A program made the translations under genes and the position numbers. DNA of 64,000 bases from Bilabrum cf. latius (taxonomy: Eukaryota). Of the stretch, positions 1 through 64,000 are shown piece after piece. The notes beneath the pieces were generated by a model. It was given only the letters and a program-made list of their open reading frames with translations, was not told where the DNA came from and made no database searches. Every line of letters starts with the position of its first letter. Position 1 is the stretch's first letter. The stretch covers positions 1,054,001 through 1,118,000 of the forward strand of contig OZ237748.1 in NCBI GenBank assembly GCA_965178125.1. The letters run 5' to 3'.

Positions 1-421
1 CTGCCATTGGGCGACGGGTTTCCGTAGCGTGCTGCCGGCCAGCCCCAGCCCTCGTGCACAGCCCCTAGGCCAGGACCCATCGCCTGACCCAGACGTGGAT
101 CCAGTGGCCCACTCGCCTAGATCGTCGAGCAGCAGCTGCAACACCATTCTCCCGCCCCAACTATGCGAGTCTACATCCGCGTCCCCGACCTGTTCTATGG
201 TACGCGCTACCTATCTATACATCCCCATCCATACCAGATCTGATCCAAATCTCAGAACTCCTTCGGATATCACCGCCCTTCTTTCCCACATCCCAGCCCT
301 GTCTGTGCCACTTGTTTCTTCGAATCCACCCACCCTATCCACCATGTATTCTTCATCCCTCCTCTTCGACACTTCATATTCATCTCACGCATGTACTGCC
401 TCCAGTGCAAAGCCACAGCCC

Positions 422-2246
422 TCAACGCCACATGCCCAAGTCCGCGCCCTGATCCTTCAGCAACGCCTCGCATTCAACGTGCCCACCCCGTACAGCCGCT
501 TCCAAAGCTGTCACATACTCACCAGCATCACCTAAATCACCCGCCAGCAAACAACCCTTCCGATGATGCCCGCCAGCCAGCTTGCCTAATCGCAGACGCT
601 TGGCCAGTTCCAGAGGCCTCCCCTCGCTCGCTGCTTTAAACACCAGTGCTACATCCCTGTGCGCCTCCATCCCCTACCGCCAGCCCACCACCGCCCATAT
701 CCTATCGCGCGGATCTGGAGGTCCTTCACGAAGTGTCTCACGATCCCCTGTTGCCTTGAGGTGGTCGATGATGAGCCGGAGAAGCCGCTGGGGGTTGCCG
801 CGTGTTGATGGCAGGAGTGCTGGCACAAACGATGGTCTGTACCGGTAGCTCAATAATTTGAGATTGGCGGGCGGTTCCTGCAGCAAATGTTCAATAGAAG
901 TCCCATCATCCGATACAAAGTCTAATCTAGCACCGGCTTGCAGAAGGTGCATGAGTCCGCTGATGTCTTTGTAGATCTAGGTTAGGACCACCAGAGGGAG
1001 GCCAGACTGGGAGGGAACAGGTCAGGTAGAAACAATTGTTGAGAGGACGATCATCAGCACTGCAATCATGACGCAGCGATACATGTGGTACATACTACTT
1101 ATGTACCTTGATTCTCACTTTATCTATCCGGTCCGCCGACATGCCGTGCTTGAGCAACAGCGGTATCTTGCCTCTGAAAATCCCTGGAACATATGCTTTG
1201 GTCTTCTCAGCCACATGGCAGTCTGGATCTGCCCCTCTTGACAGCAAGATGCGCAATATTGCGCCCTTAATTGGCGGTTTACATGATGCAATTTCCAGCA
1301 AAGGGGTATCGAAGGGATTGTGCTGTGATAGAGAAAGTAGGGAAAGAGGCGCAGCGCTCGTGCAACAATAGCACGCAATTCGTTGTAACTGACAAACACA
1401 GCGCATGCCATGCGATGCTCTCACGCTGTTGTCCAGTGGAACCCCAGCATCGAGCAGCAATCTGCAAACCTTGGGGGCATCTGTTTTCTTGCCTAGTGAA
1501 CGACAATTTCGGACTATTCTGTCAGTCTGCGCTCGAGAAAGATGTTTCGTTGGCCTCAAATACATAAGACGTATGAAACTTGTTATACACGTCTGAACAC
1601 ACAGCAGGCATGAAACAATACTCCCCTAACTCACCCTCTTGCACAGGTTAAGCCCATGACGGATTTGCAGCGCCACGCCCACCGCTCGGCCCATGCTGTA
1701 CATCTCCTGCAGTCTCGAACATGAGCAAGTTACTAGATGGGAATAGTTCCATTCTCAACATTCAATTGCACAAACGAATGATCTGCACTCTCACCGGTGG
1801 GATCCCCCAGCTGTACAGCAGGCCAAGCACCGATTCAAAGACAGAATCTTCGGCACCACGCAGCCAGGCTTCCATGCTCTGTCTCACAGTCTGCTTTCAG
1901 GGAGAATGCAATTCAAAGCAGGATACCAACGTGCAGAGCTTCATCATCAAATGCAAGAATGCTCTTGCGATTCGGATTCACCCAGTGCGTGAAGTCAACT
2001 CCTGCCTCTCGGCAGACTTCCCAGTACGAAAGGGGCAGGTCTTTGCCACGCAAAAACTTGATCGTGGACTGCGGCTTAAAACTGGGGACCAATGAATGCT
2101 AGAAATTTCGGGACACAGCAGAAAGGTATTGAATGAACGCTATGGCAACTCACTGGAGCGTATTGCAGCAGTTCATCTAGTTGGTGTCTGTGATGGCTGA
2201 CAACCTCATCAAAGCCTTTGGCGTTGAGAATATCCACCAGCTCCAT
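422..2246 (-). CDS. Ankyrin-repeat protein, tandem copy 1 (multi-exon; TAG read as Gln; 3' end approximate)
   Basis: Exons give MELVDILNAKGF..., VCRLLLDAGVPLDN, LLSRGADPDC, LLLKHGMSAD, LLQAGARLDFVSDDGTS and TALEAAVRGGHVECEALLKDQGAD (ankyrin-like). Short GT-AG introns, e.g. 2069-2153. In-frame TAG at GWR*GMEA. Confidence 0.7.
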
Positions 2247-3215
2247 AACTAGTGGTCTTACGACAAGCAATATGTCACTGGATTTGCTTTTGCAGAAATT
2301 GCATTGAAGCTGTGAGGGAACGTTCGTCAGGCTTCTATGAGAATATCTACCCATCTATGATCACACGTTGTAAAATATGGCGAGTGCTGCCCCTCAGTGC
2401 CTGATTAGCAGGCGGCTTCATCGCCGCTCAACTCTTATAGCGACCTTCCACCTTCCACATCCGGATGTGGTCGGGTGATCCGATCCCATAATCCGAGCCA
2501 CTCGTTCGTCTCACAAACGCCAGCACCTCCAGCTGCCCAGCCTGTGCCTCCCCCTTCCAATCCGCCGTATCAAACCGAGGACCCCACCAATCATCTTATT
2601 TTCCATTCCTTGCTCCACCCCTTCGGTGAACTATCGCCCCCTCCCCATCTGCTCCGCTCTCGTCCCCCATACGCTCACCCTTCGTCCCCGCCGCTCCTGC
2701 TCTTCATCCCTAGCCGCTCTCTCTCTCTCACTCCGACGCATCCCTACGTCGCATCTGAGCCTGCAACTCGAGCAAGTCCTGCGACCACCGCTCCACCTCA
2801 ATCTCAAATACTGTGCTGGCCTCAACAACCAACACGCTGCCTTTGGGCGACGGGTTTCCGTAGCGTGCTGCCGGCCAGCCACAGCCCTCGTGCACAGCCC
2901 CTAGACCAGGACCCATCGCCTGACCCAGACGTGGATCCAGTGGCCCACTCGCCTAGATCGTCGAGCAGCAGCTGCAACACCATTCTCCCGCCCCAACTAT
3001 GCGAGTCTACATCCGCGTCCCCGACCTGTTCTATGGTACGCGCTACCTATCTATACATCCCCATCCATACCAGATCTGATCCAAATCTCAGAACTCCTTC
3101 GGATATCACCGCCCTTCTTTCCCACATCCCAGCCCTGTCTGTGCCACTTGTTTCTTCGAATCCACCCACCCTATCCACCATGTATTCTTCATCCCTCCTC
3201 TTCGACACTTCATAT

Positions 3216-5091
3216 TCATCTCACGCATTTACTGCATCCAGGGCACAGCCACAGCCCTCTACGCCATATGCCCAAGTCCGCGCCCTGATCCTTCAGCAAT
3301 GCCTCGCATTCAACGTGCCCACCCCGTACAGCCGCTTCCAAAGCTGTCACATACTCACCATCATCACCCGAATCACCCGCCGGCAAATAACCCTTCCGAT
3401 GATGCCCGCCAGCCAGCTTGCCTAATCGCAGACGCTTGGCCAGTTCCAGAGGCCTCCCCTCGCTCGCTGCTTTAAACACCAGCGCTGCATCCCTGTGCGC
3501 CTCCATCCCCTACCGCCAGCCCACCACCGCCCATATCCTGTCGCGCGGATCTGGAGGTCCTTCCCGAAGTGTCTCACGATCCCCTGTGGCCTTGAGGTGG
3601 TCGATGATGAGCCGGAGAAGCCGCTGGGGGTTGCCACGTGCTGATGGCAGCAGTGCTGGCACAAATGATGGTCTGTATGGGTAGACGAATCCTTTGAGAT
3701 TGGCGGGCGGCTCCTGCAACAAATGCTCAATAGAAGTCCCGTCATCCGATACAAAGTCTAATCTAGCACCGGCTTGCAGAAGGTGCATGAGTCCGCTAAT
3801 GTCCTCGTAGATCTGGGTCAGGACCACCAGCGGGAGACCAGACTGGGAGGGGACAGGTAAGGTGGAAATGATTGCTGAAAGAATGCATAGCTGCTCGCAA
3901 TAGCAGCATTGAACTCATGGCTAGTCAATGCATGGGATACATACCACTTCTGTACCTTGATGCTCACTTTGTCTATCCGGTCTGCCGACATGCCGTGTTT
4001 GAGCAACAGCGGTATCTTGCCGTCAAATGCCCATGGAGCATATGCTTTGGTCTTCTCAGCCACATGGCAGTCCGGATCGGCCCCTCGGGAAAGCAAAGTG
4101 CGCGATATTGCGCCCTTAATTGGCGGTTTACATGATGGGAACTCCAGCAATGGAGAATCGAAGGGATTGTGCTGTGATAGGGATAGAATGGAACGGGTTG
4201 CAGCGCTCGTGCAGCAAAAGTATGCCATCCGTTGTAACTGACAAACACAGCGCATGCCATGCGATGCTCTCACGCTGTTGTCCAGTGGAACCCCAGCATC
4301 GAGCAGCAATCTGCAAACCTTGGGGGCATCTGTTTTCTTGCCTAGTGAACGACAATTTCGGACTATTCTGTAAGTCTGCGCACAAGAAGTATGGTCCGTT
4401 CGCCTCGTATACAAGCAACCTGAAATATCATTCATGTCGAAACACACGACAGGCATGACACAATACTCCCCTAACTCACCCTCTTGCACAGGTTAAGCCC
4501 ATGACGGATTTGCAGCGCCACGCCCACCGCTCGGCCCATGCTGTACATCACCTGCGGTCTCGCACATCAACAAGGTACTAGTTGGGAATATTTGCATTCT
4601 CAACATTCAATTGCACAAACAAATGATCTGCACTCTCACCGGTGGGATCCCCCAGCTGTACAGCAGGCCAAGCACCGATTCAAAGACAGAATCTTCGGCA
4701 TCACTTAACCAGGATTCCATACTCTGTCTCACAGCCTGCTTTCGGAGAGAATGCAACTCAAAGCGAGATACCAGCGTACATAGCATCATCATCAAATGCA
4801 CGAATAATCTTGCGATTCGGATTCACCCAGTGCGTGAAGTCAACTCCTGCCTCTCGGCAGACTTCCCAGTACGAAAGAGGCAGGTCTTTGCCACACAAAA
4901 ACATAATTGTGAGCTGCGGTGATGTAACGGAGACCAGCAGACGCTAGAAATTTCAGGACACAGCAGAAAGGTATTCAATGCACCCAATGGCATCTCACTG
5001 GAGCGTATTGCAGCAGTTCATCTAGTTTGTCTCTGTGATGGCCAACAACCTCATCAAAGCCTTTTGCGTTGAGAAGATCCACCAGCTCCAT
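3216..5091 (-). CDS. Ankyrin-repeat protein, tandem copy 2 (multi-exon; 3' end approximate)
   Basis: Paralogue of copy 1 offset by ~2836 bp, with the same exon motifs. Confidence 0.7.
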
Positions 5092-5722
5092 CATTAATAC
5101 TTTTCTTACGACAAGCAATGAGTCACTGGATTTGATTTTGCAGAAATTGCATTGAAGCTGTGAGGGAACGTTCGTCAGGCTTCTATGGGAATATCTACCT
5201 TTCTTCAAAATCTTCCCTACTATGATCACACGTTGTAAAATATGGCGAGCGCTGCCCCTCAGTGCCTGATCAGCAGACGGCTTCATCGCCGCTCAAGTCT
5301 AATAGCGACCTTCCACCTTTGAGATCACACGTTGTACACAGCACCCTAATCTCGCAGACAGTCACACATGGTTGCAGTTGGTTTCCTCCGAGAGCCCATC
5401 CTCAAAGTTACCAAAAAAAGAAAACTGGCGAACGCTGCCCCTCAGCGCCCGAATAGCACGCGGCTTGATTGCCGCTCGAGTCTAATTGTGACCTCTCAAC
5501 TTCCACATCCGCATGTGGTCGGTGATCCGATCCCCCTGATCCGAGTCACTCGTCACACATGCCCAACCCACACTTGCCCGGCCTGTGCCTCCCCCTTCCT
5601 ATCCGCCTCATCAACCCAATGACCCCACCGATCATCTTCTCTTCCACCATTTCCTCCCCCGTTCCGGTGAACCGTGAACCGTCGTCCCCCCCTCCCTTTG
5701 CTCTACCCTCCCCCCCTAGCTG

Positions 5723-5723
<1 letters not shown>

Positions 5724-5780
<57 letters not shown>
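5724..5780. repeat. (CT)n microsatellite within the A repeat (second copy ~8907-8953)
   Basis: Directly visible. Confidence 0.95.
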
Positions 5781-5782
<2 letters not shown>

Positions 5783-5988
5783 CACTCCTCCGCATCGCTA
5801 CGTCGCATCTGAGCCTGCTCCTCGAGCGGGTCCTGCGCCCACCGAGCGACCTCAATCTCAGAGACCTTGCTGGCCTCACCAACTGAGATCACACGTTGTA
5901 CACAGCACCCTAATCTCGCAGACAGTCACACATGGTTGCAGTTGGTTTCCTCCGAGAGCCCATCCTCAAAGTTACCAAGTTCTTCCAG

Positions 5989-7269
5989 TTACTTGGTTGA
6001 GATGGAGCAGTTGAGTACGGCTGCTAGCATGAGTTGGAACTGGGTTGAGCGGATCCCGGCAGGGATCGGGAGTGGCTAGAGGTTGGCCTGCACACTCTTC
6101 AAGTACGCTCGTACGGAGTTGGGGCTGTCCCAGCCACCAAACTGCTACAGATCCAGGATGCCAACCCCCTAGGCATGCAGAGCCGAGGCCGCCGTACCAC
6201 GAAGAGAGTGACCTGTGACAGAGGAATGCCCAGTGGCCGCCTGCATCTCCCGCGCCACCCGCGCCGCCGACAACCCCGAGAACACGTGAGGACTGCCGGA
6301 ACCATCCACAGGACCAGACCTCAACCACGCGTCGAGCGTCGCCGCCGAGGACGCCCCGGTACGGCGCCGGAGCCACTCGAGGAAGACTCGGAGGCCGCAC
6401 GTGCGGGCCCCGACAAGCCCATGCCTGCCCCACTCCAAGGGGAGGGCCGCCGCGACGGAGACGACCCGACTCCGCCGGCTCTTGTTGGTCCGGAGCCGTG
6501 CTGTGAAGCTGAGGATCCGACCGGCCTCGTCACACGTGAGCTGACAGAACCCCCGACAGATACCCCGGCTGGCATCGGACGGGTCGACCGGAACAAGCTC
6601 GCCCAACCGGAAGCCCCCTGCCCAGCAGAGGCCAGCGGCGGCCCGGGCCGCGCTCCAGGTGTCGCCGGCGAACCACTCGCCCAGGGCCCGGAGTGGGATG
6701 AGCGCCTTGGAGACGAGCTCCGAACCCGGACCAGCGAGGGGCCGACGCTTGGACTACCCGATCTGGAGGAGCGCTGTGGAGAGCCACGAGGGCATGCCCC
6801 GCTCGAAGCGCCCGGCAACCGCGTGGACGCGCCAGGCATTCCTGACGTAGGTCCCCATCGAGGACCCCTGGAGCTCTGGGTCCTTCTTGTCGAGCCAGAG
6901 GGCCCACCACTGGCAGAGGACCCCGAGTGACTGAGGGCCACCCTGCCAGATGCCGCCCGCGTCGAAGCTGCAGGAACCGCCGCTGAACCCGGAGCCGGCC
7001 GCAATGGACCGGAGCTCCTCACGTTGGTCGGCGCTGAGGGCACCGAAGAAGTCACGGAGCCGGCGCCAGCCTAGGCGGAGGTTGGAGAACCCGGATCGGC
7101 CACCGCCGCCAAGGACACGCCGCGCTACAGCACCAGCCAAATCGGCCACGGACAGATCTGCCGGTGAGCGGGCTGCCCCAATCTTGTCATCGAAGCTGTC
7201 CTCTGCTTGGAGGAAAGCTGGGACATCCGGCTCAGGCGGTCGGCGAGCTGATTGAACCGGGACGGACAA
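5989..7269 (-). CDS. Tyrosine recombinase of family-1 element (TAG read-through)
   Basis: One frame ending at TAA 5989 if TAG is sense. Motifs GGFRLGEL and GHSLRGTAASALHA*GVGILDL*QFGGWDSPNSVRAYL (R..HxxR..W..Y). Confidence 0.85.
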
Positions 7270-8668
7270 TGCTGCGGGTAGATGGCGAAGTCGAGCAGAG
7301 CTGAATGACGGAGTGCGTGATGCAACAAGGCATTCATGCGCTCCGAGTCAGATCTACCTTTCCTGAGGGCCTTCACGGCAGCCGACGAGTCTGAGTGCAC
7401 CTCCACGATCCGGTTCCGCAGGCGAGAGCCCCACACCTCCACCGCCATCACAGCCACGGCCAGCTCCGCAGCAGGCATATCCCCCGGGCCCAGAGTCACA
7501 GCCCAAGTCCCGTAAAAGCAGGCCGCCACCGCCCGCCGCCGCCCGTGACGCAAGACAGCGCCGAACCCTGTGGTCGACGCGTCACACCACACCGAGAAGT
7601 CTCTGTCGACATCGAACCGGCGAGGGAAGCTGCGACCCGGGTTAGCAGCGATCACCTCCCGCACGAGCCGAAGGGAAGGCACGACCGATGGAGGAACCGC
7701 CACCCGTTGCACCAGCCGCCCCTGACGCCGTAACGGGAGGTACAGCGATAACAGGGGGGCCAACAAGGGCCGCAGCACCCACAACGCATCTGCCGCGTGC
7801 AGGAGCCGACCGGTGACAACCTCCACCTCGCGGCCGACAGTCACCGACCCCGGAGTGAGCAAGGTGTCCAAAGTCTCCAACAACTGCGCCTGCTTGTGTG
7901 CCGTCAGGGAGACCCGCATGGCCTCACCATCCACATGATATCCCACGAACTCGGTAGACGGGCTCAGATCCTGCGTCCGAGCCTTTGACACGGACACCCG
8001 CAGGCCCAACGCCTCGGAGTCATGGTGCAGACGAGCCAGAAGCCAATCCGCGTGCCGGGTGATACAGATGACCGCGCAGTCGTCAACGTAGGTACCCATG
8101 TCACACAGCTGTTGTGGAGTCACTTCCCGCAGCCGATCCCGGAAGGCCTGATGGAAGCCCCGGCCTAGGGTGCACGCAAATGCAGGACTCGAGCGCGAAC
8201 CCATGGAGGCGGTCACGTCTATCATCGCGACCTGGCCAAACGAACCCCAGACCGCCCCCGCCTCAGTGAGGTCGGTGGGGAGCAACCGAAAGAACTTGCT
8301 CCAGTCCAGCACGAACAACGTGAACTCAGCCGGCTCACCCCGCCGCAGGCACGCCGCCTCCATGGCCCGGAGCTTGAAACCCGAGCACGTCGATGCGGTC
8401 CATGACAGCCTCCGCGTACGGCTCCGGGTTGATCTGCCGATTGGGGCCCTGCCGCAGACCCGAGGAGTCAAATGCCGACATGTCCGTGATGCTCCGGGAA
8501 CCAGCACCGTGGGCCTTGGGGATCATGATGGTACGACTCGCGCGGCAGCGAGGAGCCACCGCCCCGGGCACCGCGATCCGCCACCCGCGGCCAAGGGCCA
8601 GACCGCCTTCAAGGAGCTGTTCCCCTGACGCGCTGCCGGAACCACCATGGGCCGGGACCGGAGCAGCT
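7125..8668 (-). pseudogene. Reverse transcriptase/RNase H, 5'-truncated with a frameshift near 8380
   Basis: LDWSKFF, SMGSRSSP, YVDD, FVGY, WCDASTTGFGA, SDS and NQLADRLSR motifs. The upstream MIPK...ITDMS segment is in another frame. Confidence 0.8.
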
Positions 8669-8905
8669 TGTGACCTCTCAACTTCCACATCCGCATGTGG
8701 TCGGTGATCCGATCCCCCTGATCCGAGTCACTCGTCACACATGCCCAACCCACACTTGCCCGGCCTGTGCCTCCCCCTTCCTATCCGCCTCATCAACCCA
8801 ATGACCCCACCGATCATCTTCTCTTCCACCATTTCCTCCCCCGTTCCGGTGAACCGTGAACCGTCGTCCCCCCCTCCCTTTGCTCTACCCTCCCCCCCCT
8901 AGCTG

Positions 8906-8955
<50 letters not shown>

Positions 8956-9855
8956 CACTCCTCCGCATCGCTACGTCGCATCTGAGCCTGCTCCTCGAGC
9001 GGGTCCTGCGCCCACCGAGCGACCTCAATCTCAGAGACCTTGCTGGCCTCACCAACCCACATCCGCATGTGGTCGGGTAATCCAATCCCATAATCTGAGC
9101 CACTCGTCTCACAAACGCCCAAACCCCCACCTGCCAGGCCTGTGCCTCCCCCTTCCAATCCGCCGTATCGACCCGATGGCCCCACCAATTATCTTCTCCT
9201 CCACTACTTCCTCACCCGCTTTGGTGAACCATCGCCCCCTCCCCATCTGCTCCGCTCTCAACCCCCATACGCTCACCCTTCGTCGCCGCCGCTCCTGGTC
9301 TGCATCCCTAGCCGCTCTCTCTCTCACACTCCTCCGCATCGCTGCTTTGCATCTGCTCCTGCAACTCGCGCGAGTCCTGCGACCACCGCTCCACCTCAAT
9401 CTCAAATACTGTGCTGGCCTCACCAACCAACACGCTGCCATTGGGCGACGGGTTTCCACAGCGTGCTGCCGGCCAGCCCCAGCCCTCGTGCACAGCCCCT
9501 AGGCCAGGACCCATCGCCTGACCCAGACGTGGATCCAGTGGCCCACTCGCCTAGATCGTCGAGCAGCAGCTGCAGCACCATTCTCCCGCCCCAACTATGC
9601 GAGTCTACATCCGCGTCCCCGACCTGTTCTATGGTACGCGCTACCTATCTATACATCCCCATCCATACCAGATCTGATCCAAATCTCAGAACTCCTTCGG
9701 ATATCACCGCCCTTCTTTCCCACATCCCAGCCCTGTCTGTGCCACTTGTTTCTTCGAATCCACCCACCCTATCCACCATGTATTCTTCATCCCTCCTCTT
9801 CGACACTTCATATTCATCTCACGCATGTATTGCGTCCAGCGCACAGCCACAGCCC

Positions 9856-11680
9856 TCAACGCCATATACCCAAGTCCGCGCCCTGATCCTTCAGCAACGC
9901 CTCGCATTCAACGTGCCCACCCCGTACAGCCGCTTCCAAAGCTGTCACACACGTACCAGCATCACCTGAATCACCCGCCAGCAAATAACCCTTCCGATGA
10001 TGCCCGCCAGCCAGCTTGCCTAATCGCAGACGCTTGGCCAGTTCCAGAGGCCTCCCCTCGCTCGCTGCTTTAAACACCAGCGCTGCATCCCTGTGCGCCT
10101 CCATCCCCTACCGCCAGCCCACCACCGCCCATATCCTATCCCGCGGATCTGGAGGTCCTTCCCGTAGTGTCTCACGATCCCCTGTGGCCTTGAGGTGGTC
10201 GATGATGAGCCGGAGAAGCCGCTGGGGGTTGCCGCGTGCTGATGGCAGCAGTGCTGGCACAAACGATGGTCTGTGTGGGTAGATAAATAGTTTGAGATCG
10301 CCTGGCGGCTCCTGTAGCAAATGCTCGATAGAAGTCCCATCATCCGATACAAAGTCTAATCTAGCACCGGCTTGCAACAGATGCATGAGTCCGCTGATGT
10401 CTTTGTAGATCTAAGTTAGGACCACCAGAGGGAGGCCAGACTGGGAGGGAACAGGTTAGGTAGAAACAATTGTTGAGAGGACGATCATCAGCACTGCAAT
10501 CATGACGCAGCGATACATGTGGTACATACTACTTATGTACCTTGATTCTCACTTTATCTATCCGGTCCGCCGACATGCCGTGCTTGAGCAACAGCGGTAT
10601 CTTGCCGTCAAATGCCCATGGAGCGTATGCTTTGGTCTTCTCAGCCACATGGCAGTCTGGATCTGCCCCTCTGGACAGCAAGGTACGCGATATTGCGCCT
10701 TTAATTGGCGGTTGACACGATGCAAATTCCAGAAAAGGAGTATCGAAGGGATTGTGCTGTGATAGAGCAGGTAGGGAAAGAGGCGCAGCGCACGTGCAGC
10801 AAAAGCACGTAATCCGTTGTAACTGACAAACACAGCGCATGCCATGCGATGCTCTCACGCTGTTGTCCAGTGGAACCCCAGCATCGAGCAGCAATCTGCA
10901 AACCTCGGGGGCATCTGTTTTCTTGCCTAGTGAACGACAATTTCGGACTATTCTGTCAGTCTGCGCTCGAGAAAGATGTTTCGTTGGCCTCAAATACATA
11001 AGACGTATGAAACTTGTTATACACGTCTGAACACACAGCAGGCATGAAACAATACTCCCCTAACTCACCCTCTTGCACAGGTTAAGCCCATGACGGATTT
11101 GCAGCGCCACGCCCACCGCTCGGCCCATGCTGTACATCACCTGCGGTCTCGTACATGAGCAAATCACTTAGTGGGAGTTGTTCCATTCTCAACACTCTAT
11201 TGCACAAACGAATGATCTGCACTCTCACCGGTGGGATCCCCCAGCTGTACAGCAGGCCAAGCACCGATTCAAAGACAGAATCTTCGGCACCACGCAGCCA
11301 GGCTTCCATGCTCTGTCTCACAGCCTGCATGCAGAAAGAATGCGATTCAAAGCAGGATACCAGCGTGCACAGCTTCATAATCAAATGTAAGGATACTATT
11401 GCGATTCGGATTCACCTAGTGCGTGAAGTCAACTCCTGCCTCTCGGCAGACTTCCCAGTACGAAAGGGGCAGGTCTTTGCCACACAAAAACTTAATTGTG
11501 AACTGCGGTGATGTAACGGAGACCAATGGACGCTAGAAATTTCAGGACACAGCAGAAAGGTACTGAATGAATGCAATGGCAACTCACTGGGGCGTATCGC
11601 AGCAGTTCATCAAGTTTGTCTCTGTGATGGCTGACAACCTCATCAAAGCATTTTGCCTTAAGAAGATCCACCAACTCCAT
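9856..11680 (-). CDS. Ankyrin-repeat protein, tandem copy 3 (multi-exon; 3' end approximate)
   Basis: Paralogue of copies 1 and 2. Confidence 0.7.
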
Positions 11681-11734
11681 AAATGGTGGTGTTACGACAA
11701 GCAATAAATCACTGGATTAGATTTTGCAAAAATT

Positions 11735-14700
11735 TGGGACTACGGTAGCGTCTACTGGTGATTAATCAGACCTGCGACCGTGACGAGTGGGCTGCGAGGA
11801 TCCGCTACACCGACCATGCGCGGCGTGTATCAACCAGCGTGACCGCTCAGTCACTTCGGGAGGATTTCCCGAGGCCGAGCGCGATTTTTATTTCAAAAAG
11901 ACCGCACTCAGCATGGGAGTATATTATACGCAAGCAAGTAACTATGAGGCAGGCGGCGAGACGCAGTAGCAACGCACGATTGCGGGCATCTGGCCCTACG
12001 AACAGAGAGCCATGTTGTACCTTAGACGCAGTTTCGCGTGGATAAGCATAAATAGTGCCTATCACGCCAGTGCCTTGATCCAGTTAAATGGGAATTGACG
12101 CACAAGGGCCAAGAAAGAACGACCGGGGTGTGAACCGCTGAATATATTGCACGCTTACAGCCCGCGACGTCTCTCGCGATAAACGTTTTCGCGCGATAAG
12201 GAACCCAGCAACATGTTGAACGCATATTCGCGACAGGAATATGGCAGGTAATATGTATTTTGGGGGGAAAACAAAGAACTCGAGGCCGGACGACCTATTT
12301 TTACTACCGGACCAGTACGCATCTTGCTTGTCATCTCAAGGCTGCCGGTGGGCCGGTGGCCCTGCGATGTCGCTTGTATGCTGTCCCCATGTTTGAAAGG
12401 GGAGCTGGGCAGGAGGAGCGGGTGGCTGTGGCCGAGGGAGAGAGCGGCCGTCGGAGGCGGCGCGTGCTCTTTGAGCTTGTCATGAGTCTTTCGCCTGCAT
12501 GTGTTTGTGTGTGGGGTAGGCTGTGCTTGCTTTGGAGTAGGATGGCGCGTTGTGGTGTGAGCGCCTGTTTCCTTGCAGACCAGTGCGCATCTTGCTTGTC
12601 ATCTCAAGGCTGCCGGTGTGGCGGTGGCCCTGCGATGTCGCTTGTATGCTGTCCCCATGTTTGAAAGGGGAGCTGGGCAGGAGGAGCGGGTGGCTGTGGC
12701 CGAGGGAGAGCGCGGCCGTCGGAGGAGGCGCGTGCTCTTTGAGCTTGTCATGAGTCTGTCGCCTGCATGTGTTTGTGTGTGGGATAGGCTGTGCTTGCTG
12801 TGGAGTAGGATGGCGCGTTGTGGTGTGAGCGCCTGTTTCCTTGCAGACCAGTGCGCATCTTGCTTGTCATCTCAAGGCTGCCGGTGTGGCGGTGGCCCTG
12901 CGATGTCGCTTGTATGCTGTCTCCATGTTTGAAAGGGGAGCTGGGCAGGAGGAGCGGGTGGCTGTGGCCGAGGGAGAGAGCGGCCGTCGGAGGAGGCGCG
13001 TGCTCTTTGAGCTTGTCATGAGTCTTTCGCCTGCATGTGTTTGTGTGTGGGATAGGCTGTGCTTGCTGTGGAGTAGGATGGCGCGTTGTGGTGTGAGCGC
13101 CTGTTTCCTTGCTGACCAGTGCGCATCTTGCTTGTCATCTCAAGGCTGCCGGTGTGGCGGTGGCCCTGCGATGTCGCTTGTATGCTGTCCCCATGTTTGA
13201 AAGGGGAGCTGGGCAGGAGGAGCGGGTGGCTGTGGCCGAGGGAGAGAGCGGCCGTCGGAGGAGGCGCGTGCTCTTTGAGCTTGTCATGAGTCTTTCGCCT
13301 GCATGTGTTTGTGTGTGGGGTAGGCTGTGCTTGCTTTGGAGTAGGATGGCGCGTTGTGGTGTGAGCGCCTGTTTCCTTGCTGACCAGTGCGCATCTTGCT
13401 TGTCATCTCAAGGCTGCCGGTGTGGCGGTGGCCCTGCGATGTCGCTTGTATGCTGTCCCCATGCTTGAAAGGGGAGCTGGGCAGGAGGAGCGGGTGGCTG
13501 TGGCCGAGGGAGAGCGCGGCCGTCGGAGGAGGCGCGTGCTCTTTGAGCTTGTCATGAGTCTTTCGCCTGCATGTGTTTGTGTGTGGGGTAGGCTGTGCTT
13601 GCTTTGGAGTAGGATGGCGCGTTGTGGTGTGAGCGCCTGTTTCCTTGCTGACCAGTGCGCATCTTGCTTGTCATCTCGAGGCTGCCGGTGTGGCGGTGGC
13701 CCTGCGATGTCGCTTGTATGCTGTCCCCATGTTTGAAAGGGGAGCTGGGCAGGAGGAGCGGGTGGCTGTGGCCGAGGGAGAGAGCGGCCGTCGGAGGAGG
13801 CGCGTGCTCTTTGAGCTTGTCATGAGTCTTTCGCCTGCATGTATTTGTGTGTGGGGTAGGCTGTGCTTGCTTTGGAGTAGGATGGCGCGTTGTGGTGTGA
13901 GCGCCTGTTTCCTTGCTGACCAGTGCGCATCTTGCTTGTCATCTCGAGGCTGCCGGTGTGGCGGTGGCCCTGCGATGTCGCTTGTATGCTGTCCCCATGT
14001 TTGAAAGGGGAGCTGGGCAGGAGGAGCGGGTGGCTGTGGCCGAGGGAGAGCGCGGCCGTCGGAGGAGGCGCGTGCTCTTTGAGCTTGTCATGAGTCTTTC
14101 GCCTGCATGTGTTTGTGTGTGGGGTAGGCTGTGCTTGCTTTGGAGTAGGATGGCGCGTTGTGGTGTGAGCGCCTGTTTCCTTGCTGACCAGTGCGCATCT
14201 TGCTTGTCATCTCAAGGCTGCCGGTGTGGCGGTGGCCCTGCGATGTCGCTTGTATGCTGTCCCCATGTTAGAAAGGGGAGCTGGGCAGGAGGAGCGGGTG
14301 GCTGTGGCCGAGGGAGAGCGCGGCCGTCGGAGGAGGCGCGTGCTCTTTGAGCTTGTCATGAGTCTTTCGCCTGCACGTGTTTGTGTGTGGGATAGGCTGT
14401 GCTTGCTGTGGAGTAGGATGGCGCGTTGTGGTGTGAGCGCCTGTTTCCTTGCTGACCAGTGCGCATCCTGCTTGTCATCTCAAGGCTGCCGGTGTGGCGG
14501 TGGCCCTGCGATGTCGCTTGTATGCTGTCCCCATGTTTGAAAGGGGAGCTGGGCAGGAGGAGCGGGTGGCTGTGGCCGAGGGAGAGAGCGGCCGTCGGAG
14601 GAGGCGCGTGCTCTTTGAGCTTGTCATGAGTCTTTCGCCTGCACGTGTTTGTGTGTGGGATAGGCTGTGCTTGCTGTGGAGTAGGATGGCGCGTTGTGGT

Positions 14701-17700
14701 GTGAGCGCCTGTTTCCTTGCTGACCAGTGCGCATCTTGCTTGTCATCTCAAGGCTGCCGGTGTGGCGGTGGCCCTGCGATGTCGCTTGTATGCTGTCCCC
14801 ATGTTTGAAAGGGGAGCTGGGCAGGAGGAGCGGGTGGCTGTGGCCGAGGGAGAGCGCGGCCGTCGGAGGAGGCGCGTGCTCTTTGAGCTTGTCATGAGTC
14901 TGTCGCCTGCATGTGTTTGTGTGTGGGGTAGGCTGTGCTTGCTTTGGAGTAGGATGGCGCGTTGTGGTGTGAGCGCCTGTTTCCTTGCTGACCAGTGCGC
15001 ATCCTGCTTGTCATCTCAAGGCTGCCGGTGTGGCGGTGGCCCTGCGATGTCGCTTGTATGCTGTCCCCATGCTTGAAAGGGGAGCTGGGCAGGAGGAGCG
15101 GGTGGCTGTGGCCGAGGGAGAGCGCGGCCGTCGGAGGAGGCGCGTGCTCTTTGAGCTTGTCATGAGTCTTTCGCCTGCATGCGTTTGTGGGTGGGGTAGG
15201 CTGTGCTTGCTTTGGAGTAGGATGGCGCGTTGTGGTGTGAGCGCCTGTTTCCTTGCTGACCAGTGCGCATCTTGCTTGTCATCTCGAGGCTGCCGGTGTG
15301 GCGGTGGCCCTGCGATGTCGCTTGTATGCTGTCCCCATGTTAGAAAGGGGAGCTGGGCAGGAGGAGCGGGTGGCTGTGGCCGAGGGAGAGAGCGGCCGTC
15401 GGAGGAGGCGCGTGCTCTTTGAGCTTGTCATGAGTCTTTCGCCTGCACGTGTTTGTGTGTGGGGTAGGCTGTGCTTGCTGTGGAGTAGGATGGCGCGTTG
15501 TGGTGTGAGCGCCTGTTTCCTTGCTGACCAGTGCGCATCTTGCTTGTCATCTCAAGGCTGCCGGTGTGGCGGTGGCCCTGCGATGTCGCTTGTATGCTGT
15601 CCCCATGTTTGAAAGGGGAGCTGGGCAGGAGGAGCGGGTGGCTGTGGCCGAGGGAGAGCGCGGCCGTCGGAGGAGGCGCGTGCTCTTTGAGCTTGTCATG
15701 AGTATTTCGCCTGCACGTGTTTGTGTGTGGGATAGGCTGTGCTTGCTGTGGAGTAGGATGGCGCGTTGTGGTGTGAGCGCCTGTTTCCTTGCTGACCAGT
15801 GCGCATCTTGCTTGTCATCTCAAGGCTGCCGATGTGGCGGTGGCCCTGCGATGTCGCTTGTATGCTGTCCCCATGTTTGAAAGGGGAGCTGGGCAGGAGG
15901 AGCGGGTGGCTGTGGCCGAGGGAGAGAGCGGCCGTCGGAGGAGGCGCGTGCTCTTTGAGCTTGTCATGAGTATTTCGCCTGCACGTGTTTGTGTGTGGGA
16001 TAGGCTGTGCTTGCTGTGGAGTAGGATGGCGCGTTGTGGTGTGAGCGCCTGTTTCCTTGCTGACCAGTGCGCATCCTGCTTGTCATCTCAAGGCTGCCGG
16101 TGTGGCGGTGGCCCTGCGATGTCGCTTGTATGCTGTCCCCATGTTTGAAAGGGGAGCTGGGCAGGAGGAGCGGGTGGCTGTGGCCGAGGGAGAGAGCGGC
16201 CGTCGGAGGAGGCGCGTGCTCTTTGAGCTTGTCATGAGTCTTTCGCCTGCACGTGTTTGTGTGTGGGATAGGCTGTGCTTGCTGTGGAGTAGGATGGCGC
16301 GTTGTGGTGTGAGCGCCTGTTTCCTTGCTGACCAGTGGGCATCTTGCTTGTCATCTCAAGGCTGCCGGTGTGGCGGTGGCCCTGCGATGTCGCTTGTATG
16401 CTGTCCCCATGTTTGAAAGGGGAGCTGGGCAGGAGGAGCGGGTGGCTGTGGCCGAGGGAGAGCGCGGCCGTCGGAGGAGGCGCGTGCTCCTTGAGCTTGT
16501 CATGAGTCTGTCGCCTGCATGTGTTTGTGTGTGGGGTAGGCTGTGCTTGCTTTGGAGTAGGATGGCGCGTTGTGGTGCGAGCGCCTGTTTCCTTGCAGAC
16601 CAGTGCGCATCCTGCTTGTCATCTCAAGGCTGCCGGTGTGGCGGTGGCCCTGCGATGTCGCTTGTATGCTGTCCCCATGTTTGAAAGGGGAGCTGGGCAG
16701 GAGGAGCGGGTGGCTGTGGCCGAGGGAGAGCGCGGCCGTCGGAGGAGGCGCGTGCTCTTTGAGCTTGTCATGAGTCTTTCGCCTGCATGTGTTTGTGTGT
16801 GGGGTAGGCTGTGCTTGCTTTGGAGTAGGATGGCGCGTTGTGGTGTGAGCGCCTGTTTCCTTGCTGACCAGTGCGCATCCTGCTTGTCATCTCAAGGCTG
16901 CCGGTGTGGCGGTGGCCCTGCGATGTCGCTTGTATGCTGTCCCCATGTTTGAAAGGGGAGCTGGGCAGGAGGAGCGGGTGGCTGTGGCCGAGGGAGAGCG
17001 CGGCCGTCGGAGGAGGCGCGTGCTCTTTGAGCTTGTCATGAGTCTTTCGCCTGCACGTGTTTGTGGGTGGGGTAGGCTGTGCTTGCTTTGGAGTAGGATG
17101 GCGCGTTGTGGTGTGAGCGCCTGTTTCCTTGCAGACCAGTGCGCACCTTGCTTGTCATCTCGAGGCTGCCGGTGTGGCGGTGGCCCTGCGATGTCGCTTG
17201 TATGCTGTCCCCATGTTTGAAAGGGGAGCTGGGCAGGAGGAGCGGGTGGCTGTGGCCGAGGGAGAGCGCGGCCGTCGGAGGAGGCGCGTGCTCTTTGAGC
17301 TTGTCATGAGTCTTTCGCCTGCATGTGTTTGTGTGTGGGGTAGGCTGTGCTTGCTGTGGAGTAGGATGGCGCGTTGTGGTGTGAGCGCCTGTTTCCTTGC
17401 TGACCAGTGCGCATCTTGCTTGTCATCTCAAGGCTGCCGGTGTGGCGGTGGCCCTGCGATGTCGCTTGTATGCTGTCCCCATGTTTGAAAGGGGAGCTGG
17501 GCAGGAGGAGCGGGTGGCTGTGGCCGAGGGAGAGAGCGGCCGTCGGAGGAGGCGCGTGCTCTTTGAGCTTGTCATGAGTCTTTCGCCTGCATGTGTTTGT
17601 GTGTGGGGTAGGCTGTGCTTGCTTTGGAGTAGGATGGCGCGTTGTGGTGTGAGCGCCTGTTTCCTTGCTGACCAGTGCGCATCTTGCTTGTCATCTCAAG

Positions 17701-20700
17701 GCTGCCGGTGTGGCGGTGGCCCTGCGATGTCGCTTGTATGCTGTCCCCATGTTTGAAAGGGGAGCTGGGCAGGAGGAGCGGGTGGCTGTGGCCGAGGGAG
17801 AGCGCGGCCGTCGGAGGAGGCGCGTGCTCTTTGAGCTTGTCATGAGTCTGTCGCCTGCACGTGTTTGTGTGTGGGGTAGGCTGTGCTTGCTTTGAAGTAG
17901 GATGGCGCGTTGTGGTGTGAGCGCCTGTTTCCTTGCTGACCAGTGCTCATCTTGCTTGTCACCTCAAGGCTGCCGGTGTGATGGTAGCCATTAGCTCTTG
18001 TGTAGTCCGGTGTTTGGTAGTGGCTGTTGTTTTATTGCTGCTATCGGTCTCGCACCCGCTTTTTTTACCTTTCTTTTCACACAGCACCTACCCGTGACCC
18101 GCCATACTCTTGTACTGCTTGTTGTGCGTAACACCGGACTTGATTGAGATGAGCTCGGCTTCGTCACCTGGTGGACTGGGTTGCGCTAGAGTGCATGGTC
18201 AATAGGGCGAAACACTTTGGCGTGTTGTGGAGTGGGAGGGTGTTAAGGTTGATAGCTTGGGGGTCAATATTGGACCGGAGCGTTCAGAGCCGAGCAGGCG
18301 GCTACGTCGGTCTCACTGAGGCTCGTTTCCGGTTTGTATACACGACTACACCCTGCCGCAGATTGCCAAGGGAGGCACAGAGGGGCAGTCGCGTTGGTTC
18401 GCATCCGCTGAGCTAGCATGGGCTGTCCGAAGAGGGCTACGGCAGTGTCCCGCAGCGAGACCACCGTGCGGGCAAGGGCCCGAGGACCAAGTGGTGGGGT
18501 GGGGGCCCCAGCTTCCAAGCATGCTGGGGAACCCAGGGGTCCCTCGGGCCAAGTGGGGAGTCCTGAGGGTACCTGACCATCAGGTTGGGGGCCCGAGGGA
18601 ACAAGTGCTGGGCAGGGTCGAGCCTGACCCCTGCCAGCAATCACTGCTCCCAGGCGCCGGATGTACCATTAGCGCCTCGAAAAGGGGAATCATCAGACAA
18701 CAGGTGGGACGATGTCGGGTAGGGCGACGCCGACGAGGTGGCCACGGGAAGGGCCGCAGAGGGAAGCGCGCGAGACGGGCGCTGGGGGGGTGTTGGCGAG
18801 GAGATGTGATTGAGTGGGAATGTTGGGTTGATATAGCGTGTCTGGTTGGAGGAGTCTGGGCCGAGTGAGCCCATGGGACTACGGTAGCGTCTACTGGTGA
18901 TTAATCAGACCTGCGACCGTGACGAGTGGGCTGCGAGGATCCGCTACACCGACCATGCGCGGCGTGTATCAACCAGCGTGACCGCTCAGTCACTTCGGGA
19001 GGATTTCCCGAGGCCGAGCGCGATTTTTATTTTTATTTTTATTTTCTGGTGCTCTCCCAGGGAGACAACGCGATACCCTAACGGATTTGGATCGGCTGAC
19101 GGGAGAGGGCTCTTTATCGGAAAAGATGAGCGAGCGGCCCAAAGTCGGACCGGTGAGCTGGGCAACATGCGACCATGTACCAGCAGCTACAGGGGTGGTT
19201 AGGAAGCTGAAGAGTAGAGTCGAGAAGAGGGGTTGCGATGGCAGCCGAGGTTGGGACCAGCAACCGCAGGAAAAGTTGCGGGAACCCAGATGGAGGGAGT
19301 ATGGCAGGAGCCACATCGACTGCAGACACGGCGGCCTGCACCGGGGGGCGTGTGGTGCGACTAACAACTAGGTATACTCCGAGAGGGCGCACGCCAGCTA
19401 GCCGCTATGTGCCCCTCCGTTGCTCAATAACAGCAAACGCTGAGTCTTGCAGCTCGGGACTGGAACGTCACCCACGGTTGGGCAGACCCAGACTTGACCT
19501 GTAGGAGAGTATACTTACGTTGGCAGTTGCGCCATACCAGCCTTGGAGCAGGTTCTCGTGTAAAAGCTGAGTAAAGGCGAGGCTCGCACGGAATGGGAGA
19601 GATCTTACATCCGCGCAACGCACTTGAACGTGCGAGCCAGGGAGGCGACGCGACGATCGGAAGCTAATGCTGGAGCTGCAGAGGGCCTGCAGTAACAGCG
19701 AGAACCCGCCGGTGGCAGCGCAATGCTAGCCATCGGAAGGCAGGGCGGCCGCAATAGTGCGGTTGATGAATGTCAGCCAGGGTGGCGCGTTGGTCTTACA
19801 CCGGAACGCACACACCTGGTCGCTCTGTCCTCGTACACTCGCAGGACCTACGTTGAACGATGGCACGGGCCGAAACGGCAGAACGTACATCCGGATGCCT
19901 GGTACCTGCGCTGTGGGGAGGGGTGAGGCCAATGATCGGCGGTGGCCGGGCCCAGAACACACAGTGCCCTTCGCGTACGCTGGCGAGCCCCGTCCAATGG
20001 GGTGGCGTATTGCGCGGGGACTGGGAGCGACGCCCGGACGGCGAAGCCTCAGAGTGTGGGTCTGCACAGCTAGAGAGGAGAGTCTGGAGCTGTGGCGGCG
20101 GCAGGGAGCCAATGCCATAGCATGAGCGGGACGATTCCTGCGCGGCTAACCACTGCTCTGATGCCCCCACGGTGGGGCGGAAGAGCGGTAAAGCAGCTAT
20201 ACCTGGTACTGGGGTGGTGGGGCGATTGGCCCTCAATGGTAGCTGGGTGACGACCGCGCCAGCCTCTGTCACGACGCAGGCCCTAGCCGAGGAGGTAGGC
20301 GATGGGAGCGATCGTGGGGGTGGGCTAGCTCAGTTTGATTTTTTTTCCTTTTGGGGGATTGCCGACTCTAGGTCGAGTCCCGGCGTGGGGAGTCCTGAGG
20401 GTACCTGACCATCAGGTTGGGGGCCCGAGGGAACAAGTGCTGGGCAGGGTCGAGCCTGACCCCTGCCAGCAATCACTGCTCCCAGGCGCCGGATGTACCA
20501 TTAGCGCCTCGAAAAGGGGAATCATCAGACAACAGGTGGGACGATGTCGGGTAGGGCGACGCCGACGAGGTGGCCACGGGAAGGGCCGCAGAGGGAAGCG
20601 CGCGAGACGGGCGCTGGGGGGGTGTTGGCGAGGAGATGTGATTGAGTGGGAATGTTGGGTTGATATAGCGTGTCTGGTTGGAGGAGTCTGGGCCGAGTGA

Positions 20701-20705
20701 GCCCA
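11735..20705. mobile_element. Non-coding split-direct-repeat element (putative non-autonomous YR retroelement) carrying a satellite array
   Basis: Repeats A1 11735-11893, B1 18553-18873, A2 18874-19032, B2 20385-20705. It interrupts the host motif aaatt|g(c/t)attgaagctgtgagggaacgttcgtca that is intact at ~2296 and ~5144. No TSD. Confidence 0.8.
12309..17980. repeat. 268-bp tandem satellite, ~21 units
   Basis: Units recur every 268 bp (12577, 12845, 13113 ... 17937) with few SNPs. Confidence 0.97.
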
Positions 20706-20828
20706 GTATTGAAGCTGTGAGGGAACGTTCGTCAAACGGAGCCAGAATTCCGGAAAGTGTACCCAACTTCAAAATCTCCCCTATTTGGACTAGGCAGATT
20801 TTTAGAAAACTAGACCACGGCTGGACTG

Positions 20829-20975
20829 CCTCATGATCCCACCTCCCTCTTGGCCCTCCTCAGCGCCTGCACCACCCCCTCAAGGCTCCTCACAGACCAT
20901 CCTCGCCTCATGATCCCACCTCCCTCTTGGCCCTCCTCAGCGCCTGCACCACCCTCTCAAGGCTCCTCACAGACC
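20829..20975. repeat. ~78-bp tandem duplication
   Basis: cctcatgatcccacctccctcttggccctcctcagcgcc... occurs twice. Confidence 0.85.
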
Positions 20976-21209
20976 CGCTTGCCATGCTTCCAGTCATTGA
21001 ATTCGTCTCGCTGCAGTTCACGATGGTTCTTAGTGTCCTAGCCTCACGGTGACTTGGGGCATGGGTCAGTAGCCGGTGCAATCGATAGCTATGCGAGGGG
21101 ACGATCCGCCGCCGCTGGATCGTCGGGTTAGCATGGATCGTCGGTTGAGCTGGACACGTTGTTCCGCGAGAGGGGTGGGGTTCGATCCCGGTGGGAGAGG
21201 GAACAAGCC

Positions 21210-21485
21210 TGGTATTAAGGAGACAGAGTCTGATTCGTTGTTGACGTCAAATGAGATGATAAGCGTCTGTGCGATGAGGATGGCTCTGCGAAGAAGGAGA
21301 ACGCCGCAACACCTTGTCCGTAGGTGGGAAGAGGAATTGTAGCGTTAGACATCGTAATCTGATTAACGGAAGAGGCAGGCCACGAAGAGTGGAGGTTGGC
21401 ATTTCTCCAGTCAATCGCCTCCATTCGGGGTGGAAGAGCTCAGGACTGACAGATCGTCTTGAATTCTTTTGAAGTCACGATGTCA
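21210..21485 (+). mobile_element. 276-bp mini-element: A repeat plus the last 15 bp of the B repeat of the family-2 retrotransposon
   Basis: Reverse complement of 26638-26898, followed by gaagtcacgatgtca (reverse complement of 26476-26490). Confidence 0.85.
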
Positions 21486-23402
21486 GAGAAGGATGCACTG
21501 CACGGTGGTGCAAGCAGCCCGCACCCAGGCCCGGAGGCAGCAACGGAGGCGGGGCGTCTGGCGGGTGCATCGCACGGTGGTGCTGACGGTCGGCAAAGGA
21601 TTTCGGACGGTTCCGGAGTCTCGTATGGCGTGACGAGTGCACGCCCCCGCTGGGAGCAGGACGGCCTCACGAGGCAAGAGAGGGAGAAGCAAGCAGAAAC
21701 AGACCCAGGCGAGAGGAAGGCCACCGAGCATCAGAGGCAGGAGCAGGAACAGGAGCAGGAACTGGGGCAGGAACCGGGGCAGGGACAGCCATTGGCTCAA
21801 TCCCGCTGGTTGCAGCCGCAGCCGCAAGGTTCTCCGTCCCTGTCCCTGTCCCAGTCCCAGCAGCAGCAGCAGCAACAACAGGAGCAGCAGCAGCAGCAAC
21901 AACAGGAGCAGCAGCAGCAGCAACAACAGGAGCAGCAGCAGCAGCAACAACAGCAACAACAGGAGCGGACGCCTGCCAAAGGGGGCGCTAGAGGGTACAG
22001 CCCCGCCCCCGTCATGGGGACGCGCCCGTCACACGCTTAGAACTCGCCGCAATACCGGCAGCAGCAGCAGCAGCATAGCGCGCCCGTTGGTGTGACGAGT
22101 GCGGCCCAGATGGTGCTGCCGCGCACCGGAAGCAGCCGGAGCATCGGGGGCGGCGGTGTGACGAGTGGCAGCCGCATGCCGCAGGGCCCCCGCGTCTACT
22201 CGCCCCTCGCCGAGGCTGTGCGGGGGAGCAGCGGTGTGACGAGTGGTAGCCGCATGCCGCAGGGCCCCCGCGTCTACTCGCCCCTCGCCGAGGCCGTGCG
22301 GGGGAGCAGCGGTGTGACGAGTGGTAGCCGCATGCCGCAGGGCCCCCGCGTCTACTCGCCCCTCGCCGAGGCCGTGCGGGGGAGCAGCGGTGTGACGAGT
22401 GGTAATGGGTCGGGCACGGGCAGGTCGAGCGGCGGCGGCAGTCGCTTTAGCCGTGTGACGAGTGCATCGACCCCTGGGACCAAGCCGTCGCTGGCCGAGG
22501 CCGGGCGATCAGCCTCGTCTTCGTCTCTTTCGCGCTCCGGGTCTGGCCGCGGGCTGGGTGTGACGAGTGGTATCGGACAGGGGCGCAAGCAGCAGCGCAA
22601 TGTGACGAGTGAAGGGACGGATGTCTCTAAGCAGGCGTCCCAAGGTGCATCCGCCGGCACCTCACTAGAGATAGCAGCAGCGGCATCATCATCAGCATCG
22701 AGCATGCAGGCTTCCTCGGCCCCTGCCCCTGGCCCTGCTGCTTCTTCTCCTCCCGCGTGGTCCATCCACCAGTCTAGCTCCACAGGCCTGCTGTACTACC
22801 ACAATCGTCACACCGGCAAGACCCAGTGGGACGAACCCGCGGACCTCGACTGCCAGTACGAGGGATGGCAGCTGGCCGTGCTTCGTGTGACGAGTGAGGC
22901 GTTCAGGAGGCACGCGATGCCGGCCGCCACGGAGCTGCACGCCGCCAGGGAGCGGGTGCAGGCGCAGGAGCAGGAGGCCAAGCGGCTGCAGGAGGCGGCC
23001 GAGAGGAGGGCGGGGTACGGTGTGACGGGTGCTACGGCTGGTGGGGATGTGGCAGGTCTGGCGGGTGCTTCCGCAACAGACGCTTCTTCATCTGTGGAAA
23101 ATGCATCGCACGGCGGTGTCCCCGGCCGGTCGGACCGCCTCGTGCTGGAGCATGCGATCCAGGGTGCATCGAACGGCAGCGCACATCACTCGTCACACCA
23201 CCCCGCTAGATCTAGATCCAGTGGTGAGGAGGCCCCGTATGACCCCGAGCAGGACGCCAGCACGTGGAGCGCGCACGAAGACGAGGAGGGGCACCTGTTC
23301 TACTACAACGCGAGCACGGACAGGTCGGTGTGGGAGAGGCCGGCCTGTCTGGGGCCAGTGCCTGCCGGGTATGAGATGGTGGGTGGTGTGGGGGGCAGGT
23401 GA
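21480..23402 (+). CDS. Low-complexity (polyQ, GVTS repeats) protein with two WW domains; ends uncertain
   Basis: ORFs 21459-22040 and 22092-23402 join across one TAG. WW motifs PPAWSIHQSSSTGLLYYHNRHTGKTQWDEP and WSAHEDEEGHLFYYNASTDRSVWERP. Confidence 0.7.
22155..22402 (+). repeat. 78-bp coding tandem repeat x3 (GVTSGSRMPQGPRVYSPLAEAVRGSS)
   Basis: Directly visible. Confidence 0.9.
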
Positions 23403-24901
23403 TATTAGGCCTTGGGGGGAATAGCATCGTTTCAAGCTGGGATGTACACTTGGAGGCCTTTCCACATCGCAAGTCTTTTGTGGCTTGCAAGATATTCTCT
23501 GGCACTACCGGTGTGAGATTTCGTTGGGTCTCCAAACTTCTTCAAACCAACCGTCTCATTTGTTGCAGCGTGCAAGTCGTTCACATCTGTCTATCTCCCC
23601 GACTGACGTGACATGCGACAGACCGGCTGCTTAGTTCAGGCCTGTTTTACCGCCACTTACAAACTCTGCGTAGCCTATCCCTCACATCCGGATATCATAG
23701 ACTACAATCATATACTACGGGTAGACTTCATGCAAACGCACTGTTTCGAATGCACTGCGACAGAATTCCACTGAGATACTGCGCAACGGACCTCACCACT
23801 CCAGATTTTAGGAATAATACATTCATTAGCACGTTGTATGCCTGAATGAAAGCAATATATTCCTAAAGGACGTGCAACAATGCATCCAATATCATATGGA
23901 GGCCTGGCGAGCGATAGATTCGATACCATCAAGTCGGGAAATCGGGAAATGCAATTGTGTGCAGCCATTTCTATCAGTGGATTGAAAGTATGAAAGTACC
24001 AATGAATCCGTCCGTCGCATGCAATTGATGCTTTTAGCATATTGTTTCATTTAGGTGCTCCCGATGTGCCAAGGGGTCCCCATCATACGGGAGAACGAGG
24101 GAGATCTTTTGCTTGGCAGCCAGGCACGCGCCGCTGGTGGGAAGGCGGCAAGTTCACGCCTCAGGGGGTTACACCGGGCGACCAAAAACAATGCCCTGCA
24201 ACAAATGCTCTCAATACTTCATCTAGCTCAGATGCTATGGCATTCGAGCAAGTTGCGGCCTGGGGAAGGGCCCGCCAGGGACACAGCGGGTGCCCTTACC
24301 TGCATCGCCCCGCAAAAGATACCAGGCCAGCTTACGCGTTCAACCTGGTGCTTGAAGGATTGTACACGTATGTAGTCGAGATAGGTCCCATGCAGTTCAT
24401 CAAGGCAGGCTACTTTAGGGATACTCTAGAGTTTCGAGGCGCTTGGAGGAGCAGTCACAGTCGCCAGCGCTGGGGCTTCAAGTGCGACGTGCCGGCCCCG
24501 CTCCGACAGTTCGCTTGGAGGACCAGATTACCGTGTGAGATTGACGTATTTGTTGCCATCCGGATATGCACCGAATGTCGCTCCACTAGTATCGTCAATT
24601 GAAGAGACCGACGAGCAACCGGCTGATGGTCGCTCGTTGTTGCCATGCCTTGCATCGCACCTTAGAAGCCAAGTTTCGATTTCTATATCGCAGCAACTGA
24701 GGTTGTACTCGTCGATGCAAATCCAGTGTCTGCAAAGGGCGTGAAAAGGGATATTTCCCAGTCATTGAGACTGCCAGTACGAGGCAAGGAGTCGATTCGA
24801 GCAGCGACGGGGCGGCGGCAGGAGGTGCAAGCGACGCTGACAGTGTAGGAGGAAGTTCAGTCGATTCGAGCCGCCGAGAAATTGCAGTCGATGGATCGCA
24901 G

Positions 24902-26350
24902 GTGCCGGACCTTCAGTTCACAAGCAGACAGTGCGCCGCGGAGGGTGACGTGGACCTGATTCGGCAGCTGGTTGCAACCATTTTCTCACGGCGGCACACG
25001 GAGATTTGCTCCCTCGCCAACCTGAGCCTAGAGCAGTACTGCAGCACGCATGGGGGATTTCCAGAAGCCCTCGGAAAACTGCCGAAATCTGACCAGTCCC
25101 AGATCTTCGTGCAGCACGTCAAGACTGTGCAGGTTCTTGTGCGGGCCTCGATCGTGCCAAACTGCGGTGGAAAGGTTGGGCAGCGATGGGACAAGTTCGC
25201 CAATTCATTGACTCCAGCGGCAGAGGGCTGTGGCAGAGCTCCTAAGAAGATGGGTAGGTCTGGACGAGCGAGCAAGTAGGCAGACATTCCGCCTCCTGGC
25301 GTGAGCAAGTGCCAAAAACTCGGATTGCAATACTCGGGACTTGATGAGGACTGGCACCACCAGGACAAGGAAGGGAAACCCGCCGTAGAACTAGATGGAC
25401 CTGGTAGCGACGCCGGGGGATCTGCTGGGGCGGACAAGACTGGCGGTGACATCGCGGGACCCGCGGAATCCAAAAAATCAAAACGGAGCGAGGGAAAAGG
25501 TGCAGATGAAGAGGCCACCGGAGACGCAGCAGAACCGGAGAAACGGTCTGAATCAGCGCCAGCACCAGCACCAGCACCAGCACCAGCACCGGCACCAGCA
25601 CCAGCACCAGCACCAGCACCAGCACCAGAACCAGCACCAGGAGAAGAGGCAGGGTCAGCCGCAGGTCCAGCAGCAGCTAGTGGAGCAGGAACTGGCGAAG
25701 AAGAATCAGATGCACGGACGGATCCGGAGACGTTCCAGTCCTGCCAGCTCCCTCACCCTGACAGAACTCAATTCGGTGTCCCTGGCATCCACGTCAGCAT
25801 GTATGGCCTCGAGCAGGAGATGCACAAGTGGATTAGATTCGCCGGCCTGAGCGCCTTCAAGCACATCTTTGATCTCAAGCCCCCCGACTCGCTGCGTGGA
25901 CTAGACGAGTTCTTCGCAGGGGAGTCTACCGACAAGAAGCGCAGCGAGGCCGGCGTGATGGCTGCCTGCAAGAAGCTGCAAGCCGCAAGCTTTGAAGACG
26001 TATCATTTACCGTCGACCTGGTACAGACTGTAAGTGACAAGCACTTCCGGGCGGTTATTGCAGCCATCCGTGCTGGGAAAGACGGCGAGACTGCGATAGA
26101 ATAGCTACAACAGGGGGATATTCTTAAGATGGCGGCTGACGAGGATCCGGATGCTGGCGCCAAAGCCGAAGCTGCGTTCTAGGATCAGGTTCATGACGAA
26201 TGCTCCAATCCGATGTCTGCATTTGAGGTGATCGGCAGAGTGGTGACTCGTCTTCCAATGGCTGGCCTGTTCGTGAAGAACGAGAAGCAGAAATGGCGGC
26301 TGGCATTCGCCCCTTCCTCAGCGAACTTTCAAAAGTTCATCATCCTCTGA
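24902..26350 (+). CDS. Uncharacterised host protein exon with an (AP)n tract; true start unknown
   Basis: ORFs 24902-25279 and 25301-26104 are in one frame broken only by TAG; the first TGA is at 26348. Confidence 0.45.
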
Positions 26351-27126
26351 TCAAGATAATCGTTTATGAAGCTGTGATCCTACTACTTTCGAGGATCCGA
26401 GGATCCCGAACCAAGAATCCGGACTGCTTTGCTTTAGCAGGTCTGGGGTTACAATCAGTAAGACCGGAACTGTAGTGACATCGTGACTTCCATGAAAGCT
26501 TCTTTTACAGACTCAACCACCCAAATACAACCAGACATGGCATCGAACACAGAGCCGTCGCCATGTGCCTGAATCCACCGATGGATTTGTCCACCAGCGG
26601 AGACACACAACGAATTCTCCGGGCCCGGGCGGGTGGGAAAAGAATTCAAGACGATCTGTCAGTCCTGAGCTCTTCCACCCCGAATGGAGGCGATTGACTG
26701 GAGAAATGCCAACCTCCACTCTTCGTGGCCTGCCTCTTCCGTTAATCAGATTACGATGTCTAACGCTACAATTCCTCTTCCCACCTACGGACAAGGTGTT
26801 GCGGCGTTCTCCTTCTTCGCAGAGCCATCCTCATCGCACAGACGCTTATCATCTCATTTGACGTCAACAACGAATCAGACTCTGTCTCCTTAATACCATG
26901 ACATCGTGACTTCCATGAAAGCTTCTTTTACAGACTCAACCACCCAAATACAACCAGACATGGCATCGAACACAGAGCCGTCGCCATGTGCCTGAATCCA
27001 CCGATGGATTTGTCCACCAGCGGAGACACACAACGAATTCTCCATGTCTTACCATATCTTCCTTACGGGAGGTTGCAGAGGGTGGTCTCGTTGAAGCAAA
27101 GCAAAGTGTCTCCAAGTTAGTTGGGA

Positions 27127-28377
27127 TTAGTCGGACGCCCGAGCTTGTGCCACCGCCTCGAGCAGCGCCGCCTGTGGTGCTCGCTGCAGCTCAAGGTGCG
27201 TCCAACCAATATCGATCGCTGGCAGCCCGTCGGCCTCCTGCCGGATGTAGGTGTTCATGCTCTTGGTGGAAGCCCACCGTCCAAGACGCTGCACAATGCC
27301 GTGCTCGATGCCCAGTCGCACCATTGTGGTGGTGCTGGTGATGCGGAAACTGTGCCCATGCCACCCACTCGCATCATCGTGGTGGCTTGCACAGCTCCGC
27401 ACCAGGCGTACGACATCGGCTGCGACGATGTGCCGCGTCTTACGGCGACCTGGCGATGCGATCTCCGGGAACAACAACACCTGACTGTTCTGGCAGGCGT
27501 TGTGCAGGTGGTGGGGCGAGGTGACCGGGATTCCCGCCGAGGTCAACCTTGTCACGACGTGCCGGACGAGAAGGTAAACAGGGCAGCATGTGCTGCCCTG
27601 TACCCCGCCTTTGTCCACCTACACAGGGGATCGGGCTGCAATAGCCACCGTGGCTGGTCCACCCGCCTTGGTGAACCGCAGGTGCAGGGAGCAGCTGATC
27701 ACCTGATTGTCCTCGATTGCCCAGGATACATGCCTGAGGCGATGCGGGTCAGAGGCAGCCCGTGCCTCTCCGGTGGCCTCGCCCAGGCGCATGGTCCCCC
27801 CAAAGGCCAGTGCACCCGCCAACTGGGCCGCACTTTCGCCGGGGGTGGATGGCTGGAACTCAAAGAAGCGCCGCACTGCCGACAACGGGATGGGCGTGCG
27901 GTGCAGACTCGCAAGGGTTGGCTTGGCTGCCGTGTAGTGCCTGGCCACTGCATGGCCAAAGTCACCGAGTCCTTTCACTGCGACTCCTCCTAGTCGTTTG
28001 TACAAGGACGCCACTTGCGCTGCGTACTGGCTTGCGGAGGCGCCGCTGATGCCCGGCTCGGCCGCCGCCACGTACGTGATGAATCTGCCGAGTTCCACTT
28101 CGAAGGCCTCGTTGCGTGCCGGACCGATGGAGCCAAAGGCCGGTGGCGCCAGGTCGAGGCCGTATCTGCGGCCGTACGCTGCCCAGTGCCGAAGTGCCGT
28201 GGTGCCATTCGCCTCGATGCTCGAGGCGGCCTTGATGGCCGCAAGTTCGACCAAGTCCTCGTAGGCGTCGGGAGCTCCCTCACCGATTCCCAGTGCGGCG
28301 GCAAGTTTGTCGGGTGACCTTCCCTGGACAAGCGGTCGGCCCAGGTGTTCTCTAACCCTGGTATGTGCCGGCTCCAA
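27127..28377 (-). CDS. Tyrosine recombinase (family 2); start approximate
   Basis: Two ORFs joined by one TAG. Motifs GTMRLGEA and GHSFRITSTT...QRLGRWASTKSMNTYIR. Ends in TAA. Confidence 0.88.
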
Positions 28378-30518
28378 ACCTACACGTCGTGGGAGCAGAG
28401 GGTGGTGAACAGGTCAGCGAGGATGCGAGCCATGCGGACACTACGACAAAACCCACGACGCAAACAATGCACAGAGGCGGAGTTGTCACACCGCACAAGC
28501 AACACATGTCCCCGCAGTTCGTTCTTCCAATGATCACACAGGATCTCAATGCATCCGAGTTCGAGAGCCGAGATGTCGTTGGACAGTAGGCAGGTAGAAT
28601 CCGGCCACGTGCCGTAGATGGCCTACGTGGCACCTGAGGGCCAGACCAAGTAGCCACCCCATCCATGCAGCGATGCGTCCGTGAACATCACTGGATCGCG
28701 TTCGGGATCGTGCTGTCGCGGGAACGAGCGGCCATCCTGGTGCAGCAGGGCATGTCGCCACCATCGCAGGGTCCGCTGAACCTCGGCTGGAACGGAGAGT
28801 ACCGAGGCGTGCTCGTTGGCATGCAGCCACGAGAACAGAGGTCTGCAGCGCGGTTTGGCAGGCAGGATGGCTTCTGCCACGTAGCACAGCAGGCCCACCA
28901 GCGATTCTCCCGTTGACCGACGGATCCCAGCCTGGGTGGCCCCCAAGATGCCGTCAATGAGCCCGACCGCCTTCGTGACCTTGGACGGCTGCACGTACAC
29001 CTTGAACTCATCCAGCGCTACCGTGTACCCTAGGAAATCGAACCGAGGCCCCGGGGTGCCCACTTCCAGTGCTTTCGACTCGCTGACTTGGAGGCCCACT
29101 CGCGCAGCATCATGCACGAACTACATGGCCAAGTGATCAATCCGCGTCAACGGTGCCACTAAACCAAAATCATCCACGAAGGTCGACGTTGCAGTCGTGG
29201 GCCGCACAGGATCGAAATTCCAGCGCTCCTCAAAGGCGTCACCGAAGCAAGTCGTCGCCGTGGTGACGTGACCAGGGCTGCTCTTGTTGCCCATGCCGAG
29301 GCGCGTGCCGAGCAGCACCATGTCGCCGATGCGCAATTGCTGATACGGAATGTCACCAACAGCCAGCGGGAACTGCCAGAAGGCCTTGCTGAGGTCAATT
29401 GTCAGGCCCGCCAGGGGCTCGGAGGTGTGCTGCGAGATGCGCACGGCCTTGCGCATCAGCTCGCCGATCGATGCCATCGGGGCACTCGTCCAGCGCTCGT
29501 ATTCGACTGCCACGTTGGCCCCCAACAGGGTGCCCGCCCGCTTGTCCGATGCATCCACCAAGAGCCGATAGTCGCCAACCTTCTTCTTAGGGATCGCAAC
29601 CACCGCGCTTACCGGGGTGCTCGGTGCAGATGACGCTGCGATGGCCAACCTACGCGACTCACGCAGGCTGGCTCCCAGCTCGCAGTGCACTGCAGCCGCA
29701 GCCTCAGTCGGGATGGAGTTTGTCGGCAGCTTGACCTGCTGCTGGACAGCTGCTGTGCGGCCCATCGGGAAACCGTGGGCAAATCCACACAGCGTCCGCT
29801 CAGCCGGTGACATGGCCTTCCAGTCCTTGGCTCGGAAGGTACGAGGCGGGCACGCTGCACGCAGGTACGTAGCCCACTGCACCTGCTTCGCTCTGGTGGC
29901 GCGTGCTGCTTCGGGGTCGCCCGTGAGCACCATGGGGTCCGCTGTCAGGTGGGCCACCAGTCGCTGGTGCTGTCTACCAAGCGCTGGCGGTGCCTCTTTG
30001 GCACGACTGCGCCCCTCCGCATCCTGCAGGGATCGCATCCAGGCTGCCCACGTTTGCGATGGCGCAGCTGAGTCATCCCAACTGCTAGGAACCCACGGTT
30101 CCACTGGCACGACAGACGAGGCGGATAGCCATTCGGCCCAGTCAGAAGTGCCCCACGTATTTCCTTGGCTTGAGCCCAGCAGCTCGTCCTCCTCCGATGG
30201 AGAACTGCTCAGATCTGAACTCACGCCCTACCTCTCCGAGCTCCAGGCTCGGAGGACCCAACCACTGCCCCCGGCAGTGGGATCCACCAAGGCGTGGGAT
30301 TGATTGTTCCCGATGCCTCGATGTAGCACCTGACACGCTGCGAAGGACAGCAGGGGCCGCTTACGGTCCACTACTGGCTTGCAGAGCTGCCAGTCAGGGT
30401 CACCTTGGCCCTGGTCGCGCACCCGTGGCGTAGGGGTGCGTGGCCGAAGCCTCGGTAACGCTGCTGACGTAGTCGATGCTGCAGGGTAGCTGACACGGAT
30501 CTCCTGGGCCGCATGCAC
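27990..30518 (-). CDS. Reverse transcriptase-RNase H (family 2); ends approximate
   Basis: IPKKKVGDYRLLVD, IDLSKAFWQ, GMGNKSSP, FVDD, FLGY, FTDAS, CDN and HIPGLENTWADRLSR lie in one frame interrupted only by TAG. Confidence 0.88.
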
Positions 30519-30956
30519 TGCTGCTGCACCCTCCGCTGGTACTTCCCCGCTGACTTGACGATGACGTCGTGGCTACTGTAACCACCGCTGCCCAATTGCA
30601 TTAGTGACCACGTCCTGCCGTCCGAAACTGCCGTCGTATACGTTCCGCTCCTCATTCAGCTGTTGAGTGTTCCCCGACCCAACTGTCCGTTGCTGAAGCC
30701 ATCCCGAGAAGCCGGCCACCGAAGCGACCGGCGCACAATCCTACCCACGGAAGGACAGGTCCTGTTGTACCAGAGGTGAGAGAAGTCCTCTGGCACGGCC
30801 CCGCCTCCATTCCCGAACACAGCGTTTGAGCCCCTGCTCCAGGCGCCGTGCATGTAGTCGCCGGAGGCGGCGCCTCTCCTGCGTGTAGAGGCGCCGCCGT
30901 CTCCTTGAAGGCCTGCCCGGCCGCCACCTGCTGTGGCGGCACGGGCGTGCTGGCCT

Positions 30957-33038
30957 TCATGAGGAGCCCTGGGCGAGCTCGATGGTCTTCTCCAGTTGGG
31001 CCACTGCCGCCGCCGTTCCGAGTGCTTGGCCCTGTGGCGTGCTGCTCAGCAGTGCTGGTCCGATGCCGTGCGGGCCCTCTGGGCACAAGCACGCACGGAT
31101 GACCTGCACTACGCGGCCAGGCTCCACGCCTTCGAGCGGGTCAGAGTCCTCAAGGTCATCGCCCTTGAGGTACGCCGTGATCAGCGTGTGCACCTGGTCC
31201 CTCGCCGCCATCATATCGGCCTGACTGTTGGTGCGAATCGCTGGCACTGCGATTCCCATCTTGCCCTGCGCGGTCAGCACGATGGCAGTGAACACGTCCT
31301 TCGCTGCTGCACGAGACGTCTGGAGCCCTGTGCCGAAGCTGCCGCCTGCAGTGCGCGCCAGAAGCTGCAGCTTCCACAGCTGCCTGCCCCAGGACGCCAG
31401 GGACTGCGTGATTGCTGTCGCACCGGCATGAAACTCCTCCACATCCGCCTCAGGCCTGTACGGCGACATCGACTGGGCCGGTGGGGTCGGCCAGGCAGGT
31501 CCTGACGTGGCGTACGTTTCCACCACTGCTGTAACCGCCCGTGCATATGCCCGCACCAGTGCGTAGGTGAACAGCGCGAACGGCCGAGGGTGCACCAAGT
31601 CCTCATGTCTGGGCACCGCGAGATCAGGAAATAGCGGATCATCGCTCTTGAGCTGGAGCAGGTCTGCCCAGCTCTTCTTGATGCGCTCGTCATCCCCGGT
31701 GATTGCCGAGGCCAAGATGCCTGCCGCCTTCGTAAGGTACTTGGAGGTAGCTGCCAACGACATCCGCGGGGGGCAGTCGCTGCTCGCCTGCAGTGCTGCA
31801 ATCAGCTCCGCCTTCGCGATCTGAACGAACATCCCCCGGAACTCGGTGGCTTTGATTTGGCCTGGCCCGTGATCACGGAGTAACGAAGCGGGGACAAACG
31901 CAGACTACACCACATCAGACTACACCACACCACGCACCAAGGACTCACCCGGGTCAGCTGCACCCGCACCCGTGGCCGCCGGTAGCTTCCGCTCCTTGGC
32001 ATGTCGCCTGACGAGTGCGACCACCTGGTGGAGAGCCGGCATCTCCAAGCCTGTTTCAGCTGCTCGCTGCTGCTCATGCGTCACCCGTTCGAGGAACGCG
32101 ATCGCCAATATAATGGCGTGCTCTTGGCTCTGTGGTGCATGCTGCATGCGCCGTCCCAGCGCCCGCAGCTGCTTCGTCATGGCCCCATCGAGGGCGCGGA
32201 GAGTGGAGTCCGCCTCCGGCCATCCGCCCGCTGCCAACAACGCAGCCTCTACGGCCATCGACAGACGCATCTGTTCGTCCTCGGTCTCCTTCAGGGCCTA
32301 CTGCCGCTCAGCCGTCCAGGGATGCAGCCACGCTCGCACCGCAGCGCTCCACTCGCTGGGCACCGCCGCCAGGCCGCCAAGGCTCGCTGCAGGCCCGGGG
32401 CCACTGCCTGGAGCGTGTGCAAGGGATTGATCGCGGGGAATTGACCCCAGCGGCTGCCGGGCCGGTGCTCGGCCTGCCTGCCGCGGCCGGCTGCCGGCAC
32501 GAGGCCCGGCACCGGCACCTGCTGGAGCTCCACCCACAGCTCCACCCGCAGCCCCTGCTGCCGGGGCGCTTGAGGTCGACACCGCGCTCCCGGCGTGCGC
32601 ATGTGCGTAGGCATCCTCCGCCTTGCGAGACAGTACGAAGGTGTCCGAGTCCTGCGCCGTTGCGGTCGGCTCAGGAAGTTCAAGCCAGGATGCGAAGGAC
32701 GGGAAGGAGTCAGGCAGAACCGTGGAATAGGGTTGTCCATGCACGCCCTTCATGGTGACCACCGCTGTCAACAAGTATCGAATCATTGATTCAATTATCT
32801 GTGCGCGCTTCGGAGACCCACGCCGTACGCCTTTGATGGCCTCGTTCCACTGCGCCTCTAGCGCGAGGAGCCGCTCTGCGGTAAACCCACACACTCCGGT
32901 CACCGATGCCCATTGCATTGGATCAGACAAGGCCCCAAAGCATGCCTCAAAAAGGAAAATAGCACGTTGAAAACCGGGTTCTTTCAAGGCCAATGTCGTG
33001 AAAATGCCACGCCAAAACTGCTGAAGCCGCGCCATCAC
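30957..33038 (-). CDS. ORF1 / gag-like protein (family 2)
   Basis: ORFs 32298-33038, 31920-32270 and 30957-31832 fuse across TAGs and end in TGA. Call rests on position only. Confidence 0.6.
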
Positions 33039-33798
33039 GCCCTAGCGCTCCGGCTGAACTGTATCTGCACCCGCACCCGAAGACATGAGACCACAACAAA
33101 AAGAATTCAAGACGATCTGTCAGTCCTGAGCTCTTCCACCCCGAATGGAGGCGATTGACTGGAGAAATGCCAACCTCCACTCTTCGTGGCCTGCCTCTTC
33201 CGTTAATCAGATTACGATGTCTAACGCTACAATTCCTCTTCCCACCTACGGACAAGGTGTTGCGGCGTTCTCCTTCTTCGCAGAGCCATCCTCATCGCAC
33301 AGACGCTTATCATCTCATTTGACGTCAACAACGAATCAGACTCTGTCTCCTTAATACCAAAACTGGGATTGATTTGCGTGAAGGCCGACTCATCTTCCCG
33401 AGGGTACGCCGAAGATACTGATCTCGGCAGTGCTCAAGAAGACACGTACTACAATGTAGTGTAGTTCTGAGTCAGCTTGCAAAAGTTTTTAAAGTTTTCG
33501 AGAGGCCTATCGGGGTTCCAAGGGCAATCGGGATGTGTTCGTCTCAGGTTGATCCCTATACGGAAAAAGTAAACATAACACATGTCAAACGCACGCTGGT
33601 ATATGCACTTATTGCATAGTTGCTGCCAAAGGTCTGCTGCGAGTGCATTTCACCCGGCGCTGCTTCATAACGCACACGGCACGTCAAGGCACAACACTGC
33701 GCAACTCGACTTATGCTTGTATTGCATCCCAAACACCATAGCAACGCCGCTAGTGAATCGTAAATCAAGGTTATCATTAACTTTGTGTCGCAAACGGG

Positions 33799-34371
33799 GC
33801 CTGCCACTGGCCACCTTGCTGCTGTGCGCAGCTTGGCGAGCCTGGGTGGGTTGCTGCGCGTCGTCCATTTGACTTCCGCTAGCCTTTGTCTGTGATGGCG
33901 CCTGAATGCGCCTGCCACTGGCCGCCTTTGCTGCTGTGCGCAGCTTGGCGAGCCTGGGTGGGTTGCTGCGCGTCGTCCATTTGACGTCCGCTAGCCTTTG
34001 TCTGTGATGGCGCCTTGATGCGCCTGCCACTGGCCGCCTTTGCTGCTGTGCGCAGCTTGGCGAGCCTGGGTGGGTTGCTGCGCGTCGTCCATTTGACTTC
34101 CGCTTGCCTTTGTCTGTGATGGCGCCTTGATGCGCCTGCCACTGGCCGCCTTTGCTGCTGTGGGCAGCTTGGCGAGCCTGGGTGGGTTGCTGCGCGTCGT
34201 CCATTTGACTTCCGCTTGCCTTTGTCTGTGATGGCGCCTTGATGCGCCTGCCACTGGCCGCCTTTGCTGCTGTGCGCAGCTTGGCGAGCCTGGGTGGGTT
34301 GCTGCGCGTCGTCCATTTGACGTCCGCTTGCCTTTGTCTGTGATGGCGCCTTGATGCGCCTGCCACTGGCC
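33799..34371. repeat. ~112-bp tandem minisatellite x5
   Basis: gcctgccactggcc... recurs at 33799, 33910, 34022, 34134, 34246 and 34358. Confidence 0.92.
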
Positions 34372-34840
34372 GGGCGCAGGCTGCACCAGCAGCCGGGTCC
34401 CCTTGTGGCGCCACGGGTGGTCAACCGCCCGAGGAGCCGGGGCCCAGCACGCCCTCGCATTTTCTAGCAACCCTAACCGGAGGTTCTAGAACTGATTCGA
34501 TGTAACGTACAAATCAATGTCAGTTTTTTGAATAAAACTATTACCTGCTATGAGTTGCTAAATTGCGTTTCTAATCACTGAATTTTTACGTATAGTACGT
34601 TGGTTAAACTAGATCTAATGCAATATTCGAACACCAGATCTTAAGCTGCCTCACAACTTCTCCGGATCCTGGATATCACCGCCCTTCTTCCCCACATTCC
34701 AGCCCTGGCTATCCGGATGTCACCCGGATCGTCAAATCCACCCACTCTATCTTCTTTCTCTAGATCTACTTCATCCTGCCTCATCGATACTTCATGTTTA
34801 TCTCACGCATGTACTGCCTCCCATCACACAGCCACAGCCC

Positions 34841-35420
34841 TCAACGCCACATGCCCAAGTCCGCGCCCTGATCCTTCAGCAATGCCTCGCATTCAACGTG
34901 CCCACCCCGTACAGCCGCTTCCAAAGCTATCACATACTCACCAGCATCAACTGAATCGACCCCCGGTAAAAAACCCTTCCGATGATGCCCGCCAGCTAGC
35001 TTGCCCAATCGCAGACGCTTGGCCAGTTCCAGAGGCCTCCCCTCGCTCGCTGCTTTAAACACCAGCGCTGCATCCCTGTGCGCTTCCATCCCCTACCGCC
35101 AGCCCACCACCGCCCATATCCTATCGCGCGGATCTAGAGGTCCTTCCCGTAGTGTCTCACGATCCCCTGTTGCCTTGAGGTGGTCGATGATGAGCCGGAG
35201 AAGCCGCTGGGGGTTGCCACGTGCTGAAGGCAGCAGTGCGAGCACAAAGGAAGTCCTGCGCGGGTAGATTAATCCTTTGAGATTGGCAGGCGGCTCCTGC
35301 AGCAAATGCTCAATAGAAGTCCCATCATCCGATACAAAGTCTAACCTAGCACCGGCTTGCAGAAGGTGCATGAGTCCGCTGATGTCTTTGTAGATCTGGG
35401 TCAGGACCACCAGAGGCAGG
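34841..35420 (-). pseudogene. Ankyrin-family copy 4, 3' exons only
   Basis: VVLTQIYKDISGLMHLLQAGARLDF...ECEALLKDQGAD. Upstream exons are absent and replaced by AT-rich sequence. Confidence 0.65.
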
Positions 35421-36239
35421 CCAGACTGGGAGGGAACAGGATCGGTGGATTCTAGTGATGGCAAGCATAGTACCAGCATTGCACTCATGGCTCAACTATT
35501 CATGTGTCGCAGTCCCATACCTTAACGGTATGGGACTGCGACACTGGACTCAAAATCGTCGGCTGATTGCTTTTTTTAGTCCAGTTTCTCGCATGTATCA
35601 CTTTTTACAAAAAATCGCTCAAACTGAAAAATCTTTAGATTTTTTAGTTTTATTCTAAGAAATGGAATATTTGCTAGAATTATTTATTGTTCACAAAAAG
35701 TCAACAGCTGGAACAAATGCATGGCTGTATTACTTTTTGATGCCAGAGTGTACGCGCAACCTAGTCTCGTTAACAATCAGACATGGCAAGACCTGACAAA
35801 GCTGTGCCTGTGCGCTACCCTTGACCGGACTGACCGGGGCTGGGAAGAGCACGTGCACTACTCCGCCGAGGAGGAGGGGGTTGGGAGGGTGGGCAAAAAT
35901 TACCCAATCTCCGCCCCTCTCCTGAACACAGAGAGGGTATGCGCGTCATCGCAAGCAATCCGTTGGCTTGGTCGCACCTTCCCGGTCGCAACCGCCATCG
36001 GAACCCAACGAGACGTTCACGCGCTCCCACTCTGGCATCAACACCGAACCCCATCCGGCGTTAGGATCATGATGCCAGAGTGTACGCGCAACCTAGTCTC
36101 GTTAACAATCAGACATGGCAAGACCTGACAAAGCTGTGCCTGTGCGCTACCCTTGACCGGACTGACCGGGGCTGGGAAGAGCACGTGCACTACTCCGCCA
36201 AATCTTACCGCCATGTCTTGTACGCTGCGGCTGTGTGGC

Positions 36240-37298
36240 TCACTCCAAGTTCAGCCGCAGCGCGCTGGCCAGCACCCACACTGGCCTGTTCAAATCGAGG
36301 CTCCTGCCGCCGAGCTCCAGAGGAGGCAAGCCTTCCCTGACGCCCCGCAAGTACACCTCGCATGCAGATGCCGACTTCCATCTGCCGAATCGCCTAATGA
36401 CCTCGAAGGCGACCCCAGCACGGTCCAAACACATCACTGCCGCGATGCGGATGGAATGTCCGTGCACCGCTCCTGCAACTTCTCGTGAGCAGAAGCTGCG
36501 GAGCGCCCGTACGACCTGCGCCTTGACGATCGGCTTCGTGTTCGCCACGAAGACTGGCCCTGACGTGGGGCAGCTGAGCGCCAGCTACCGGGCGTAGTCT
36601 TCGTCTGCGCCTGCAGTTGGGGCGTGGCTCGCTGCTGCCCACGCCACGAAGGCTCGCACGCCGCAGAACCTGCTGCCTGTGACTGCCCATCGTCCGGCTC
36701 TGCAATGGACTGCGATGGGCTCTGCGGCTTGGATGGAGAACTTGGCTGGACCGTCGGCTTTGTGGAGGCCCAGGCGGATGGCAACACCATGGATGCGTCC
36801 GTCTCGCGTGATGAACTGCACTTGCTGCCATTGGAGGCCGGCTTGTCGTCTGGACGCACCGACGAGCTCTCCCAGCCGGAGGCCCCCACAGAAGCAGAGA
36901 CAGACAGCTGCCCGAGCAGCCTACTCTGTTGTGCTGCAACCGGCTGTCGAGAAACACCGTCGGATTGCGCGGAGTGGGGCTGAAGATCGACGCAACGGGT
37001 GCGCCGATGGCGATGCTTTGTGGTAGTACCGGAGGATGCTGTCGAGCTAGCTTGACCGTGGGACGCCGCACGCTCCTGTGGACTCGATGACGACTCGCTA
37101 GGCATTTCTGGTGTATGTAGCGATGGTGCCGCCACTGAGAGGCGAACATTCCCCTAAGAAGACTGCAAATCTCGAGAGCGCTGCATTGAGCCTGAACGCG
37201 AAGAGTCTGCGAGCTGCTGGAAGATGCCCGTCCATGAAGCTGCGGTCGATGTCGTACCACGTGAGGAAGTTGTCGAAGTGCCCCCACGCCGTGCGCAA
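36240..37298 (-). CDS. Tyrosine recombinase (family 3); start uncertain
   Basis: Three ORF pieces in one frame across TAGs. Motif HGHSIRIAAV...RRFGRWKSASACEVYLR. Ends in TGA. Confidence 0.85.
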
Positions 37299-37838
37299 CC
37301 CACTGAGTCCAGAGTGGCCACCAGCGTGAAATGGTCGTGCTTGTACAAGGTCCTCCAGATCGGCGTGGGACAGTCGACCTGATACACCGCGTCCAGGTGC
37401 GTGTATGCCTCCTGTGAGCCGCGGCTCAAAGCGTCCGCAACGATGTTGTCCTCGCCAGGAATGTGTTTCACGTGAATCTGCACATCTTGCGTTGTCTGCA
37501 GTACGAAGATAGGGCGAAGTAAGGCTGCCATGATGTGGCTCTTGGGTCTGCCGTAGCGTATCAGCTACACGGAAGCATCATTATCACACCACAAACGCAC
37601 CACACGTCCACGCAGGTGCTGTCGCCAATGCGCCAGTGCCAACAAACATGTTGCAAGTTCTGCCGCCGCTACATCCTTCGCCTCTAGGCGATGCGGCCAA
37701 GTGCCGTGGATGCCGGTGTGCGATGTGATGTTTCCGTCCGTGTCGTGGAGAAGTAGCTCGGCGCCGTAGCCTGTCACCGACGCATCAGTGCGAATGATGG
37801 GACAGTCAATGGTGCCCCGCATCGGAAAACTGCGCCCG
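37154..37838 (-). pseudogene. RNase H half of the family-3 polyprotein, separated by the virophage insertion
   Basis: GRSFP, RTDASVTGYGA, AELA, WCDN, HIPGEDNIVADALSR. Confidence 0.88.
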
Positions 37839-38853
37839 GGGGGGGACAACAGGTGGTGGTAGGTACACCAAGCGTTTAGGACGAGGGCTACGCTACGCTC
37901 GCCCCTCCTTTAAAGGCATATTTAGCAACTCAAGTGTTTCCCCTATAAACCTAAATGATTTCACAGGGGGTTCCCCAAGAACCCCTATAGAACCCCTCTA
38001 TGTACCCATTTTCAGATATAAAATTTACTCCTACGAAGTAGGGGTAAATTGAAGAATTCTAATATTTAACCCCCTTATAAACTCTAACAGCAAAGACAGA
38101 GATGTTTTAGTAAAGTAGGAAAAAATGAAGAAATTAACCAAGTGTCCAAAATATCTCTGTGTTTGCTGTAGGAACGGAAGGATGAATTCCCAAGAGACCA
38201 AGAGACCAACCGAGGATTTCCCCAAGAGAACAAGGTATTTTATCAAGAGACCGAGGTATGTTCCCAAGCGACAAACCGATAAACCGACCGATGAACCGAC
38301 CGATGAACCGACCAAGGATTTCCCAAGGATTTCCCAAGGATTTCCCAAGGATTTCCCAAGGATTTCCCAAGGATTTCCCAAGCGACTAAATTGTTCTCCG
38401 AAGCAACCAAACCGATTACCCAAGAGATGATACATTATAAGGAAAACGAAAACGTATTTTAAGTCCCTTTGGAAAAGTCCCCCAAGATGCTCGGGCTTTG
38501 CCCTCCGCTCTTTTGATATCTTTTTCAAAGATTAAAATTGAGAGATTTTACAGGTCAATTTTAAGAGACTTAGAAAGAATAAATATATTTTCCAATTAAA
38601 ATTAAATGTTGTAATTCCTATGATGCCACCATAAAAATTAAAAGGAAAACGAAAACGTATTTTAAGTCCCTTTCGAAAAGTCCCCAAAAAACTTGTCAAT
38701 TTTACAGGTCAATTATAAGAGACTTAGAAAAAATAAATTAAGTTCCCTATTAAAATTAAATGTTGTAATTCCTATGATGCCACCATAAAAATTAAAAGGA
38801 AAATAAAAAACAAATTATAATTGTTTTCCAATTAAAAACACAAAAATTGATTG
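37839..38853 (+). repeat. Left terminal inverted repeat
   Basis: Reverse complement of 54310-55324. Starts G7ACAACAGGTGGTGG and contains (ggatttcccaa)x6. Confidence 0.95.
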
Positions 38854-39092
38854 AAAAATTTTGACAATATAGGATACAAAGAAATATTAAAATTAATTTT
38901 CCAAGATGCTCGGGCTTTGCCCTCCGCTCTTTTGATATCTTTTTCAAAGATTAAAAATAAATGTTGTAATTCCTATGATGCCACCATAAAAATTAAAAGG
39001 AAAATAAAAAACAAATTATAGAATATTAAAATTAATTTTCCAAGGATTTCCCAAGAGATGATAATTTAAGCCATTCTATATCACTATAGTAA

Positions 39093-39206
39093 ATGAACCC
39101 ATTTTTAAAGGAGTTGATGATAGAGCATATTGTCAAGCAAATTAATCCACGTATTTGGAAAAAATTACACGAAAAACTAAAGGAATACAAGAAGCTCGGG
39201 CTTTGA
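39093..39206 (+). CDS. Small 37-aa hypothetical viral protein
   Basis: Follows the CTATAGTAAATG motif; MNPFLKELMIEH...; TGA stop. Confidence 0.4.
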   Translation: MNPFLKELMIEHIVKQINPRIWKKLHEKLKEYKKLGL

Positions 39207-39237
39207 TATAAGTAGAAGACTATACTATAAAGTACTT

Positions 39238-39522
39238 ATGAAGCCACATACCTACGATTTTGAAAAGGTTGTTGAAAATTTTCAATTTAAAGCACCCTCA
39301 AGACGCAAGAATAAGAAGTATGATGTTTTTGACGAAAATGATGAATATATTACATCGTTTGGTGATAGGCGGTATTAGCAATTTTACGATAGAATAGGGT
39401 ATTACAGCCATTTAAATCATTTAGATACGGACCGCCAATTTAGATACTTCAAACGACACGGTATCGAAGTAAAACCAAGAACCCCAAAGTTCTTCTCACA
39501 TTTTTACCTTTGGAGTTCATAA
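39238..39522 (+). CDS. Tlr6F-like protein, 94 aa
   Basis: SRRKNKKYDV...SFGDRRY*QFYD...HLDTDRQFRYFKRH...KFFSHFYLW matches my recollection of the Tlr6F pattern found in PLVs and virophages. Confidence 0.7.
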
Positions 39523-40053
39523 ATGACACGTCAATAAATACACTAATTCATCAGGATTTAATGTATGTTTCTTACAAACCTTATCCACCCACTTTTTATA
39601 CTAATCAGCGTTTTTTCCCCTATTCCAAAGACGAACTATACAATGTCTCCCGCAGGTTGCTATATCCATTCCATCCGCCTAAAACTAATATGGGTTATAG
39701 TCAATCTTATACGGAGAATGATACATTAAATATATTAACTCAGGGTCTTCATAAAAACGTTTCCGCACGCTTTCACTCATTGTGTGCTATTGCCTATCAG
39801 GACGAATTCCATAACTGTCAAAGAAGTATATTGTTTTATTACGCTTAAATAAGCACACCCAGTGTCCAGAATTTATTTCTTCTTGGTATAGAATGATACA
39901 ACAATTACAACGACTAAATAATCCATCAATACTATTGTACTATCCTAATTCTGTATATGGAACGATGTTTACCGACGTAGGAAGAAACCCCTTAATATTT
40001 GGTGGAGTTTGGAGGAGAACACGAATATCACTATCGCTAAGAGCATAATCCAT
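39517..40053 (-). CDS. Capsid-maturation cysteine protease (adenain/Ulp1-like), 178 aa
   Basis: GHWVCL, YFFDSYG and Y*F*ADGMDIATCGRHC; TGA stop. Absent from the ORF track because of TAGs. Confidence 0.9.
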
Positions 40054-40243
40054 AGATTTATTATAGAATGATATATTGGGGGAGATAAAAGCATCTCTTA
40101 ACCACTATTTAAGCGTAGAAGTATTTCTACAAAATCCGTTTTGGAATTTGTGGATAGCATAAAAGACAATCATTCAAAATAAGTTTTCAACAAAAAGACA
40201 AAACACTTTAGAAAAAAAAAAAACATATAGTAAATACACTAAA

Positions 40244-41146
40244 ATGGCTCATTTTTCTTGGAAGGAAACTACAAAATCAACACCCATCGCATATGACACT
40301 CACGGAAAACGTATTTTATACACGGCGGAAAACACAGACAACCAATTTGGAGATGATAGTATGTCATTTTAGGATTTTCAAGTATCATCTCTTACAGGGA
40401 ACAGATTTCCGCAGAGGAAAATGGATTTATTAGCACGACACTTAATCAAACAGGTCGAACCCCTAGACGAAGACATCAAATATTTGTATGAAAAAGCATA
40501 GGAAAAGAAACATAAAGAGATTACATTAAAATAGGGTGAATTCCAATCACTACCAAATCCAAACGGAAGAGAGGTCATTTTTATCACCGCACCATCAGGC
40601 GCGGGTAAGTCTACTTGGGTTTCCAAATATGCTAAGAATTATCATAGAATGTTTCCGAACAGGAGAATTATTTTATTTTCTCGCGTATAGTAGGATAAAG
40701 TCTTAGATGAAGTGAAAGGACTGAAAAGGATTATTTTAAATGAGGAACTGGTGGTGAACCCGATTGATATTCATTAGGAATTAAGGGACGCCTTAGTAAT
40801 CTTGGATGATATTGATACAATCAAAGATAAAAAATTAAGGGAAGCCCTCAATCATTTACAGGATGAAATATTATAGGTTGGAAGACATAGCAATACTTCT
40901 GTATTAATCACAAGTCATTTAAGTACCAACTATAAAAGTACCCGTATTATTCTTGCGGAAAGTACAAAATTCGTTATTTTTCCGTAGTGTTCATCCGCAC
41001 ATTCTCTAAGGTATTTGTTAAAGAATTATATAGGACTTGAGAAACAAGAAATCTCTAAAGTCTTAAAAATGCCTTCCAGGTGGGTCTGTGTCCACAGGAA
41101 TTACCCGAGGTATTTAATTGGAGAAAGGTAGGCTTACCTTATGTAA
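40244..41146 (+). CDS. DNA-packaging ATPase (A32/FtsK-HerA-like), 300 aa
   Basis: Walker A APSGAGKST, Walker B LVILDDID, GRHSNTSVLITSH. About nine in-frame TAG; TAA stop. Confidence 0.92.
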
Positions 41147-41175
41147 TTTTGGTCAAACTTTTTATAAAAGTTTCT

Positions 41176-41412
41176 TTAAATAATATTCTATTCTCGTATA
41201 TACCGACTTGCTTGAGGTAAACTCATACCAGTCTACTACATCACCATTTTTACAAGTTTATTGCGACGTTTCATTTTCTCAGAAACTTTTCGTTTGGGCT
41301 TTAAACCTTTTCCAACTTTAATATGATGGTTTTTAACTCTATTTAAAGCGTCTTGTTCTTTCTATAGCGCGAGTTGTTTGGTTCTCTATATAATCCACTT
41401 ATCAATATCCAT
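41176..41412 (-). CDS. Small basic viral protein, 78 aa
   Basis: MDIDKWII*...RRNKLVKMVM**TGMSLPQASRYIRE*NII-TAA, preceded by TATAGTATAATG. Confidence 0.65.
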
Positions 41413-41477
41413 TATACTATACACAAACACTTTATTTTTTATTTTTTGGTCAAGCTTTTTATAAAAGCTTATAGTAA

Positions 41478-42659
41478 ATGAAAACTGCTAAAGTGAATGC
41501 TCTTATTCAGCAAGCCCTAGAGAGGGAACTTGACAATGCTAAAATGTTAGATTTACAGGCAAGGGACGACGTAGATTTAGAAACAGAATATAGTGATTTT
41601 ATAAGGAAAAGGGCAAAAATTGAACGATTAAAAGAAAGTGGAAGGTATGGAACTCCAGCGTAGAGAAAATAGGCAGACCAAAGCAACGAGGAAATCATAT
41701 CTAAGTCAATATCTGGTATAATGAAAGGTATTATTGAGGGTAAAAATGTAAGTCCAGCAGTGAAAGCATTGAAGGATTTTGTTGGTAATATCAATATGTC
41801 TCCACAAATGAAGCAACAACTAGCCCGTCAATACGTAAATATTGAGAGATTTCAAAGGAAAGGCTACGAAGGACTGCAGAGAGTTCCAGCTGAAGACAGA
41901 AAACAACTCTTAGAATTAGGGAAAGTTATATAGGAGGCATCCGGACAACGAATACCGTAGGGAATGTTGGGAATTGATTAGTAGCCAACATCTTTACAAA
42001 CACCTGCTCGAACAACAAGAAGAAACACGTTTTCCGCTCCAACACAAGTACAGCTTCCAGAAAAGGGTTCGATTGCGTATAAATAGTTATTGGAAAGAGC
42101 CAGAGAAAGAATACAACAAGACAGACCCTTAACTGAAAAACAACGAATAGCGTGGGATTTAGAATAGGGAAAGAACTTCTCACAAAGAACATCACAGGGA
42201 CAGACAAATATGTTTTAGCATTTTCCAGAGGGTTCAAGTAGTAATGCGTCAAAAACATCAAAAGACTTAGATGCCATATTAGCCGCAGCGAGCAATGAAA
42301 GACCACTACCGCAAGGAAGCACTCCGGGGGCGTGGGACCCAGAAACTGGTGAGTACTATGATATGCCGAGTAGGATAGAAATTGAGCAGGGAATTGGAAA
42401 ACGTGCTACTAGACCTGTGTAGCGATTTACGGGGTTTAGTCCGCCCTATGGAATGTAGTAGCCTGATTTAGAAGACCCACCATCACGCGCAATGACTGTA
42501 GAAGAAAGTGGAAAACCAAAAAAGGGGAAAGGATTACGAGGTGGAAAAAGGATTATCTATGATACAGCAATGAATGTAGCCAAGAAAGTAAAAGGAGCCG
42601 ATAAAGATATTCATCATTAGGTTGCTATGGAACTATTACATCTTTTAGGAAAAGATTGA
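41478..42659 (+). CDS. Hypothetical viral protein, 393 aa
   Basis: Open across many TAG to TGA; TATAGTAAATG start context; basic KKGKGLRGGK tail. Confidence 0.75.
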
Positions 42660-42724
42660 CCAAAACCTCTTATTTACATCTTTTGGCAACCTGATAAAAA
42701 TTATTTCTGTGGATATACTATAAA

Positions 42725-43216
42725 ATGTCAGTTTCAAATCTTCTATCTAAGAACAGTCTAGACCTTATGTCTCAAACTATTACGTGTAATGTTGTGAGTA
42801 GCGACGCAATTAAAGTGTCCGCAATTACTAACTCTACGGGAGCAGTCATAGGCAATCCAAGTATTGAATTCAAAGACGGAGAGCCTTATATGGAGTGGGG
42901 TGAAACTGTTCTACGGTTTGGAAAAAACGGAGCGTCTGCTGGTTGTCAGTTCAGTATGAGCGAAGAAGGAGAAAGATGCGATATTTCACTAGTTGGTTCA
43001 TTCAAGACTTCTCAAGAGGGTGTTGTTGGGCTGAGTGAGGTTGCTGGAGCTACATTGGCTGACGCTTCTACCCCTATTAATACGTCAGCAGAGCGAAAGT
43101 TCAAGGGCGCTTTAGTGTATAATGGAAGCGACAACGATGTCTATGTGGCGATTGGCAGTTCTTCTACATCTAGTTGGAAATCCTTAGTGTCAGGTTCACT
43201 TATTACACCATCTTAA
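42725..43216 (+). CDS. Hypothetical viral protein, 163 aa (S/G/T-rich, possibly fibre or attachment protein)
   Basis: Clean ORF directly upstream of the penton. The function is a guess from position and composition. Confidence 0.7.
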   Translation: MSVSNLLSKNSLDLMSQTITCNVVSSDAIKVSAITNSTGAVIGNPSIEFKDGEPYMEWGETVLRFGKNGASAGCQFSMSEEGERCDISLVGSFKTSQEGVVGLSEVAGATLADASTPINTSAERKFKGALVYNGSDNDVYVAIGSSSTSSWKSLVSGSLITPS

Positions 43217-43272
43217 TTATACTTTAGAAAAGTAATCAAACCCACCCCATAATTATAAACGTCTATAGTAAA

Positions 43273-44382
43273 ATGAGTTCTCCAGACCGATTTTACATTA
43301 CCGCAAACATACGAAATAACGAAGATACTTTCCAACCAGCGACCTATAGCGAAACCCGCAAGTAGCCATTATTAGATAAGGATGTTGGTGATTATACGAT
43401 GTCAGTATTCCGGTTTTCCATAAGCACCAATTCAATACCTTTATGGGTTCCACACATAGAAACCGATAAAGTGAAAAATCCATCTTCAAATCCTAATCAA
43501 ACGGTGTATAGAATTAGCATTACAGATGAAAGTGGAGTACAATTATGGACGGAAAGTATTATATGGAGACCCTAGTTAACAGGGGAAAACCAACCATCTT
43601 TTTCCAATCCTATGTAGTTTGTTCCTTATTATTATATGTATTCCGTGTAGCATTTTGTTGATTTATTCAACGAAACCCTATAGAACGCTTTATCAGCGGA
43701 TATTACATCAGTTCCGGTTTTACTATTCAAAGATGGAAAGTTCAGTTTAGTAGCAAACCCCGATTACGACGAGGAAAACTCAGGACAAAAATTTAAATTA
43801 GTGTTGAATGAAGCCCTTAACGAACTGATGACGGGTTTTCCTATGGAACGAATGGATATCCAAGATGACGACTTATACGCCAGTATTCTATTCAAAACCC
43901 TAGGAACCAATGTTTTATTCGATGATGGCTCTTCTGTTGGAAAATATGAACCTTAGGCATACTTCGAGGGAAACCCAACGGGAGACTACAGATTAATGAT
44001 GACCTAGGAACGAGGGAGTTTAGTGTAGTTTTAGATTTTTCGCGGAATAGTTTTCACATCTTCAAGTCTTCCAGTGAGGAGTGAGGCAATATCCTAGAAA
44101 TCCGCCTATGGACAATCCACAAATACAGATTAGAATTCAGGTTCAGGGACCGAGAGTTTATTAGTGGATATGGACTGTGTATTAGATGACACTGAAACAG
44201 TTAATTAGTAGGTTCTTCAATACCAGCCCCATATTCTCCACGAAATTGATTTTTTAGATACACATTCAGTAGATAGGATTTAGTTTAATCTTTATTGGAA
44301 AGATAATTATTCAAATCTAAGACCTCTTTATTTACGCCACGGAAGTGTGAGTGTGAAGTTTTTAATTTAGAAACGGAAGTGA
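43273..44382 (+). CDS. Minor capsid (penton) protein, 369 aa
   Basis: N-terminal YSETRK*PLLD...DYTMSVFRFSISTNSIPLWVPHI and C-terminal LYWKDNY..LRPLYL..GSVSVKFL are virophage penton-like. Adjacent to MCP. Confidence 0.85.
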
Positions 44383-44487
44383 AATTAGTTTTGTATTACT
44401 TTTATGAAGAAACGAGTTTGCGTTCTTTTCTAAAGAACTGAGTGATAGAATTTTATTCGTTGTATATAATATACAAGGAAAACAAAA

Positions 44488-46257
44488 ATGTCATTGAATA
44501 CCTTTGCCCTTCAGCCAGTCAAAGTATCACCCGCAACACTAGATGTACAACCGAAGCCGTATGAAGTTCAAGAAGGTTATGAGAACCGGACTTTCCGTAA
44601 ATATAACCCCTCCGGGTCTGCCGGAAACTACAACAGCGGGGTCAACTGGAATATTAGTATGCCTTCAGGTGTAGGTTTGTGCCGTCGTGCCTATGTCTCG
44701 TGCCGATTTTCTATCACCTTTTCCGTGAATAATCAAACCGCAGGTGGTCTAGCACCCTTTAGACCAGATTACGATGCTCCACGCTCCTATCCACTTAATC
44801 GCTCCATCGCAACATAGACAGTTGGCATTAATAACCTTCGCTATACCCAGAACAACGGCGAACTAATGGACGCTCTGTCCCATTTACTAGATGATGATGT
44901 CCACCGTGTGAATTGCCTTGATAGTGTGTATAGACGCGATAATGTGCCTTCATACGCGATGATGAGTTAGTCTACGAATAACGCTCTTGCTTCGTATGAG
45001 GACGTGCTTTAGGACCAACCAGCCCGAGGAAGTGGATTTTACAATTTGTATCAAATGGATAATACTGATGTACCCGCAGGTCAAACTCAAAATCGTGTTC
45101 TTGTTTTTGAATGCACTGAGGCGGTATTATGTCCACCTTTCCACTACGAAAGTAAATAGGAACAAACGGCTATATACGGAATTCAAACACTCTCCTTAAA
45201 TATTAATTGGTCTCAACTGAGTAGAACCGTGTGGTCTCGTATTCCACAATAGGGCTTAACTGCTACCATTTAGTCGGTAGATGTCCAAGAACCAGTCCTA
45301 TACCTTGAATAGATTACACCTAAAACAGGATTTGTGCTTCCTAAATAGGTCTCGTATGATATTTTTGAGATGACTTCGTATACCCAAAGTCATAGTCCAA
45401 CAATTGCCGCAGGTACTACAGCAACTCTTTACAATAACAATATTAAGCTTAGTAATTCAGTTCCAAGTCGTTTATTTGTGTTTGCCCGTCGCTCACCTAC
45501 AACCCTTTCAGTAGATTAGGGAAACACATTCATGGCAATTGATGGAATTAGTATAGAGATGAATAACCATAGTGGATTACTCGCCGACGCATCGCCACAG
45601 CAGTTATGGGACTTATCCAGAAGCAACGGACTTGAATAGCAATATAATGAATGGGCTATGCGTAAATTCGGGGATAGGGTGCTATCAGGTGGTCTGTTAT
45701 GTATTGACCCCGCCAAGGACTTAAGCTTAGATGTAGATTAGACGAATGGTAGCAACGGTTCTAATCAATTGTCTATAACCCTACGAGTGAAGAATAATGA
45801 TGTTGTGGACTACGATAATGTATAGTGTGTGGTGATTGGATTATACGAAGGAGTATTAAATTTGATTGATGGGTCTAAGTTCGAGTATTAGCAGGGTGTC
45901 ATCTCAAGGGCAGACGTTTTGTCCGCCTCTAAACTACCCGTTGTATATGAAAGTCAATTATCAGGATTACACGGTCGCGGTCTTGGGAAAAAGATTAGAC
46001 ACGCCTTAAAAAAGTTCGCACACAAAACCGCTGATTGGGTAAAGAAAGGCAATCTCAAAAAAGTATTAAAGGATGGTAAGTAGGTATTTGACACCGCTAA
46101 AATGGTGGGTGAAATGGCTGGTATGGGACGCCAAAGGAAACCCCGAAAGACTACCAAGAAAGGCAGGGGTATGACTGCTGCCGGTTTAACTGGGGCTTCT
46201 CTCACCGGTGGTAAATCTCTTTCTCGCAATCAATTACTCGCAATGTTGTAGCAGTGA
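44488..46257 (+). CDS. MCP: Virophage-type major capsid protein, 589 aa
   Basis: Length typical of virophage MCPs. Motifs DAPRSYPLN, TEAVLCPPF, NIKLSNSVPSRLFVFARR, and a Gly/basic C-tail. Open only with TAG as sense; TGA stop. Confidence 0.88.
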
Positions 46258-46312
46258 ATATGAAAAGGGTAAATCGATAAATATTTGTCTTGGTATATAG
46301 TATATCAAAACA

Positions 46313-46930
46313 ATGTCAGTGTCAACTGCTGTAATGGTTGCTGGGACTTTAGCCCCTTTAGCTTATACAGGAAGCAAGTGTCTATATTCTTGGTGGACGA
46401 AAGACGGAACTTAGAAACAGAAATCGTGCGTGGTTGTTCCAAAAGGAAGCGGTAAAACTACTTTATGTCGTTCCCTAGAAGCGGTGGATAAGGATACGCT
46501 AATTATTGATTTAGACGAGTGTGTAAATGCTCAAATTTCAGGACAGGAAAAGCAAAAGATGGAGAAAATGTTGGTTGACGGTGATGAAAGTACCCACCGC
46601 CTCTTTTATTATTCCCAATCAAGATTAGTGTATGAAAAAATTAAAGCGGATTGGCTCACAAAGAAATCCAGGCGTTTAATTGTTATGGTTGGTTCGTTGG
46701 AATTAGCGAAAGATTTATTTAAGGAAAGTTCAATTTTTGTGTGTGTGCCTTCTCACAGTCTTTTTGAGGAAATCCGTGAAGGGAAAAAATCGGGGGACTT
46801 ATTGTCTGTAGAACGCTCAAGAACGAATTTAATCGCTGGATTACATTAGAGTTAGTACTGTGTCTATTCATCCTTTTAGCAACTGGAGGAATTCGTCCGT
46901 AAAACATTTGGTCTTGGTTCTCGTCTTTGA
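46313..46930 (+). CDS. Second P-loop NTPase/kinase-like protein, 205 aa
   Basis: PKGSGKTT followed by LIIDLDE; hydrophobic N-terminus. Confidence 0.7.
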
Positions 46931-46956
46931 GTTTTTTAAATACAAGCCTATACTAA

Positions 46957-48237
46957 ATGGATAGTTTTTATACACTTAGTGGCGGAAAAATGAATTCTGG
47001 TTTTGTTAAGACGTACATTAGTGTCAAAGAACCAAAGAGTAAAACAACAAGGACATGGAAAAGTGAACATCCTTATTCTAAAGAAGCCCTTGAAAAAGCA
47101 ATTAAGTTTGAAGATGGTGTGCGAAGCACCCCCTCTCGGCGCAGTTAGCTGGCGCAACAGCTTAAAGATGGTGTGGGAACAAAAGGAAAACCAAAAAAGA
47201 AATCCTAGAAGAAATCCACACAATCCAACACACTTCATTAGTATTTAAAAGATGGTCCGCGAAGCCAGCTTAAAGATGGTTTGCGAAGCACCCCCTCTCG
47301 GCGCAGTTAGCTGGCGCAACAGCTTAAGGGTGGAGTAGTGTATGGGAATTCAAACGAAGTCCAGAGAACACTACAGCAATACGGGGATAGAACAATTATA
47401 GCTATGAAAGTGATTAGAACCCCCATTAGTGGCGCGATTAATCGGTTGCTTAACTGGATTACCCTTGGAAAAATGAAAAAGTTAAAAAATAAACACGGAT
47501 ATAATGATTTTTTTCACTTAGCCTTAGAGTTGAACCTTGGAGGTGGAAAAAAGATTTATCTTGAGAAGAATGAGAGGGTTAATTTGTCCTCAAGATTTTC
47601 CACCAACAAGAAAACACAAACTATGGAAGTAAATATCAATGGAAAACCTTAGAAAACAGTAAGGGAATTATATGAAACCACTTTACAGAAAATAGGAGAA
47701 TACAATTTTTATTAGTATCGTGCTTTCTCGTTGAATTGTCAAAAGTTCATTTAGGATGTTCTACGCACAAATGGGTTTTTGACACCACCCTTAAACCAAT
47801 TTATTATGTAGGATGTAGAGAGTATTGCTAAGAACGTATCGGGATTTACTAAGAGAGTGGCTAATGCTGCTACTGATGTGGCTGGTTATTTTTCCAAATG
47901 GTTTGGGAGAGGCTTAGATGATTTACCGGAAGATGTAAGAAACGCTTTAAGAAAAAATTAGGAAAAGCATAAGTAGAACACAGAAAGGGATTTTGGACAA
48001 GATTTTAAGGAAGGTTGGGATTTAGCAACTAAAACAGTTGGAAGACCAATTATGAAAGAAATCCATTCGCATACGAATGACCCAGTATCGGGTATGTATC
48101 TGGAAATATTTGGAGGTCAATGTCAGTGTGAAACAAAACGTTCAAGAGTTATGAAAATGGCGTCCATTTTAAGAGGAAAAGGAATATCCAAGAAGACAGC
48201 ACTTAAGTAGGCTTGGAAAATGTTTGCGTATGATTAA
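46957..48237 (+). CDS. 426-aa protein with a putative permuted papain-fold (PPPDE/LRAT-like) domain
   Basis: FFHLAL...YLEKNE...Y*YRAFSLNCQKFI. One frame across TAGs; TAA stop. Confidence 0.65.
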
Positions 48238-48257
48238 TTTATGATTGTGTATAGTAA

Positions 48258-48899
48258 ATGGCGGGTGTTGATGATTATACCGAAGAACAACTACATTTAC
48301 TGGCTAGTTAGCCACATCAGAGTTTGGGGAAAGACGCTAGACAAGCACTAGCAATTTTGAAAGGATTGAGGAAGCACTAGAGTATAGGGGAAAAGTACGC
48401 TAATCGTGTATATGTAAACCCTTAGGAAAGGGAAATGATGGAAATGCTCGCCGAAAAGACCGAACAAGAATTTGATACGCTAGGAATTGACAAAGATAGT
48501 GATGGTGATTATGACGTGGGTATACTAAAATTCTTATCACCATCACTACACGAGCAACACGACACAACACTTGATGATTTTAATTAGGCAATTCATAGAA
48601 AATATGCGTCAGAACGGAGAGATACTATGCGTGAATTTTTTGATGCTAGAGAGAAGGGAAACAGTTAGAAAGAACTATTATCATCGAGATAGGCTAGAGT
48701 AATGCGAATGGGTGGTGAAGTGCCTGATTGGGGCTCGAGCGAAAGAGCGAAGTAGAGTTTTAAACCACAAAAAACTGGAAAAGGGAGGCGCCGTCGGAAA
48801 AACCCAAAAGCAAAACTAGCAATGAAAATCGCTCAGTAGTTAAGAGGTAGAGGATATGGGAAAAGTGATGCTCTAAAAATTGCTTGGTAGAATGTATGA
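48258..48899 (+). CDS. Hypothetical viral protein, 213 aa, basic C-terminus
   Basis: TATAGTAAATG start context; open across TAG to TGA. Confidence 0.7.
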
Positions 48900-48940
48900 C
48901 TTAAATCTAACTCTATAGTATAATACTATAGAATACAAAA

Positions 48941-49213
48941 ATGACACTCAGTCATTCAGAAAGAAAAGAACAGGATAAGCTGTATGCCCGTGAATACTAC
49001 CGGAAAAACAAGGAAAAACTTGGAGAATAGATAAAGTGTTCCTGTGGTGGTGTATATAAGAAGTACAATAAATCACATCATTGTAGAACCAAAAAACACC
49101 TTGATTGGCTTCAAAAAGAGGAAGACACAAAAAGGGAACAAATTAATATTATGGATGAACTTGATAGTTTGCGATAGGAAATTTAGAGACTAAAGGAAAA
49201 GCAGACTATTTAA
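48941..49213 (+). CDS. C2H2 Zn-finger/Zn-ribbon protein, 90 aa
   Basis: YYRKNKEKL..IKCSCGGVYKKYNKSHHCRTKKH followed by a coiled coil. Confidence 0.75.
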
Positions 49214-49269
49214 TTCAATCTTTTCTAAACACTTTTATGCCGTTCCGCCGGTAAACTGCGGTGCTTTGG

Positions 49270-51111
49270 TCAATCTTTTCTAAAAATTTTCTTCTTACTG
49301 TGAATAATTTGACATTCACCTGATTGCTCCAACTTCATACCCCCAAGGTTCGTTGATAACTTTAGAGGTAATTCTTTCTCACTAATGAAACCATCCGTGT
49401 TGACATAGTGAATGTTTTCAAGATATGGCTCAATCATTTTGGACAATTTACTTCGTCCAAGTCCAGTCAGAAAGGGGCCCATTCTTGCGTAGGCTGTTTT
49501 GTAATCGTACTCTTCGTCATATAGTATACCCGATACAAGTCGTCCAGATGCTTTAGGATAGGCGTTCTTTAATTGTCTAAAATTCATACAATCACCATCT
49601 CGGAGTGTTTTTGTGATTGTGTTTTTCTAACATAGAGAACCCCAAATATTATTTAGTATCTCCTTCGCACACTTCAATCCCTATTTTTTATAACCGTACA
49701 ATCGCTCAATCATCGTTTTGAACAGTCCATTTGCCTTCACCCTTGTTGTCTCATCGTAAAGTAAAGCGTTGGCTTCACCGTCTTCAATCAGAGACACCTA
49801 AGCGCCCGTCTCAATCGCTCGGTTAATGTCATATTGGGTATAATAATTGTTTTTTCTTTTTTGTACTAATTTAGAATTGAGATTTTCAATATGTACCCTA
49901 AAAATGCCGTACGGATAGAACCCACTGGATGGTACTTTAAATTGTACGAACTTACCCCTTCTAACCGGAAATGTAAATGTACCCTTCATAATACTTGGAT
50001 AAAATGAGTTAATATCGTACTGGTATGCGTTTTTCAATGTAGTATTCTTGTTTGCCCAATTCAATCCACCACCTGATGCTCTTGAAATCCATAGTGCTTC
50101 AACTTGGTCAATCGGGTCGGCAGGGTAAAGTTTGGAAAACTTACTGAAATACGACTTTACAAATAGGGATGTTCTAAACATAAATCGTGATAAATCCATA
50201 TATCCACCCGTCTCCTTCGCTAATGCCCTTACATTTTTCATCCGTTCTTCGTGTTTTGTTCTTAGTTCTTCCTTGGACTTGACTTCAAAGATGAATTTAT
50301 CCTTGGAAACTGATGTAATGCCTTCTGATTGATACTCACGGTCTCCATCAAATAGTAAATAAGAATTCTCGGATTGATACAAGCGGGTAATTAGCGTACA
50401 CGGTTCTTTAGACGGCGGTGTAAATAATTCTTTCTAACTAATGGGGGGAACATACTTGTAATGCCCATTTGTTAATGATACAGTTAGAAGACGGTCAAAA
50501 TGAGTTTTTCCAGATGTGTATTCAAAGTCGCCCACAACGTTAATACGTATTTCTAGTTCGTCTTCTATCTCTGGTATTCTTCTGTAATCAACGGGGTCAT
50601 CACGCCCAATTTTCAAGAATTCTTTCAGGTCGGACTATGACATTCTTTTAATAGTAGTTTTCCATTTGCCTTTTGCGTTCTTTACATTTACCTTACGACC
50701 AACTGAAAAAGGAAAAGCCTGTTTTATAGCGTTATATAAACAATCGTTATGTTCGTCAGCACCGCCTTCTGGTTCTGGCTTTCTAATAAGCAGTAGTTCA
50801 AAAGAATTCAATTTTCTATATTCGTCGTCATCGTCGTCTTCGTAGCCCGCCCATAAACTATCTTGATTTTCTAAATCATCTGTAGTAATCCAAGTGCTTC
50901 GTGTTCGCCAACCTGTATCTTGGTAATTGATATTCACCTTAAATTTAAAGTCATCAAACGGATTTTCACCACCATCGTCGTAATCACGAATAAATTCCAA
51001 GACATTTTTTACGGTGATAAGGTCCTCGCTCTCAAATCGCATACTCCATATTGGTTTCCCATTAAGACGCAATTTGGTTCTTTGGGGTTCCGTAAAATCG
51101 ATTTCGGGCAT
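49270..51111 (-). CDS. polB: Protein-primed family B DNA polymerase, 613 aa
   Basis: Four ORF pieces in one frame split by TAG. Motifs YDINSFYPS, KEILNNIWG and YVNTDGF. Confidence 0.92.
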
Positions 51112-51130
51112 TCTATAGTATCTATTATAT

Positions 51131-51162
51131 TATAGAATACGATAATTATTCTTAAGGTACGA
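51131..51162 (-). promoter_or_regulatory. Bipartite putative promoter upstream of pPolB
   Basis: TCGTACCTTAAG-N9-CGTATTCTATA. Confidence 0.7.
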
Positions 51163-51168
51163 ACTCAC

Positions 51169-52830
51169 TCACTTCTCAATTTTACAGAGGAATTTGGAAA
51201 GTTTTCCTTTTTTGTTCTTTGGTGGGTTCTCTTTTATCCATTTTTGAATAGCGATGCTATTCTCAACACTCAGCTGTTTCTGGATTTTCTTATGGACTTG
51301 TTCCGTCGGTGTAATCTCCTTTTCTAATTCCAACTATTCAATCGTTTCCTACTGCTATGCGACTTGTTTCTGTAGTTCTCTAATCTACTCTCGAAGAACA
51401 TCTACCTCGGATTTTGCTTTTTCCATCTCAGCAGAATGACGAAGTGCCTAAAATTTAGATTGGAAGCCTTTTAGTAAGTCTGCGTGTTTCACATTAAATT
51501 CTTGTTTTCTCTATTTGTTCATCGTTGAATGAACACCTACCTCTGACAATAGTGTTTTAATCATAGGTGTACCAAGGTTCTTCACTCTACCGTTCAGTTC
51601 CTGCTTTAGATAATTGCGGAATTCCAAGACTGTCATTTTAAAATCTCTGCCTTCGTCCAGCCACTCTTCTTTTAGAATTTTTAAAACCGGATGTGCGCCA
51701 TCAAGAATTCCTTTGTAAAAATTCTTTGATTTTGGTGCGAATTGTCCTGTAAAGTCTGGTGATGTATCATAGATTTCAACCAATAACATATAAAATGCCT
51801 TAGCCACTTCTGGATTTTCTGTAAAACGTTTTAGTGTTGTAAAGTATTCTTTGTCTCCTTTCTTAGATGTATTCACATCCAAAACACAATATCTACGGAT
51901 TTCCTCGGTGATTTTGATTGGACTATCATTCGTATCAATAATTAAATTGAATGTATTCGGACGACTTTCGGATTTGACAAACTTCTCATTACAGGAAAAG
52001 TGTTTTTCCGTAATAAGATTTCTTAGTGTTGCCTACATGGCGTCCCAAATAGTTGGCGAGGCTTTTGGAATTTCATTAAAATTGACTAATAGTTTCCCGT
52101 CCAGAATTGAGTTGAAGGCGTCGGGTTGAAGCATCTTGTGTGTAAGCGTCTATAGTGTGAGGGTATATCCGAGTAGTTTTCTCATAAGGAAGGTAATAAT
52201 CATCGATTTACCAGTTCCTTGTGGAGATTTCAAATATAGTGCTGTACCCAACTTCTTTCCGCCCACAATAACGTGAGCCAACCACTTCATCACAAAATCA
52301 CACTATTCTTTGTCTTCTGAAGTCCACACCTTCTGGATATGTTCGTAAATCATAGTCGCGCCTGCTTTTGCGTCTTCGGTTAAATCCTCTATGTTTCCAC
52401 AGTTTTCCCGTGTAAGTATAGGTGAACCCATAACGTTAATTGTTTGATTGTCGTAATCAACGGTAGGTGAATTGAATTTTCTTACAATCGTAAATACGTC
52501 GGTATTCTCATTTAAGAACCAGTCTCGTGCTGACCAAGTCTTTACTCTTTTGTTGCCCACAATCGCGTAAATACAGTGTCCCCCAATCAGGTAATTTTCA
52601 GTAATATTTTTATTCGTAAGGAACTACCAGACTGGTTTCTGGGGTTCGTCATCACTTATGTTATTCCGATTTAATTCAGATGCTATTAGAAAATACACCC
52701 CGCCACCTTGTTCGTGGGTGCGGTAGAAGTATTGTTTAAGGTATTGAATACATTCCTCTTGTTTTCCGGCATTACATAGGTCCATAAGGCTTTTTGACGA
52801 ATACGCTTTAGTCGGCAGAGTGAATGACAT
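51169..52830 (-). CDS. Superfamily 3 (D5-like) helicase, 553 aa
   Basis: KWLAHVI..KKLGTALYLKSPQGTGKS, FNSILDGKLLVNFNEI, NLIIDTND; coiled-coil tail. Confidence 0.88.
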
Positions 52831-52844
52831 TTTTGTTGTTGTAC

Positions 52845-52876
52845 TATAGAATACGAAAATAATCCTTAAGGTACGA
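52845..52876 (-). promoter_or_regulatory. Bipartite putative promoter upstream of the helicase
   Basis: TCGTACCTTAAG-N9-CGTATTCTATA. Confidence 0.7.
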
Positions 52877-52887
52877 TACGGGGCATC

Positions 52888-53943
52888 TCAATTTTCTATA
52901 TCCCACTCCAAAATTAAATTAGGAGCAATTTCTTGGATTTTATTCTTTGGTTCCCACGTCCAATGTTCTGGTTCTGGAAAATCTTTCCATTCTATTTGAT
53001 ATTCTGTTTCGTTCTCGGATTTTATTTTTTTTGGGAGAAAGATTGTCTGAGCATCTCGGTTATTGTCCTCATTATCAAAGTCGATAATCTGTAATTCCTC
53101 TTTTGGATAAGCCACTAAATCATCCTAATCCACAACATATAAGGGTGGTTGTCTCGGTCTTAATAATACTTTAGTTATCGTTTTGATTTCTGGATTATAG
53201 CGTAAATCTGAAGCACGGAAATTTCCGGATAATTTTTGCTGTAAATTTGTAGCCTTTCTGGGTTCTTCTAATGGTATACGAACTCTTGTACCCTCTTCCA
53301 ATATATTACAAGCGTCTCCTTTACACTACGTAAAGTCGAAGTGTTCTGGGGGTAAAGGTGGTTCTTCTATATACTTTTCTAGTTGATATTCATTATAGTT
53401 TTCAATGATGTTTGGAAGCATATCCACCCATTCTACGCTTTCATTACCTGTATTTAACTCATTAACGTTCTATAGGGTAAATATGGCTTTTCCCAACGTT
53501 TTATTTAGGTTTTCCACTAATGCCTGTTGTCGGTGGCGACCTGCTTTATTTCTTCGTACAAATACATCGGTCTCTTCTAAATATCTTTGTAAAGCGTTAA
53601 ATTCTTTTCCATTATCTATTTCCAAACGGTGCTGCGGTTTCTGGACATTACCACGATTGAAAATCTTTTTTGATGCCTTTAATACTTCGTTCTAACGCTT
53701 GGTTTTGAGCGGTTCAGCATCGGCCTACTTTGTATGTAAATCAATAGCAGTTAATGCGTATTTATAATTATTGTCGTGGGGTAATGATAATAAATCCATT
53801 TGTACCACTTGGTGAGGTTCTGGTACATTTACGTGGGGTCGATTTACTCCTTTGGGTCGTTTTGGTCGTTTCATTAAATTTACAATACGACTGTTGGGAT
53901 AAATGTTTAGGGATTGTAATATTCTTTCAAAGGCGCTACTCAT
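52888..53943 (-). CDS. Retroviral-type (rve) integrase with C-terminal chromodomain, 351 aa
   Basis: QMDLL, YALTAID, IDNGKEF and LVENLNKTL (DDE); EYQIEWKDFPEPEHWTWEP (chromodomain). Confidence 0.92.
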
Positions 53944-54008
53944 TTGCTATATAGTTGTATCATTCTCCTTACTTTTGTAAAGTAGGGAAAATAATTCTTG
54001 GGAAAAAA

Positions 54009-54248
54009 TCATTTGGTTTTGGTACTTTCGTGCCATTCAACTACAATTTGACTTAAATCTTTAGCTTCCTCAAAGTCAGCAAGCAGGTCATCGTCATCAT
54101 CATAATTAATCCAAATAATAGTCTTTGTAAATTCAAGGTACTTTTTGGCCATATCGTATGCTTCTCGTGTTGTAATAAACGGGACTGATTTAAGACATTC
54201 TTTGGTCGCCAAGATGTAATTCTCGAGTTCCTTTTGTGATTTTGCCAT
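54009..54248 (-). CDS. Hypothetical viral protein, 79 aa
   Basis: Clean ORF behind the bipartite upstream motif. Confidence 0.65.
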   Translation of the reverse strand: MAKSQKELENYILATKECLKSVPFITTREAYDMAKKYLEFTKTIIWINYDDDDDLLADFEEAKDLSQIVVEWHESTKTK

Positions 54249-54262
54249 TTATGTGGTTGTAC

Positions 54263-54294
54263 TATAGACTACGTAAGTTATGCTTAAGGTACGA
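54263..54294 (-). promoter_or_regulatory. Bipartite putative promoter upstream of the 79-aa ORF
   Basis: TCGTACCTTAAG-N9-CGTAGTCTATA. Confidence 0.7.
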
Positions 54295-54309
54295 CATTTC
54301 CACTTTAGG

Positions 54310-55324
54310 CAATCAATTTTTGTGTTTTTAATTGGAAAACAATTATAATTTGTTTTTTATTTTCCTTTTAATTTTTATGGTGGCATCATAGGAATTACAA
54401 CATTTAATTTTAATAGGGAACTTAATTTATTTTTTCTAAGTCTCTTATAATTGACCTGTAAAATTGACAAGTTTTTTGGGGACTTTTCGAAAGGGACTTA
54501 AAATACGTTTTCGTTTTCCTTTTAATTTTTATGGTGGCATCATAGGAATTACAACATTTAATTTTAATTGGAAAATATATTTATTCTTTCTAAGTCTCTT
54601 AAAATTGACCTGTAAAATCTCTCAATTTTAATCTTTGAAAAAGATATCAAAAGAGCGGAGGGCAAAGCCCGAGCATCTTGGGGGACTTTTCCAAAGGGAC
54701 TTAAAATACGTTTTCGTTTTCCTTATAATGTATCATCTCTTGGGTAATCGGTTTGGTTGCTTCGGAGAACAATTTAGTCGCTTGGGAAATCCTTGGGAAA
54801 TCCTTGGGAAATCCTTGGGAAATCCTTGGGAAATCCTTGGGAAATCCTTGGTCGGTTCATCGGTCGGTTCATCGGTCGGTTTATCGGTTTGTCGCTTGGG
54901 AACATACCTCGGTCTCTTGATAAAATACCTTGTTCTCTTGGGGAAATCCTCGGTTGGTCTCTTGGTCTCTTGGGAATTCATCCTTCCGTTCCTACAGCAA
55001 ACACAGAGATATTTTGGACACTTGGTTAATTTCTTCATTTTTTCCTACTTTACTAAAACATCTCTGTCTTTGCTGTTAGAGTTTATAAGGGGGTTAAATA
55101 TTAGAATTCTTCAATTTACCCCTACTTCGTAGGAGTAAATTTTATATCTGAAAATGGGTACATAGAGGGGTTCTATAGGGGTTCTTGGGGAACCCCCTGT
55201 GAAATCATTTAGGTTTATAGGGGAAACACTTGAGTTGCTAAATATGCCTTTAAAGGAGGGGCGAGCGTAGCGTAGCCCTCGTCCTAAACGCTTGGTGTAC
55301 CTACCACCACCTGTTGTCCCCCCC
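54310..55324 (-). repeat. Right terminal inverted repeat
   Basis: Reverse complement of 37839-38853. Confidence 0.95.
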
Positions 55325-58300
55325 GCCCGCCTTTGCGCTGGATAGCCACCTGGAATCCCTCGAGGATTTCCCCAACTGTGAAGCCACCCTTGGACACGAA
55401 GGAGGTGGGGACCCACACCTCACCTGGTCGTGACCGGCTGGCCTACTTGTGAAGGGCCCAGCCCTTGGCGTCATACAGGGGACGTAGAGCACCGCGCATA
55501 CCATAAAGTGCGCCCGACAGGAAGGACAACTTGCCGACCAAGGTCTCAAAGGTAGACAGCAGCATCCCCTTCGTCGTGAGTGCCTCGTGCAGTCTGCGCA
55601 GGACGTCGGTGGCCTTGTCCTTAGGGCACCGCACCTCGTGTTTGATCAAGTCGTAGGTGAGGCCCAAGTACTCGAACACCGGGGCTGGGGCCCCTTGCTT
55701 CAATGCTTTCGAGATGCTGACGGGGAAGTTTGTGGAGTCCAGCTGCCCCATGGCTCGAATTGCCCATGCATCGACTTCGTGATCTCCGCCGAGGCAGGCA
55801 AAGTCATCTACAAACACCTCATTTTCGACCTACCAATGGCGGGACTAGTCTTGGGCCGTCTTGACCTGTCCCGTTGTCGTGCTAGCGGCAGGCGGGGTGG
55901 ACGTTGCTGACGAGTTCGCCTGGGGCGCCTGGTCCGTCGTGCTGGATTGGGCGTTGGCGTGCTGCTGCTGCCGGCGTCGTTGCTTCTGCTTGTGTCTCCG
56001 TCCGGGTCGCATGGCCCTGCCAATGGACTGCTCCTCGAGGGCTTGGGCCAAAGCCGAACTGATCGTAGTTGCGAACGCGGGAGATGATGAGCTGCCCATA
56101 GAGAGCCTGAAGTCTTGCACGATGCGCCCGTCGGGCAGCTTGATCAGGTTGTATTGGAGATCCTCCACTGCCACCGGCAGGACCCGAAAGTACGAGGAAA
56201 TGTCGACGACGTATCCGCTGGCACGCTTGGGGCAGGATCGAACTGCTGCGGCTGCCGAGCGCAGCACGTCCATGCTGCTCGTCTGCTGCACAGGCGTGGC
56301 TGCACTGTAGTCGATGGCCTTGTTCAGACCGGTACGCTGGCCGTTCACCTTGAGTGAGGAGTCCTGAAGGAACCGTAGCTTTGTCGAGTCCTTCTTGGGG
56401 ATCACCAGCGGCCGGGCCCGGGCTGTGTCGAAATCTTTGGGTGACACGAAGTCACGCTCGCCAGCCCGCATGGAGCGCCCGATCTCGCAGGTGATCTCCC
56501 ACTTTTCTTCCGGAGACAGCTTACGGTCCTTGTTGTCTAGATCGTGCTCTTTGGGCACCTCGTCCACGATGGCTAGGGGGCAACCATAGTTCAGTGCTGC
56601 CAGTACACGCTCGACTCGTGGGAGGGCTTTGAACTCGGCAAGGGACGGGGCCTTCCTCGGTGTGCGGCCGCCAAACAGAACCTCCCGCCGAGTCCGCAGT
56701 GTTGCAGTCTAGCGAGGCACCTTGTCGAAGTACTTGCGTGGCGTGAATGCCAGCGGGTCTTCGTGAACCTTCAGGTGGATCCGCTCACGGTCCCACGTCG
56801 CAGCTGGAGCCTCCACGAATTCGCCGGGACAGTCTCTGGTACGCTGGTGATCGTCCTTTCGCTGGATGAAGTCCTCTACGGAGGGTGCTGTCGTCCCTGC
56901 CCACTCATGGCTTGGATCCGGAGCTGGATATGCCCAGTCAACGAATGCTGGAGAGATGTCCGTCCTACCTGGCAGCCTCGTGGATGACGCCGTGGGCGGC
57001 CGCTGCGGTCGCTTAGGGCGCGCTAGGGCCACCAGGACTGGGTGAAGCGCGGGCGTTGACGTGACAGGTGGTGTGGAAGCAGCACACGCGTCCGATGTGG
57101 TGGTAGTCTGCGTACGCCCCTGCGGCAGTGTTGGTGTTGGAGTGCTGGGCTGGCTCTGACGTGACGTACCTCGTGGGGGAGGGTCAGGTGAAGGCTCCTT
57201 GGACTTCCTGGTGGAACCCCCGTCCTGCCGGTCCGCACGCTGGTGCTGGCCACCTTGCTGGCCTGCACCGCCACGTCCACGGCCTCGACGGTGTCGACCT
57301 CCGCCACGATCGGTACTGGGCTGGTCGCTGTCGCCCCCACTGCGCCTGGAGCCTCCACTGCCCCCGCCTCCACTGCCCCGGCCTCCACTGCCCCCGCGGG
57401 GGTCGAAGTGACGGGACAGTGCTGCTCGACGGGACGGCGCCTGCATGTCAGCCTGGACTCCCTGTAGCAGTCCGCGCACGAGGCCAGGTTCGCCTGATCT
57501 GCATGCCTCAGTGGCCCACGGATGCAGCAATTGTAGGAGACGCATGCAGTCGCCAGAAGAGCACGAAGGAATCTCATTCCCAACAAGGTCACGAATCTCA
57601 ACGTCACAGCGTTCGCCTGTATGGCGCCAAGCATGGGAGGAGAGCATCTCAAAGGCTGAACTTCCGCGTGGTATCACACACACAGCGGCAAACACCACCT
57701 CTAGTCGGGACGCCGATGCAGATGATGCCCCGGAAGCACTAACCAAACGAAGAAAATCATTGCGAACCTGCCCCAGGGTTTTCCAATCGGGCACTAGTGA
57801 TGCTGGACACGACCACGAGCTGCTGCCCTGCGGCAACCAGGACGGCAAGGACGCCGCCGAATGCACGCAAGCAGCGCGCACGAGCACACAGCCTAAAGCA
57901 AAGGAAATAGCCGAGTAAATAGTGCATAGTAACTCGCTAGATGGCACCTACTTTTCTCGTCCGCCTGCAGCAGACGACTCCGAGTTGGACGCATCGAACT
58001 TCCCAAAACTAGCATTGCTCATCGGCAGAGCTGCATGAAGCCGGCTCGTGAACGAGAAAATAGCCGATGCAATCTTGGCTCTCGTCACGGCCTGACCAAA
58101 CAGAGCACGGGCCAGTTCTGCAGCGAAATCGCGGCCGCTAGCGTCCAAATGAAGCGCGTCAGCCTAGCAAAACCGCGGCATGAACGCGGATTGGCGAAAG
58201 ATCGAGGTCAACGTTGCCAAGAAATCATCAGAAAACCAATTCTGCATTCGAATTGCAGCGATTGAAGGTGCAGAGGCCTCACGCTACAAAATCTCCACTG

Positions 58301-59684
58301 GTTGCGAGCGAACGGCCGCGGAGTCCACTGCCGTGCCTGCGCCCGGTGAAACTGGGTCAATTGAAGACGCAGGCTGCGGTGAGGCAGAAGATGACACAGG
58401 AGGTTCACGGGGTGGCTGATGAGCGGGTGTAGCGTCGACCGGTGGCGGGGATGAGTGCATCGAGGCTGCCAGTCGGTGCGAGAAGTACCATTGTAATTCC
58501 ACGTGGGCGGAGAGGCGCGACAGCAGCTCTTCCTGGCGCAGAGTCGGAATGCTGTGCCACAGCGCAAACAGGCGTAGATGCAGAATTGTCGCTGGGTCGG
58601 CCGTTCCCCGCAGCGTCGTGGAGTGCAACACTGCCCGTTGGAGATCCCCAGGAAGGCGGCCCCAGACCGCGTCAAGCTAGCGGCTGGTGCCCGGAGTCAC
58701 GCCGGGGGAGTCGTAAGCCGGAGACACACGAGGAAGAAGAAGCTGAGGGCCTGCCGGGCCCGTTGACCGTGATGCTGCACTGCTGAGCGCCTCCGCGAGC
58801 ACTGTCGGATCGCCGAAGTCCCGAGTGCCTGGTCTACCGGGGATCATGCTCGAGGCAGGTGGAGGTTGGTGCCGCGGGGGTGAAGACGTTGAGAAGTTGG
58901 GCTGGGCGCTGCGCTGGGTATCTGCTGCTGTCCCCGGGGGCCCGCGGTTCGGGGACTCGTGCAGGTGGGCCCGCCCGCCGCGCGCGAGCGGGGCCTGCCG
59001 CGTCGTCGAAGAGCCTGGCCGCGCCCGCAAGGGCGAAATTCCGCGGCCTGTCCTGGTGGCACTCTACGCCGTTCGGTCGCGTCCAGGTGAAGCATGGATG
59101 GCGGCGCCGAAGTCGAGGCGTCCTGGTGGCCGATGCCGTCCGCTAAGAGGAGCTGTCCGCCGGCCCGTCGGTAGTGAACTCAGGGACCATGGAGACTCGA
59201 TTGAAGAAGGAGCCTCTGGAGATTGCTGAACATGATGAAGACGTACTTGTCCTGCGAGTCGCTCAGGCTGTTGCCGTCGAGGAGAGCTCGGCGATGCCGG
59301 CAGAAGCAGCCGTGCACCGAGAGTCGTTAGCGTCCCATTTGACACGAACTTGGCGAGAGCGGTGCTCTTGACAGCATTAATGGACCGTGATGCCGTGAAG
59401 GACTGCTTTGATGAGTACCTGTCGAGCAAATAGCACAGGAACCCCGCATCGTGTGCACGTTGAAGATCAAGATCTCGAGGCGCCATGGTGTCGCGCTGCA
59501 CGTTGAGACGAGCAATGAAATCCGAGAACACAGCATCATTCATACCATATCGAGTAGCTAAATCGGCCAACGTGACCGCAGGTTGGCCTACCGCGCGAGC
59601 GAACACTGCAGCTGCGGCGATCACCCTGGCGCTTCCAGGTGCCCGCGCCGCCGGGTCGATCCGATGGCTACCGGCGCTGTTCAT
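55325..59684 (-). pseudogene. gag-like + RT part of the family-3 polyprotein, disrupted by the virophage
   Basis: Seven ORF pieces in one frame separated only by TAG. Motifs VIPKKDSTKLRFLQD, VDISSYF, SMGSSSSP, FVDD and YLGL. Confidence 0.85.
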
Positions 59685-59989
59685 GTTAAATGAACGGAGC
59701 AGGAACTTTCTTCAAAAATTACCCAATCTCCGCCCCTCTCCTGAACACAGAGAGGGTATGCGCGTCATCGCAAGCAATCCGTTGGCTTGGTCGCACCTTC
59801 CCGGTCGCAACCGCCATCGGAACCCAACGAGACGTTCACGCGCTCCCACTCTGGCATCAACACCGAACCCCATCCGGCGTTAGGATCATAATAAAAATTC
59901 GCTCAACTGAAAAATCTTTAGATTTTTTAGTTTTCTTCTTAGAAATGGAATATTTAATATTTTTATAGAAATGGAATTTTTAATTTTTC

Positions 59990-62900
59990 TGATCCTAACG
60001 CCGGATGGGGTTCGGTGTTGATGCCAGAGTGGGAGCGCGTGAACGTCTCGTTGGGTTCCGATGGCGGTTGCGACCGGGAAGGTGCGACCAAGCCAACGGA
60101 TTGCTTGCGATGACGCGCATACCCTCTCTGTGTTCAGGAGAGGGGCGGAGATTGGGTAATTTTTGAAGAAAGTTCCTGCTCCGTTCATTTAACATGAACG
60201 GCGCCGGTAGCCATCGGATCGACCCGGCGGCGCGGGCACCTGGAAGCGCCAGGGTGATCGCCGCAGCTGCAGTGTTCGCTCGCGCGGTAGGCCAACCTGC
60301 GGTCACGTTGGCCGATTTAGCTACTCGATATGGTATGAATGATGCTGTGTTCTCGGATTTCATTGCTCGTCTCAACGTGCAGCGCGACACCATGGCGCCT
60401 CGAGATCTTGATCTTCAACGTGCACACGATGCGGGGTTCCTGTGCTATTTGCTCGACAGGTACTCATCAAAGCAGTCCTTCACGGCATCACGGTCCACTA
60501 ATGCTGTCAAGAGCACCGCTCTCGCCAAGTTCGTGTCAAATGGGACGCTAACGACTCTCGGTGCACGGCTGCTTCTGCCGGCATCGCCGAGCTCCCCTCG
60601 ACGGCAACAGCCTGAGCGACTCGCAGGACAAGTACGTCTTCATCATGTTCAGCAATCTCCAGAGGCTCCTTCTTCAATCGAGTCTCCATGGTCCCTGAGT
60701 TCACTACCGACGGGCCGGCGGACAGCTCCTCTTAGCGGACGGCATCGGCCACCAGGACGCCTCGACTTCGGCGCCGCCATCCATGCTTCACCTGGACGCG
60801 ACCGAACGGCGTAGAGTGCCACCAGGACAGGCCGCGGAATTTCGCCCTTGCGGGCGCGGCCAGGCTCTTCGACGACGCGGCAGGCCCCGCTCGCGCGCGG
60901 CGGGCGGGCCCACCTGCACGAGTCCCCGAACCGCGGGCCCCCGGGGACAGCAGCAGATACCCAGCGCAGCGCCCAGCCCAACTTCTCAACGTCTTCACCC
61001 CCGCGGCACCAACCTCCACCTGCCTCGAGCATGATCCCCGGTAGACCAGGCACTCGGGACTTCGGCGATCCGACAGTGCTCGCGGAGGCGCTCAGCAGTG
61101 CAGCATCACGGTCAACGGGCCCGGCAGGCCCTCAGCTTCTTCTTCCTCGTGTGTCTCCGGCTTACGACTCCCCCGGCGTGACTCCGGGCACCAGCCGCTA
61201 GCTTGACGCGGTCTGGGGCCGCCTTCCTGGGGATCTCCAACGGGCAGTGTTGCACTCCACGACGCTGCGGGGAACGGCCGACCCAGCGACAATTCTGCAT
61301 CTACGCCTGTTTGCGCTGTGGCACAGCATTCCGACTCTGCGCCAGGCAGAGCTGCTGTCGCGCCTCTCCGCCCACGTGGAATTACAATGGTACTTCTCGC
61401 ACCGACTGGCAGCCTCGATGCACTCATCCCCGCCACCGGTCGACGCTACACCCGCTCATCAGCCACCCCGTGAACCTCCTGTGTCATCTTCTGCCTCACC
61501 GCAGCCTGCGTCTTCAATTGACCCAGTTTCACCGGGCGCAGGCACGGCAGTGGACTCCGCGGCCGTTCGCTCGCAACCAGTGGAGATTTTGTAGCGTGAG
61601 GCCTCTGCACCTTCAATCGCTGCAATTCGAATGCAGAATTGGTTTTCTGATGATTTCTTGGCAACGTTGACCTCGATCTTTCGCCAATCCGCGTTCATGC
61701 CGCGGTTTTGCTAGGCTGACGCGCTTCATTTGGACGCTAGCGGCCGCGATTTCGCTGCAGAACTGGCCCGTGCCCTGTTTGGTCAGGCCGTGACGAGAGC
61801 CAAGATTGAATCGGCTATTTTCTCGTTCACGAGCCGGCTTCATGCAGCTCTGCCGATGAGCAATGCTAGTTTTGGGAAGTTCGATGCGTCCAACTCGGAG
61901 TCGTCTGCTGCAGGCGGACGAGAAAAGTAGGTGCCATCTAGCGAGTTACTATGCACTATTTACTCGGCTATTTCCTTTGCTTTAGGCTGTGTGCTCGTGC
62001 GCGCTGCTTGCGTGCATTCGGCGGCGTCCTTGCCGTCCTGGTTGCCGCAGGGCAGCAGCTCGTGGTCGTGTCCAGCATCACTAGTGCCCGATTGGAAAAC
62101 CCTGGGGCAGGTTCGCAATGATTTTCTTCGTTTGGTTAGTGCTTCCGGGGCATCATCTGCATCGGCGTCCCGACTAGAGGTGGTGTTTGCCGCTGTGTGT
62201 GTGATACCACGCGGAAGTTCAGCCTTTGAGATGCTCTCCTCCCATGCTTGGCGCCATACAGGCGAACGCTGTGACGTTGAGATTCGTGACCTTGTTGGGA
62301 ATGAGATTCCTTCGTGCTCTTCTGGCGACTGCATGCGTCTCCTACAATTGCTGCATCCGTGGGCCACTGAGGCATGCAGATCAGGCGAACCTGGCCTCGT
62401 GCGCGGACTGCTACAGGGAGTCCAGGCTGACATGCAGGCGCCGTCCCGTCGAGCAGCACTGTCCCGTCACTTCGACCCCCGCGGGGGCAGTGGAGGCCGG
62501 GGCAGTGGAGGCGGGGGCAGTGGAGGCTCCAGGCGCAGTGGGGGCGACAGCGACCAGCCCAGTACCGATCGTGGCGGAGGTCGACACCGTCGAGGCCGTG
62601 GACGTGGCGGTGCAGGCCAGCAAGGTGGCCAGCACCAGCGTGCGGACCGGCAGGACGGGGGTTCCACCAGGAAGTCCAAGGAGCCTTCACCTGACCCTCC
62701 CCCACGAGGTACGTCACGTCAGAGCCAGCCCAGCACTCCAACACCAACACTGCCGCAGGGGCGTACGCAGACTACCACCACATCGGACGCGTGTGCTGCT
62801 TCCACACCACCTGTCACGTCAACGCCCGCGCTTCACCCAGTCCTGGTGGCCCTAGCGCGCCCTAAGCGACCGCAGCGGCCGCCCACGGCGTCATCCACGA

Positions 62901-64000
62901 GGCTGCCAGGTAGGACGGACATCTCTCCAGCATTCGTTGACTGGGCATATCCAGCTCCGGATCCAAGCCATGAGTGGGCAGGGACGACAGCACCCTCCGT
63001 AGAGGACTTCATCCAGCGAAAGGACGATCACCAGCGTACCAGAGACTGTCCCGGCGAATTCGTGGAGGCTCCAGCTGCGACGTGGGACCGTGAGCGGATC
63101 CACCTGAAGGTTCACGAAGACCCGCTGGCATTCACGCCACGCAAGTACTTCGACAAGGTGCCTCGCTAGACTGCAACACTGCGGACTCGGCGGGAGGTTC
63201 TGTTTGGCGGCCGCACACCGAGGAAGGCCCCGTCCCTTGCCGAGTTCAAAGCCCTCCCACGAGTCGAGCGTGTACTGGCAGCACTGAACTATGGTTGCCC
63301 CCTAGCCATCGTGGACGAGGTGCCCAAAGAGCACGATCTAGACTACAAGGACCGTAAGCTGTCTCCGGAAGAAAAGTGGGAGATCGCCTGCGAGATCGGG
63401 CGCTCCATGCGGGCTGGCGAGCGTGACTTCGTGTCACCCAAAGATTTCGACACAGCCCGGGCCCGGCCGCTGGTGATCCCCAAGAAGGACTCGACAAAGC
63501 TACGGTTCCTTCAGGACTCCTCACTCAAGGTGAACGGCCAGCGTACCGGTCTGAACAAGGCCATCGACTACAGTGCAGCCACGCCTGTGCAGCAGACGAG
63601 CAGCATGGACGTGCTGCGCTCGGCAGCCGCAGCAGTTCGATCCTGCCCCAAGCGTGCCAGCGGATACGTCGTCGACATTTCCTCGTACTTTCGGGTCCTG
63701 CCGGTGGCAGTGGAGGATCTCCGATACAACCTGATCAAGCTGCCCGACGGGCGCATCGTGCAAGACTTCAGGCTCTCTATGGGCAGCTCATCATCTCCCG
63801 CGTTCGCAACTACGATCAGTTCGGCTTTGGCCCAAGCCCTCGAGGAGCAGTCCATTGGCAGGGCCATGCGACCCGGACGGAGACACAAGCAGAAGCAACG
63901 ACGCCGGCAGCAGCAGCACGCCAACGCCCAATCCAGCACGACGGACCAGGCGCCCCAGGCGAACTCGTCAGCAACGTCCACCCCGCCTGCCGCTAGCACG
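59990..64000 (+). mobile_element. Family-3 YR retrotransposon copy 2, head-to-head with copy 1, runs off the window
   Basis: Reverse complement of 55878-59888 with scattered substitutions. Confidence 0.92.
60194..64000 (+). CDS. gag-like/RT polyprotein of copy 2 (partial; TAG read-through)
   Basis: Same frame structure and RT motifs as copy 1. Confidence 0.82.

What the first reader, a model, noticed from the sequence alone, without database searches (positions are those of the whole stretch)
670..59684. Genome-wide reassignment of UAG alone (to Gln) while UAA remains stop
Seen: (1) Ankyrin paralogues swap CAG and TAG at one site: VLT-Q-IY is CAG at 3813 and 35396 but TAG at 977 and 10411. 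(2) The GWR*GMEA TAG is kept in all four copies. (3) The protease Gln position just before the catalytic Cys (F*ADGMDIATCG) is TAG. (4) YR and RT ORFs of three unrelated retrotransposon families are broken by TAG and not by TAA/TGA. (5) Genes end in TAA or TGA. Known: UAA and UAG are usually reassigned together in eukaryotes; uncoupled cases such as Iotanema spirale (UAG=Gln) are rare. Inference: the host has a UAG-blind eRF1 and a tRNA-Gln(CUA).
Basis: partly seen in the sequence, partly recalled or inferred. Interest (0 to 1): 0.9.

Follow-up and report, generated by a model that had tools for sequence, protein, structure and literature searches.

The report
UAG read as glutamine, virophage included
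In this stretch of a GC-rich eukaryotic genome the stop codon TAG is used as an ordinary glutamine codon while TAA and TGA still end genes, and an intact integrated virophage is written in the same altered code.

Summary
All four named site sets are at the stated places.

- **Virophage.** A 17.5-kb AT-rich block (37839-55324) is an integrated virophage with 1015-nt terminal inverted repeats and a GCCCG target duplication. Its 11 genes open only if TAG is sense. ORFs of 200 aa or more sum to 4410 aa, against 211 (standard), 415 (TAA sense) and 211 (TGA sense). They hold 103 in-frame TAG, 0 TAA and 0 TGA in 4261 codons.
- **Amino acid.** TAG at the protease oxyanion-hole position aligns to Gln in 23 of 23 virophage homologues. 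Likelihood over TAG columns favours Gln.
- **Relatives.** Metagenome contigs of close relatives carry in-frame TAG too. TAG there swaps with CAA/CAG as CAA/CAG do with each other.
- **Host side.** ORFs hold 43 TAG, 0 TAA and 0 TGA in 7695 codons. Four paralogous exons keep TAG at dN/dS 0.15-0.26.
- **TAA as stop.** A TAA terminator sits at the C-terminus shared with homologues.

Not tested: housekeeping genes, tRNA-Gln(CUA), eRF1 and peptides. This code type is already known, so this is at most a new member, with a virophage as a new twist.

The parts
37839..55324 (.). Integrated virophage, 17,486 bp, 37.3% GC, inside 56-60% GC DNA. It has 1015-nt terminal inverted repeats (37839-38853 and 54310-55324) and is flanked by a direct GCCCG on both sides.
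   Evidence: Inverted repeat I2, 100% complementary. Flanks and GC content. Pfam hits to the genes.
39517..40173 (-). Virophage cysteine protease, 218 codons, 6 in-frame TAG, ends in TGA. TAG at 39679-39681 sits at the conserved Gln, 9 residues before the catalytic Cys.
   Evidence: tblastn to 24 IMG/VR virophage loci. His 22 of 22, Cys 23 of 23, and Gln opposite the TAG 23 of 23 among HSPs that cover each column.
40163..41146 (+). Packaging ATPase, 9 in-frame TAG, ends in TAA.
   Evidence: AAA-type Pfam hits. The TAA lies within 8 codons of the homologue's own stop in 13 of 14 loci, and exactly at it in 6 of 14.
43123..44382 (+). Penton (minor capsid) protein. 15 in-frame TAG after the first ATG (17 from stop to stop). 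Ends in TGA.
   Evidence: Pfam PF21507 Sputnik V18/19, E 7e-9. Codon counts.
44470..46257 (+). Major capsid protein, 15 in-frame TAG, 0 TAA, 0 TGA, ends in TGA.
   Evidence: Pfam PF21915 (E 8e-25) and PF22031 (E 2e-27). Both ends match the homologues.
41478..42659 (+). Virophage ORF of 393 codons, 13 in-frame TAG, no family found.
   Evidence: Homologous ORFs occur in L033 and L034.
46190..48899 (+). Three further virophage ORFs: 46190-46930, 46957-48237 (ends in TAA) and 48258-48899. They carry 4, 11 and 9 in-frame TAG after the first ATG.
   Evidence: Homologous ORFs occur in L033 and L034.
49270..51129 (-). Protein-primed family B DNA polymerase, 5 in-frame TAG.
   Evidence: Pfam PF03175, E 3e-5, below the curated cut-off. 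60% identical to an ORF of L034.
51169..52887 (-). Primase-helicase-like protein (DUF5906 / VapE-like), 10 in-frame TAG.
   Evidence: Pfam PF19263, E 4e-15.
52888..54036 (-). rve integrase with a chromodomain, 6 in-frame TAG.
   Evidence: Pfam PF00665 (E 2e-9) and PF00385 (E 7e-6).
425..1021 (-). The other copies are 3261-3857, 9859-10455 and 34844-35440. Codon 15 reads TAG, CAG, TAG, CAG across the copies. Codon 116 is TAG in all four.
   Evidence: dN/dS is 0.15-0.26 in all 6 pairs, with dS 0.13-0.20. No Pfam family was found.
5989..8522 (-). Retroelement family 1: an RT/RNase H ORF (6321-8522, 2 TAG) and a tyrosine-recombinase ORF (5989-7347, 4 TAG, ends in TAA).
   Evidence: Pfam PF17917 and PF00589. 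Codon counts.
21450..23402 (+). Host-like ORF with two WW domains, 650 codons, one in-frame TAG at 22038-22040, ends in TGA.
   Evidence: Pfam PF00397, E 5e-17. TAG position.
24006..26350 (+). Spliced host gene. A GT..AG intron at 24535-24693 is removed in contigs of three runs. Three in-frame TAG at 25277, 26102 and 26180. Ends in TGA.
   Evidence: Joint 24534>24694 in X5, X7 and X9, not in X1. Splice-site letters.
27127..33119 (-). Retroelement family 2: ORF 30957-33119 (4 TAG), RT/RNase H ORF 27975-30956 (7 TAG) and tyrosine-recombinase ORF 27127-28413 (1 TAG, ends in TAA).
   Evidence: Pfam PF00078 and PF00589. Codon counts.
36240..37838 (-). 3' part of the retroelement family 3 copy that the virophage split: RNase H and tyrosine-recombinase ORFs.
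   Evidence: Pfam PF13456 and a weak PF00589 hit. The GRSFP motif resumes right after the repeat.
55325..59711 (-). 5' part of the same family 3 copy: 1462 codons, 9 in-frame TAG, 0 TAA, 0 TGA. A near-identical inverted copy lies at 60167-64000 (+).
   Evidence: Inverted repeat I1, 4017 nt.

Best explanation
The organism reads UAG as glutamine, and UAA and UGA remain its terminators. This is the table-15 type of nuclear code.

Shown here:
- TAG sits in frame in intact coding sequences of three kinds: host-like genes, three retroelement families and an integrated virophage. These sequences are constrained and have homologues.
- TAA and TGA never sit in frame in them, and they end the genes.
- The residue that best fits TAG columns is Gln.
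- Related virophages from metagenomes share the habit.

Inferred from established knowledge of such codes (passages of PMC5304391):
- A tRNA-Gln with anticodon CUA pairs with UAG but not with UAA.
- The eRF1 has lost recognition of UAG and kept UAA and UGA.
- A glutaminyl-tRNA synthetase accepts that tRNA.

Also inferred: under AT-biased mutation CAG drifts to TAG without cost. That would explain why TAG makes up 41% of Gln-type codons in the 37% GC virophage but 11% in the GC-rich ORFs.
For: **Virophage interior (38854-54310).** ORFs of 200 aa or more sum to 4410 aa under TAG sense, against 211 (standard code), 415 (TAA sense) and 211 (TGA sense). There are 103 TAG, 0 TAA and 0 TGA in 4261 codons. 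The two off-frames carry all three stop triplets freely. Terminators are TGA 9 and TAA 2.

**Protease.** The TAG aligns to Gln in 23 of 23 homologues, beside conserved His and Cys.

**Distant virophages (30 IMG/VR loci).** 51 of 106 TAG sites were covered.
- Gln is 12.3% of aligned residues, against 4.3% background and 17.3% at CAA/CAG sites.
- Gln is the best-fitting residue, ahead of Glu by 54 nats pooled and 3.5 nats averaged per site.

**Close relatives (L033, L034).** Of 140 pairs with a window TAG, 35 are CAA/CAG and 17 are TAG. For window CAA/CAG, 50 of 184 pairs are Gln and 13 are TAG.

**Relatives' own code.** Their contigs open only under TAG sense, with 3-6 TAG in the MCP gene.

**Host side.** 43 TAG, 0 TAA and 0 TGA in 7695 codons. 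The two off-frames together hold 90, 26 and 254.

**Paralogous exons.** dN/dS is 0.15-0.26. One TAG is kept in 4 of 4 copies, and one site alternates TAG and CAG.

**Retroelement TAG columns.** Gln is 12.4%, against 3.5% background and 12.1% at CAA/CAG columns.

**TAA as stop.** The ATPase TAA coincides with the homologues' ends.
Against: - No housekeeping gene lies in the window, so 'genome-wide' is extrapolated.
- No tRNA gene is in the window or in five related contigs, and no eRF1 could be examined.
- At MCP residue 181 the TAG aligns to Tyr or Phe in 5 of 5 non-identical homologues and to TAT in L031 and L033.
- In the retroelement columns, the pooled likelihood ranks His close behind Gln (38.2 against 48.8).
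- ORFs were defined by TAA and TGA, so a TAG that ends a gene could not be seen directly. In the MCP gene a TAG lies two codons before the TGA.
- Whether TAG survives unchanged in RNA was not shown site by site.
- The window differs from four runs by single-base indels at 23420, 24006, 24163 and 24753, so it may hold some base errors.
Confidence: 0.85

Rival explanations
1. The TAGs are damage. Repeated DNA decayed by C-to-T mutation (RIP-like or deamination), turning CAG into TAG in dead copies.
For: - CAG and TAG differ by one C/T transition, and the site alternates between paralogues.
- Most TAG-bearing ORFs belong to repeats.
- An AT-rich block lies within GC-rich DNA.
Against: - The same process would also make TAA from CAA and TGA or TAG from TGG. 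Yet there are 0 TAA and 0 TGA among 11,956 in-frame codons.
- The paralogous exons have dN/dS 0.15-0.26.
- The AT-rich block is a virophage with 100% identical inverted repeats and 11 whole genes.
- Its relatives elsewhere carry TAG too.
Confidence: 0.02
2. Both UAA and UAG mean glutamine (the table-6 type). TAA is merely rare because the genome is GC-rich.
For: - TGA is the commonest terminator: 9 of 11 virophage genes and 10 of 12 host-side ORFs with a readable terminator.
- The coupled change is the usual one in eukaryotes (abstract of PMC5304391).
Against: - In the 37% GC virophage, CAA outnumbers CAG 107 to 43 and TAG occurs 103 times, yet TAA occurs 0 times in frame.
- The MCP gene, whose two ends are fixed by homologues, has 15 TAG and 0 TAA.
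- The ATPase TAA sits at the homologues' C-terminus.
- In the related contigs TAA is the terminator of 17 of 27 ORFs of 200 aa or more. That list includes overlapping, possibly spurious ORFs, and genes shared by L032 and L034.
Confidence: 0.03
3. TAG is sense but stands for another residue, such as Glu, His or Tyr.
For: - Glu is second in the virophage likelihood and His is second in the retroelement one.
- MCP site 181 aligns to Tyr or Phe.
Against: - The invariant protease Gln, 23 of 23.
- TAG exchanges with CAA/CAG at the same rate as those codons do with each other.
- Gln leads in both likelihood tests.
Confidence: 0.04
4. TAG is ambiguous. It is translated inside genes but also ends some genes, depending on context, as in codes without a dedicated stop.
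For: - ORFs were delimited by TAA and TGA, so TAG terminators would be invisible.
- A TAG lies two codons before the TGA of the MCP gene.
- Such codes exist (abstract of PMC4967479, in the listing).
Against: - In the genes whose C-termini could be anchored on homologues (protease, ATPase, penton, MCP), the end coincides with TGA or TAA.
- 146 internal TAGs show efficient reading.
Confidence: 0.05
5. Only mobile and viral genes are recoded, for example through a helper virus's suppressor tRNA. Ordinary host genes use the standard code.
For: - Most TAG-bearing ORFs here are mobile elements or viral.
- Recoded phages in standard-code hosts are known (abstract of 10.1101/2021.08.26.457843, in the listing).
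Against: - Three host-like gene families carry in-frame TAG: the four constrained paralogous exons, the WW-domain ORF and a gene shown spliced in contigs of three runs.
- No tRNA gene is in the virophage or its relatives.
- Retroelements are translated by host ribosomes without any helper.
Confidence: 0.03

Closest known systems
UAG=Gln with UAA and UGA kept as stops: Iotanema spirale (Fornicata), Protocruzia tuzeti and two phyllopharyngean ciliate lineages (NCBI table 15 type)
   Same: TAG is sense and best fits Gln, and TAA and TGA terminate. The listed taxa come from the Discussion passages of PMC11687900 and the abstract of PMC5304391.
   Different: - Here the evidence is genomic DNA of about 60% GC with spliceosomal introns, tyrosine-recombinase retroelements and a virophage.
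- TGA is the main terminator here, whereas UAA is the primary one in I. spirale (abstract).
Ciliate macronuclear DNA seems an unlikely source of a retroelement-rich locus; that is my own judgement.
UAR=Gln codes (table 6 type): many ciliates, some ulvophyte algae, hexamitin diplomonads, oxymonads, Amoeboaphelidium protococcarum
   Same: A stop codon is read as Gln. TGA is the commonest terminator.
   Different: TAA is never in frame here (0 of 11,956 codons) and it ends genes. Amoeboaphelidium is described as reading both TAG and TAA as Gln (passage of PMC6299283).
Other UAG-only reassignments: rhizarian exLh (Leu), Scotinosphaera (Ser), some phyllopharyngeans (Leu)
   Same: UAG is uncoupled from UAA (passage of PMC11687900).
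   Different: Leu and Ser fit the TAG columns poorly. Neither is among the six best residues in the retroelement test. In the virophage test Leu is not among the best eight and Ser ranks fifth, far behind Gln.
Integrated mavirus-type virophages (the endogenous virophages of Cafeteria burkhardae)
   Same: - The four core genes (MCP, penton, ATPase, cysteine protease), plus pPolB, a helicase and an rve integrase.
- Long terminal inverted repeats.
- Lower GC than the host.
- Retrotransposons with tyrosine recombinase as neighbours.
The comparison rests on the title and abstract of PMC8547959 (listing) and on recall.
   Different: Every gene here needs TAG read as sense. In this case the virophage sits inside a retroelement, rather than the reverse.
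TAG-recoded bacteriophages (code 15 crAss-like and Lak phages)
   Same: Viral genes are full of in-frame TAG read as Gln (abstract of PMC9523058, listing).
   Different: Those phages differ in code from their hosts. Here the flanking host-side ORFs use TAG in the same way, and no suppressor tRNA is encoded.

Membership tests
Nuclear code with UAG=Gln and UAA/UGA as stops (table 15 type) | In-frame UAG in intact, constrained coding sequences | tested here: met
   103 TAG in 11 virophage genes. 43 TAG in host-side ORFs. TAG retained in exons with dN/dS 0.15-0.26.
Nuclear code with UAG=Gln and UAA/UGA as stops (table 15 type) | UAG columns are dominated by Gln in homologues | tested here: met
   Protease site 23 of 23 Gln. 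Gln is the best-fitting residue in two independent sets. Exchange with CAA/CAG in close relatives. One site (MCP 181) aligns to Tyr or Phe.
Nuclear code with UAG=Gln and UAA/UGA as stops (table 15 type) | UAA and UGA are absent in frame and used as terminators | tested here: met
   0 TAA and 0 TGA in frame. The TAA terminator of the ATPase sits at the homologues' end.
Nuclear code with UAG=Gln and UAA/UGA as stops (table 15 type) | UAG is not used as a terminator | tested here: inconclusive
   ORFs were delimited by TAA and TGA. Only four genes have ends anchored on homologues, and these end in TGA or TAA.
Nuclear code with UAG=Gln and UAA/UGA as stops (table 15 type) | The same usage in conserved housekeeping genes across the genome | not testable with these tools
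   No whole genome is held, and no housekeeping gene lies in the window.
Nuclear code with UAG=Gln and UAA/UGA as stops (table 15 type) | A tRNA-Gln with anticodon CUA | not testable with these tools
   No tRNA gene is in the window, and there is no genome to scan.
Nuclear code with UAG=Gln and UAA/UGA as stops (table 15 type) | An eRF1 altered in its stop-recognition motifs | not testable with these tools
   eRF1 is not in the window, and no genome is held.
UAR=Gln code (table 6 type) | In-frame UAA at Gln positions | tested here: not met
   0 TAA in 4261 codons of an AT-rich element that uses CAA 107 times and TAG 103 times.
Decayed repeats (RIP-like C-to-T mutation) | All stop types arise and selection is relaxed | tested here: not met
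   Only TAG occurs in frame. dN/dS is 0.15-0.26.
Virophage (MCP, penton, ATPase, cysteine protease core) | The four core morphogenetic genes are present | tested here: met
   Pfam PF21915, PF22031 and PF21507 plus AAA hits. Protease homology to 24 virophage loci.
Virophage (MCP, penton, ATPase, cysteine protease core) | Dependence on a giant virus for replication | not testable with these tools
   No giant-virus sequence is in the window. A shared motif TATAGTA just upstream of at least 6 of 11 start codons is only a lead to a viral promoter.

The most novel reading that the evidence does not exclude
This is a eukaryotic lineage outside the ciliates whose UAG=Gln / UAA=stop code has not been described. 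Its intact integrated virophage, together with a clade of TAG-sense virophages in environmental metagenomes, would be the first host-anchored evidence of a giant-virus and virophage system working entirely in a variant nuclear code. The code would then act as a barrier that defines which viruses can use this host.
Probability: 0.35. Interest if true: 0.8.

Novelty: new member of a known kind. Interest (0 to 1): 0.62.

Why it matters
**Rarity of the code type.** Uncoupling of UAG from UAA is rare. The texts I read name only one non-ciliate case of UAG=Gln, Iotanema, known from a transcriptome. A further case with genomic DNA would allow a direct search for the tRNA-Gln(CUA) and the eRF1 change that the earlier work could only predict (passage).

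**The virophage.** A 2026 catalogue states that all confirmed giant-virus isolates come from standard-code hosts (passage of PMC13524828). An intact virophage with 103 sense TAGs inside such a host, and relatives of it in metagenomes, point to a virus-host system that standard-code gene callers break into fragments.

**Practical point.** This locus is unreadable under the standard code. In the virophage the longest standard-code ORF is 211 aa, against 619 aa under TAG sense.

Tried and rejected
- **Whole-window ORF gain as a test.** Rejected, because reading TGA as sense lengthens ORFs even more in GC-rich DNA.
- **Whole genome.** None is held.
- **PDB sequence search of the protease.** It returned only spurious repeated matches of a 25-residue stretch to WD40 proteins.
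- **Pfam on the 'ankyrin' ORFs.** No family was found.
- **First metagenome scan with the single MCP protein.** It found nothing. The second scan, with an alignment, found five loci.
- **tRNA scans.** None in the window or in L031-L035.
- **Sequencing runs.** No RNA holder is listed.
- **Contigs of X5, X7 and X9 (kind only guessed).** They show the spliced form of one gene. The table of other letters was cut, with 85 rows not shown, so I cannot say site by site that TAGs are unchanged. From the counts of other letters, at least 4 of 6 TAGs are unchanged in X5 record 14 and at least 3 of 7 in X7 record 19.
- **Literature.** Searches found no report of a virophage in a variant code, and no further non-ciliate UAG-only Gln case. 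The library lacks most subscription journals, and supplements were not seen.
- **Organism name.** It could not be learned; run and organism names were coded.


Full report
**What the window is.** The window is about 54-63% GC except for a block at roughly 36-56 kb of 37-46% GC. It holds no tRNA gene, and no whole genome is held for it. It is dense in repeats:
- a 268-bp satellite with at least 21 copies (12300-17959);
- a gene family in four copies;
- three families of retroelements with reverse transcriptase and tyrosine recombinase;
- a near-perfect 4-kb inverted duplication at 55878-59894 and 59984-64000.

**Check of the observation.** All the named sites exist.
- VLT-Q-IY has CAG at 3813 and 35396 and TAG at 977 and 10411.
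- GWR-TAG-GMEA is present in four copies.
- The protease motif lies at 39649-39684, so the finding's end coordinate 59684 does not match it.
- The three element families each have an RT or RNase H ORF and a Phage_integrase-type ORF, interrupted only by TAG.
- The 'ankyrin' label is not backed by Pfam.

Over the whole window, ORF lengthening is not a fair test. Reading TGA as sense creates even more long ORFs than reading TAG as sense, because TGA is the commonest stop triplet in GC-rich DNA.

**The decisive object: an integrated virophage.** The AT-rich block is bounded by 1015-nt inverted repeats that are 100% complementary. It is flanked on both sides by GCCCG. It lies inside a family 3 retroelement, whose reading frame stops at one repeat and resumes after the other.

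Read with TAG as sense it holds 11 ORFs. Those with a recognisable family are:
- major capsid protein (Pfam E 8e-25 and 2e-27);
- penton protein;
- packaging ATPase;
- cysteine protease;
- protein-primed polymerase;
- DUF5906 helicase;
- rve integrase with a chromodomain.

Between the repeats, ORFs of 200 aa or more sum as follows:

| Code | Sum of ORFs of 200 aa or more |
|---|---|
| Standard | 211 aa |
| TAG sense | 4410 aa |
| TAA sense | 415 aa |
| TGA sense | 211 aa |

After the first ATG the 11 genes hold 103 TAG, 0 TAA and 0 TGA in 4261 codons. Their two off-frames hold all three triplets in numbers. Nine genes end in TGA and two in TAA. In DNA of 37% GC this cannot be chance, and it cannot be decay.

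**Which amino acid.** I masked TAG as X and compared the virophage proteins with 30 virophage loci from a viral-contig collection.
- 51 of 106 TAG sites were covered.
- Gln was the commonest aligned residue: 92 of 746, or 12.3%. Background was 4.3%, and columns of the window's own CAA/CAG gave 17.3%.
- With substitution frequencies learned from the same alignments, Gln fits best. Glu is next, 54 nats behind when pooled and 3.5 nats behind when each site counts once.
- One site is close to proof. The TAG nine residues before the catalytic Cys of the protease aligns to Gln in 23 of 23 homologues that cover it. His (22 of 22) and Cys (23 of 23) are likewise kept. That this Gln is the oxyanion-hole residue of this protease clan is recalled knowledge.

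A protein search gave six capsid relatives, one of them a near-identical copy. In the rest, Gln dominates the better conserved TAG columns (116, 293, 390, 424), but site 181 aligns to Tyr or Phe.

**Independent relatives.** The first metagenome scan found nothing. The second gave five contigs whose capsid genes are 49-59% identical to the window's.
- These capsid genes also carry 3-6 in-frame TAG and no TAA or TGA, and the contigs open up under TAG sense.
- I then compared L033 and L034 codon by codon with the window. I left out L032, which largely repeats L034, and did not include L031 or L035. The window's TAGs pair with CAA or CAG in 35 of 140 pairs and with TAG in 17.
- The window's CAA/CAG pair with Gln codons in 50 of 184 pairs and with TAG in 13. 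TAG therefore behaves as a third Gln codon.
- The contigs hold no tRNA gene.
- Among their ORFs of 200 aa or more, 17 end in TAA and 10 in TGA. In the 30 standard-code virophage loci the terminators are TAA 132, TAG 37 and TGA 27. The list for the relatives includes overlapping ORFs on both strands and genes shared by L032 and L034, so it is only a rough count.

**The host side.** In 14 GC-rich ORFs there are 43 TAG, 0 TAA and 0 TGA in 7695 codons. Their two off-frames together hold 90, 26 and 254. A few of these ORFs overlap one another. The 14 are:
- the RT, recombinase and gag-like ORFs of the three element families;
- four paralogous exons;
- a WW-domain ORF;
- a further ORF, at 24701-26350.

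The four paralogous exons of 199 codons differ by dS 0.13-0.20 with dN/dS 0.15-0.26 in all six pairs. They keep one TAG in all four copies and alternate TAG and CAG at another site.

For the retroelements I used 150 representatives from a library-wide search. I dropped alignments above 55% identity, which removed 3 of 150 for the main query. TAG columns hold 12.4% Gln, against 3.5% background and 12.1% at CAA/CAG columns. Gln again fits best, with His close behind.

**Is TAA a stop?** Several results say so.
- Zero in-frame TAA in an AT-rich element that prefers CAA to CAG is hard to reconcile with TAA being a Gln codon.
- The TAA that ends the ATPase gene falls within 8 codons of the homologue's own stop in 13 of 14 loci, and exactly at it in 6.
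- Two recombinase ORFs also end in TAA.
- TAA is the in-frame stop just upstream of 8 of 11 virophage ORFs.

**Transcripts.** Twenty listed runs hold part of the stretch, and none is on record as RNA. I laid contigs of four runs.
- Three runs (X5, X7, X9, kind only guessed) join 24534 to 24694 and so skip 159 bases that begin GT and end AG. X1 keeps them. The gene at 24006-26350, which has three in-frame TAGs, is therefore spliced.
- All four runs carry one more base after 24753 than the window does. That reconciles the frames of its two exons.
- Whether each TAG is unchanged in RNA could not be read, because the table was cut. The small counts of other letters per contig only exclude wholesale editing.

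**Mechanism.** Shown: TAG is translated, as Gln, and TAA and TGA terminate. Inferred from known cases (passages of PMC5304391):
- a tRNA-Gln with anticodon CUA, the only anticodon that reads UAG and ignores UAA;
- an eRF1 weakened for UAG;
- a synthetase that accepts the new anticodon.

TAG's share of Gln-type codons is 41% in the virophage (103 of 253) and 11% in the GC-rich ORFs (43 of 401). This fits a neutral CAG-to-TAG drift under AT pressure; that reading is my inference.

**Comparison and novelty.** UAG=Gln with UAA kept as a stop is a known kind. It is reported for Iotanema spirale, Protocruzia tuzeti and two phyllopharyngean lineages (passages of PMC11687900; abstract of PMC5304391). 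Amoeboaphelidium is described as reading both TAG and TAA as Gln (passage of PMC6299283), which does not fit this window.

I could not learn the organism's name, so I cannot say whether its code is already in print. My searches of the held library found no further non-ciliate case and no virophage in a variant code. A virophage survey noted an ochre-reading tRNA as a hint of host recoding (passage of PMC6905037). A 2026 giant-virus catalogue says that all confirmed isolates come from standard-code hosts (passage of PMC13524828).

**Verdict.** The reading of TAG as Gln with TAA and TGA as stops is well supported for this locus and for a clade of related virophages. The genome-wide extent and the molecular parts are still to be shown. 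I file it as a new member of a known kind of code. The integrated virophage written in that code is the most unusual element.

Noticed in passing
window 37839-55324: The virophage sits inside a retroelement ORF, between its RT and RNase H parts, with a GCCCG duplication. Its repeats are identical and all 11 genes are whole, so the insertion looks recent and possibly still active.
   Followed up: partly
window 39500-54100, the 5' ends of the virophage genes: A motif TATAGTA(A) lies directly upstream of the start codon of at least 6 of 11 virophage genes. It is a candidate promoter of the helper giant virus.
   Followed up: partly
window 12300-17959: A satellite of 268-bp units, at least 21 copies at 95-97% identity, with strong G-over-C skew.
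   Followed up: no
window 55878-59894 and 59984-64000: A near-perfect 4-kb palindrome of two retroelement copies, head to head, with 89 nt between the arms. It may be real or an assembly artefact.
   Followed up: no
window 21210-21470, 26638-26898, 33099-33359: A 261-nt sequence occurs three times, the latter two copies inverted relative to the first. Two different long ORFs (21450-23402 + and 30957-33119 -) start in it with the same residues QIVLNSF. Contigs of the runs join 26475 to 33360.
   Followed up: no
window 23420, 24006, 24163, 24753: The window differs by single-base indels from the contigs that cover these places, in two to four of the four runs. At 24753 all four differ. These are assembly errors or a divergent haplotype. 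They break the frame of the spliced gene.
   Followed up: partly
window 22250-22407: Contigs of X5 and X7 lack 156 bases here, which is one unit of a 52-residue repeat in the WW-domain ORF. This looks like a copy-number variant, not an intron.
   Followed up: no
P0004: A public protein 100% identical to 80% of the capsid protein already carries Q at the TAG sites. Some automatic gene caller therefore chose a TAG=Gln code for a 19.5-kb contig of this virophage.
   Followed up: no
window 33704-34487: A tandem array of 112-bp units lies in an ORF with repeated peptide units.
   Followed up: no

Follow-up and report, generated by a model that had tools for sequence, protein, structure and literature searches.

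A putative intact virophage inside a Ngaro retrotransposon of Bilabrum cf. latius, with TAG predicted to encode glutamine

The analyzed window, a 64,000-nt stretch of the Bilabrum cf. latius genome, contains an AT-rich element of 17,486 bp (virophage A; GC 0.37) that interrupts the RT-RNaseH ORF of a family 3 Ngaro retrotransposon (GC 0.61). The element is bounded by terminal inverted repeats (TIRs) at 37839–38853 (left, plus strand, opening with a run of seven G) and 54310–55324 (right, minus strand), which are exact reverse complements across 1,015 nt. Copies of the target site duplication (TSD) GCCCG adjoin the element at 37834–37838 and 55325–55329, both on the plus strand.

The predicted structural genes include those of a minor capsid (penton) protein (43273–44382, plus strand; PF21507, E 5e-9) and a Sputnik-like major capsid protein (MCP; 44488–46257, plus strand; PF21915, E 8.2e-25, and PF22031, E 2.4e-27). 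The MCP matches that of Sputnik V20 with E 2.8e-30 across 467 residues, and the mavirus MCP with E 1.1e-5 across 89; a scan of IMG/VR with the MCP gave four pattern matches, none of them confirmed. A putative maturation cysteine protease (39517–40053, minus strand) carries His63, Asp78, Gln124, and Cys133, conserved in 115–117 of 117 homologs. Among the aligned protease members, Peptidase_C48 and Peptidase_C5 were each matched by 2 of 36, while the focal protease itself has no Pfam match; against PDB, a single-sequence search gave only spurious WD40 matches and a profile search nothing significant. The morphogenesis block also contains a P-loop ATPase of 300 aa (40244–41146, plus strand), with generic AAA matches only, all below cut-offs; its gene context indicates that it is probably the packaging ATPase.

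A second module, entirely on the minus strand, encodes a predicted protein-primed DNA polymerase B (pPolB; 49270–51111; PF03175, E 3.2e-5, 23.5 bits, slightly below the cut-off of 25.8), a primase-helicase-like P-loop protein with DUF5906 (51169–52830, E 3.3e-15), and an rve integrase with a C-terminal chromodomain (52888–54036; rve E 1.7e-9, Chromo E 6.7e-6). The chromodomain matches HP1/CBX proteins among solved structures (best E 5.9e-4) and is kept in 17 virophage copies. A shared upstream motif gives a hint toward giant-virus dependence.

With respect to the criteria for Maveriviricetes (Roux et al., 2023), the element has a virophage-type MCP, a penton, and a maturation cysteine protease, and its 17,486 bp between TIR ends fall within the 15–45 kb dsDNA genome range. 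It shares with Maviroviridae and EMALEs the rve integrase with chromodomain, pPolB (just under the cut-off), TIRs, and a short TSD, but its capsid is not closest to that of mavirus, the references being only Sputnik V20 and mavirus; because capsids were compared with these two only, no virophage family is assigned. Judged from its predicted genes, the element is an intact endogenous virophage of the Maveriviricetes, combining a Sputnik-type capsid with a pPolB-helicase-integrase module of mavirus/polinton type, and would work like an EMALE without being classed as one.

The virophage ORFs emerge only when TAG is read as a sense codon: ORFs of at least 150 aa number 7 under translation table 1 and 17 under table 15. 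The MCP ORF contains 15 in-frame TAG codons, and the near-invariant Gln124 of the protease (Gln in 115/117 homologs) is encoded by TAG. Stops of 16 virophage ORFs are TGA (10) and TAA (6). Tables 1, 4, 10, 22, and 25 were rejected, leaving almost no ORFs in the virophage, as were tables 6, 29, and 30, which run past real stops. Tables 15 and 16 produce identical frames in the virophage. The host genome encodes a tRNA with a CTA anticodon; its short variable arm, exchanges between copies, and the aligned homolog columns led to the rejection of Leu at TAG (table 16). As a counter-observation, the only TAG in a host HSP70 aligns with Leu in all three paralogs (3/3). The codon comparisons indicate that virophage and host both read TAG as Gln, with only TAG reassigned.

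The interrupted Ngaro lies on the minus strand. Self-BLAST revealed its 3' split direct repeats at 35738–36199, comprising B2 (35738–35867), A2 (35894–36073), and B1 (36070–36199), and the 5' repeat A1 is located at 59713–59892, giving the A1-[ORFs]-B1A2B2 arrangement of Ngaros. A putative tyrosine recombinase ORF with a 445-codon frame (36240–37577; Phage_integrase E 1.5e-4, below the curated cut-off) is accompanied by the 3' part of the gag-RT-RNaseH ORF, carrying the RNase H domain (36434–37838; RVT_3 E 5e-6) and identical (100%) to the sister copies. The 5' gag-RT part (55325–59684) comprises 1,453 codons, remains open up to the junction, and differs from a sister by 10 substitutions in 4,360 nt. 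Its RT was recognized indirectly, with 26% identity over 391 aa to the family 2 RT (E 2.6e-25), which itself matches RVT_1 below the cut-off; RT, RNase H, and tyrosine recombinase are thus all represented.

This Ngaro is in turn inserted at the end of a third element (C), which is AT-rich, virus-like, and TAG-free. The left terminus of element C (35504–35737, GC 0.31) consists of a hairpin palindrome at 35504–35544, detected as an inverted self-match, and subterminal AT-rich DNA; a 90% copy occurs at G000:C1:1850693. Beyond A1, an 89-bp AT-rich spacer (59895–59983, GC 0.19) resembles the element C terminus (94% across 64 bp to 35609–35672) and is followed by an uninterrupted sister Ngaro placed head to head on the plus strand (59984–64000), which ends about 2.6 kb past the window, where the rest of element C continues. 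The search made found no second full copy of element C, so that we infer rather than observe that it continues from one side of the two Ngaros to the other. All 20 located 3' ends of family 3 Ngaros (20/20; 23 loci examined) adjoin AT-rich DNA with a flank GC of 0.22–0.42, compared with 12 of 800 windows of a genome sample that are as AT-rich, so that the usual Ngaro-into-virus direction dominates. The original prediction of a "reverse" nesting is therefore right about the virophage in the Ngaro but incomplete, since this Ngaro is itself inside a virus-like element and belongs to a family found almost only in AT-rich DNA.

The empty site was examined by aligning each Ngaro flank separately to natural uninterrupted sisters (L031 and L033 on G000:C14). 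The left flank (2,101 nt) matches both at 100% identity, and the right flank matches L031 at 99.7% and L033 at 99.4%; on the sisters the two flanks overlap by exactly the five TSD bases. Both sisters read through the site, the 1,919-codon ORF of L031 as VAIQRKGGRSFPMRGTIDCP...TDAS, which bears out the prediction that removing 37839–55324 and one GCCCG rejoins the frame; the GRSFP motif, said to be conserved in families 1 and 2, was found in the RT-RH proteins of both. The insertion separates the Ngaro RT from its RNase H, and with the MCP and penton genes this confirms a virophage inside the RT-RNaseH ORF of a tyrosine recombinase retrotransposon. Anatomy, TSD, code, and nesting order at the locus can be read directly from these data. 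As originally suggested, the insertion looks recent, the TIRs being identical and no difference (0) to copy C9 being present in the three intervals compared. For the left junction, with 31 letters on each side, no bridging contig was present among those listed for four public runs (contigs only). These public contigs also contain flanks absent from the 36 insertion ends compiled here.

Copy counts, all lower bounds, are approximately 19 loci for virophage A, 21–25 loci for Ngaro family 3, and approximately 20 copies for virophage B. The 17 paired virophage A copies all have 5-bp TSDs (17/17; 15 identified by script, 2 by eye) without shared sequence. Five of the 18 other virophage A sites lie in mobile elements: two in family-1 Ngaros, both in GC-rich host DNA, and three in virophage B (C12, C4, and C30). 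Virophage B is inserted in virophage A at C22, and Ngaros occur inside both virophages. At C12 and C4, two virophage A haplotypes occupy one site (±1 bp) in the virophage B capsid gene in opposite orientation; a single-origin insertion was rejected, as haplotype, orientation, and TSD all differ. Three of the 18 sites interrupt long host ORFs, encoding a DEAH helicase, a histidine kinase, and a Patched/SSD protein.

The background was estimated from a small sample of 400 kb (40 stretches of 10 kb at fixed positions, none near a contig end), of which long ORFs fill 69–78%. Five of 18 sites against a raw background of about 2–3.5% gives P = 2e-5 to 3e-4, and at least five of 18 against a tolerated-space background of 10–15% gives P = 0.03–0.12. 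The enrichment in mobile elements is real, and the predicted targeting of transposon clusters may contribute to it, yet much of it could be due to selection, because 3/18 sites are genic in a genome with 69–78% long ORFs. Selection alone may not suffice, since the raw-background P is low and genic insertions evidently survive.

Similar associations are known from other protists. The nesting, originally regarded as new, has a published precedent in EMALE03 inside Ngaro4 of Cafeteria burkhardae (Hackl et al., 2021; PMC8547959), and steering of integration by the CHROMO domain was already suggested in that paper, which cites the idea of chromodomain-steered integrases from Gao et al. (2008). Cafeteria EMALEs resemble virophage A in being AT-rich, with TIRs, short TSDs, and CHROMO-bearing rve integrases, and are inserted in host genes and near repeats (PMC8547959). 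Cafeteria Ngaros share the A1-[ORFs]-B1A2B2 repeats, a preference for virophage DNA (91%, type 1), adjacent double insertions, and solo repeats (PMC8547959). In contrast to Cafeteria, the focal capsid is much nearer Sputnik V20 than mavirus, TAG encodes Gln, the gag-like region shares a single 1,919-codon ORF with RT-RH in place of ORF1 and ORF2, and the interrupted Ngaro belongs to a virus-homing family and lies within a virus-like element. In Halocafeteria seosinensis (Haro et al., 2026; bioRxiv 10.64898/2026.07.28.741278), virophages lie within other viral elements (n = 9) as well as in transposon-rich loci, viral sequences are described as hotspots for further insertions, and some subtypes have palindromic termini; unlike here, that genome contains MULE and LINE elements instead of Ngaros, and the term "genetic code" is absent from the main text. 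Streblomastix strix also harbors integrated DNA viruses in its host's non-standard code (Bellas et al., 2023; PMC10120064), but with TAA and TAG both encoding Gln and Metamonada-group MCPs, whereas here only TAG is reassigned and the MCP is of virophage type. TAG as Gln with TAA as stop is shared with Iotanema spirale, Hartmannula sinica, Trochilia petrani, and Protocruzia tuzeti (McGowan et al., 2024; PMC11687900); the cognate CTA-anticodon tRNA, found here, was undetected in H. sinica and T. petrani.

The reading we favor, at about even confidence, is near-random insertion by the rve integrase, with copies piling up where they are tolerated and the Ngaro hit by chance of co-residence. The virophage's own integrase, which would have no fixed target sequence and also strikes host genes, probably inserted it recently through a 5-bp staggered cut, separating RT from RNase H in a site presumably not selected for being a Ngaro. 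Insertions would gather in virophage/Ngaro islands, tolerated there in a gene-dense genome, with some help from local preference, as one site was hit twice. Because family 3 appears to home to AT-rich viral DNA, it would fill such islands with Ngaros, and a virophage arriving there would sometimes strike one. By analogy with its class, virophage expression would require co-infection by a giant virus able to function in a host reading TAG as Gln. The like pattern in Cafeteria and Halocafeteria counts for near-random insertion; the same virophage B capsid site (±1 bp) struck twice, the low raw-background P, and the chromodomain kept in 17 copies count against it.

In a tentative and rather unlikely alternative, integration would be steered by the chromodomain through binding to methylated histone H3 in silenced transposon or provirus chromatin, knocking out Ngaros and rival virophages. 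The domain is above the Pfam cut-off, HP1 and CBX7 are its closest relatives of known structure, and its core "WKxF/YxxxxxTWEP" keeps the W and F/Y, which we take to be the methyl-lysine cage residues; yet the Pfam match begins only at profile position 10 of 53. Five of the 18 other sites are in mobile elements, including the two family-1 Ngaros in GC-rich host DNA, and repeats occur in several further insertion flanks, but the three sites in long host ORFs speak against steering, as does the Cafeteria EMALE integrase, which also has a CHROMO domain while 15 of 29 sites are in host genes (PMC8547959). A Pre-SET search of the Bilabrum genome gave no match, and its control likewise matched nowhere.

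A bolder reading, which we regard as improbable, is a reciprocal targeting network: a virophage locked to TAG as Gln, with an essential catalytic-site Gln encoded by TAG, would home to mobile elements, with a preferred site in the capsid gene of a competing virophage, and a Ngaro family would home only to viral DNA. If true, there should also be an undescribed giant virus suited to the TAG = Gln code, and element C, which is TAG-free, would have come in recently from a host with the standard code.

It is still less probable that giant-virus infection brings virophages, related elements, and Ngaros together as naked DNA, that they integrate into one another at this stage, and that the composites then enter the chromosome. 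Such co-replication would fit the mutual nesting of A, B, and Ngaros, the position of the focal Ngaro within the element C terminus, and the confinement of family 3 to AT-rich DNA, but 13 of the 18 other virophage A copies lie in neither viral nor Ngaro coding DNA, the two family-1 Ngaros that were hit are surrounded by host DNA, and among 19 sites no composite occurs at more than one locus, C12 and C4 being distinct events. Very improbable is an assembly chimera of two repeats, for although both partners are multi-copy and a 4-kb inverted repeat is present here, the exact TSD matches the sisters' empty-site sequence on both sides, the same TSD rule holds at other paired copies, 10 substitutions between the inverted-repeat arms speak against a fold-back artefact, and other insertion sites in this assembly have flanks that recur in public contigs.

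Recoding of TAG to Gln in host and virophage is what this case adds to a published type of nesting, and the Cafeteria association of Ngaros and virophages is repeated independently with a virophage of different capsid type. Such a code would make the virophage untranslatable in standard-code hosts and constrain its helper giant virus; standard gene callers would also take the virophage for a pseudogene, and such elements may be undercounted as a result. Mobile elements pile into one another across this genome, which offers a natural test set: virophage A, with exact TSDs at 19 recent insertion sites, can be studied next to virophage B, present in about 20 copies, and to a Ngaro family that homes to viral DNA. 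This set is large enough to test for steering of integration by virophage chromodomains, a possibility that the one paper found on the subject only raises.

The copy of virophage A at window positions 37839-55324 carries at its two ends inverted repeats of 1,015 nt, each the exact reverse complement of the other. GCCCG borders it on either side, and its GC content is 0.37 versus 0.61 in the flanks. The left and right flanks were aligned separately to genome stretches outside the window, and two natural uninterrupted Ngaro copies (L031 and L033) were found. Both match the left 2,101 nt of flank at 100%, the right flank at 99.7% (L031) and 99.4% (L033), and on both the two flanks share exactly five bases; the L031 copy has its own 1,919-codon ORF containing VAIQRKGGRSFPMRGTIDCP...TDAS. 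Because the flanks match, overlap by five bases and are joined in a continuous ORF, the original prediction of a virophage insertion, its direction and its position between the reverse transcriptase and RNase H is borne out, the comparison with uninterrupted copies past the window end showing the site unbroken in both. One Ngaro copy is split by this rve-type insertion, which has a 5-bp TSD. Before the insertion this copy was probably intact, since 1,453 codons of the interrupted ORF remain open in its 5' part, with 10 substitutions relative to the sister over 4,360 nt. For the left junction, four public runs, represented by contigs only, contained no bridging piece among the pieces listed.

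Under the standard code the virophage has seven frames of at least 150 aa, versus 17, tiling the element, with TAG as sense. Pfam searches revealed a Sputnik-type major capsid protein (MCP), penton, DUF5906 helicase and an rve integrase with a C-terminal chromodomain; the pPolB match was slightly below the cut-off, and the ATPase had generic matches only. A 177-aa protein is identified as the maturation protease: its His, Asp, Gln and Cys are retained by 115-117 of 117 homologs, and 2 of 36 aligned family members match Peptidase_C48 and likewise 2 of 36 Peptidase_C5. The inserted element is a virophage by the criteria given in Roux et al. (2023). Its capsid is far closer to Sputnik V20 (E 2.8e-30) than to mavirus (E 1.1e-5), and for this reason it is not classed with the EMALEs, whose mode of replication and integration its own module is nevertheless predicted to share. 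A near-identical MCP is on record (P0001, from a 19.5-kb contig) with the TAG positions already translated as Gln; the next relatives are 59%, 45% and 42% identical. A promoter-like motif, TATAGTA, is common to ORF upstream regions (window 39238-54248); this pattern, picked after inspection, precedes 9 of 16 ORFs at a distance of at most 45 nt, versus 2% of random 45-mers.

The 16 virophage ORFs, 10 of them terminated by TGA and 6 by TAA, contain 277 Gln-class codons, of which 112 are TAG. Gln124 of the protease, a position occupied by Gln in 115 of 117 homologs, is coded by TAG, and 7 of the 15 MCP TAG positions align with Gln, the most frequent partner, in the homolog with 59% identity. Comparison with five other copies gave 28 changes at TAG codons, of which 22 lead to CAG or CAA; across the 1,486-3,781 codons compared per copy, no new TAA or TGA was found. 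A 400-kb host sample contains 510 TAG within 107 frames of at least 450 codons, some in poly-Gln runs. A nuclear tRNA with a CTA anticodon (G000:C23:907607-907679; L042:1501-1573) adopts a cloverleaf fold; its variable arm is short, and its D-arm resembles that of the genome's tRNA-Gln. In host nuclear genes, the Ngaros and virophages A and B, TAG encodes Gln and TAA and TGA are still stops; as a counter-observation, a single TAG in host HSP70 aligns with Leu in all three paralogs. The original prediction, correct on the insertion, did not include the genetic code. One fornicate and three ciliates are known to have reassigned UAG alone to Gln (McGowan et al., 2024, PMC11687900). Endogenous viruses of Streblomastix, as described by Bellas et al. 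(2023, PMC10120064), use the TAA/TAG=Gln code of their host, whereas the present virophage reads only TAG in this way. No report of a recoded virophage proper was found in the literature searched, a set that includes few subscription papers and in which most hits were judged from their listing entries.

Clustered tRNAs, one with a TCA anticodon, occur on a single contig (L041 and L068, G000:C111), which is probably mitochondrial with TGA=Trp. Two strongly divergent 18S rRNA types (87% mean column identity) are present, one in a tandem array on C12 (L072) and one as a single copy on the small contig C95 (L071), the latter possibly from another organism.

The split direct repeats of the interrupted element follow the order A1-[ORFs]-B1A2B2, the Ngaro signature. 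This Ngaro is not located within ordinary host DNA. Its 3' end adjoins 233 bp opening with a hairpin palindrome (35504-35544), it is separated from a head-to-head sister by an 89-bp AT-rich spacer similar in sequence to the 233-bp stretch, and on the far side of the sister follows an AT-rich element that encodes both an rve-chromodomain integrase and a PriCT-2/origin-binding helicase. These parts (window 35504-35737 and 59895-59983; L031:7650-10000; L032:1-8710) appear to belong to one hairpin-ended, AT-rich element C, continuous across the Ngaros. This arrangement of hairpin-ended stretch, spacer and element C makes the nesting three-layered: virophage in Ngaro in virus-like element. No capsid gene was seen in the remaining part of element C, and the absence of TAG among the 84 Gln codons of its five main ORFs suggests that it came from a standard-code host. 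Two mutually similar ORFs resemble GIY-YIG nucleases, and a 322-aa ORF has tyrosine-recombinase-like motifs by eye and no Pfam match.

The head-to-head Ngaros form a 4-kb inverted repeat (55878-59894 and 59984-64000), and 8 of 10 substitutions in their ORF are non-synonymous. A third Ngaro copy (L032:8711 to L033:5377-6270) is bordered by the element C helicase gene and, at its opposite end, by a virophage A TIR fragment, suggesting recombination of two Ngaro copies with loss of the intervening DNA, which would explain the single TIR end at C14:1139270. Elsewhere in the window, 21210-21470 matches the A repeat of family 2 Ngaros (26638-26898 and 33099-33359) exactly in inverted orientation and is followed by a 650-codon WW-domain frame sharing its first seven residues with the first frame of family 2, and 12300-17959 consists of a 268-bp unit repeated 21 times in tandem at 95-97% identity, the array being strongly strand-skewed.

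Genome-wide, Ngaro family 3, to which the interrupted copy belongs, is represented by 21 near-full YR matches (at least 95%) as well as by fragments. The 3' terminus was located in 20 of the 23 loci examined. These 3' ends lie in AT-rich DNA (L144-L162, L119, L136, L031 and L033), with a flank GC of 0.22-0.42 at all 20, versus 12 of 800 windows below GC 0.42 in the 400-kb sample; the Ngaro-into-virus direction known from Cafeteria is therefore dominant in this genome as well. Eight of the 20 flanks match virophage A or B by BLAST. The proposed reversal relative to Cafeteria is incomplete, this Ngaro itself lying in a virus-like element. Solo Ngaro repeat remnants are present inside viral elements (L032:5845-6049, L119:5774-5938 and L129:480-644).

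The assembly contains at least 36 virophage A TIR ends, counted from 41 matches with a threshold of 96%; they pair into 17 elements and leave two single ends. A 5-bp TSD flanks every one of the 17 pairs, allowing a terminal G-run of 6-8 (15 called by script, C41a and C11 by eye), and the TSDs share no common target sequence. The 18 sites other than the focal one were mapped against Ngaros, viral elements and host ORFs. Two are in family-1 Ngaros (C16 and the single end at C14:1139270), three in virophage B, which has about 20 copies (C12, C4 and C30), and three break long host ORFs, encoding a DEAH helicase and a histidine kinase, with frames in phase across the site, and a Patched/SSD protein, with open frames reaching both junctions. 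Repeats lie near several of the remaining sites; others are unclassified. At a raw background of 2-3.5% for Ngaros and viral DNA, our own estimate from a sample that left out contig ends and may undercount mobile DNA, the probability of finding five or more of the 18 sites there is 2e-5 to 3e-4. Treating coding DNA, which makes up 69-78% of the 400-kb sample, as largely forbidden raises the background to 10-15% and this probability to 0.03-0.12.

Two virophage A haplotypes are inserted in opposite orientation at one spot in the virophage B capsid gene (L015/L016, G000:C12:297151-314493; L019/L020, G000:C4:1242361-1259606). Their TSDs, GGTTT and GTTTC, are shifted by one base, and this doubly hit site resists a purely random insertion model. 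The opposite nesting, virophage B inside virophage A, occurs in L129-L132 (G000:C22:646388-690250). Runs X4 and X6 over window 37200-38300 contain TIR ends with flanks absent from the 36 assembly ends, hinting at insertion polymorphism between samples. Beside the C11 copy, a 435-codon frame (L027:2161-3465) resembles a piggyBac-like transposase by motif; it has no Pfam match at E 0.001.

Virophage-in-Ngaro nesting with possible chromodomain steering was first posed as new, and is already known. Hackl et al. (2021, PMC8547959) found an EMALE03 within a Ngaro4, reported repeats near 18 of 29 sites and host genes at 15 of them, described insertion without sequence specificity, and raised CHROMO-domain steering. 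Haro et al. (2026, bioRxiv 10.64898/2026.07.28.741278) describe nine virophages within other viral elements and insertions also at transposon-rich loci, and a pPolB survey (PMC13215967) found chromo and rve domains in more than one-third of 358 complete mavirus-related elements. The observation is real, well formed and in part foreseen in the literature.

Its most likely explanation, to which we give roughly an even chance, involves no element-specific targeting: virophage copies would pile up in islands of viral and Ngaro DNA, where they are tolerated, local hot spots would add to this build-up, and, because Ngaro itself homes to viral DNA, virophage-in-Ngaro events would arise as a by-product. 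Steering of virophage integration by the chromodomain, which is similar to HP1/CBX domains and retained in 17 copies, is conceivable but rather doubtful beside three broken host ORFs. A further chromodomain family (15 near-identical matches, e.g., C14:300477 and C2:96480) is probably the integrase of another element. Reciprocal active targeting within a code-locked virus community is unlikely, mutual integration of co-replicating genomes during giant-virus infection seems improbable, and an artefact is highly implausible beside the unbroken sister sites.

What is new in Bilabrum cf. latius is a TAG=Gln virophage with a cognate host tRNA, the pairing of a virus-homing Ngaro with a virophage that combines a Sputnik-type capsid and a mavirus-like module, the twice-hit site in the virophage B capsid gene, and the TAG-free neighbour, element C. 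The Ngaro family, with about 20 near-identical copies, would probably be little affected by losing one of them.

Follow-up and report, generated by a model that had tools for sequence, protein, structure and literature searches.

A probable complete virophage genome that reads TAG as glutamine, inserted in a host retroelement

The 17,486-bp island at positions 37839-55324 of the window (the whole 64,000-nucleotide stretch of DNA analysed) is very probably a complete virophage genome, placed in the Maveriviricetes by its capsid genes, and integrated in the GC-rich nuclear genome of a eukaryote in which UAG probably encodes glutamine and UAA and UGA are stops (NCBI table 15). The element has defined ends and a virophage gene set, its TAG codons specify glutamine and it interrupts an open reading frame (ORF) of a host retroelement.

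The GC content of the element is 37.3%, compared with 59.2% in the flanks; in 1-kb windows across 38001-55000 the values are 0.33-0.41, against 0.50-0.70 outside the island. The element is bounded by terminal inverted repeats (TIRs) of 1015 nt, located at 37839-38853 and 54310-55324, which are 100% complementary to each other, and by two copies of the 5-bp target site duplication (TSD) GCCCG at 37834-37838 and 55325-55329. Within the left TIR an 11-bp unit is repeated in tandem 6.5 times (38312-38382), and a degenerate 154-bp repeat at 38552-38904 starts in this arm and ends 51 nt beyond its inner edge. A previous reading, made from the sequence alone, proposed a complete integrated virophage on an AT-rich island of 17.5 kb with 1015-bp TIRs and a 5-bp TSD, a description borne out by the GC profile, the alignment of the arms and the GCCCG copies.

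The interrupted host ORF lies on the minus strand. Its downstream part (36437-37838) encodes an RNase H-like domain (RVT_3, 24.8 bits; cut-off 21.6), while the upstream part (55325-59684), which contains nine in-frame TAGs, comprises the RT region and is paralogous to an RVT_1-bearing ORF at 27978-30956 (E 2e-29). The frames of the two parts are continuous after removal of the element, and excision in silico of the element with one TSD copy generates a single host ORF of 1919 codons containing 11 in-frame TAGs. An empty site was observed in contigs from two of four public runs (X1 and X2, from two studies), which join 37832 to 55324 and omit 17491 nt, corresponding to the element plus one TSD copy; these contigs could represent a paralogous copy of the retroelement instead of an allele. 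The runs also contain many diverged copies of the element, the X1 pieces splitting 129/46/27/14 by likeness band. Among the 40 variants listed for these copies, 36 are in secure coding sequence, with 24 synonymous and 12 not.

Coding sequence occupies 91.8% of the unique region of the element. The 16 genes, the number estimated previously, consist of 14 ORFs of at least 90 residues and two small ORFs positioned behind a common upstream motif (see below). The major capsid protein (MCP; 44488-46257, plus strand; 589 residues, 15 TAGs) matches two Pfam families, Sputnik_MCP_1st at 87.8 bits and MCP_V20_C at 95.9 bits (cut-off 27 for each), aligns with Sputnik V20 (E 3.7e-31) and has 2274 homologs at E<=0.001. 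The penton, or minor capsid, protein (43273-44382, plus; 369 residues, 15 TAGs) matches Pfam V18-19 (35.8 bits; cut-off 27) and Sputnik 3j26_N (E 2.7e-12). The packaging ATPase (40244-41146, plus; 300 residues, 9 TAGs) displays in translation a Walker A motif, GAGKST; its Pfam AAA matches are weak and below cut-off, and standard-code ORFs in 45 of 80 IMG/VR virophage loci match it, the best at 215 bits and 41% identity over 303 residues. The cysteine protease (39517-40053, minus; 178 residues, 5 TAGs), for which the start common to its homologs was used, has zero Pfam matches. Its model (pLDDT 92.7) displays a CE-clan fold, with adenain and Ulp1 as PDB matches, and IMG/VR contains 473 relatives.

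The minus strand also carries a replication and integration module. The assignment of pPolB (49270-51111) is based on phrog_1907 ‘DNA polymerase' (E 6e-13) and a Pfam DNA_pol_B_2 match of 23.5 bits that is under the cut-off of 25.8; sequence searches of the PDB with pPolB gave zero matches, and its first ~320 residues have no family assigned. The D5/primase-type SF3 helicase (51169-52830; 553 residues, 10 TAGs) matches Pfam DUF5906 (57.2 bits), VapE-like (25.1 bits) and phrog_1156 (E 4e-19). The rve integrase (52888-54036; 382 residues, 6 TAGs) ends in a C-terminal chromodomain; its Pfam scores exceed the cut-offs for rve (38.3 bits) and for Chromo (26.4 bits). The gene set named in the sequence-only reading, comprising the four core genes (MCP, penton, ATPase and protease), pPolB, the SF3 helicase and the chromodomain rve integrase, was therefore confirmed.

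The remaining genes are less informative. On the plus strand ORF1 (39238-39522; 94 residues, 1 TAG) has a weak, sub-threshold match to DUF5754 (26.0 bits against 27.4), ORF8 (46313-46930; 205 residues, 4 TAGs) contains a P-loop-like GSGKT in translation and matches AAA_24 weakly, ORF9 (46957-48237; 426 residues, 11 TAGs) is conserved in 10 of the 80 IMG/VR virophage loci, and ORF11 (48941-49213; 90 residues, 3 TAGs) is Cys/His-rich. Family matches were absent for ORF4 (41478-42659; 393 residues, 13 TAGs), ORF5 (42725-43216; 163 residues, 0 TAGs) and ORF10 (48258-48899; 213 residues, 9 TAGs), all likewise on the plus strand. The two small ORFs are on the minus strand: one (41176-41412; 78 residues, 5 TAGs) starts 9 nt behind the motif and has weak matches from 5 of the 80 loci, and the other (54009-54248; 79 residues, 0 TAGs) starts 18 nt behind it and, in a different frame, overlaps the beginning of the integrase gene. 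A candidate ORF of 37 residues (39093-39206, plus), 8 nt behind a TATAGTA motif, is doubtful.

In the standard code 14 of the 16 genes are interrupted and the longest ATG-initiated ORF in the element encodes 163 residues, whereas reading TAG as sense yields ORFs of 300, 393, 369, 589, 205, 426, 213, 613, 553 and 382 residues. The codons contained in ORFs with a length of at least 150 number 1211 in the standard code, 5394 when TAG is freed, 2997 when TAA is freed and 1750 when TGA is freed. Across the 4725 codons of the 16 genes, in an element of 37% GC, there are 111 in-frame TAGs and 0 internal TAAs or TGAs, although off-frame TAA (270) and TGA (278) are each commoner than TAG (161). The genes end in TAA (six) or TGA (ten) and never in TAG. 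These counts uphold the earlier view that the frames are whole only with TAG as sense and that all genes terminate at TAA or TGA. The related expectation that standard gene callers would miss the virophage was partly correct: some pipelines split the MCP of a relative into pieces of 109-150 residues, while others output full-length proteins with Q at the TAGs.

The interruption of 14 genes in the standard code is what a decayed, dead insertion with TAGs as ordinary nonsense mutations would display. Such decay, which the sequence-only reading had itself set as grounds for abandoning its proposal, is exceedingly improbable. It is refuted by the contrast between in-frame and off-frame stops, by the identity of the TIRs, by variation between copies that is mostly synonymous, and by a TAG kept at an identical column in a lineage just 58% identical. 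Relative to homologs no frameshifts were found, and protein lengths are as in relatives (589 residues versus 587, 596 and 588 for MCP; 553 versus 538, 534 and 546 for the helicase).

With TAG established as a sense codon, the residue it encodes is indicated most directly by the protease. The TAG at 39679-39681 is at the position of the family-invariant Gln located nine residues ahead of the catalytic Cys. In this column (protease residue 165) all 25 of 25 independent homologs have Q, and in standard-code IMG/VR virophage loci it is occupied by CAA (54) or CAG (26) in 80/80 cases. Two further TAGs fall on Q columns, conserved in 9/9 (ORF9, TAG at 47809) and 34/39 sequences. An unbiased decoding of all codons, which assigned 52 of 56 sense codons correctly, translated TAG as Q. 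These comparisons show that TAG specifically encodes glutamine in the element, and the alternative outcome raised previously, alignment of the TAGs with Trp or with random residues, was not what the invariant protease column and the all-codon decoding returned. The Gln codons in the element are CAA (118), TAG (111) and CAG (46), TAG thus providing 40%, a ranking that reflects AT pressure.

A sense TAG with a different meaning, such as Glu or Lys, or with ambiguous decoding, is very unlikely. E and K are the next commonest residues after Q at TAG sites in relatives, the protease sums without column 165 are 4.47 for Q and 3.62 for K, and codes in which UAG specifies Glu or Leu are known elsewhere (PMC11687900). 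When the 15 TAG columns of the MCP were compared with distant MCP homologs (~28% identity) no amino acid was favoured, all sums being negative, and some TAGs are on columns with F, K, M, I or D in distant virophages (34/41, 33/41, 35/41, 32/38 and 6/6, respectively). The mean Q score at TAG sites is −0.39 per site; the rare codon CAG is likewise negative (−0.25). Against another residue are the TAGs on three conserved Gln columns (80/80, 9/9 and 34/39), the lead of Q over D and E by ~0.45 per site across 38 sites in the all-codon decoding, and a 90%-identical helicase in which 0 of 40 aligned Glu positions of the window are ‘Q' in the relative. The ‘Q' at TAGs in close database relatives is probably the product of automatic TAG=Q translation and is hence not independent. 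Recoding also extends to a second virophage lineage with 56-58% identity.

The retroelement ORFs of the host, judged from their codon content, also appear to take TAG as sense, consistent with the UAG-sense host proposed previously. Over 5098 codons they contain 26 in-frame TAGs and 0 TAAs or TGAs, having been selected as TAA/TGA-free, while off-frame TGA (183) exceeds TAG (55). GC-rich flanks yield long ORFs by chance, and freeing TGA makes longer ones still. Host recoding was judged on retroelement ORFs only, as the window is without a conserved housekeeping gene. It is also very unlikely that recoding is confined to the virus, like that of code-15 phages, in a host that keeps the standard code, with a suppressor tRNA supplied by the helper. 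This would fit a window that offers no housekeeping host gene to check, and a TAG frequency fourfold higher in the element than in host ORFs (23.4 versus 5.5 per 1000 codons). The in-frame TAGs of the host ORFs oppose it, as does the 1919-codon host ORF, whose 11 TAGs occur in a frame spanning RT-like and RNase H domains. No tRNA gene was found in the element or in the window.

The element was compared with the published features of virophages and related elements. Virophages are distinguished from Polinton-like viruses by virophage-type MCP, ATPase and protease, with a 15-45 kb dsDNA genome and a penton of virophage type as expected features (PMC9952930). The element is 17,486 bp in length and its penton matches V18-19. 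The hexon is virophage-type by its Pfam and Sputnik V20 matches, and the ATPase by a surrogate test, its matches in 45 of 80 IMG/VR virophage contigs. For the protease, a search of a viral structure library ranked Sputnik V9 first (TM 0.85, E 2.5e-16).

The capsid module does not support the earlier designation ‘Mavirus-like'. Bit scores for the MCP are 111.8 against Sputnik V20 and 27.8 against the Mavirus MCP, and for the protease the named structure that matches best is Sputnik V9. EMALE core proteins are reported to be monophyletic with Mavirus (PMC8547959); by bit scores and structural match, the core morphogenesis proteins of the element do not group with Mavirus. The parallel with Mavirus is confined to the genes for replication and integration and to the termini of the element. 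With the Mavirus/EMALE group the element shares an rve+CHROMO integrase, a primase/helicase, pPolB (its Pfam match below cut-off), TIRs, a short TSD, a promoter-like motif and an association with retrotransposons, and, like the EMALEs of Cafeteria burkhardae, it forms an island of AT-rich DNA in a host rich in GC (PMC8547959). Its dimensions are also comparable: 17.5 kb against 5.5-21.5 kb for EMALEs, TIRs of 1.0 kb against 0.2-2.3 kb, and a TSD of 5 bp against 5-6 bp for Mavirus/MPEs (PMC8547959). It differs in its capsid module, in TAG=Gln and in a TATA(G/C/A)TA motif instead of TCTA in an AT-rich context; it is thus distinct from the ‘TCTA' late promoter of type 4 EMALEs, and at least five upstream regions happen to read TCTATA. 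The nesting is also reversed, the element being inside a retroelement, while in Cafeteria Ngaro elements are mostly inside virophages.

Sputnik is the closest named reference for MCP, penton and protease, and the protease, ATPase, MCP, penton and ORF9 are common to the element and IMG/VR virophage contigs. Identity to Sputnik and metagenomic (lake-type) virophages is low (MCP 26-28%, protease ~40%, ATPase ~41%). Among the 80 IMG/VR loci none matched pPolB and one, marginally, the integrase. Sputnik has a tyrosine integrase and is not known to encode pPolB. The capsid module is related to Sputnik and to lake or metagenomic virophages; pPolB, the D5-type helicase and the rve-chromo integrase make up a module like that of Mavirus and Polintons.

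The latter module raises the possibility, which we regard as unlikely, of a Maverick/Polinton-style self-synthesising element spreading within the genome with neither a giant-virus helper nor a role in defence. The Maverick/Polinton hallmarks pPolB, rve integrase, TIRs and a TSD of 5-6 bp, here 5 bp, are present (PMC8547959), the runs contain many diverged copies, the element is nested in another mobile element, and a helper virus is not in evidence. The capsid genes, however, match virophage families instead of the Polinton/PLV type, and MCP, penton, protease and ATPase of virophage type are the published separating criterion (PMC9952930). The upstream motif also appears viral, as it abuts start codons and leaves no space for a TATA box ~30 nt before the transcription start.

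This motif, TATA(G/C/A)TA, is positioned 8-27 nt ahead of almost all start codons, the integrase being the sole large gene without it. Of 26 copies in the element, 10 are in the 40-nt sense-strand zones that precede starts, compared with 0.42 expected. The common motif suggests that the genes are activated in concert by one transcription system. On the model of Mavirus and Sputnik, this system would be the late machinery that a giant virus supplies during co-infection, in which case the helper would itself need to be compatible with that code. In the virophage reading, the rve integrase would have inserted a linear, TIR-bounded genome with a 5-bp duplication, as with Mavirus and Polintons. Because host ribosomes would translate the virophage genes, these may have drifted into the host code; under AT pressure the change from CAG to TAG would be silent, such that TAG came to provide its present share of Gln codons, including that of the catalytic-site Gln.

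Recoding of integrated viruses has precedents. Endogenous Polinton-like viruses of Streblomastix strix use the UAR=Gln code of their host (PMC10120064), and an ochre-suppressor tRNA present in one virophage clade has been interpreted as suggesting that the hosts are recoded (PMC6905037). The suggestion that a UAG-only recoded virophage had not been described therefore overstated its novelty. Like the element, the Streblomastix viruses are integrated small dsDNA viruses in the variant nuclear code of the host, interpreted as a mark of long association, but there both UAA and UAG encode Gln (table 6) and the capsids are Polinton-like (PMC10120064); relative to that report, the virophage-type capsid and the UAG-only code are new. 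Eukaryotes in which UAG is sense and UAA still a stop, as in the element, include Iotanema spirale, Protocruzia and some phyllopharyngean ciliates (Gln), the rhizarian exLh (Leu) and Scotinosphaera (Ser) (PMC11687900, PMC5304391). The host DNA, rich in GC and in retroelements, does not point to any one of them. The genetic code may thus link the virophage, its relatives and a putative helper giant virus to an unusual type of host.

The virophage at window 37839-55324 is legible only when TAG is treated as a sense codon. Under the standard code its longest ATG-initiated open reading frame (ORF) spans only 163 aa, and treating TAG as sense yields ten ORFs of 205-613 aa. The gain is specific to TAG: ORFs of at least 150 codons hold 1,211 codons in the standard code, 5,394 when TAG is freed, 2,997 when TAA is freed and 1,750 when TGA is freed. 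Within the 16 genes (4,725 codons) there are 111 in-frame TAGs, distributed over 14 of the genes, and no internal TAA or TGA; off-frame, the same genes contain 161 TAG, 270 TAA and 278 TGA. Six genes terminate at TAA, ten at TGA and none at TAG, and the encoded proteins agree in length with their relatives. Ordinary decay, in which TAA and TGA would be as frequent in frame as TAG, is rejected by the in-frame count of 111 TAG versus 0 TAA or TGA, and the view of the sequence-only reading that about 16 genes are whole only with TAG as sense, each closing at TAA or TGA, is upheld. A UAR=Gln code, in which TAA is also sense, as in Amoeboaphelidium and Streblomastix, is likewise rejected: at 37% GC not one of 4,725 codons is an in-frame TAA, and six genes end with it.

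The element is a sharply bounded AT-rich island, as had been proposed from its composition and ends. GC content is 0.33-0.41 in 1-kb windows across 38001-55000 and 0.50-0.70 outside (overall 37.3% for the element and 59.2% for the flanks). Its termini are inverted repeats (TIRs) of 1,015 nt each with 100% complementarity, and a GCCCG target-site duplication (TSD) lies on either side (37834-37838 and 55325-55329). The 16 genes occupy 91.8% of the unique region, and the length of the element falls inside the 15-45 kb range expected of virophages.

Pfam searches identified the major capsid protein (MCP; 589 aa), which matched both Sputnik major-capsid families (87.8 and 95.9 bits; cut-offs 27), the penton (369 aa; Sputnik V18/19 family, 35.8 bits), a D5-type helicase (DUF5906, 57.2 bits) and an integrase (52888-54036, minus strand) combining rve (38.3 bits) and chromodomain (26.4 bits) matches. 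The protein-primed DNA polymerase, pPolB (49270-51111, minus strand), scored 23.5 bits against the protein-primed kind of family B polymerase, just below the cut-off of 25.8, and also matched PHROG DNA-polymerase families (E 6e-13). These polymerase matches begin at about residue 320-347; residues 1 to ~320 had no match in Pfam, PHROGs or PDB, and a PDB sequence search with pPolB returned nothing. Pfam AAA matches of the ATPase, a P-loop protein of 300 aa, were weak; its gene is matched by ORFs, read in the standard code, of 45 out of 80 IMG/VR virophage contigs, with a best score of 215 bits (41% identity across 303 aa). The protease (178 aa; 39517-40053, minus strand) had no Pfam match, and a PDB sequence search found only chance matches to WD40 repeats. 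Its AlphaFold model, built from 26 sequences (pLDDT 92.7), matched only CE-clan cysteine proteases in the PDB (adenain, Ulp1/SENP, ASFV pS273R and poxvirus I7L), and among viral models Sputnik V9 was best (TM 0.85, E 2.5e-16, 35% identity). The 14 larger genes and two small ORFs, of 78 and 79 aa, directly behind a shared upstream motif, thus make up the 16 genes. Together, the Pfam, PHROG, structural and IMG/VR matches substantiate the virophage gene set originally recognized, including pPolB, the D5-type helicase and the rve-chromodomain integrase. By eye, the C-termini of ORF9 (46957-48237, plus strand) and ORF10 (48258-48899, plus strand) are alike (…LRG.G…K..ALK.AW…; 46957-48899), and ORF9 has a repeat within its N-terminal part whose two units share the position of a TAG. 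The 79-aa ORF, which has the motif, runs in another frame across the start of the integrase gene (52888-54248, minus strand).

Published criteria for virophages, as given in PMC9952930, require hexon, ATPase and protease, and expect a penton and a genome of 15-45 kb; on its predicted gene content the element is a virophage by these criteria. The label 'Mavirus-like' holds for part of it. The replication and integration kit and the ends are common to the element and Mavirus, but judged by its capsid genes the element is not of the Mavirus group, the MCP scoring 111.8 bits against Sputnik V20 and 27.8 bits against Mavirus MCP. Among the 80 IMG/VR loci carrying the element's protease, pPolB was found in none and a marginal integrase match in one. 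The element joins a capsid module of the Sputnik/lake type to a replication and integration module of the Mavirus/Polinton type.

The amino acid encoded by TAG is indicated most directly by the protease. CE-clan proteases have a catalytic signature in the order His, Asp, Gln, Cys, in which Gln forms the oxyanion hole. A TAG at residue 165 of the protease lies after the invariant Gly103-His104 and nine residues before the invariant Cys174-Gly175. In the corresponding column all 25 independent homologs (25-49% identity; NCBI, JGI, ENA and Logan) have Q. The column is also a glutamine codon (CAA 54, CAG 26) in all 80 IMG/VR virophage loci, which were read in the standard code and drawn from 473 protease relatives found with a nine-sequence alignment. 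Residue 165 is the decisive site for the assignment of TAG to glutamine. Two further TAGs fall on conserved Gln columns, in ORF9 at 47809 (9 of 9) and in the MCP at 45739 (34 of 39).

An all-codon decoding, in which 2,850 standard-code ORFs of the 80 IMG/VR loci were aligned onto the element, gave the right residue for 52 of 56 well-sampled sense codons and assigned TAG to Gln over 38 sites. D and E followed Q by ~0.45 per site; TAG=Glu and TAG=Lys are rejected, as the decoding gives Q. On average Q scores below zero at TAG sites (-0.39), and likewise at the rare Gln codon CAG (-0.25); several TAGs also occupy columns in which the residue of distant virophages is F, K, M, I or D. This reads as TAG sitting mostly at sites variable in this lineage. 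Decoding of 15 TAG columns against 144 distant MCPs (~28% identity) gave no signal, the summed scores of all amino acids being negative. In close database relatives Q stands at the majority of TAG sites. The entry for the window's own protease has Q as well, however, so gene prediction in the database evidently reads TAG as Q wherever this opens a frame, and the Q of these relatives was not counted as independent evidence. Codon usage (CAA 118, TAG 111, CAG 46) fits TAG=Gln. The glutamine evidence at TAG, in combination with the absence of in-frame TAA, shows the code to be one in which UAG is glutamine and UAA and UGA are stops. To the original reading of TAG as sense, the protease column, the IMG/VR codons and the decoding add its meaning as glutamine. 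AT pressure, acting through silent CAG to TAG change, has brought TAG to 40% of the glutamine codons, which makes the element a clear case of codon capture in nature.

The insertion site bears on the code of the host. When the element and one TSD copy are removed, a single minus-strand ORF of 1,919 codons with 11 TAGs runs from 59684 to 36437, its two parts now lying at 55325-59684 and 36437-37838. The flanks are rich in retroelements. The upstream part of the interrupted ORF is paralogous to the region with RVT_1 in a second ORF of the window (E 2e-29), and the downstream part contains an RNase H-like domain (RVT_3, 24.8 bits; cut-off 21.6), so the virophage landed in a retroelement polyprotein, between its reverse transcriptase part and its RNase H part. 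The retroelement ORF is present as a near-identical pair placed head to head in inverted orientation (55325-59684, minus strand; 60167-64000, plus strand), with TAGs at matching positions, and the virophage lies in one of the two.

Six host ORFs (5,098 codons) contain 26 in-frame TAGs, with 183 TGA and 55 TAG off-frame; these ORFs were chosen as free of TAA and TGA, and long chance ORFs arise in GC-rich DNA. Glutamine codons in the GC-rich host ORFs are CAG 151, CAA 45 and TAG 24. The lengthening of host-flank ORFs upon freeing TAG was set aside as weak evidence, since freeing TGA lengthens them more. No housekeeping gene and no tRNA gene was found within the 64-kb window. In view of the ORF selection, the chance ORFs and the lack of a housekeeping gene in the window, the proposal that the host itself reads TAG as sense is well supported but short of proof. 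The flank also carries a 268-bp satellite (21.2 copies, 98% matches, 12310-17980) whose strands differ strongly in composition (GC skew about +0.3, AT skew about -0.4), and a 650-codon host ORF (21450-23399, plus strand) encoding two WW domains (62 bits) with one in-frame TAG, a CAG/CAA-rich poly-Gln tract and 78-bp tandem repeats.

Public sequencing runs contain both the element and its empty site. About 80% of the element's sampled words are present in six runs from two studies, four of which were compared with the window; no RNA run is among those listed as containing the element. In two of the runs, X1 and X2, a contig links 37832 to 55324, skipping 17,491 nt, equivalent to the element plus one TSD copy; in X2 this contig is 5,651 nt long, with flanks of 533 and 577 nt showing 1 and 2 differences. 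The uninterrupted target therefore exists as DNA, either as an allele or as another retroelement copy. The element copy in X1 and X2 diverges by ~0.75% (35 differences in 4,687 nt) and lacks 55 nt at 49214-49270, between the convergent ends of ORF11 (48941-49213, plus strand) and the pPolB gene. Both runs contain many more-diverged pieces as well, showing that the element belongs to a multi-copy family. Variants, derived from a mixture of element copies, were scored one by one. Among the 40 best supported of 484, one is intergenic, three lie in a doubtful N-terminal extension of the protease ORF, and the remaining 36 comprise 24 synonymous and 12 nonsynonymous changes (17 versus 6 in the ATPase gene); the copies in public runs thus differ from that in the window mostly at silent positions. 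A third run, X7, shows almost no cover of element or flanks. A high-depth contig in X2 and X7 shares only two ~20-nt matches (39061-39081 and 40156-40181, with 2,241 other letters between) and is probably unrelated sequence. Because an occupied and an empty site are accompanied by perfect TIRs and intact genes, the virophage is a candidate active element.

The motif TATA(G/C)TA is concentrated before genes, with 26 copies in the element and 28 window-wide (expected 4.1). Ten fall in the 40-nt sense-strand zones before start codons (expected 0.42), and in 10 of the 14 larger genes an exact copy stands 8-27 nt ahead of the ATG. TATAATA is found upstream of protease, MCP and pPolB, leaving the integrase as the only large gene without an upstream motif. 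Mavirus genes are described as carrying the late promoter of the helper CroV (PMC8547959), and by analogy the genes of the element would be co-ordinately switched on by the late transcription machinery of a predicted giant virus, with the integrase expressed by another route. Whereas the anatomy, code and insertion can be read in the DNA, such helper-driven expression is proposed from this likeness. From its family (PMC8547959), the rve-chromodomain integrase would insert the linear, TIR-bounded genome with a 5-bp duplication.

At E≤0.001 the MCP has 2,274 homologs, of which the full-length members beyond its own small group reach no more than ~32% identity. Within that group, the database protein P0002 is 58% identical to the window's MCP, and its 90%-identity cluster comprises full-length forms of 587 aa together with shorter products of 109-150 aa that other pipelines predicted; the contigs carrying these pieces reach up to 15-17 kb. 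The 109-aa pieces stop exactly before residue 110, the column of TAG-110 in the window's MCP, and fragments P0013 and P0092 stop exactly before the column of TAG-384. Helicase pieces likewise stop before a 'Q' of P0006. The lineage of P0002, P0006, P0013, P0092 and P0189-P0204 occurs in several public collections, as full-length proteins and as fragments ending before 'Q'. It is 56-58% identical to the window virophage in MCP and helicase, and its fragment ends indicate that this second virophage lineage is similarly interrupted by stops. The claim that gene callers would miss such an element is therefore half right: some pipelines cut the relative's MCP to 109-150 aa, but full-length forms were also recovered. 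IMG/VR scans with the MCP alignment, the helicase alignment and pPolB found no relative, and the MCP had no match in an annotated phage collection.

There are partial precedents. Endogenous Polinton-like viruses of Streblomastix strix are reported to use their host's UAR=Gln code (PMC10120064); one virophage clade has an ochre-suppressor tRNA, which has been taken as a hint of recoded hosts (PMC6905037); and UAG-only codes are described in a few eukaryotes (PMC11687900, PMC5304391). In openly accessible full-text articles no virophage with UAG-only recoding was found described. The novelty suggested at the outset is overstated, since the Streblomastix viruses precede the element in sharing a host's code.

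That a virophage is written in TAG=Gln is well supported. Virophages and their giant-virus helpers are known mostly from metagenomes, without a host attached, and standard-code gene callers fragment genomes of this type. A UAG=Gln-only virophage bears the signature of its host in every gene, and this signature may allow uncultured virophages to be assigned to the rare eukaryotes that use UAG=Gln, and giant viruses too by extension. From the element one would also predict a giant virus able to live with UAG as glutamine. More tentatively, and to our minds a little short of an even chance, a virophage clade may be confined to UAG=Gln hosts, with at least two lineages carrying in-frame stops at shared columns and a dependence on TAG, extending to the catalytic-site Gln, that locks these virophages and their predicted helper giant viruses to this code. 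If so, the genetic code would mark the hosts of uncultured virophages and giant viruses like a barcode, and would also form a barrier against the passage of these viruses into protists that use the standard code.
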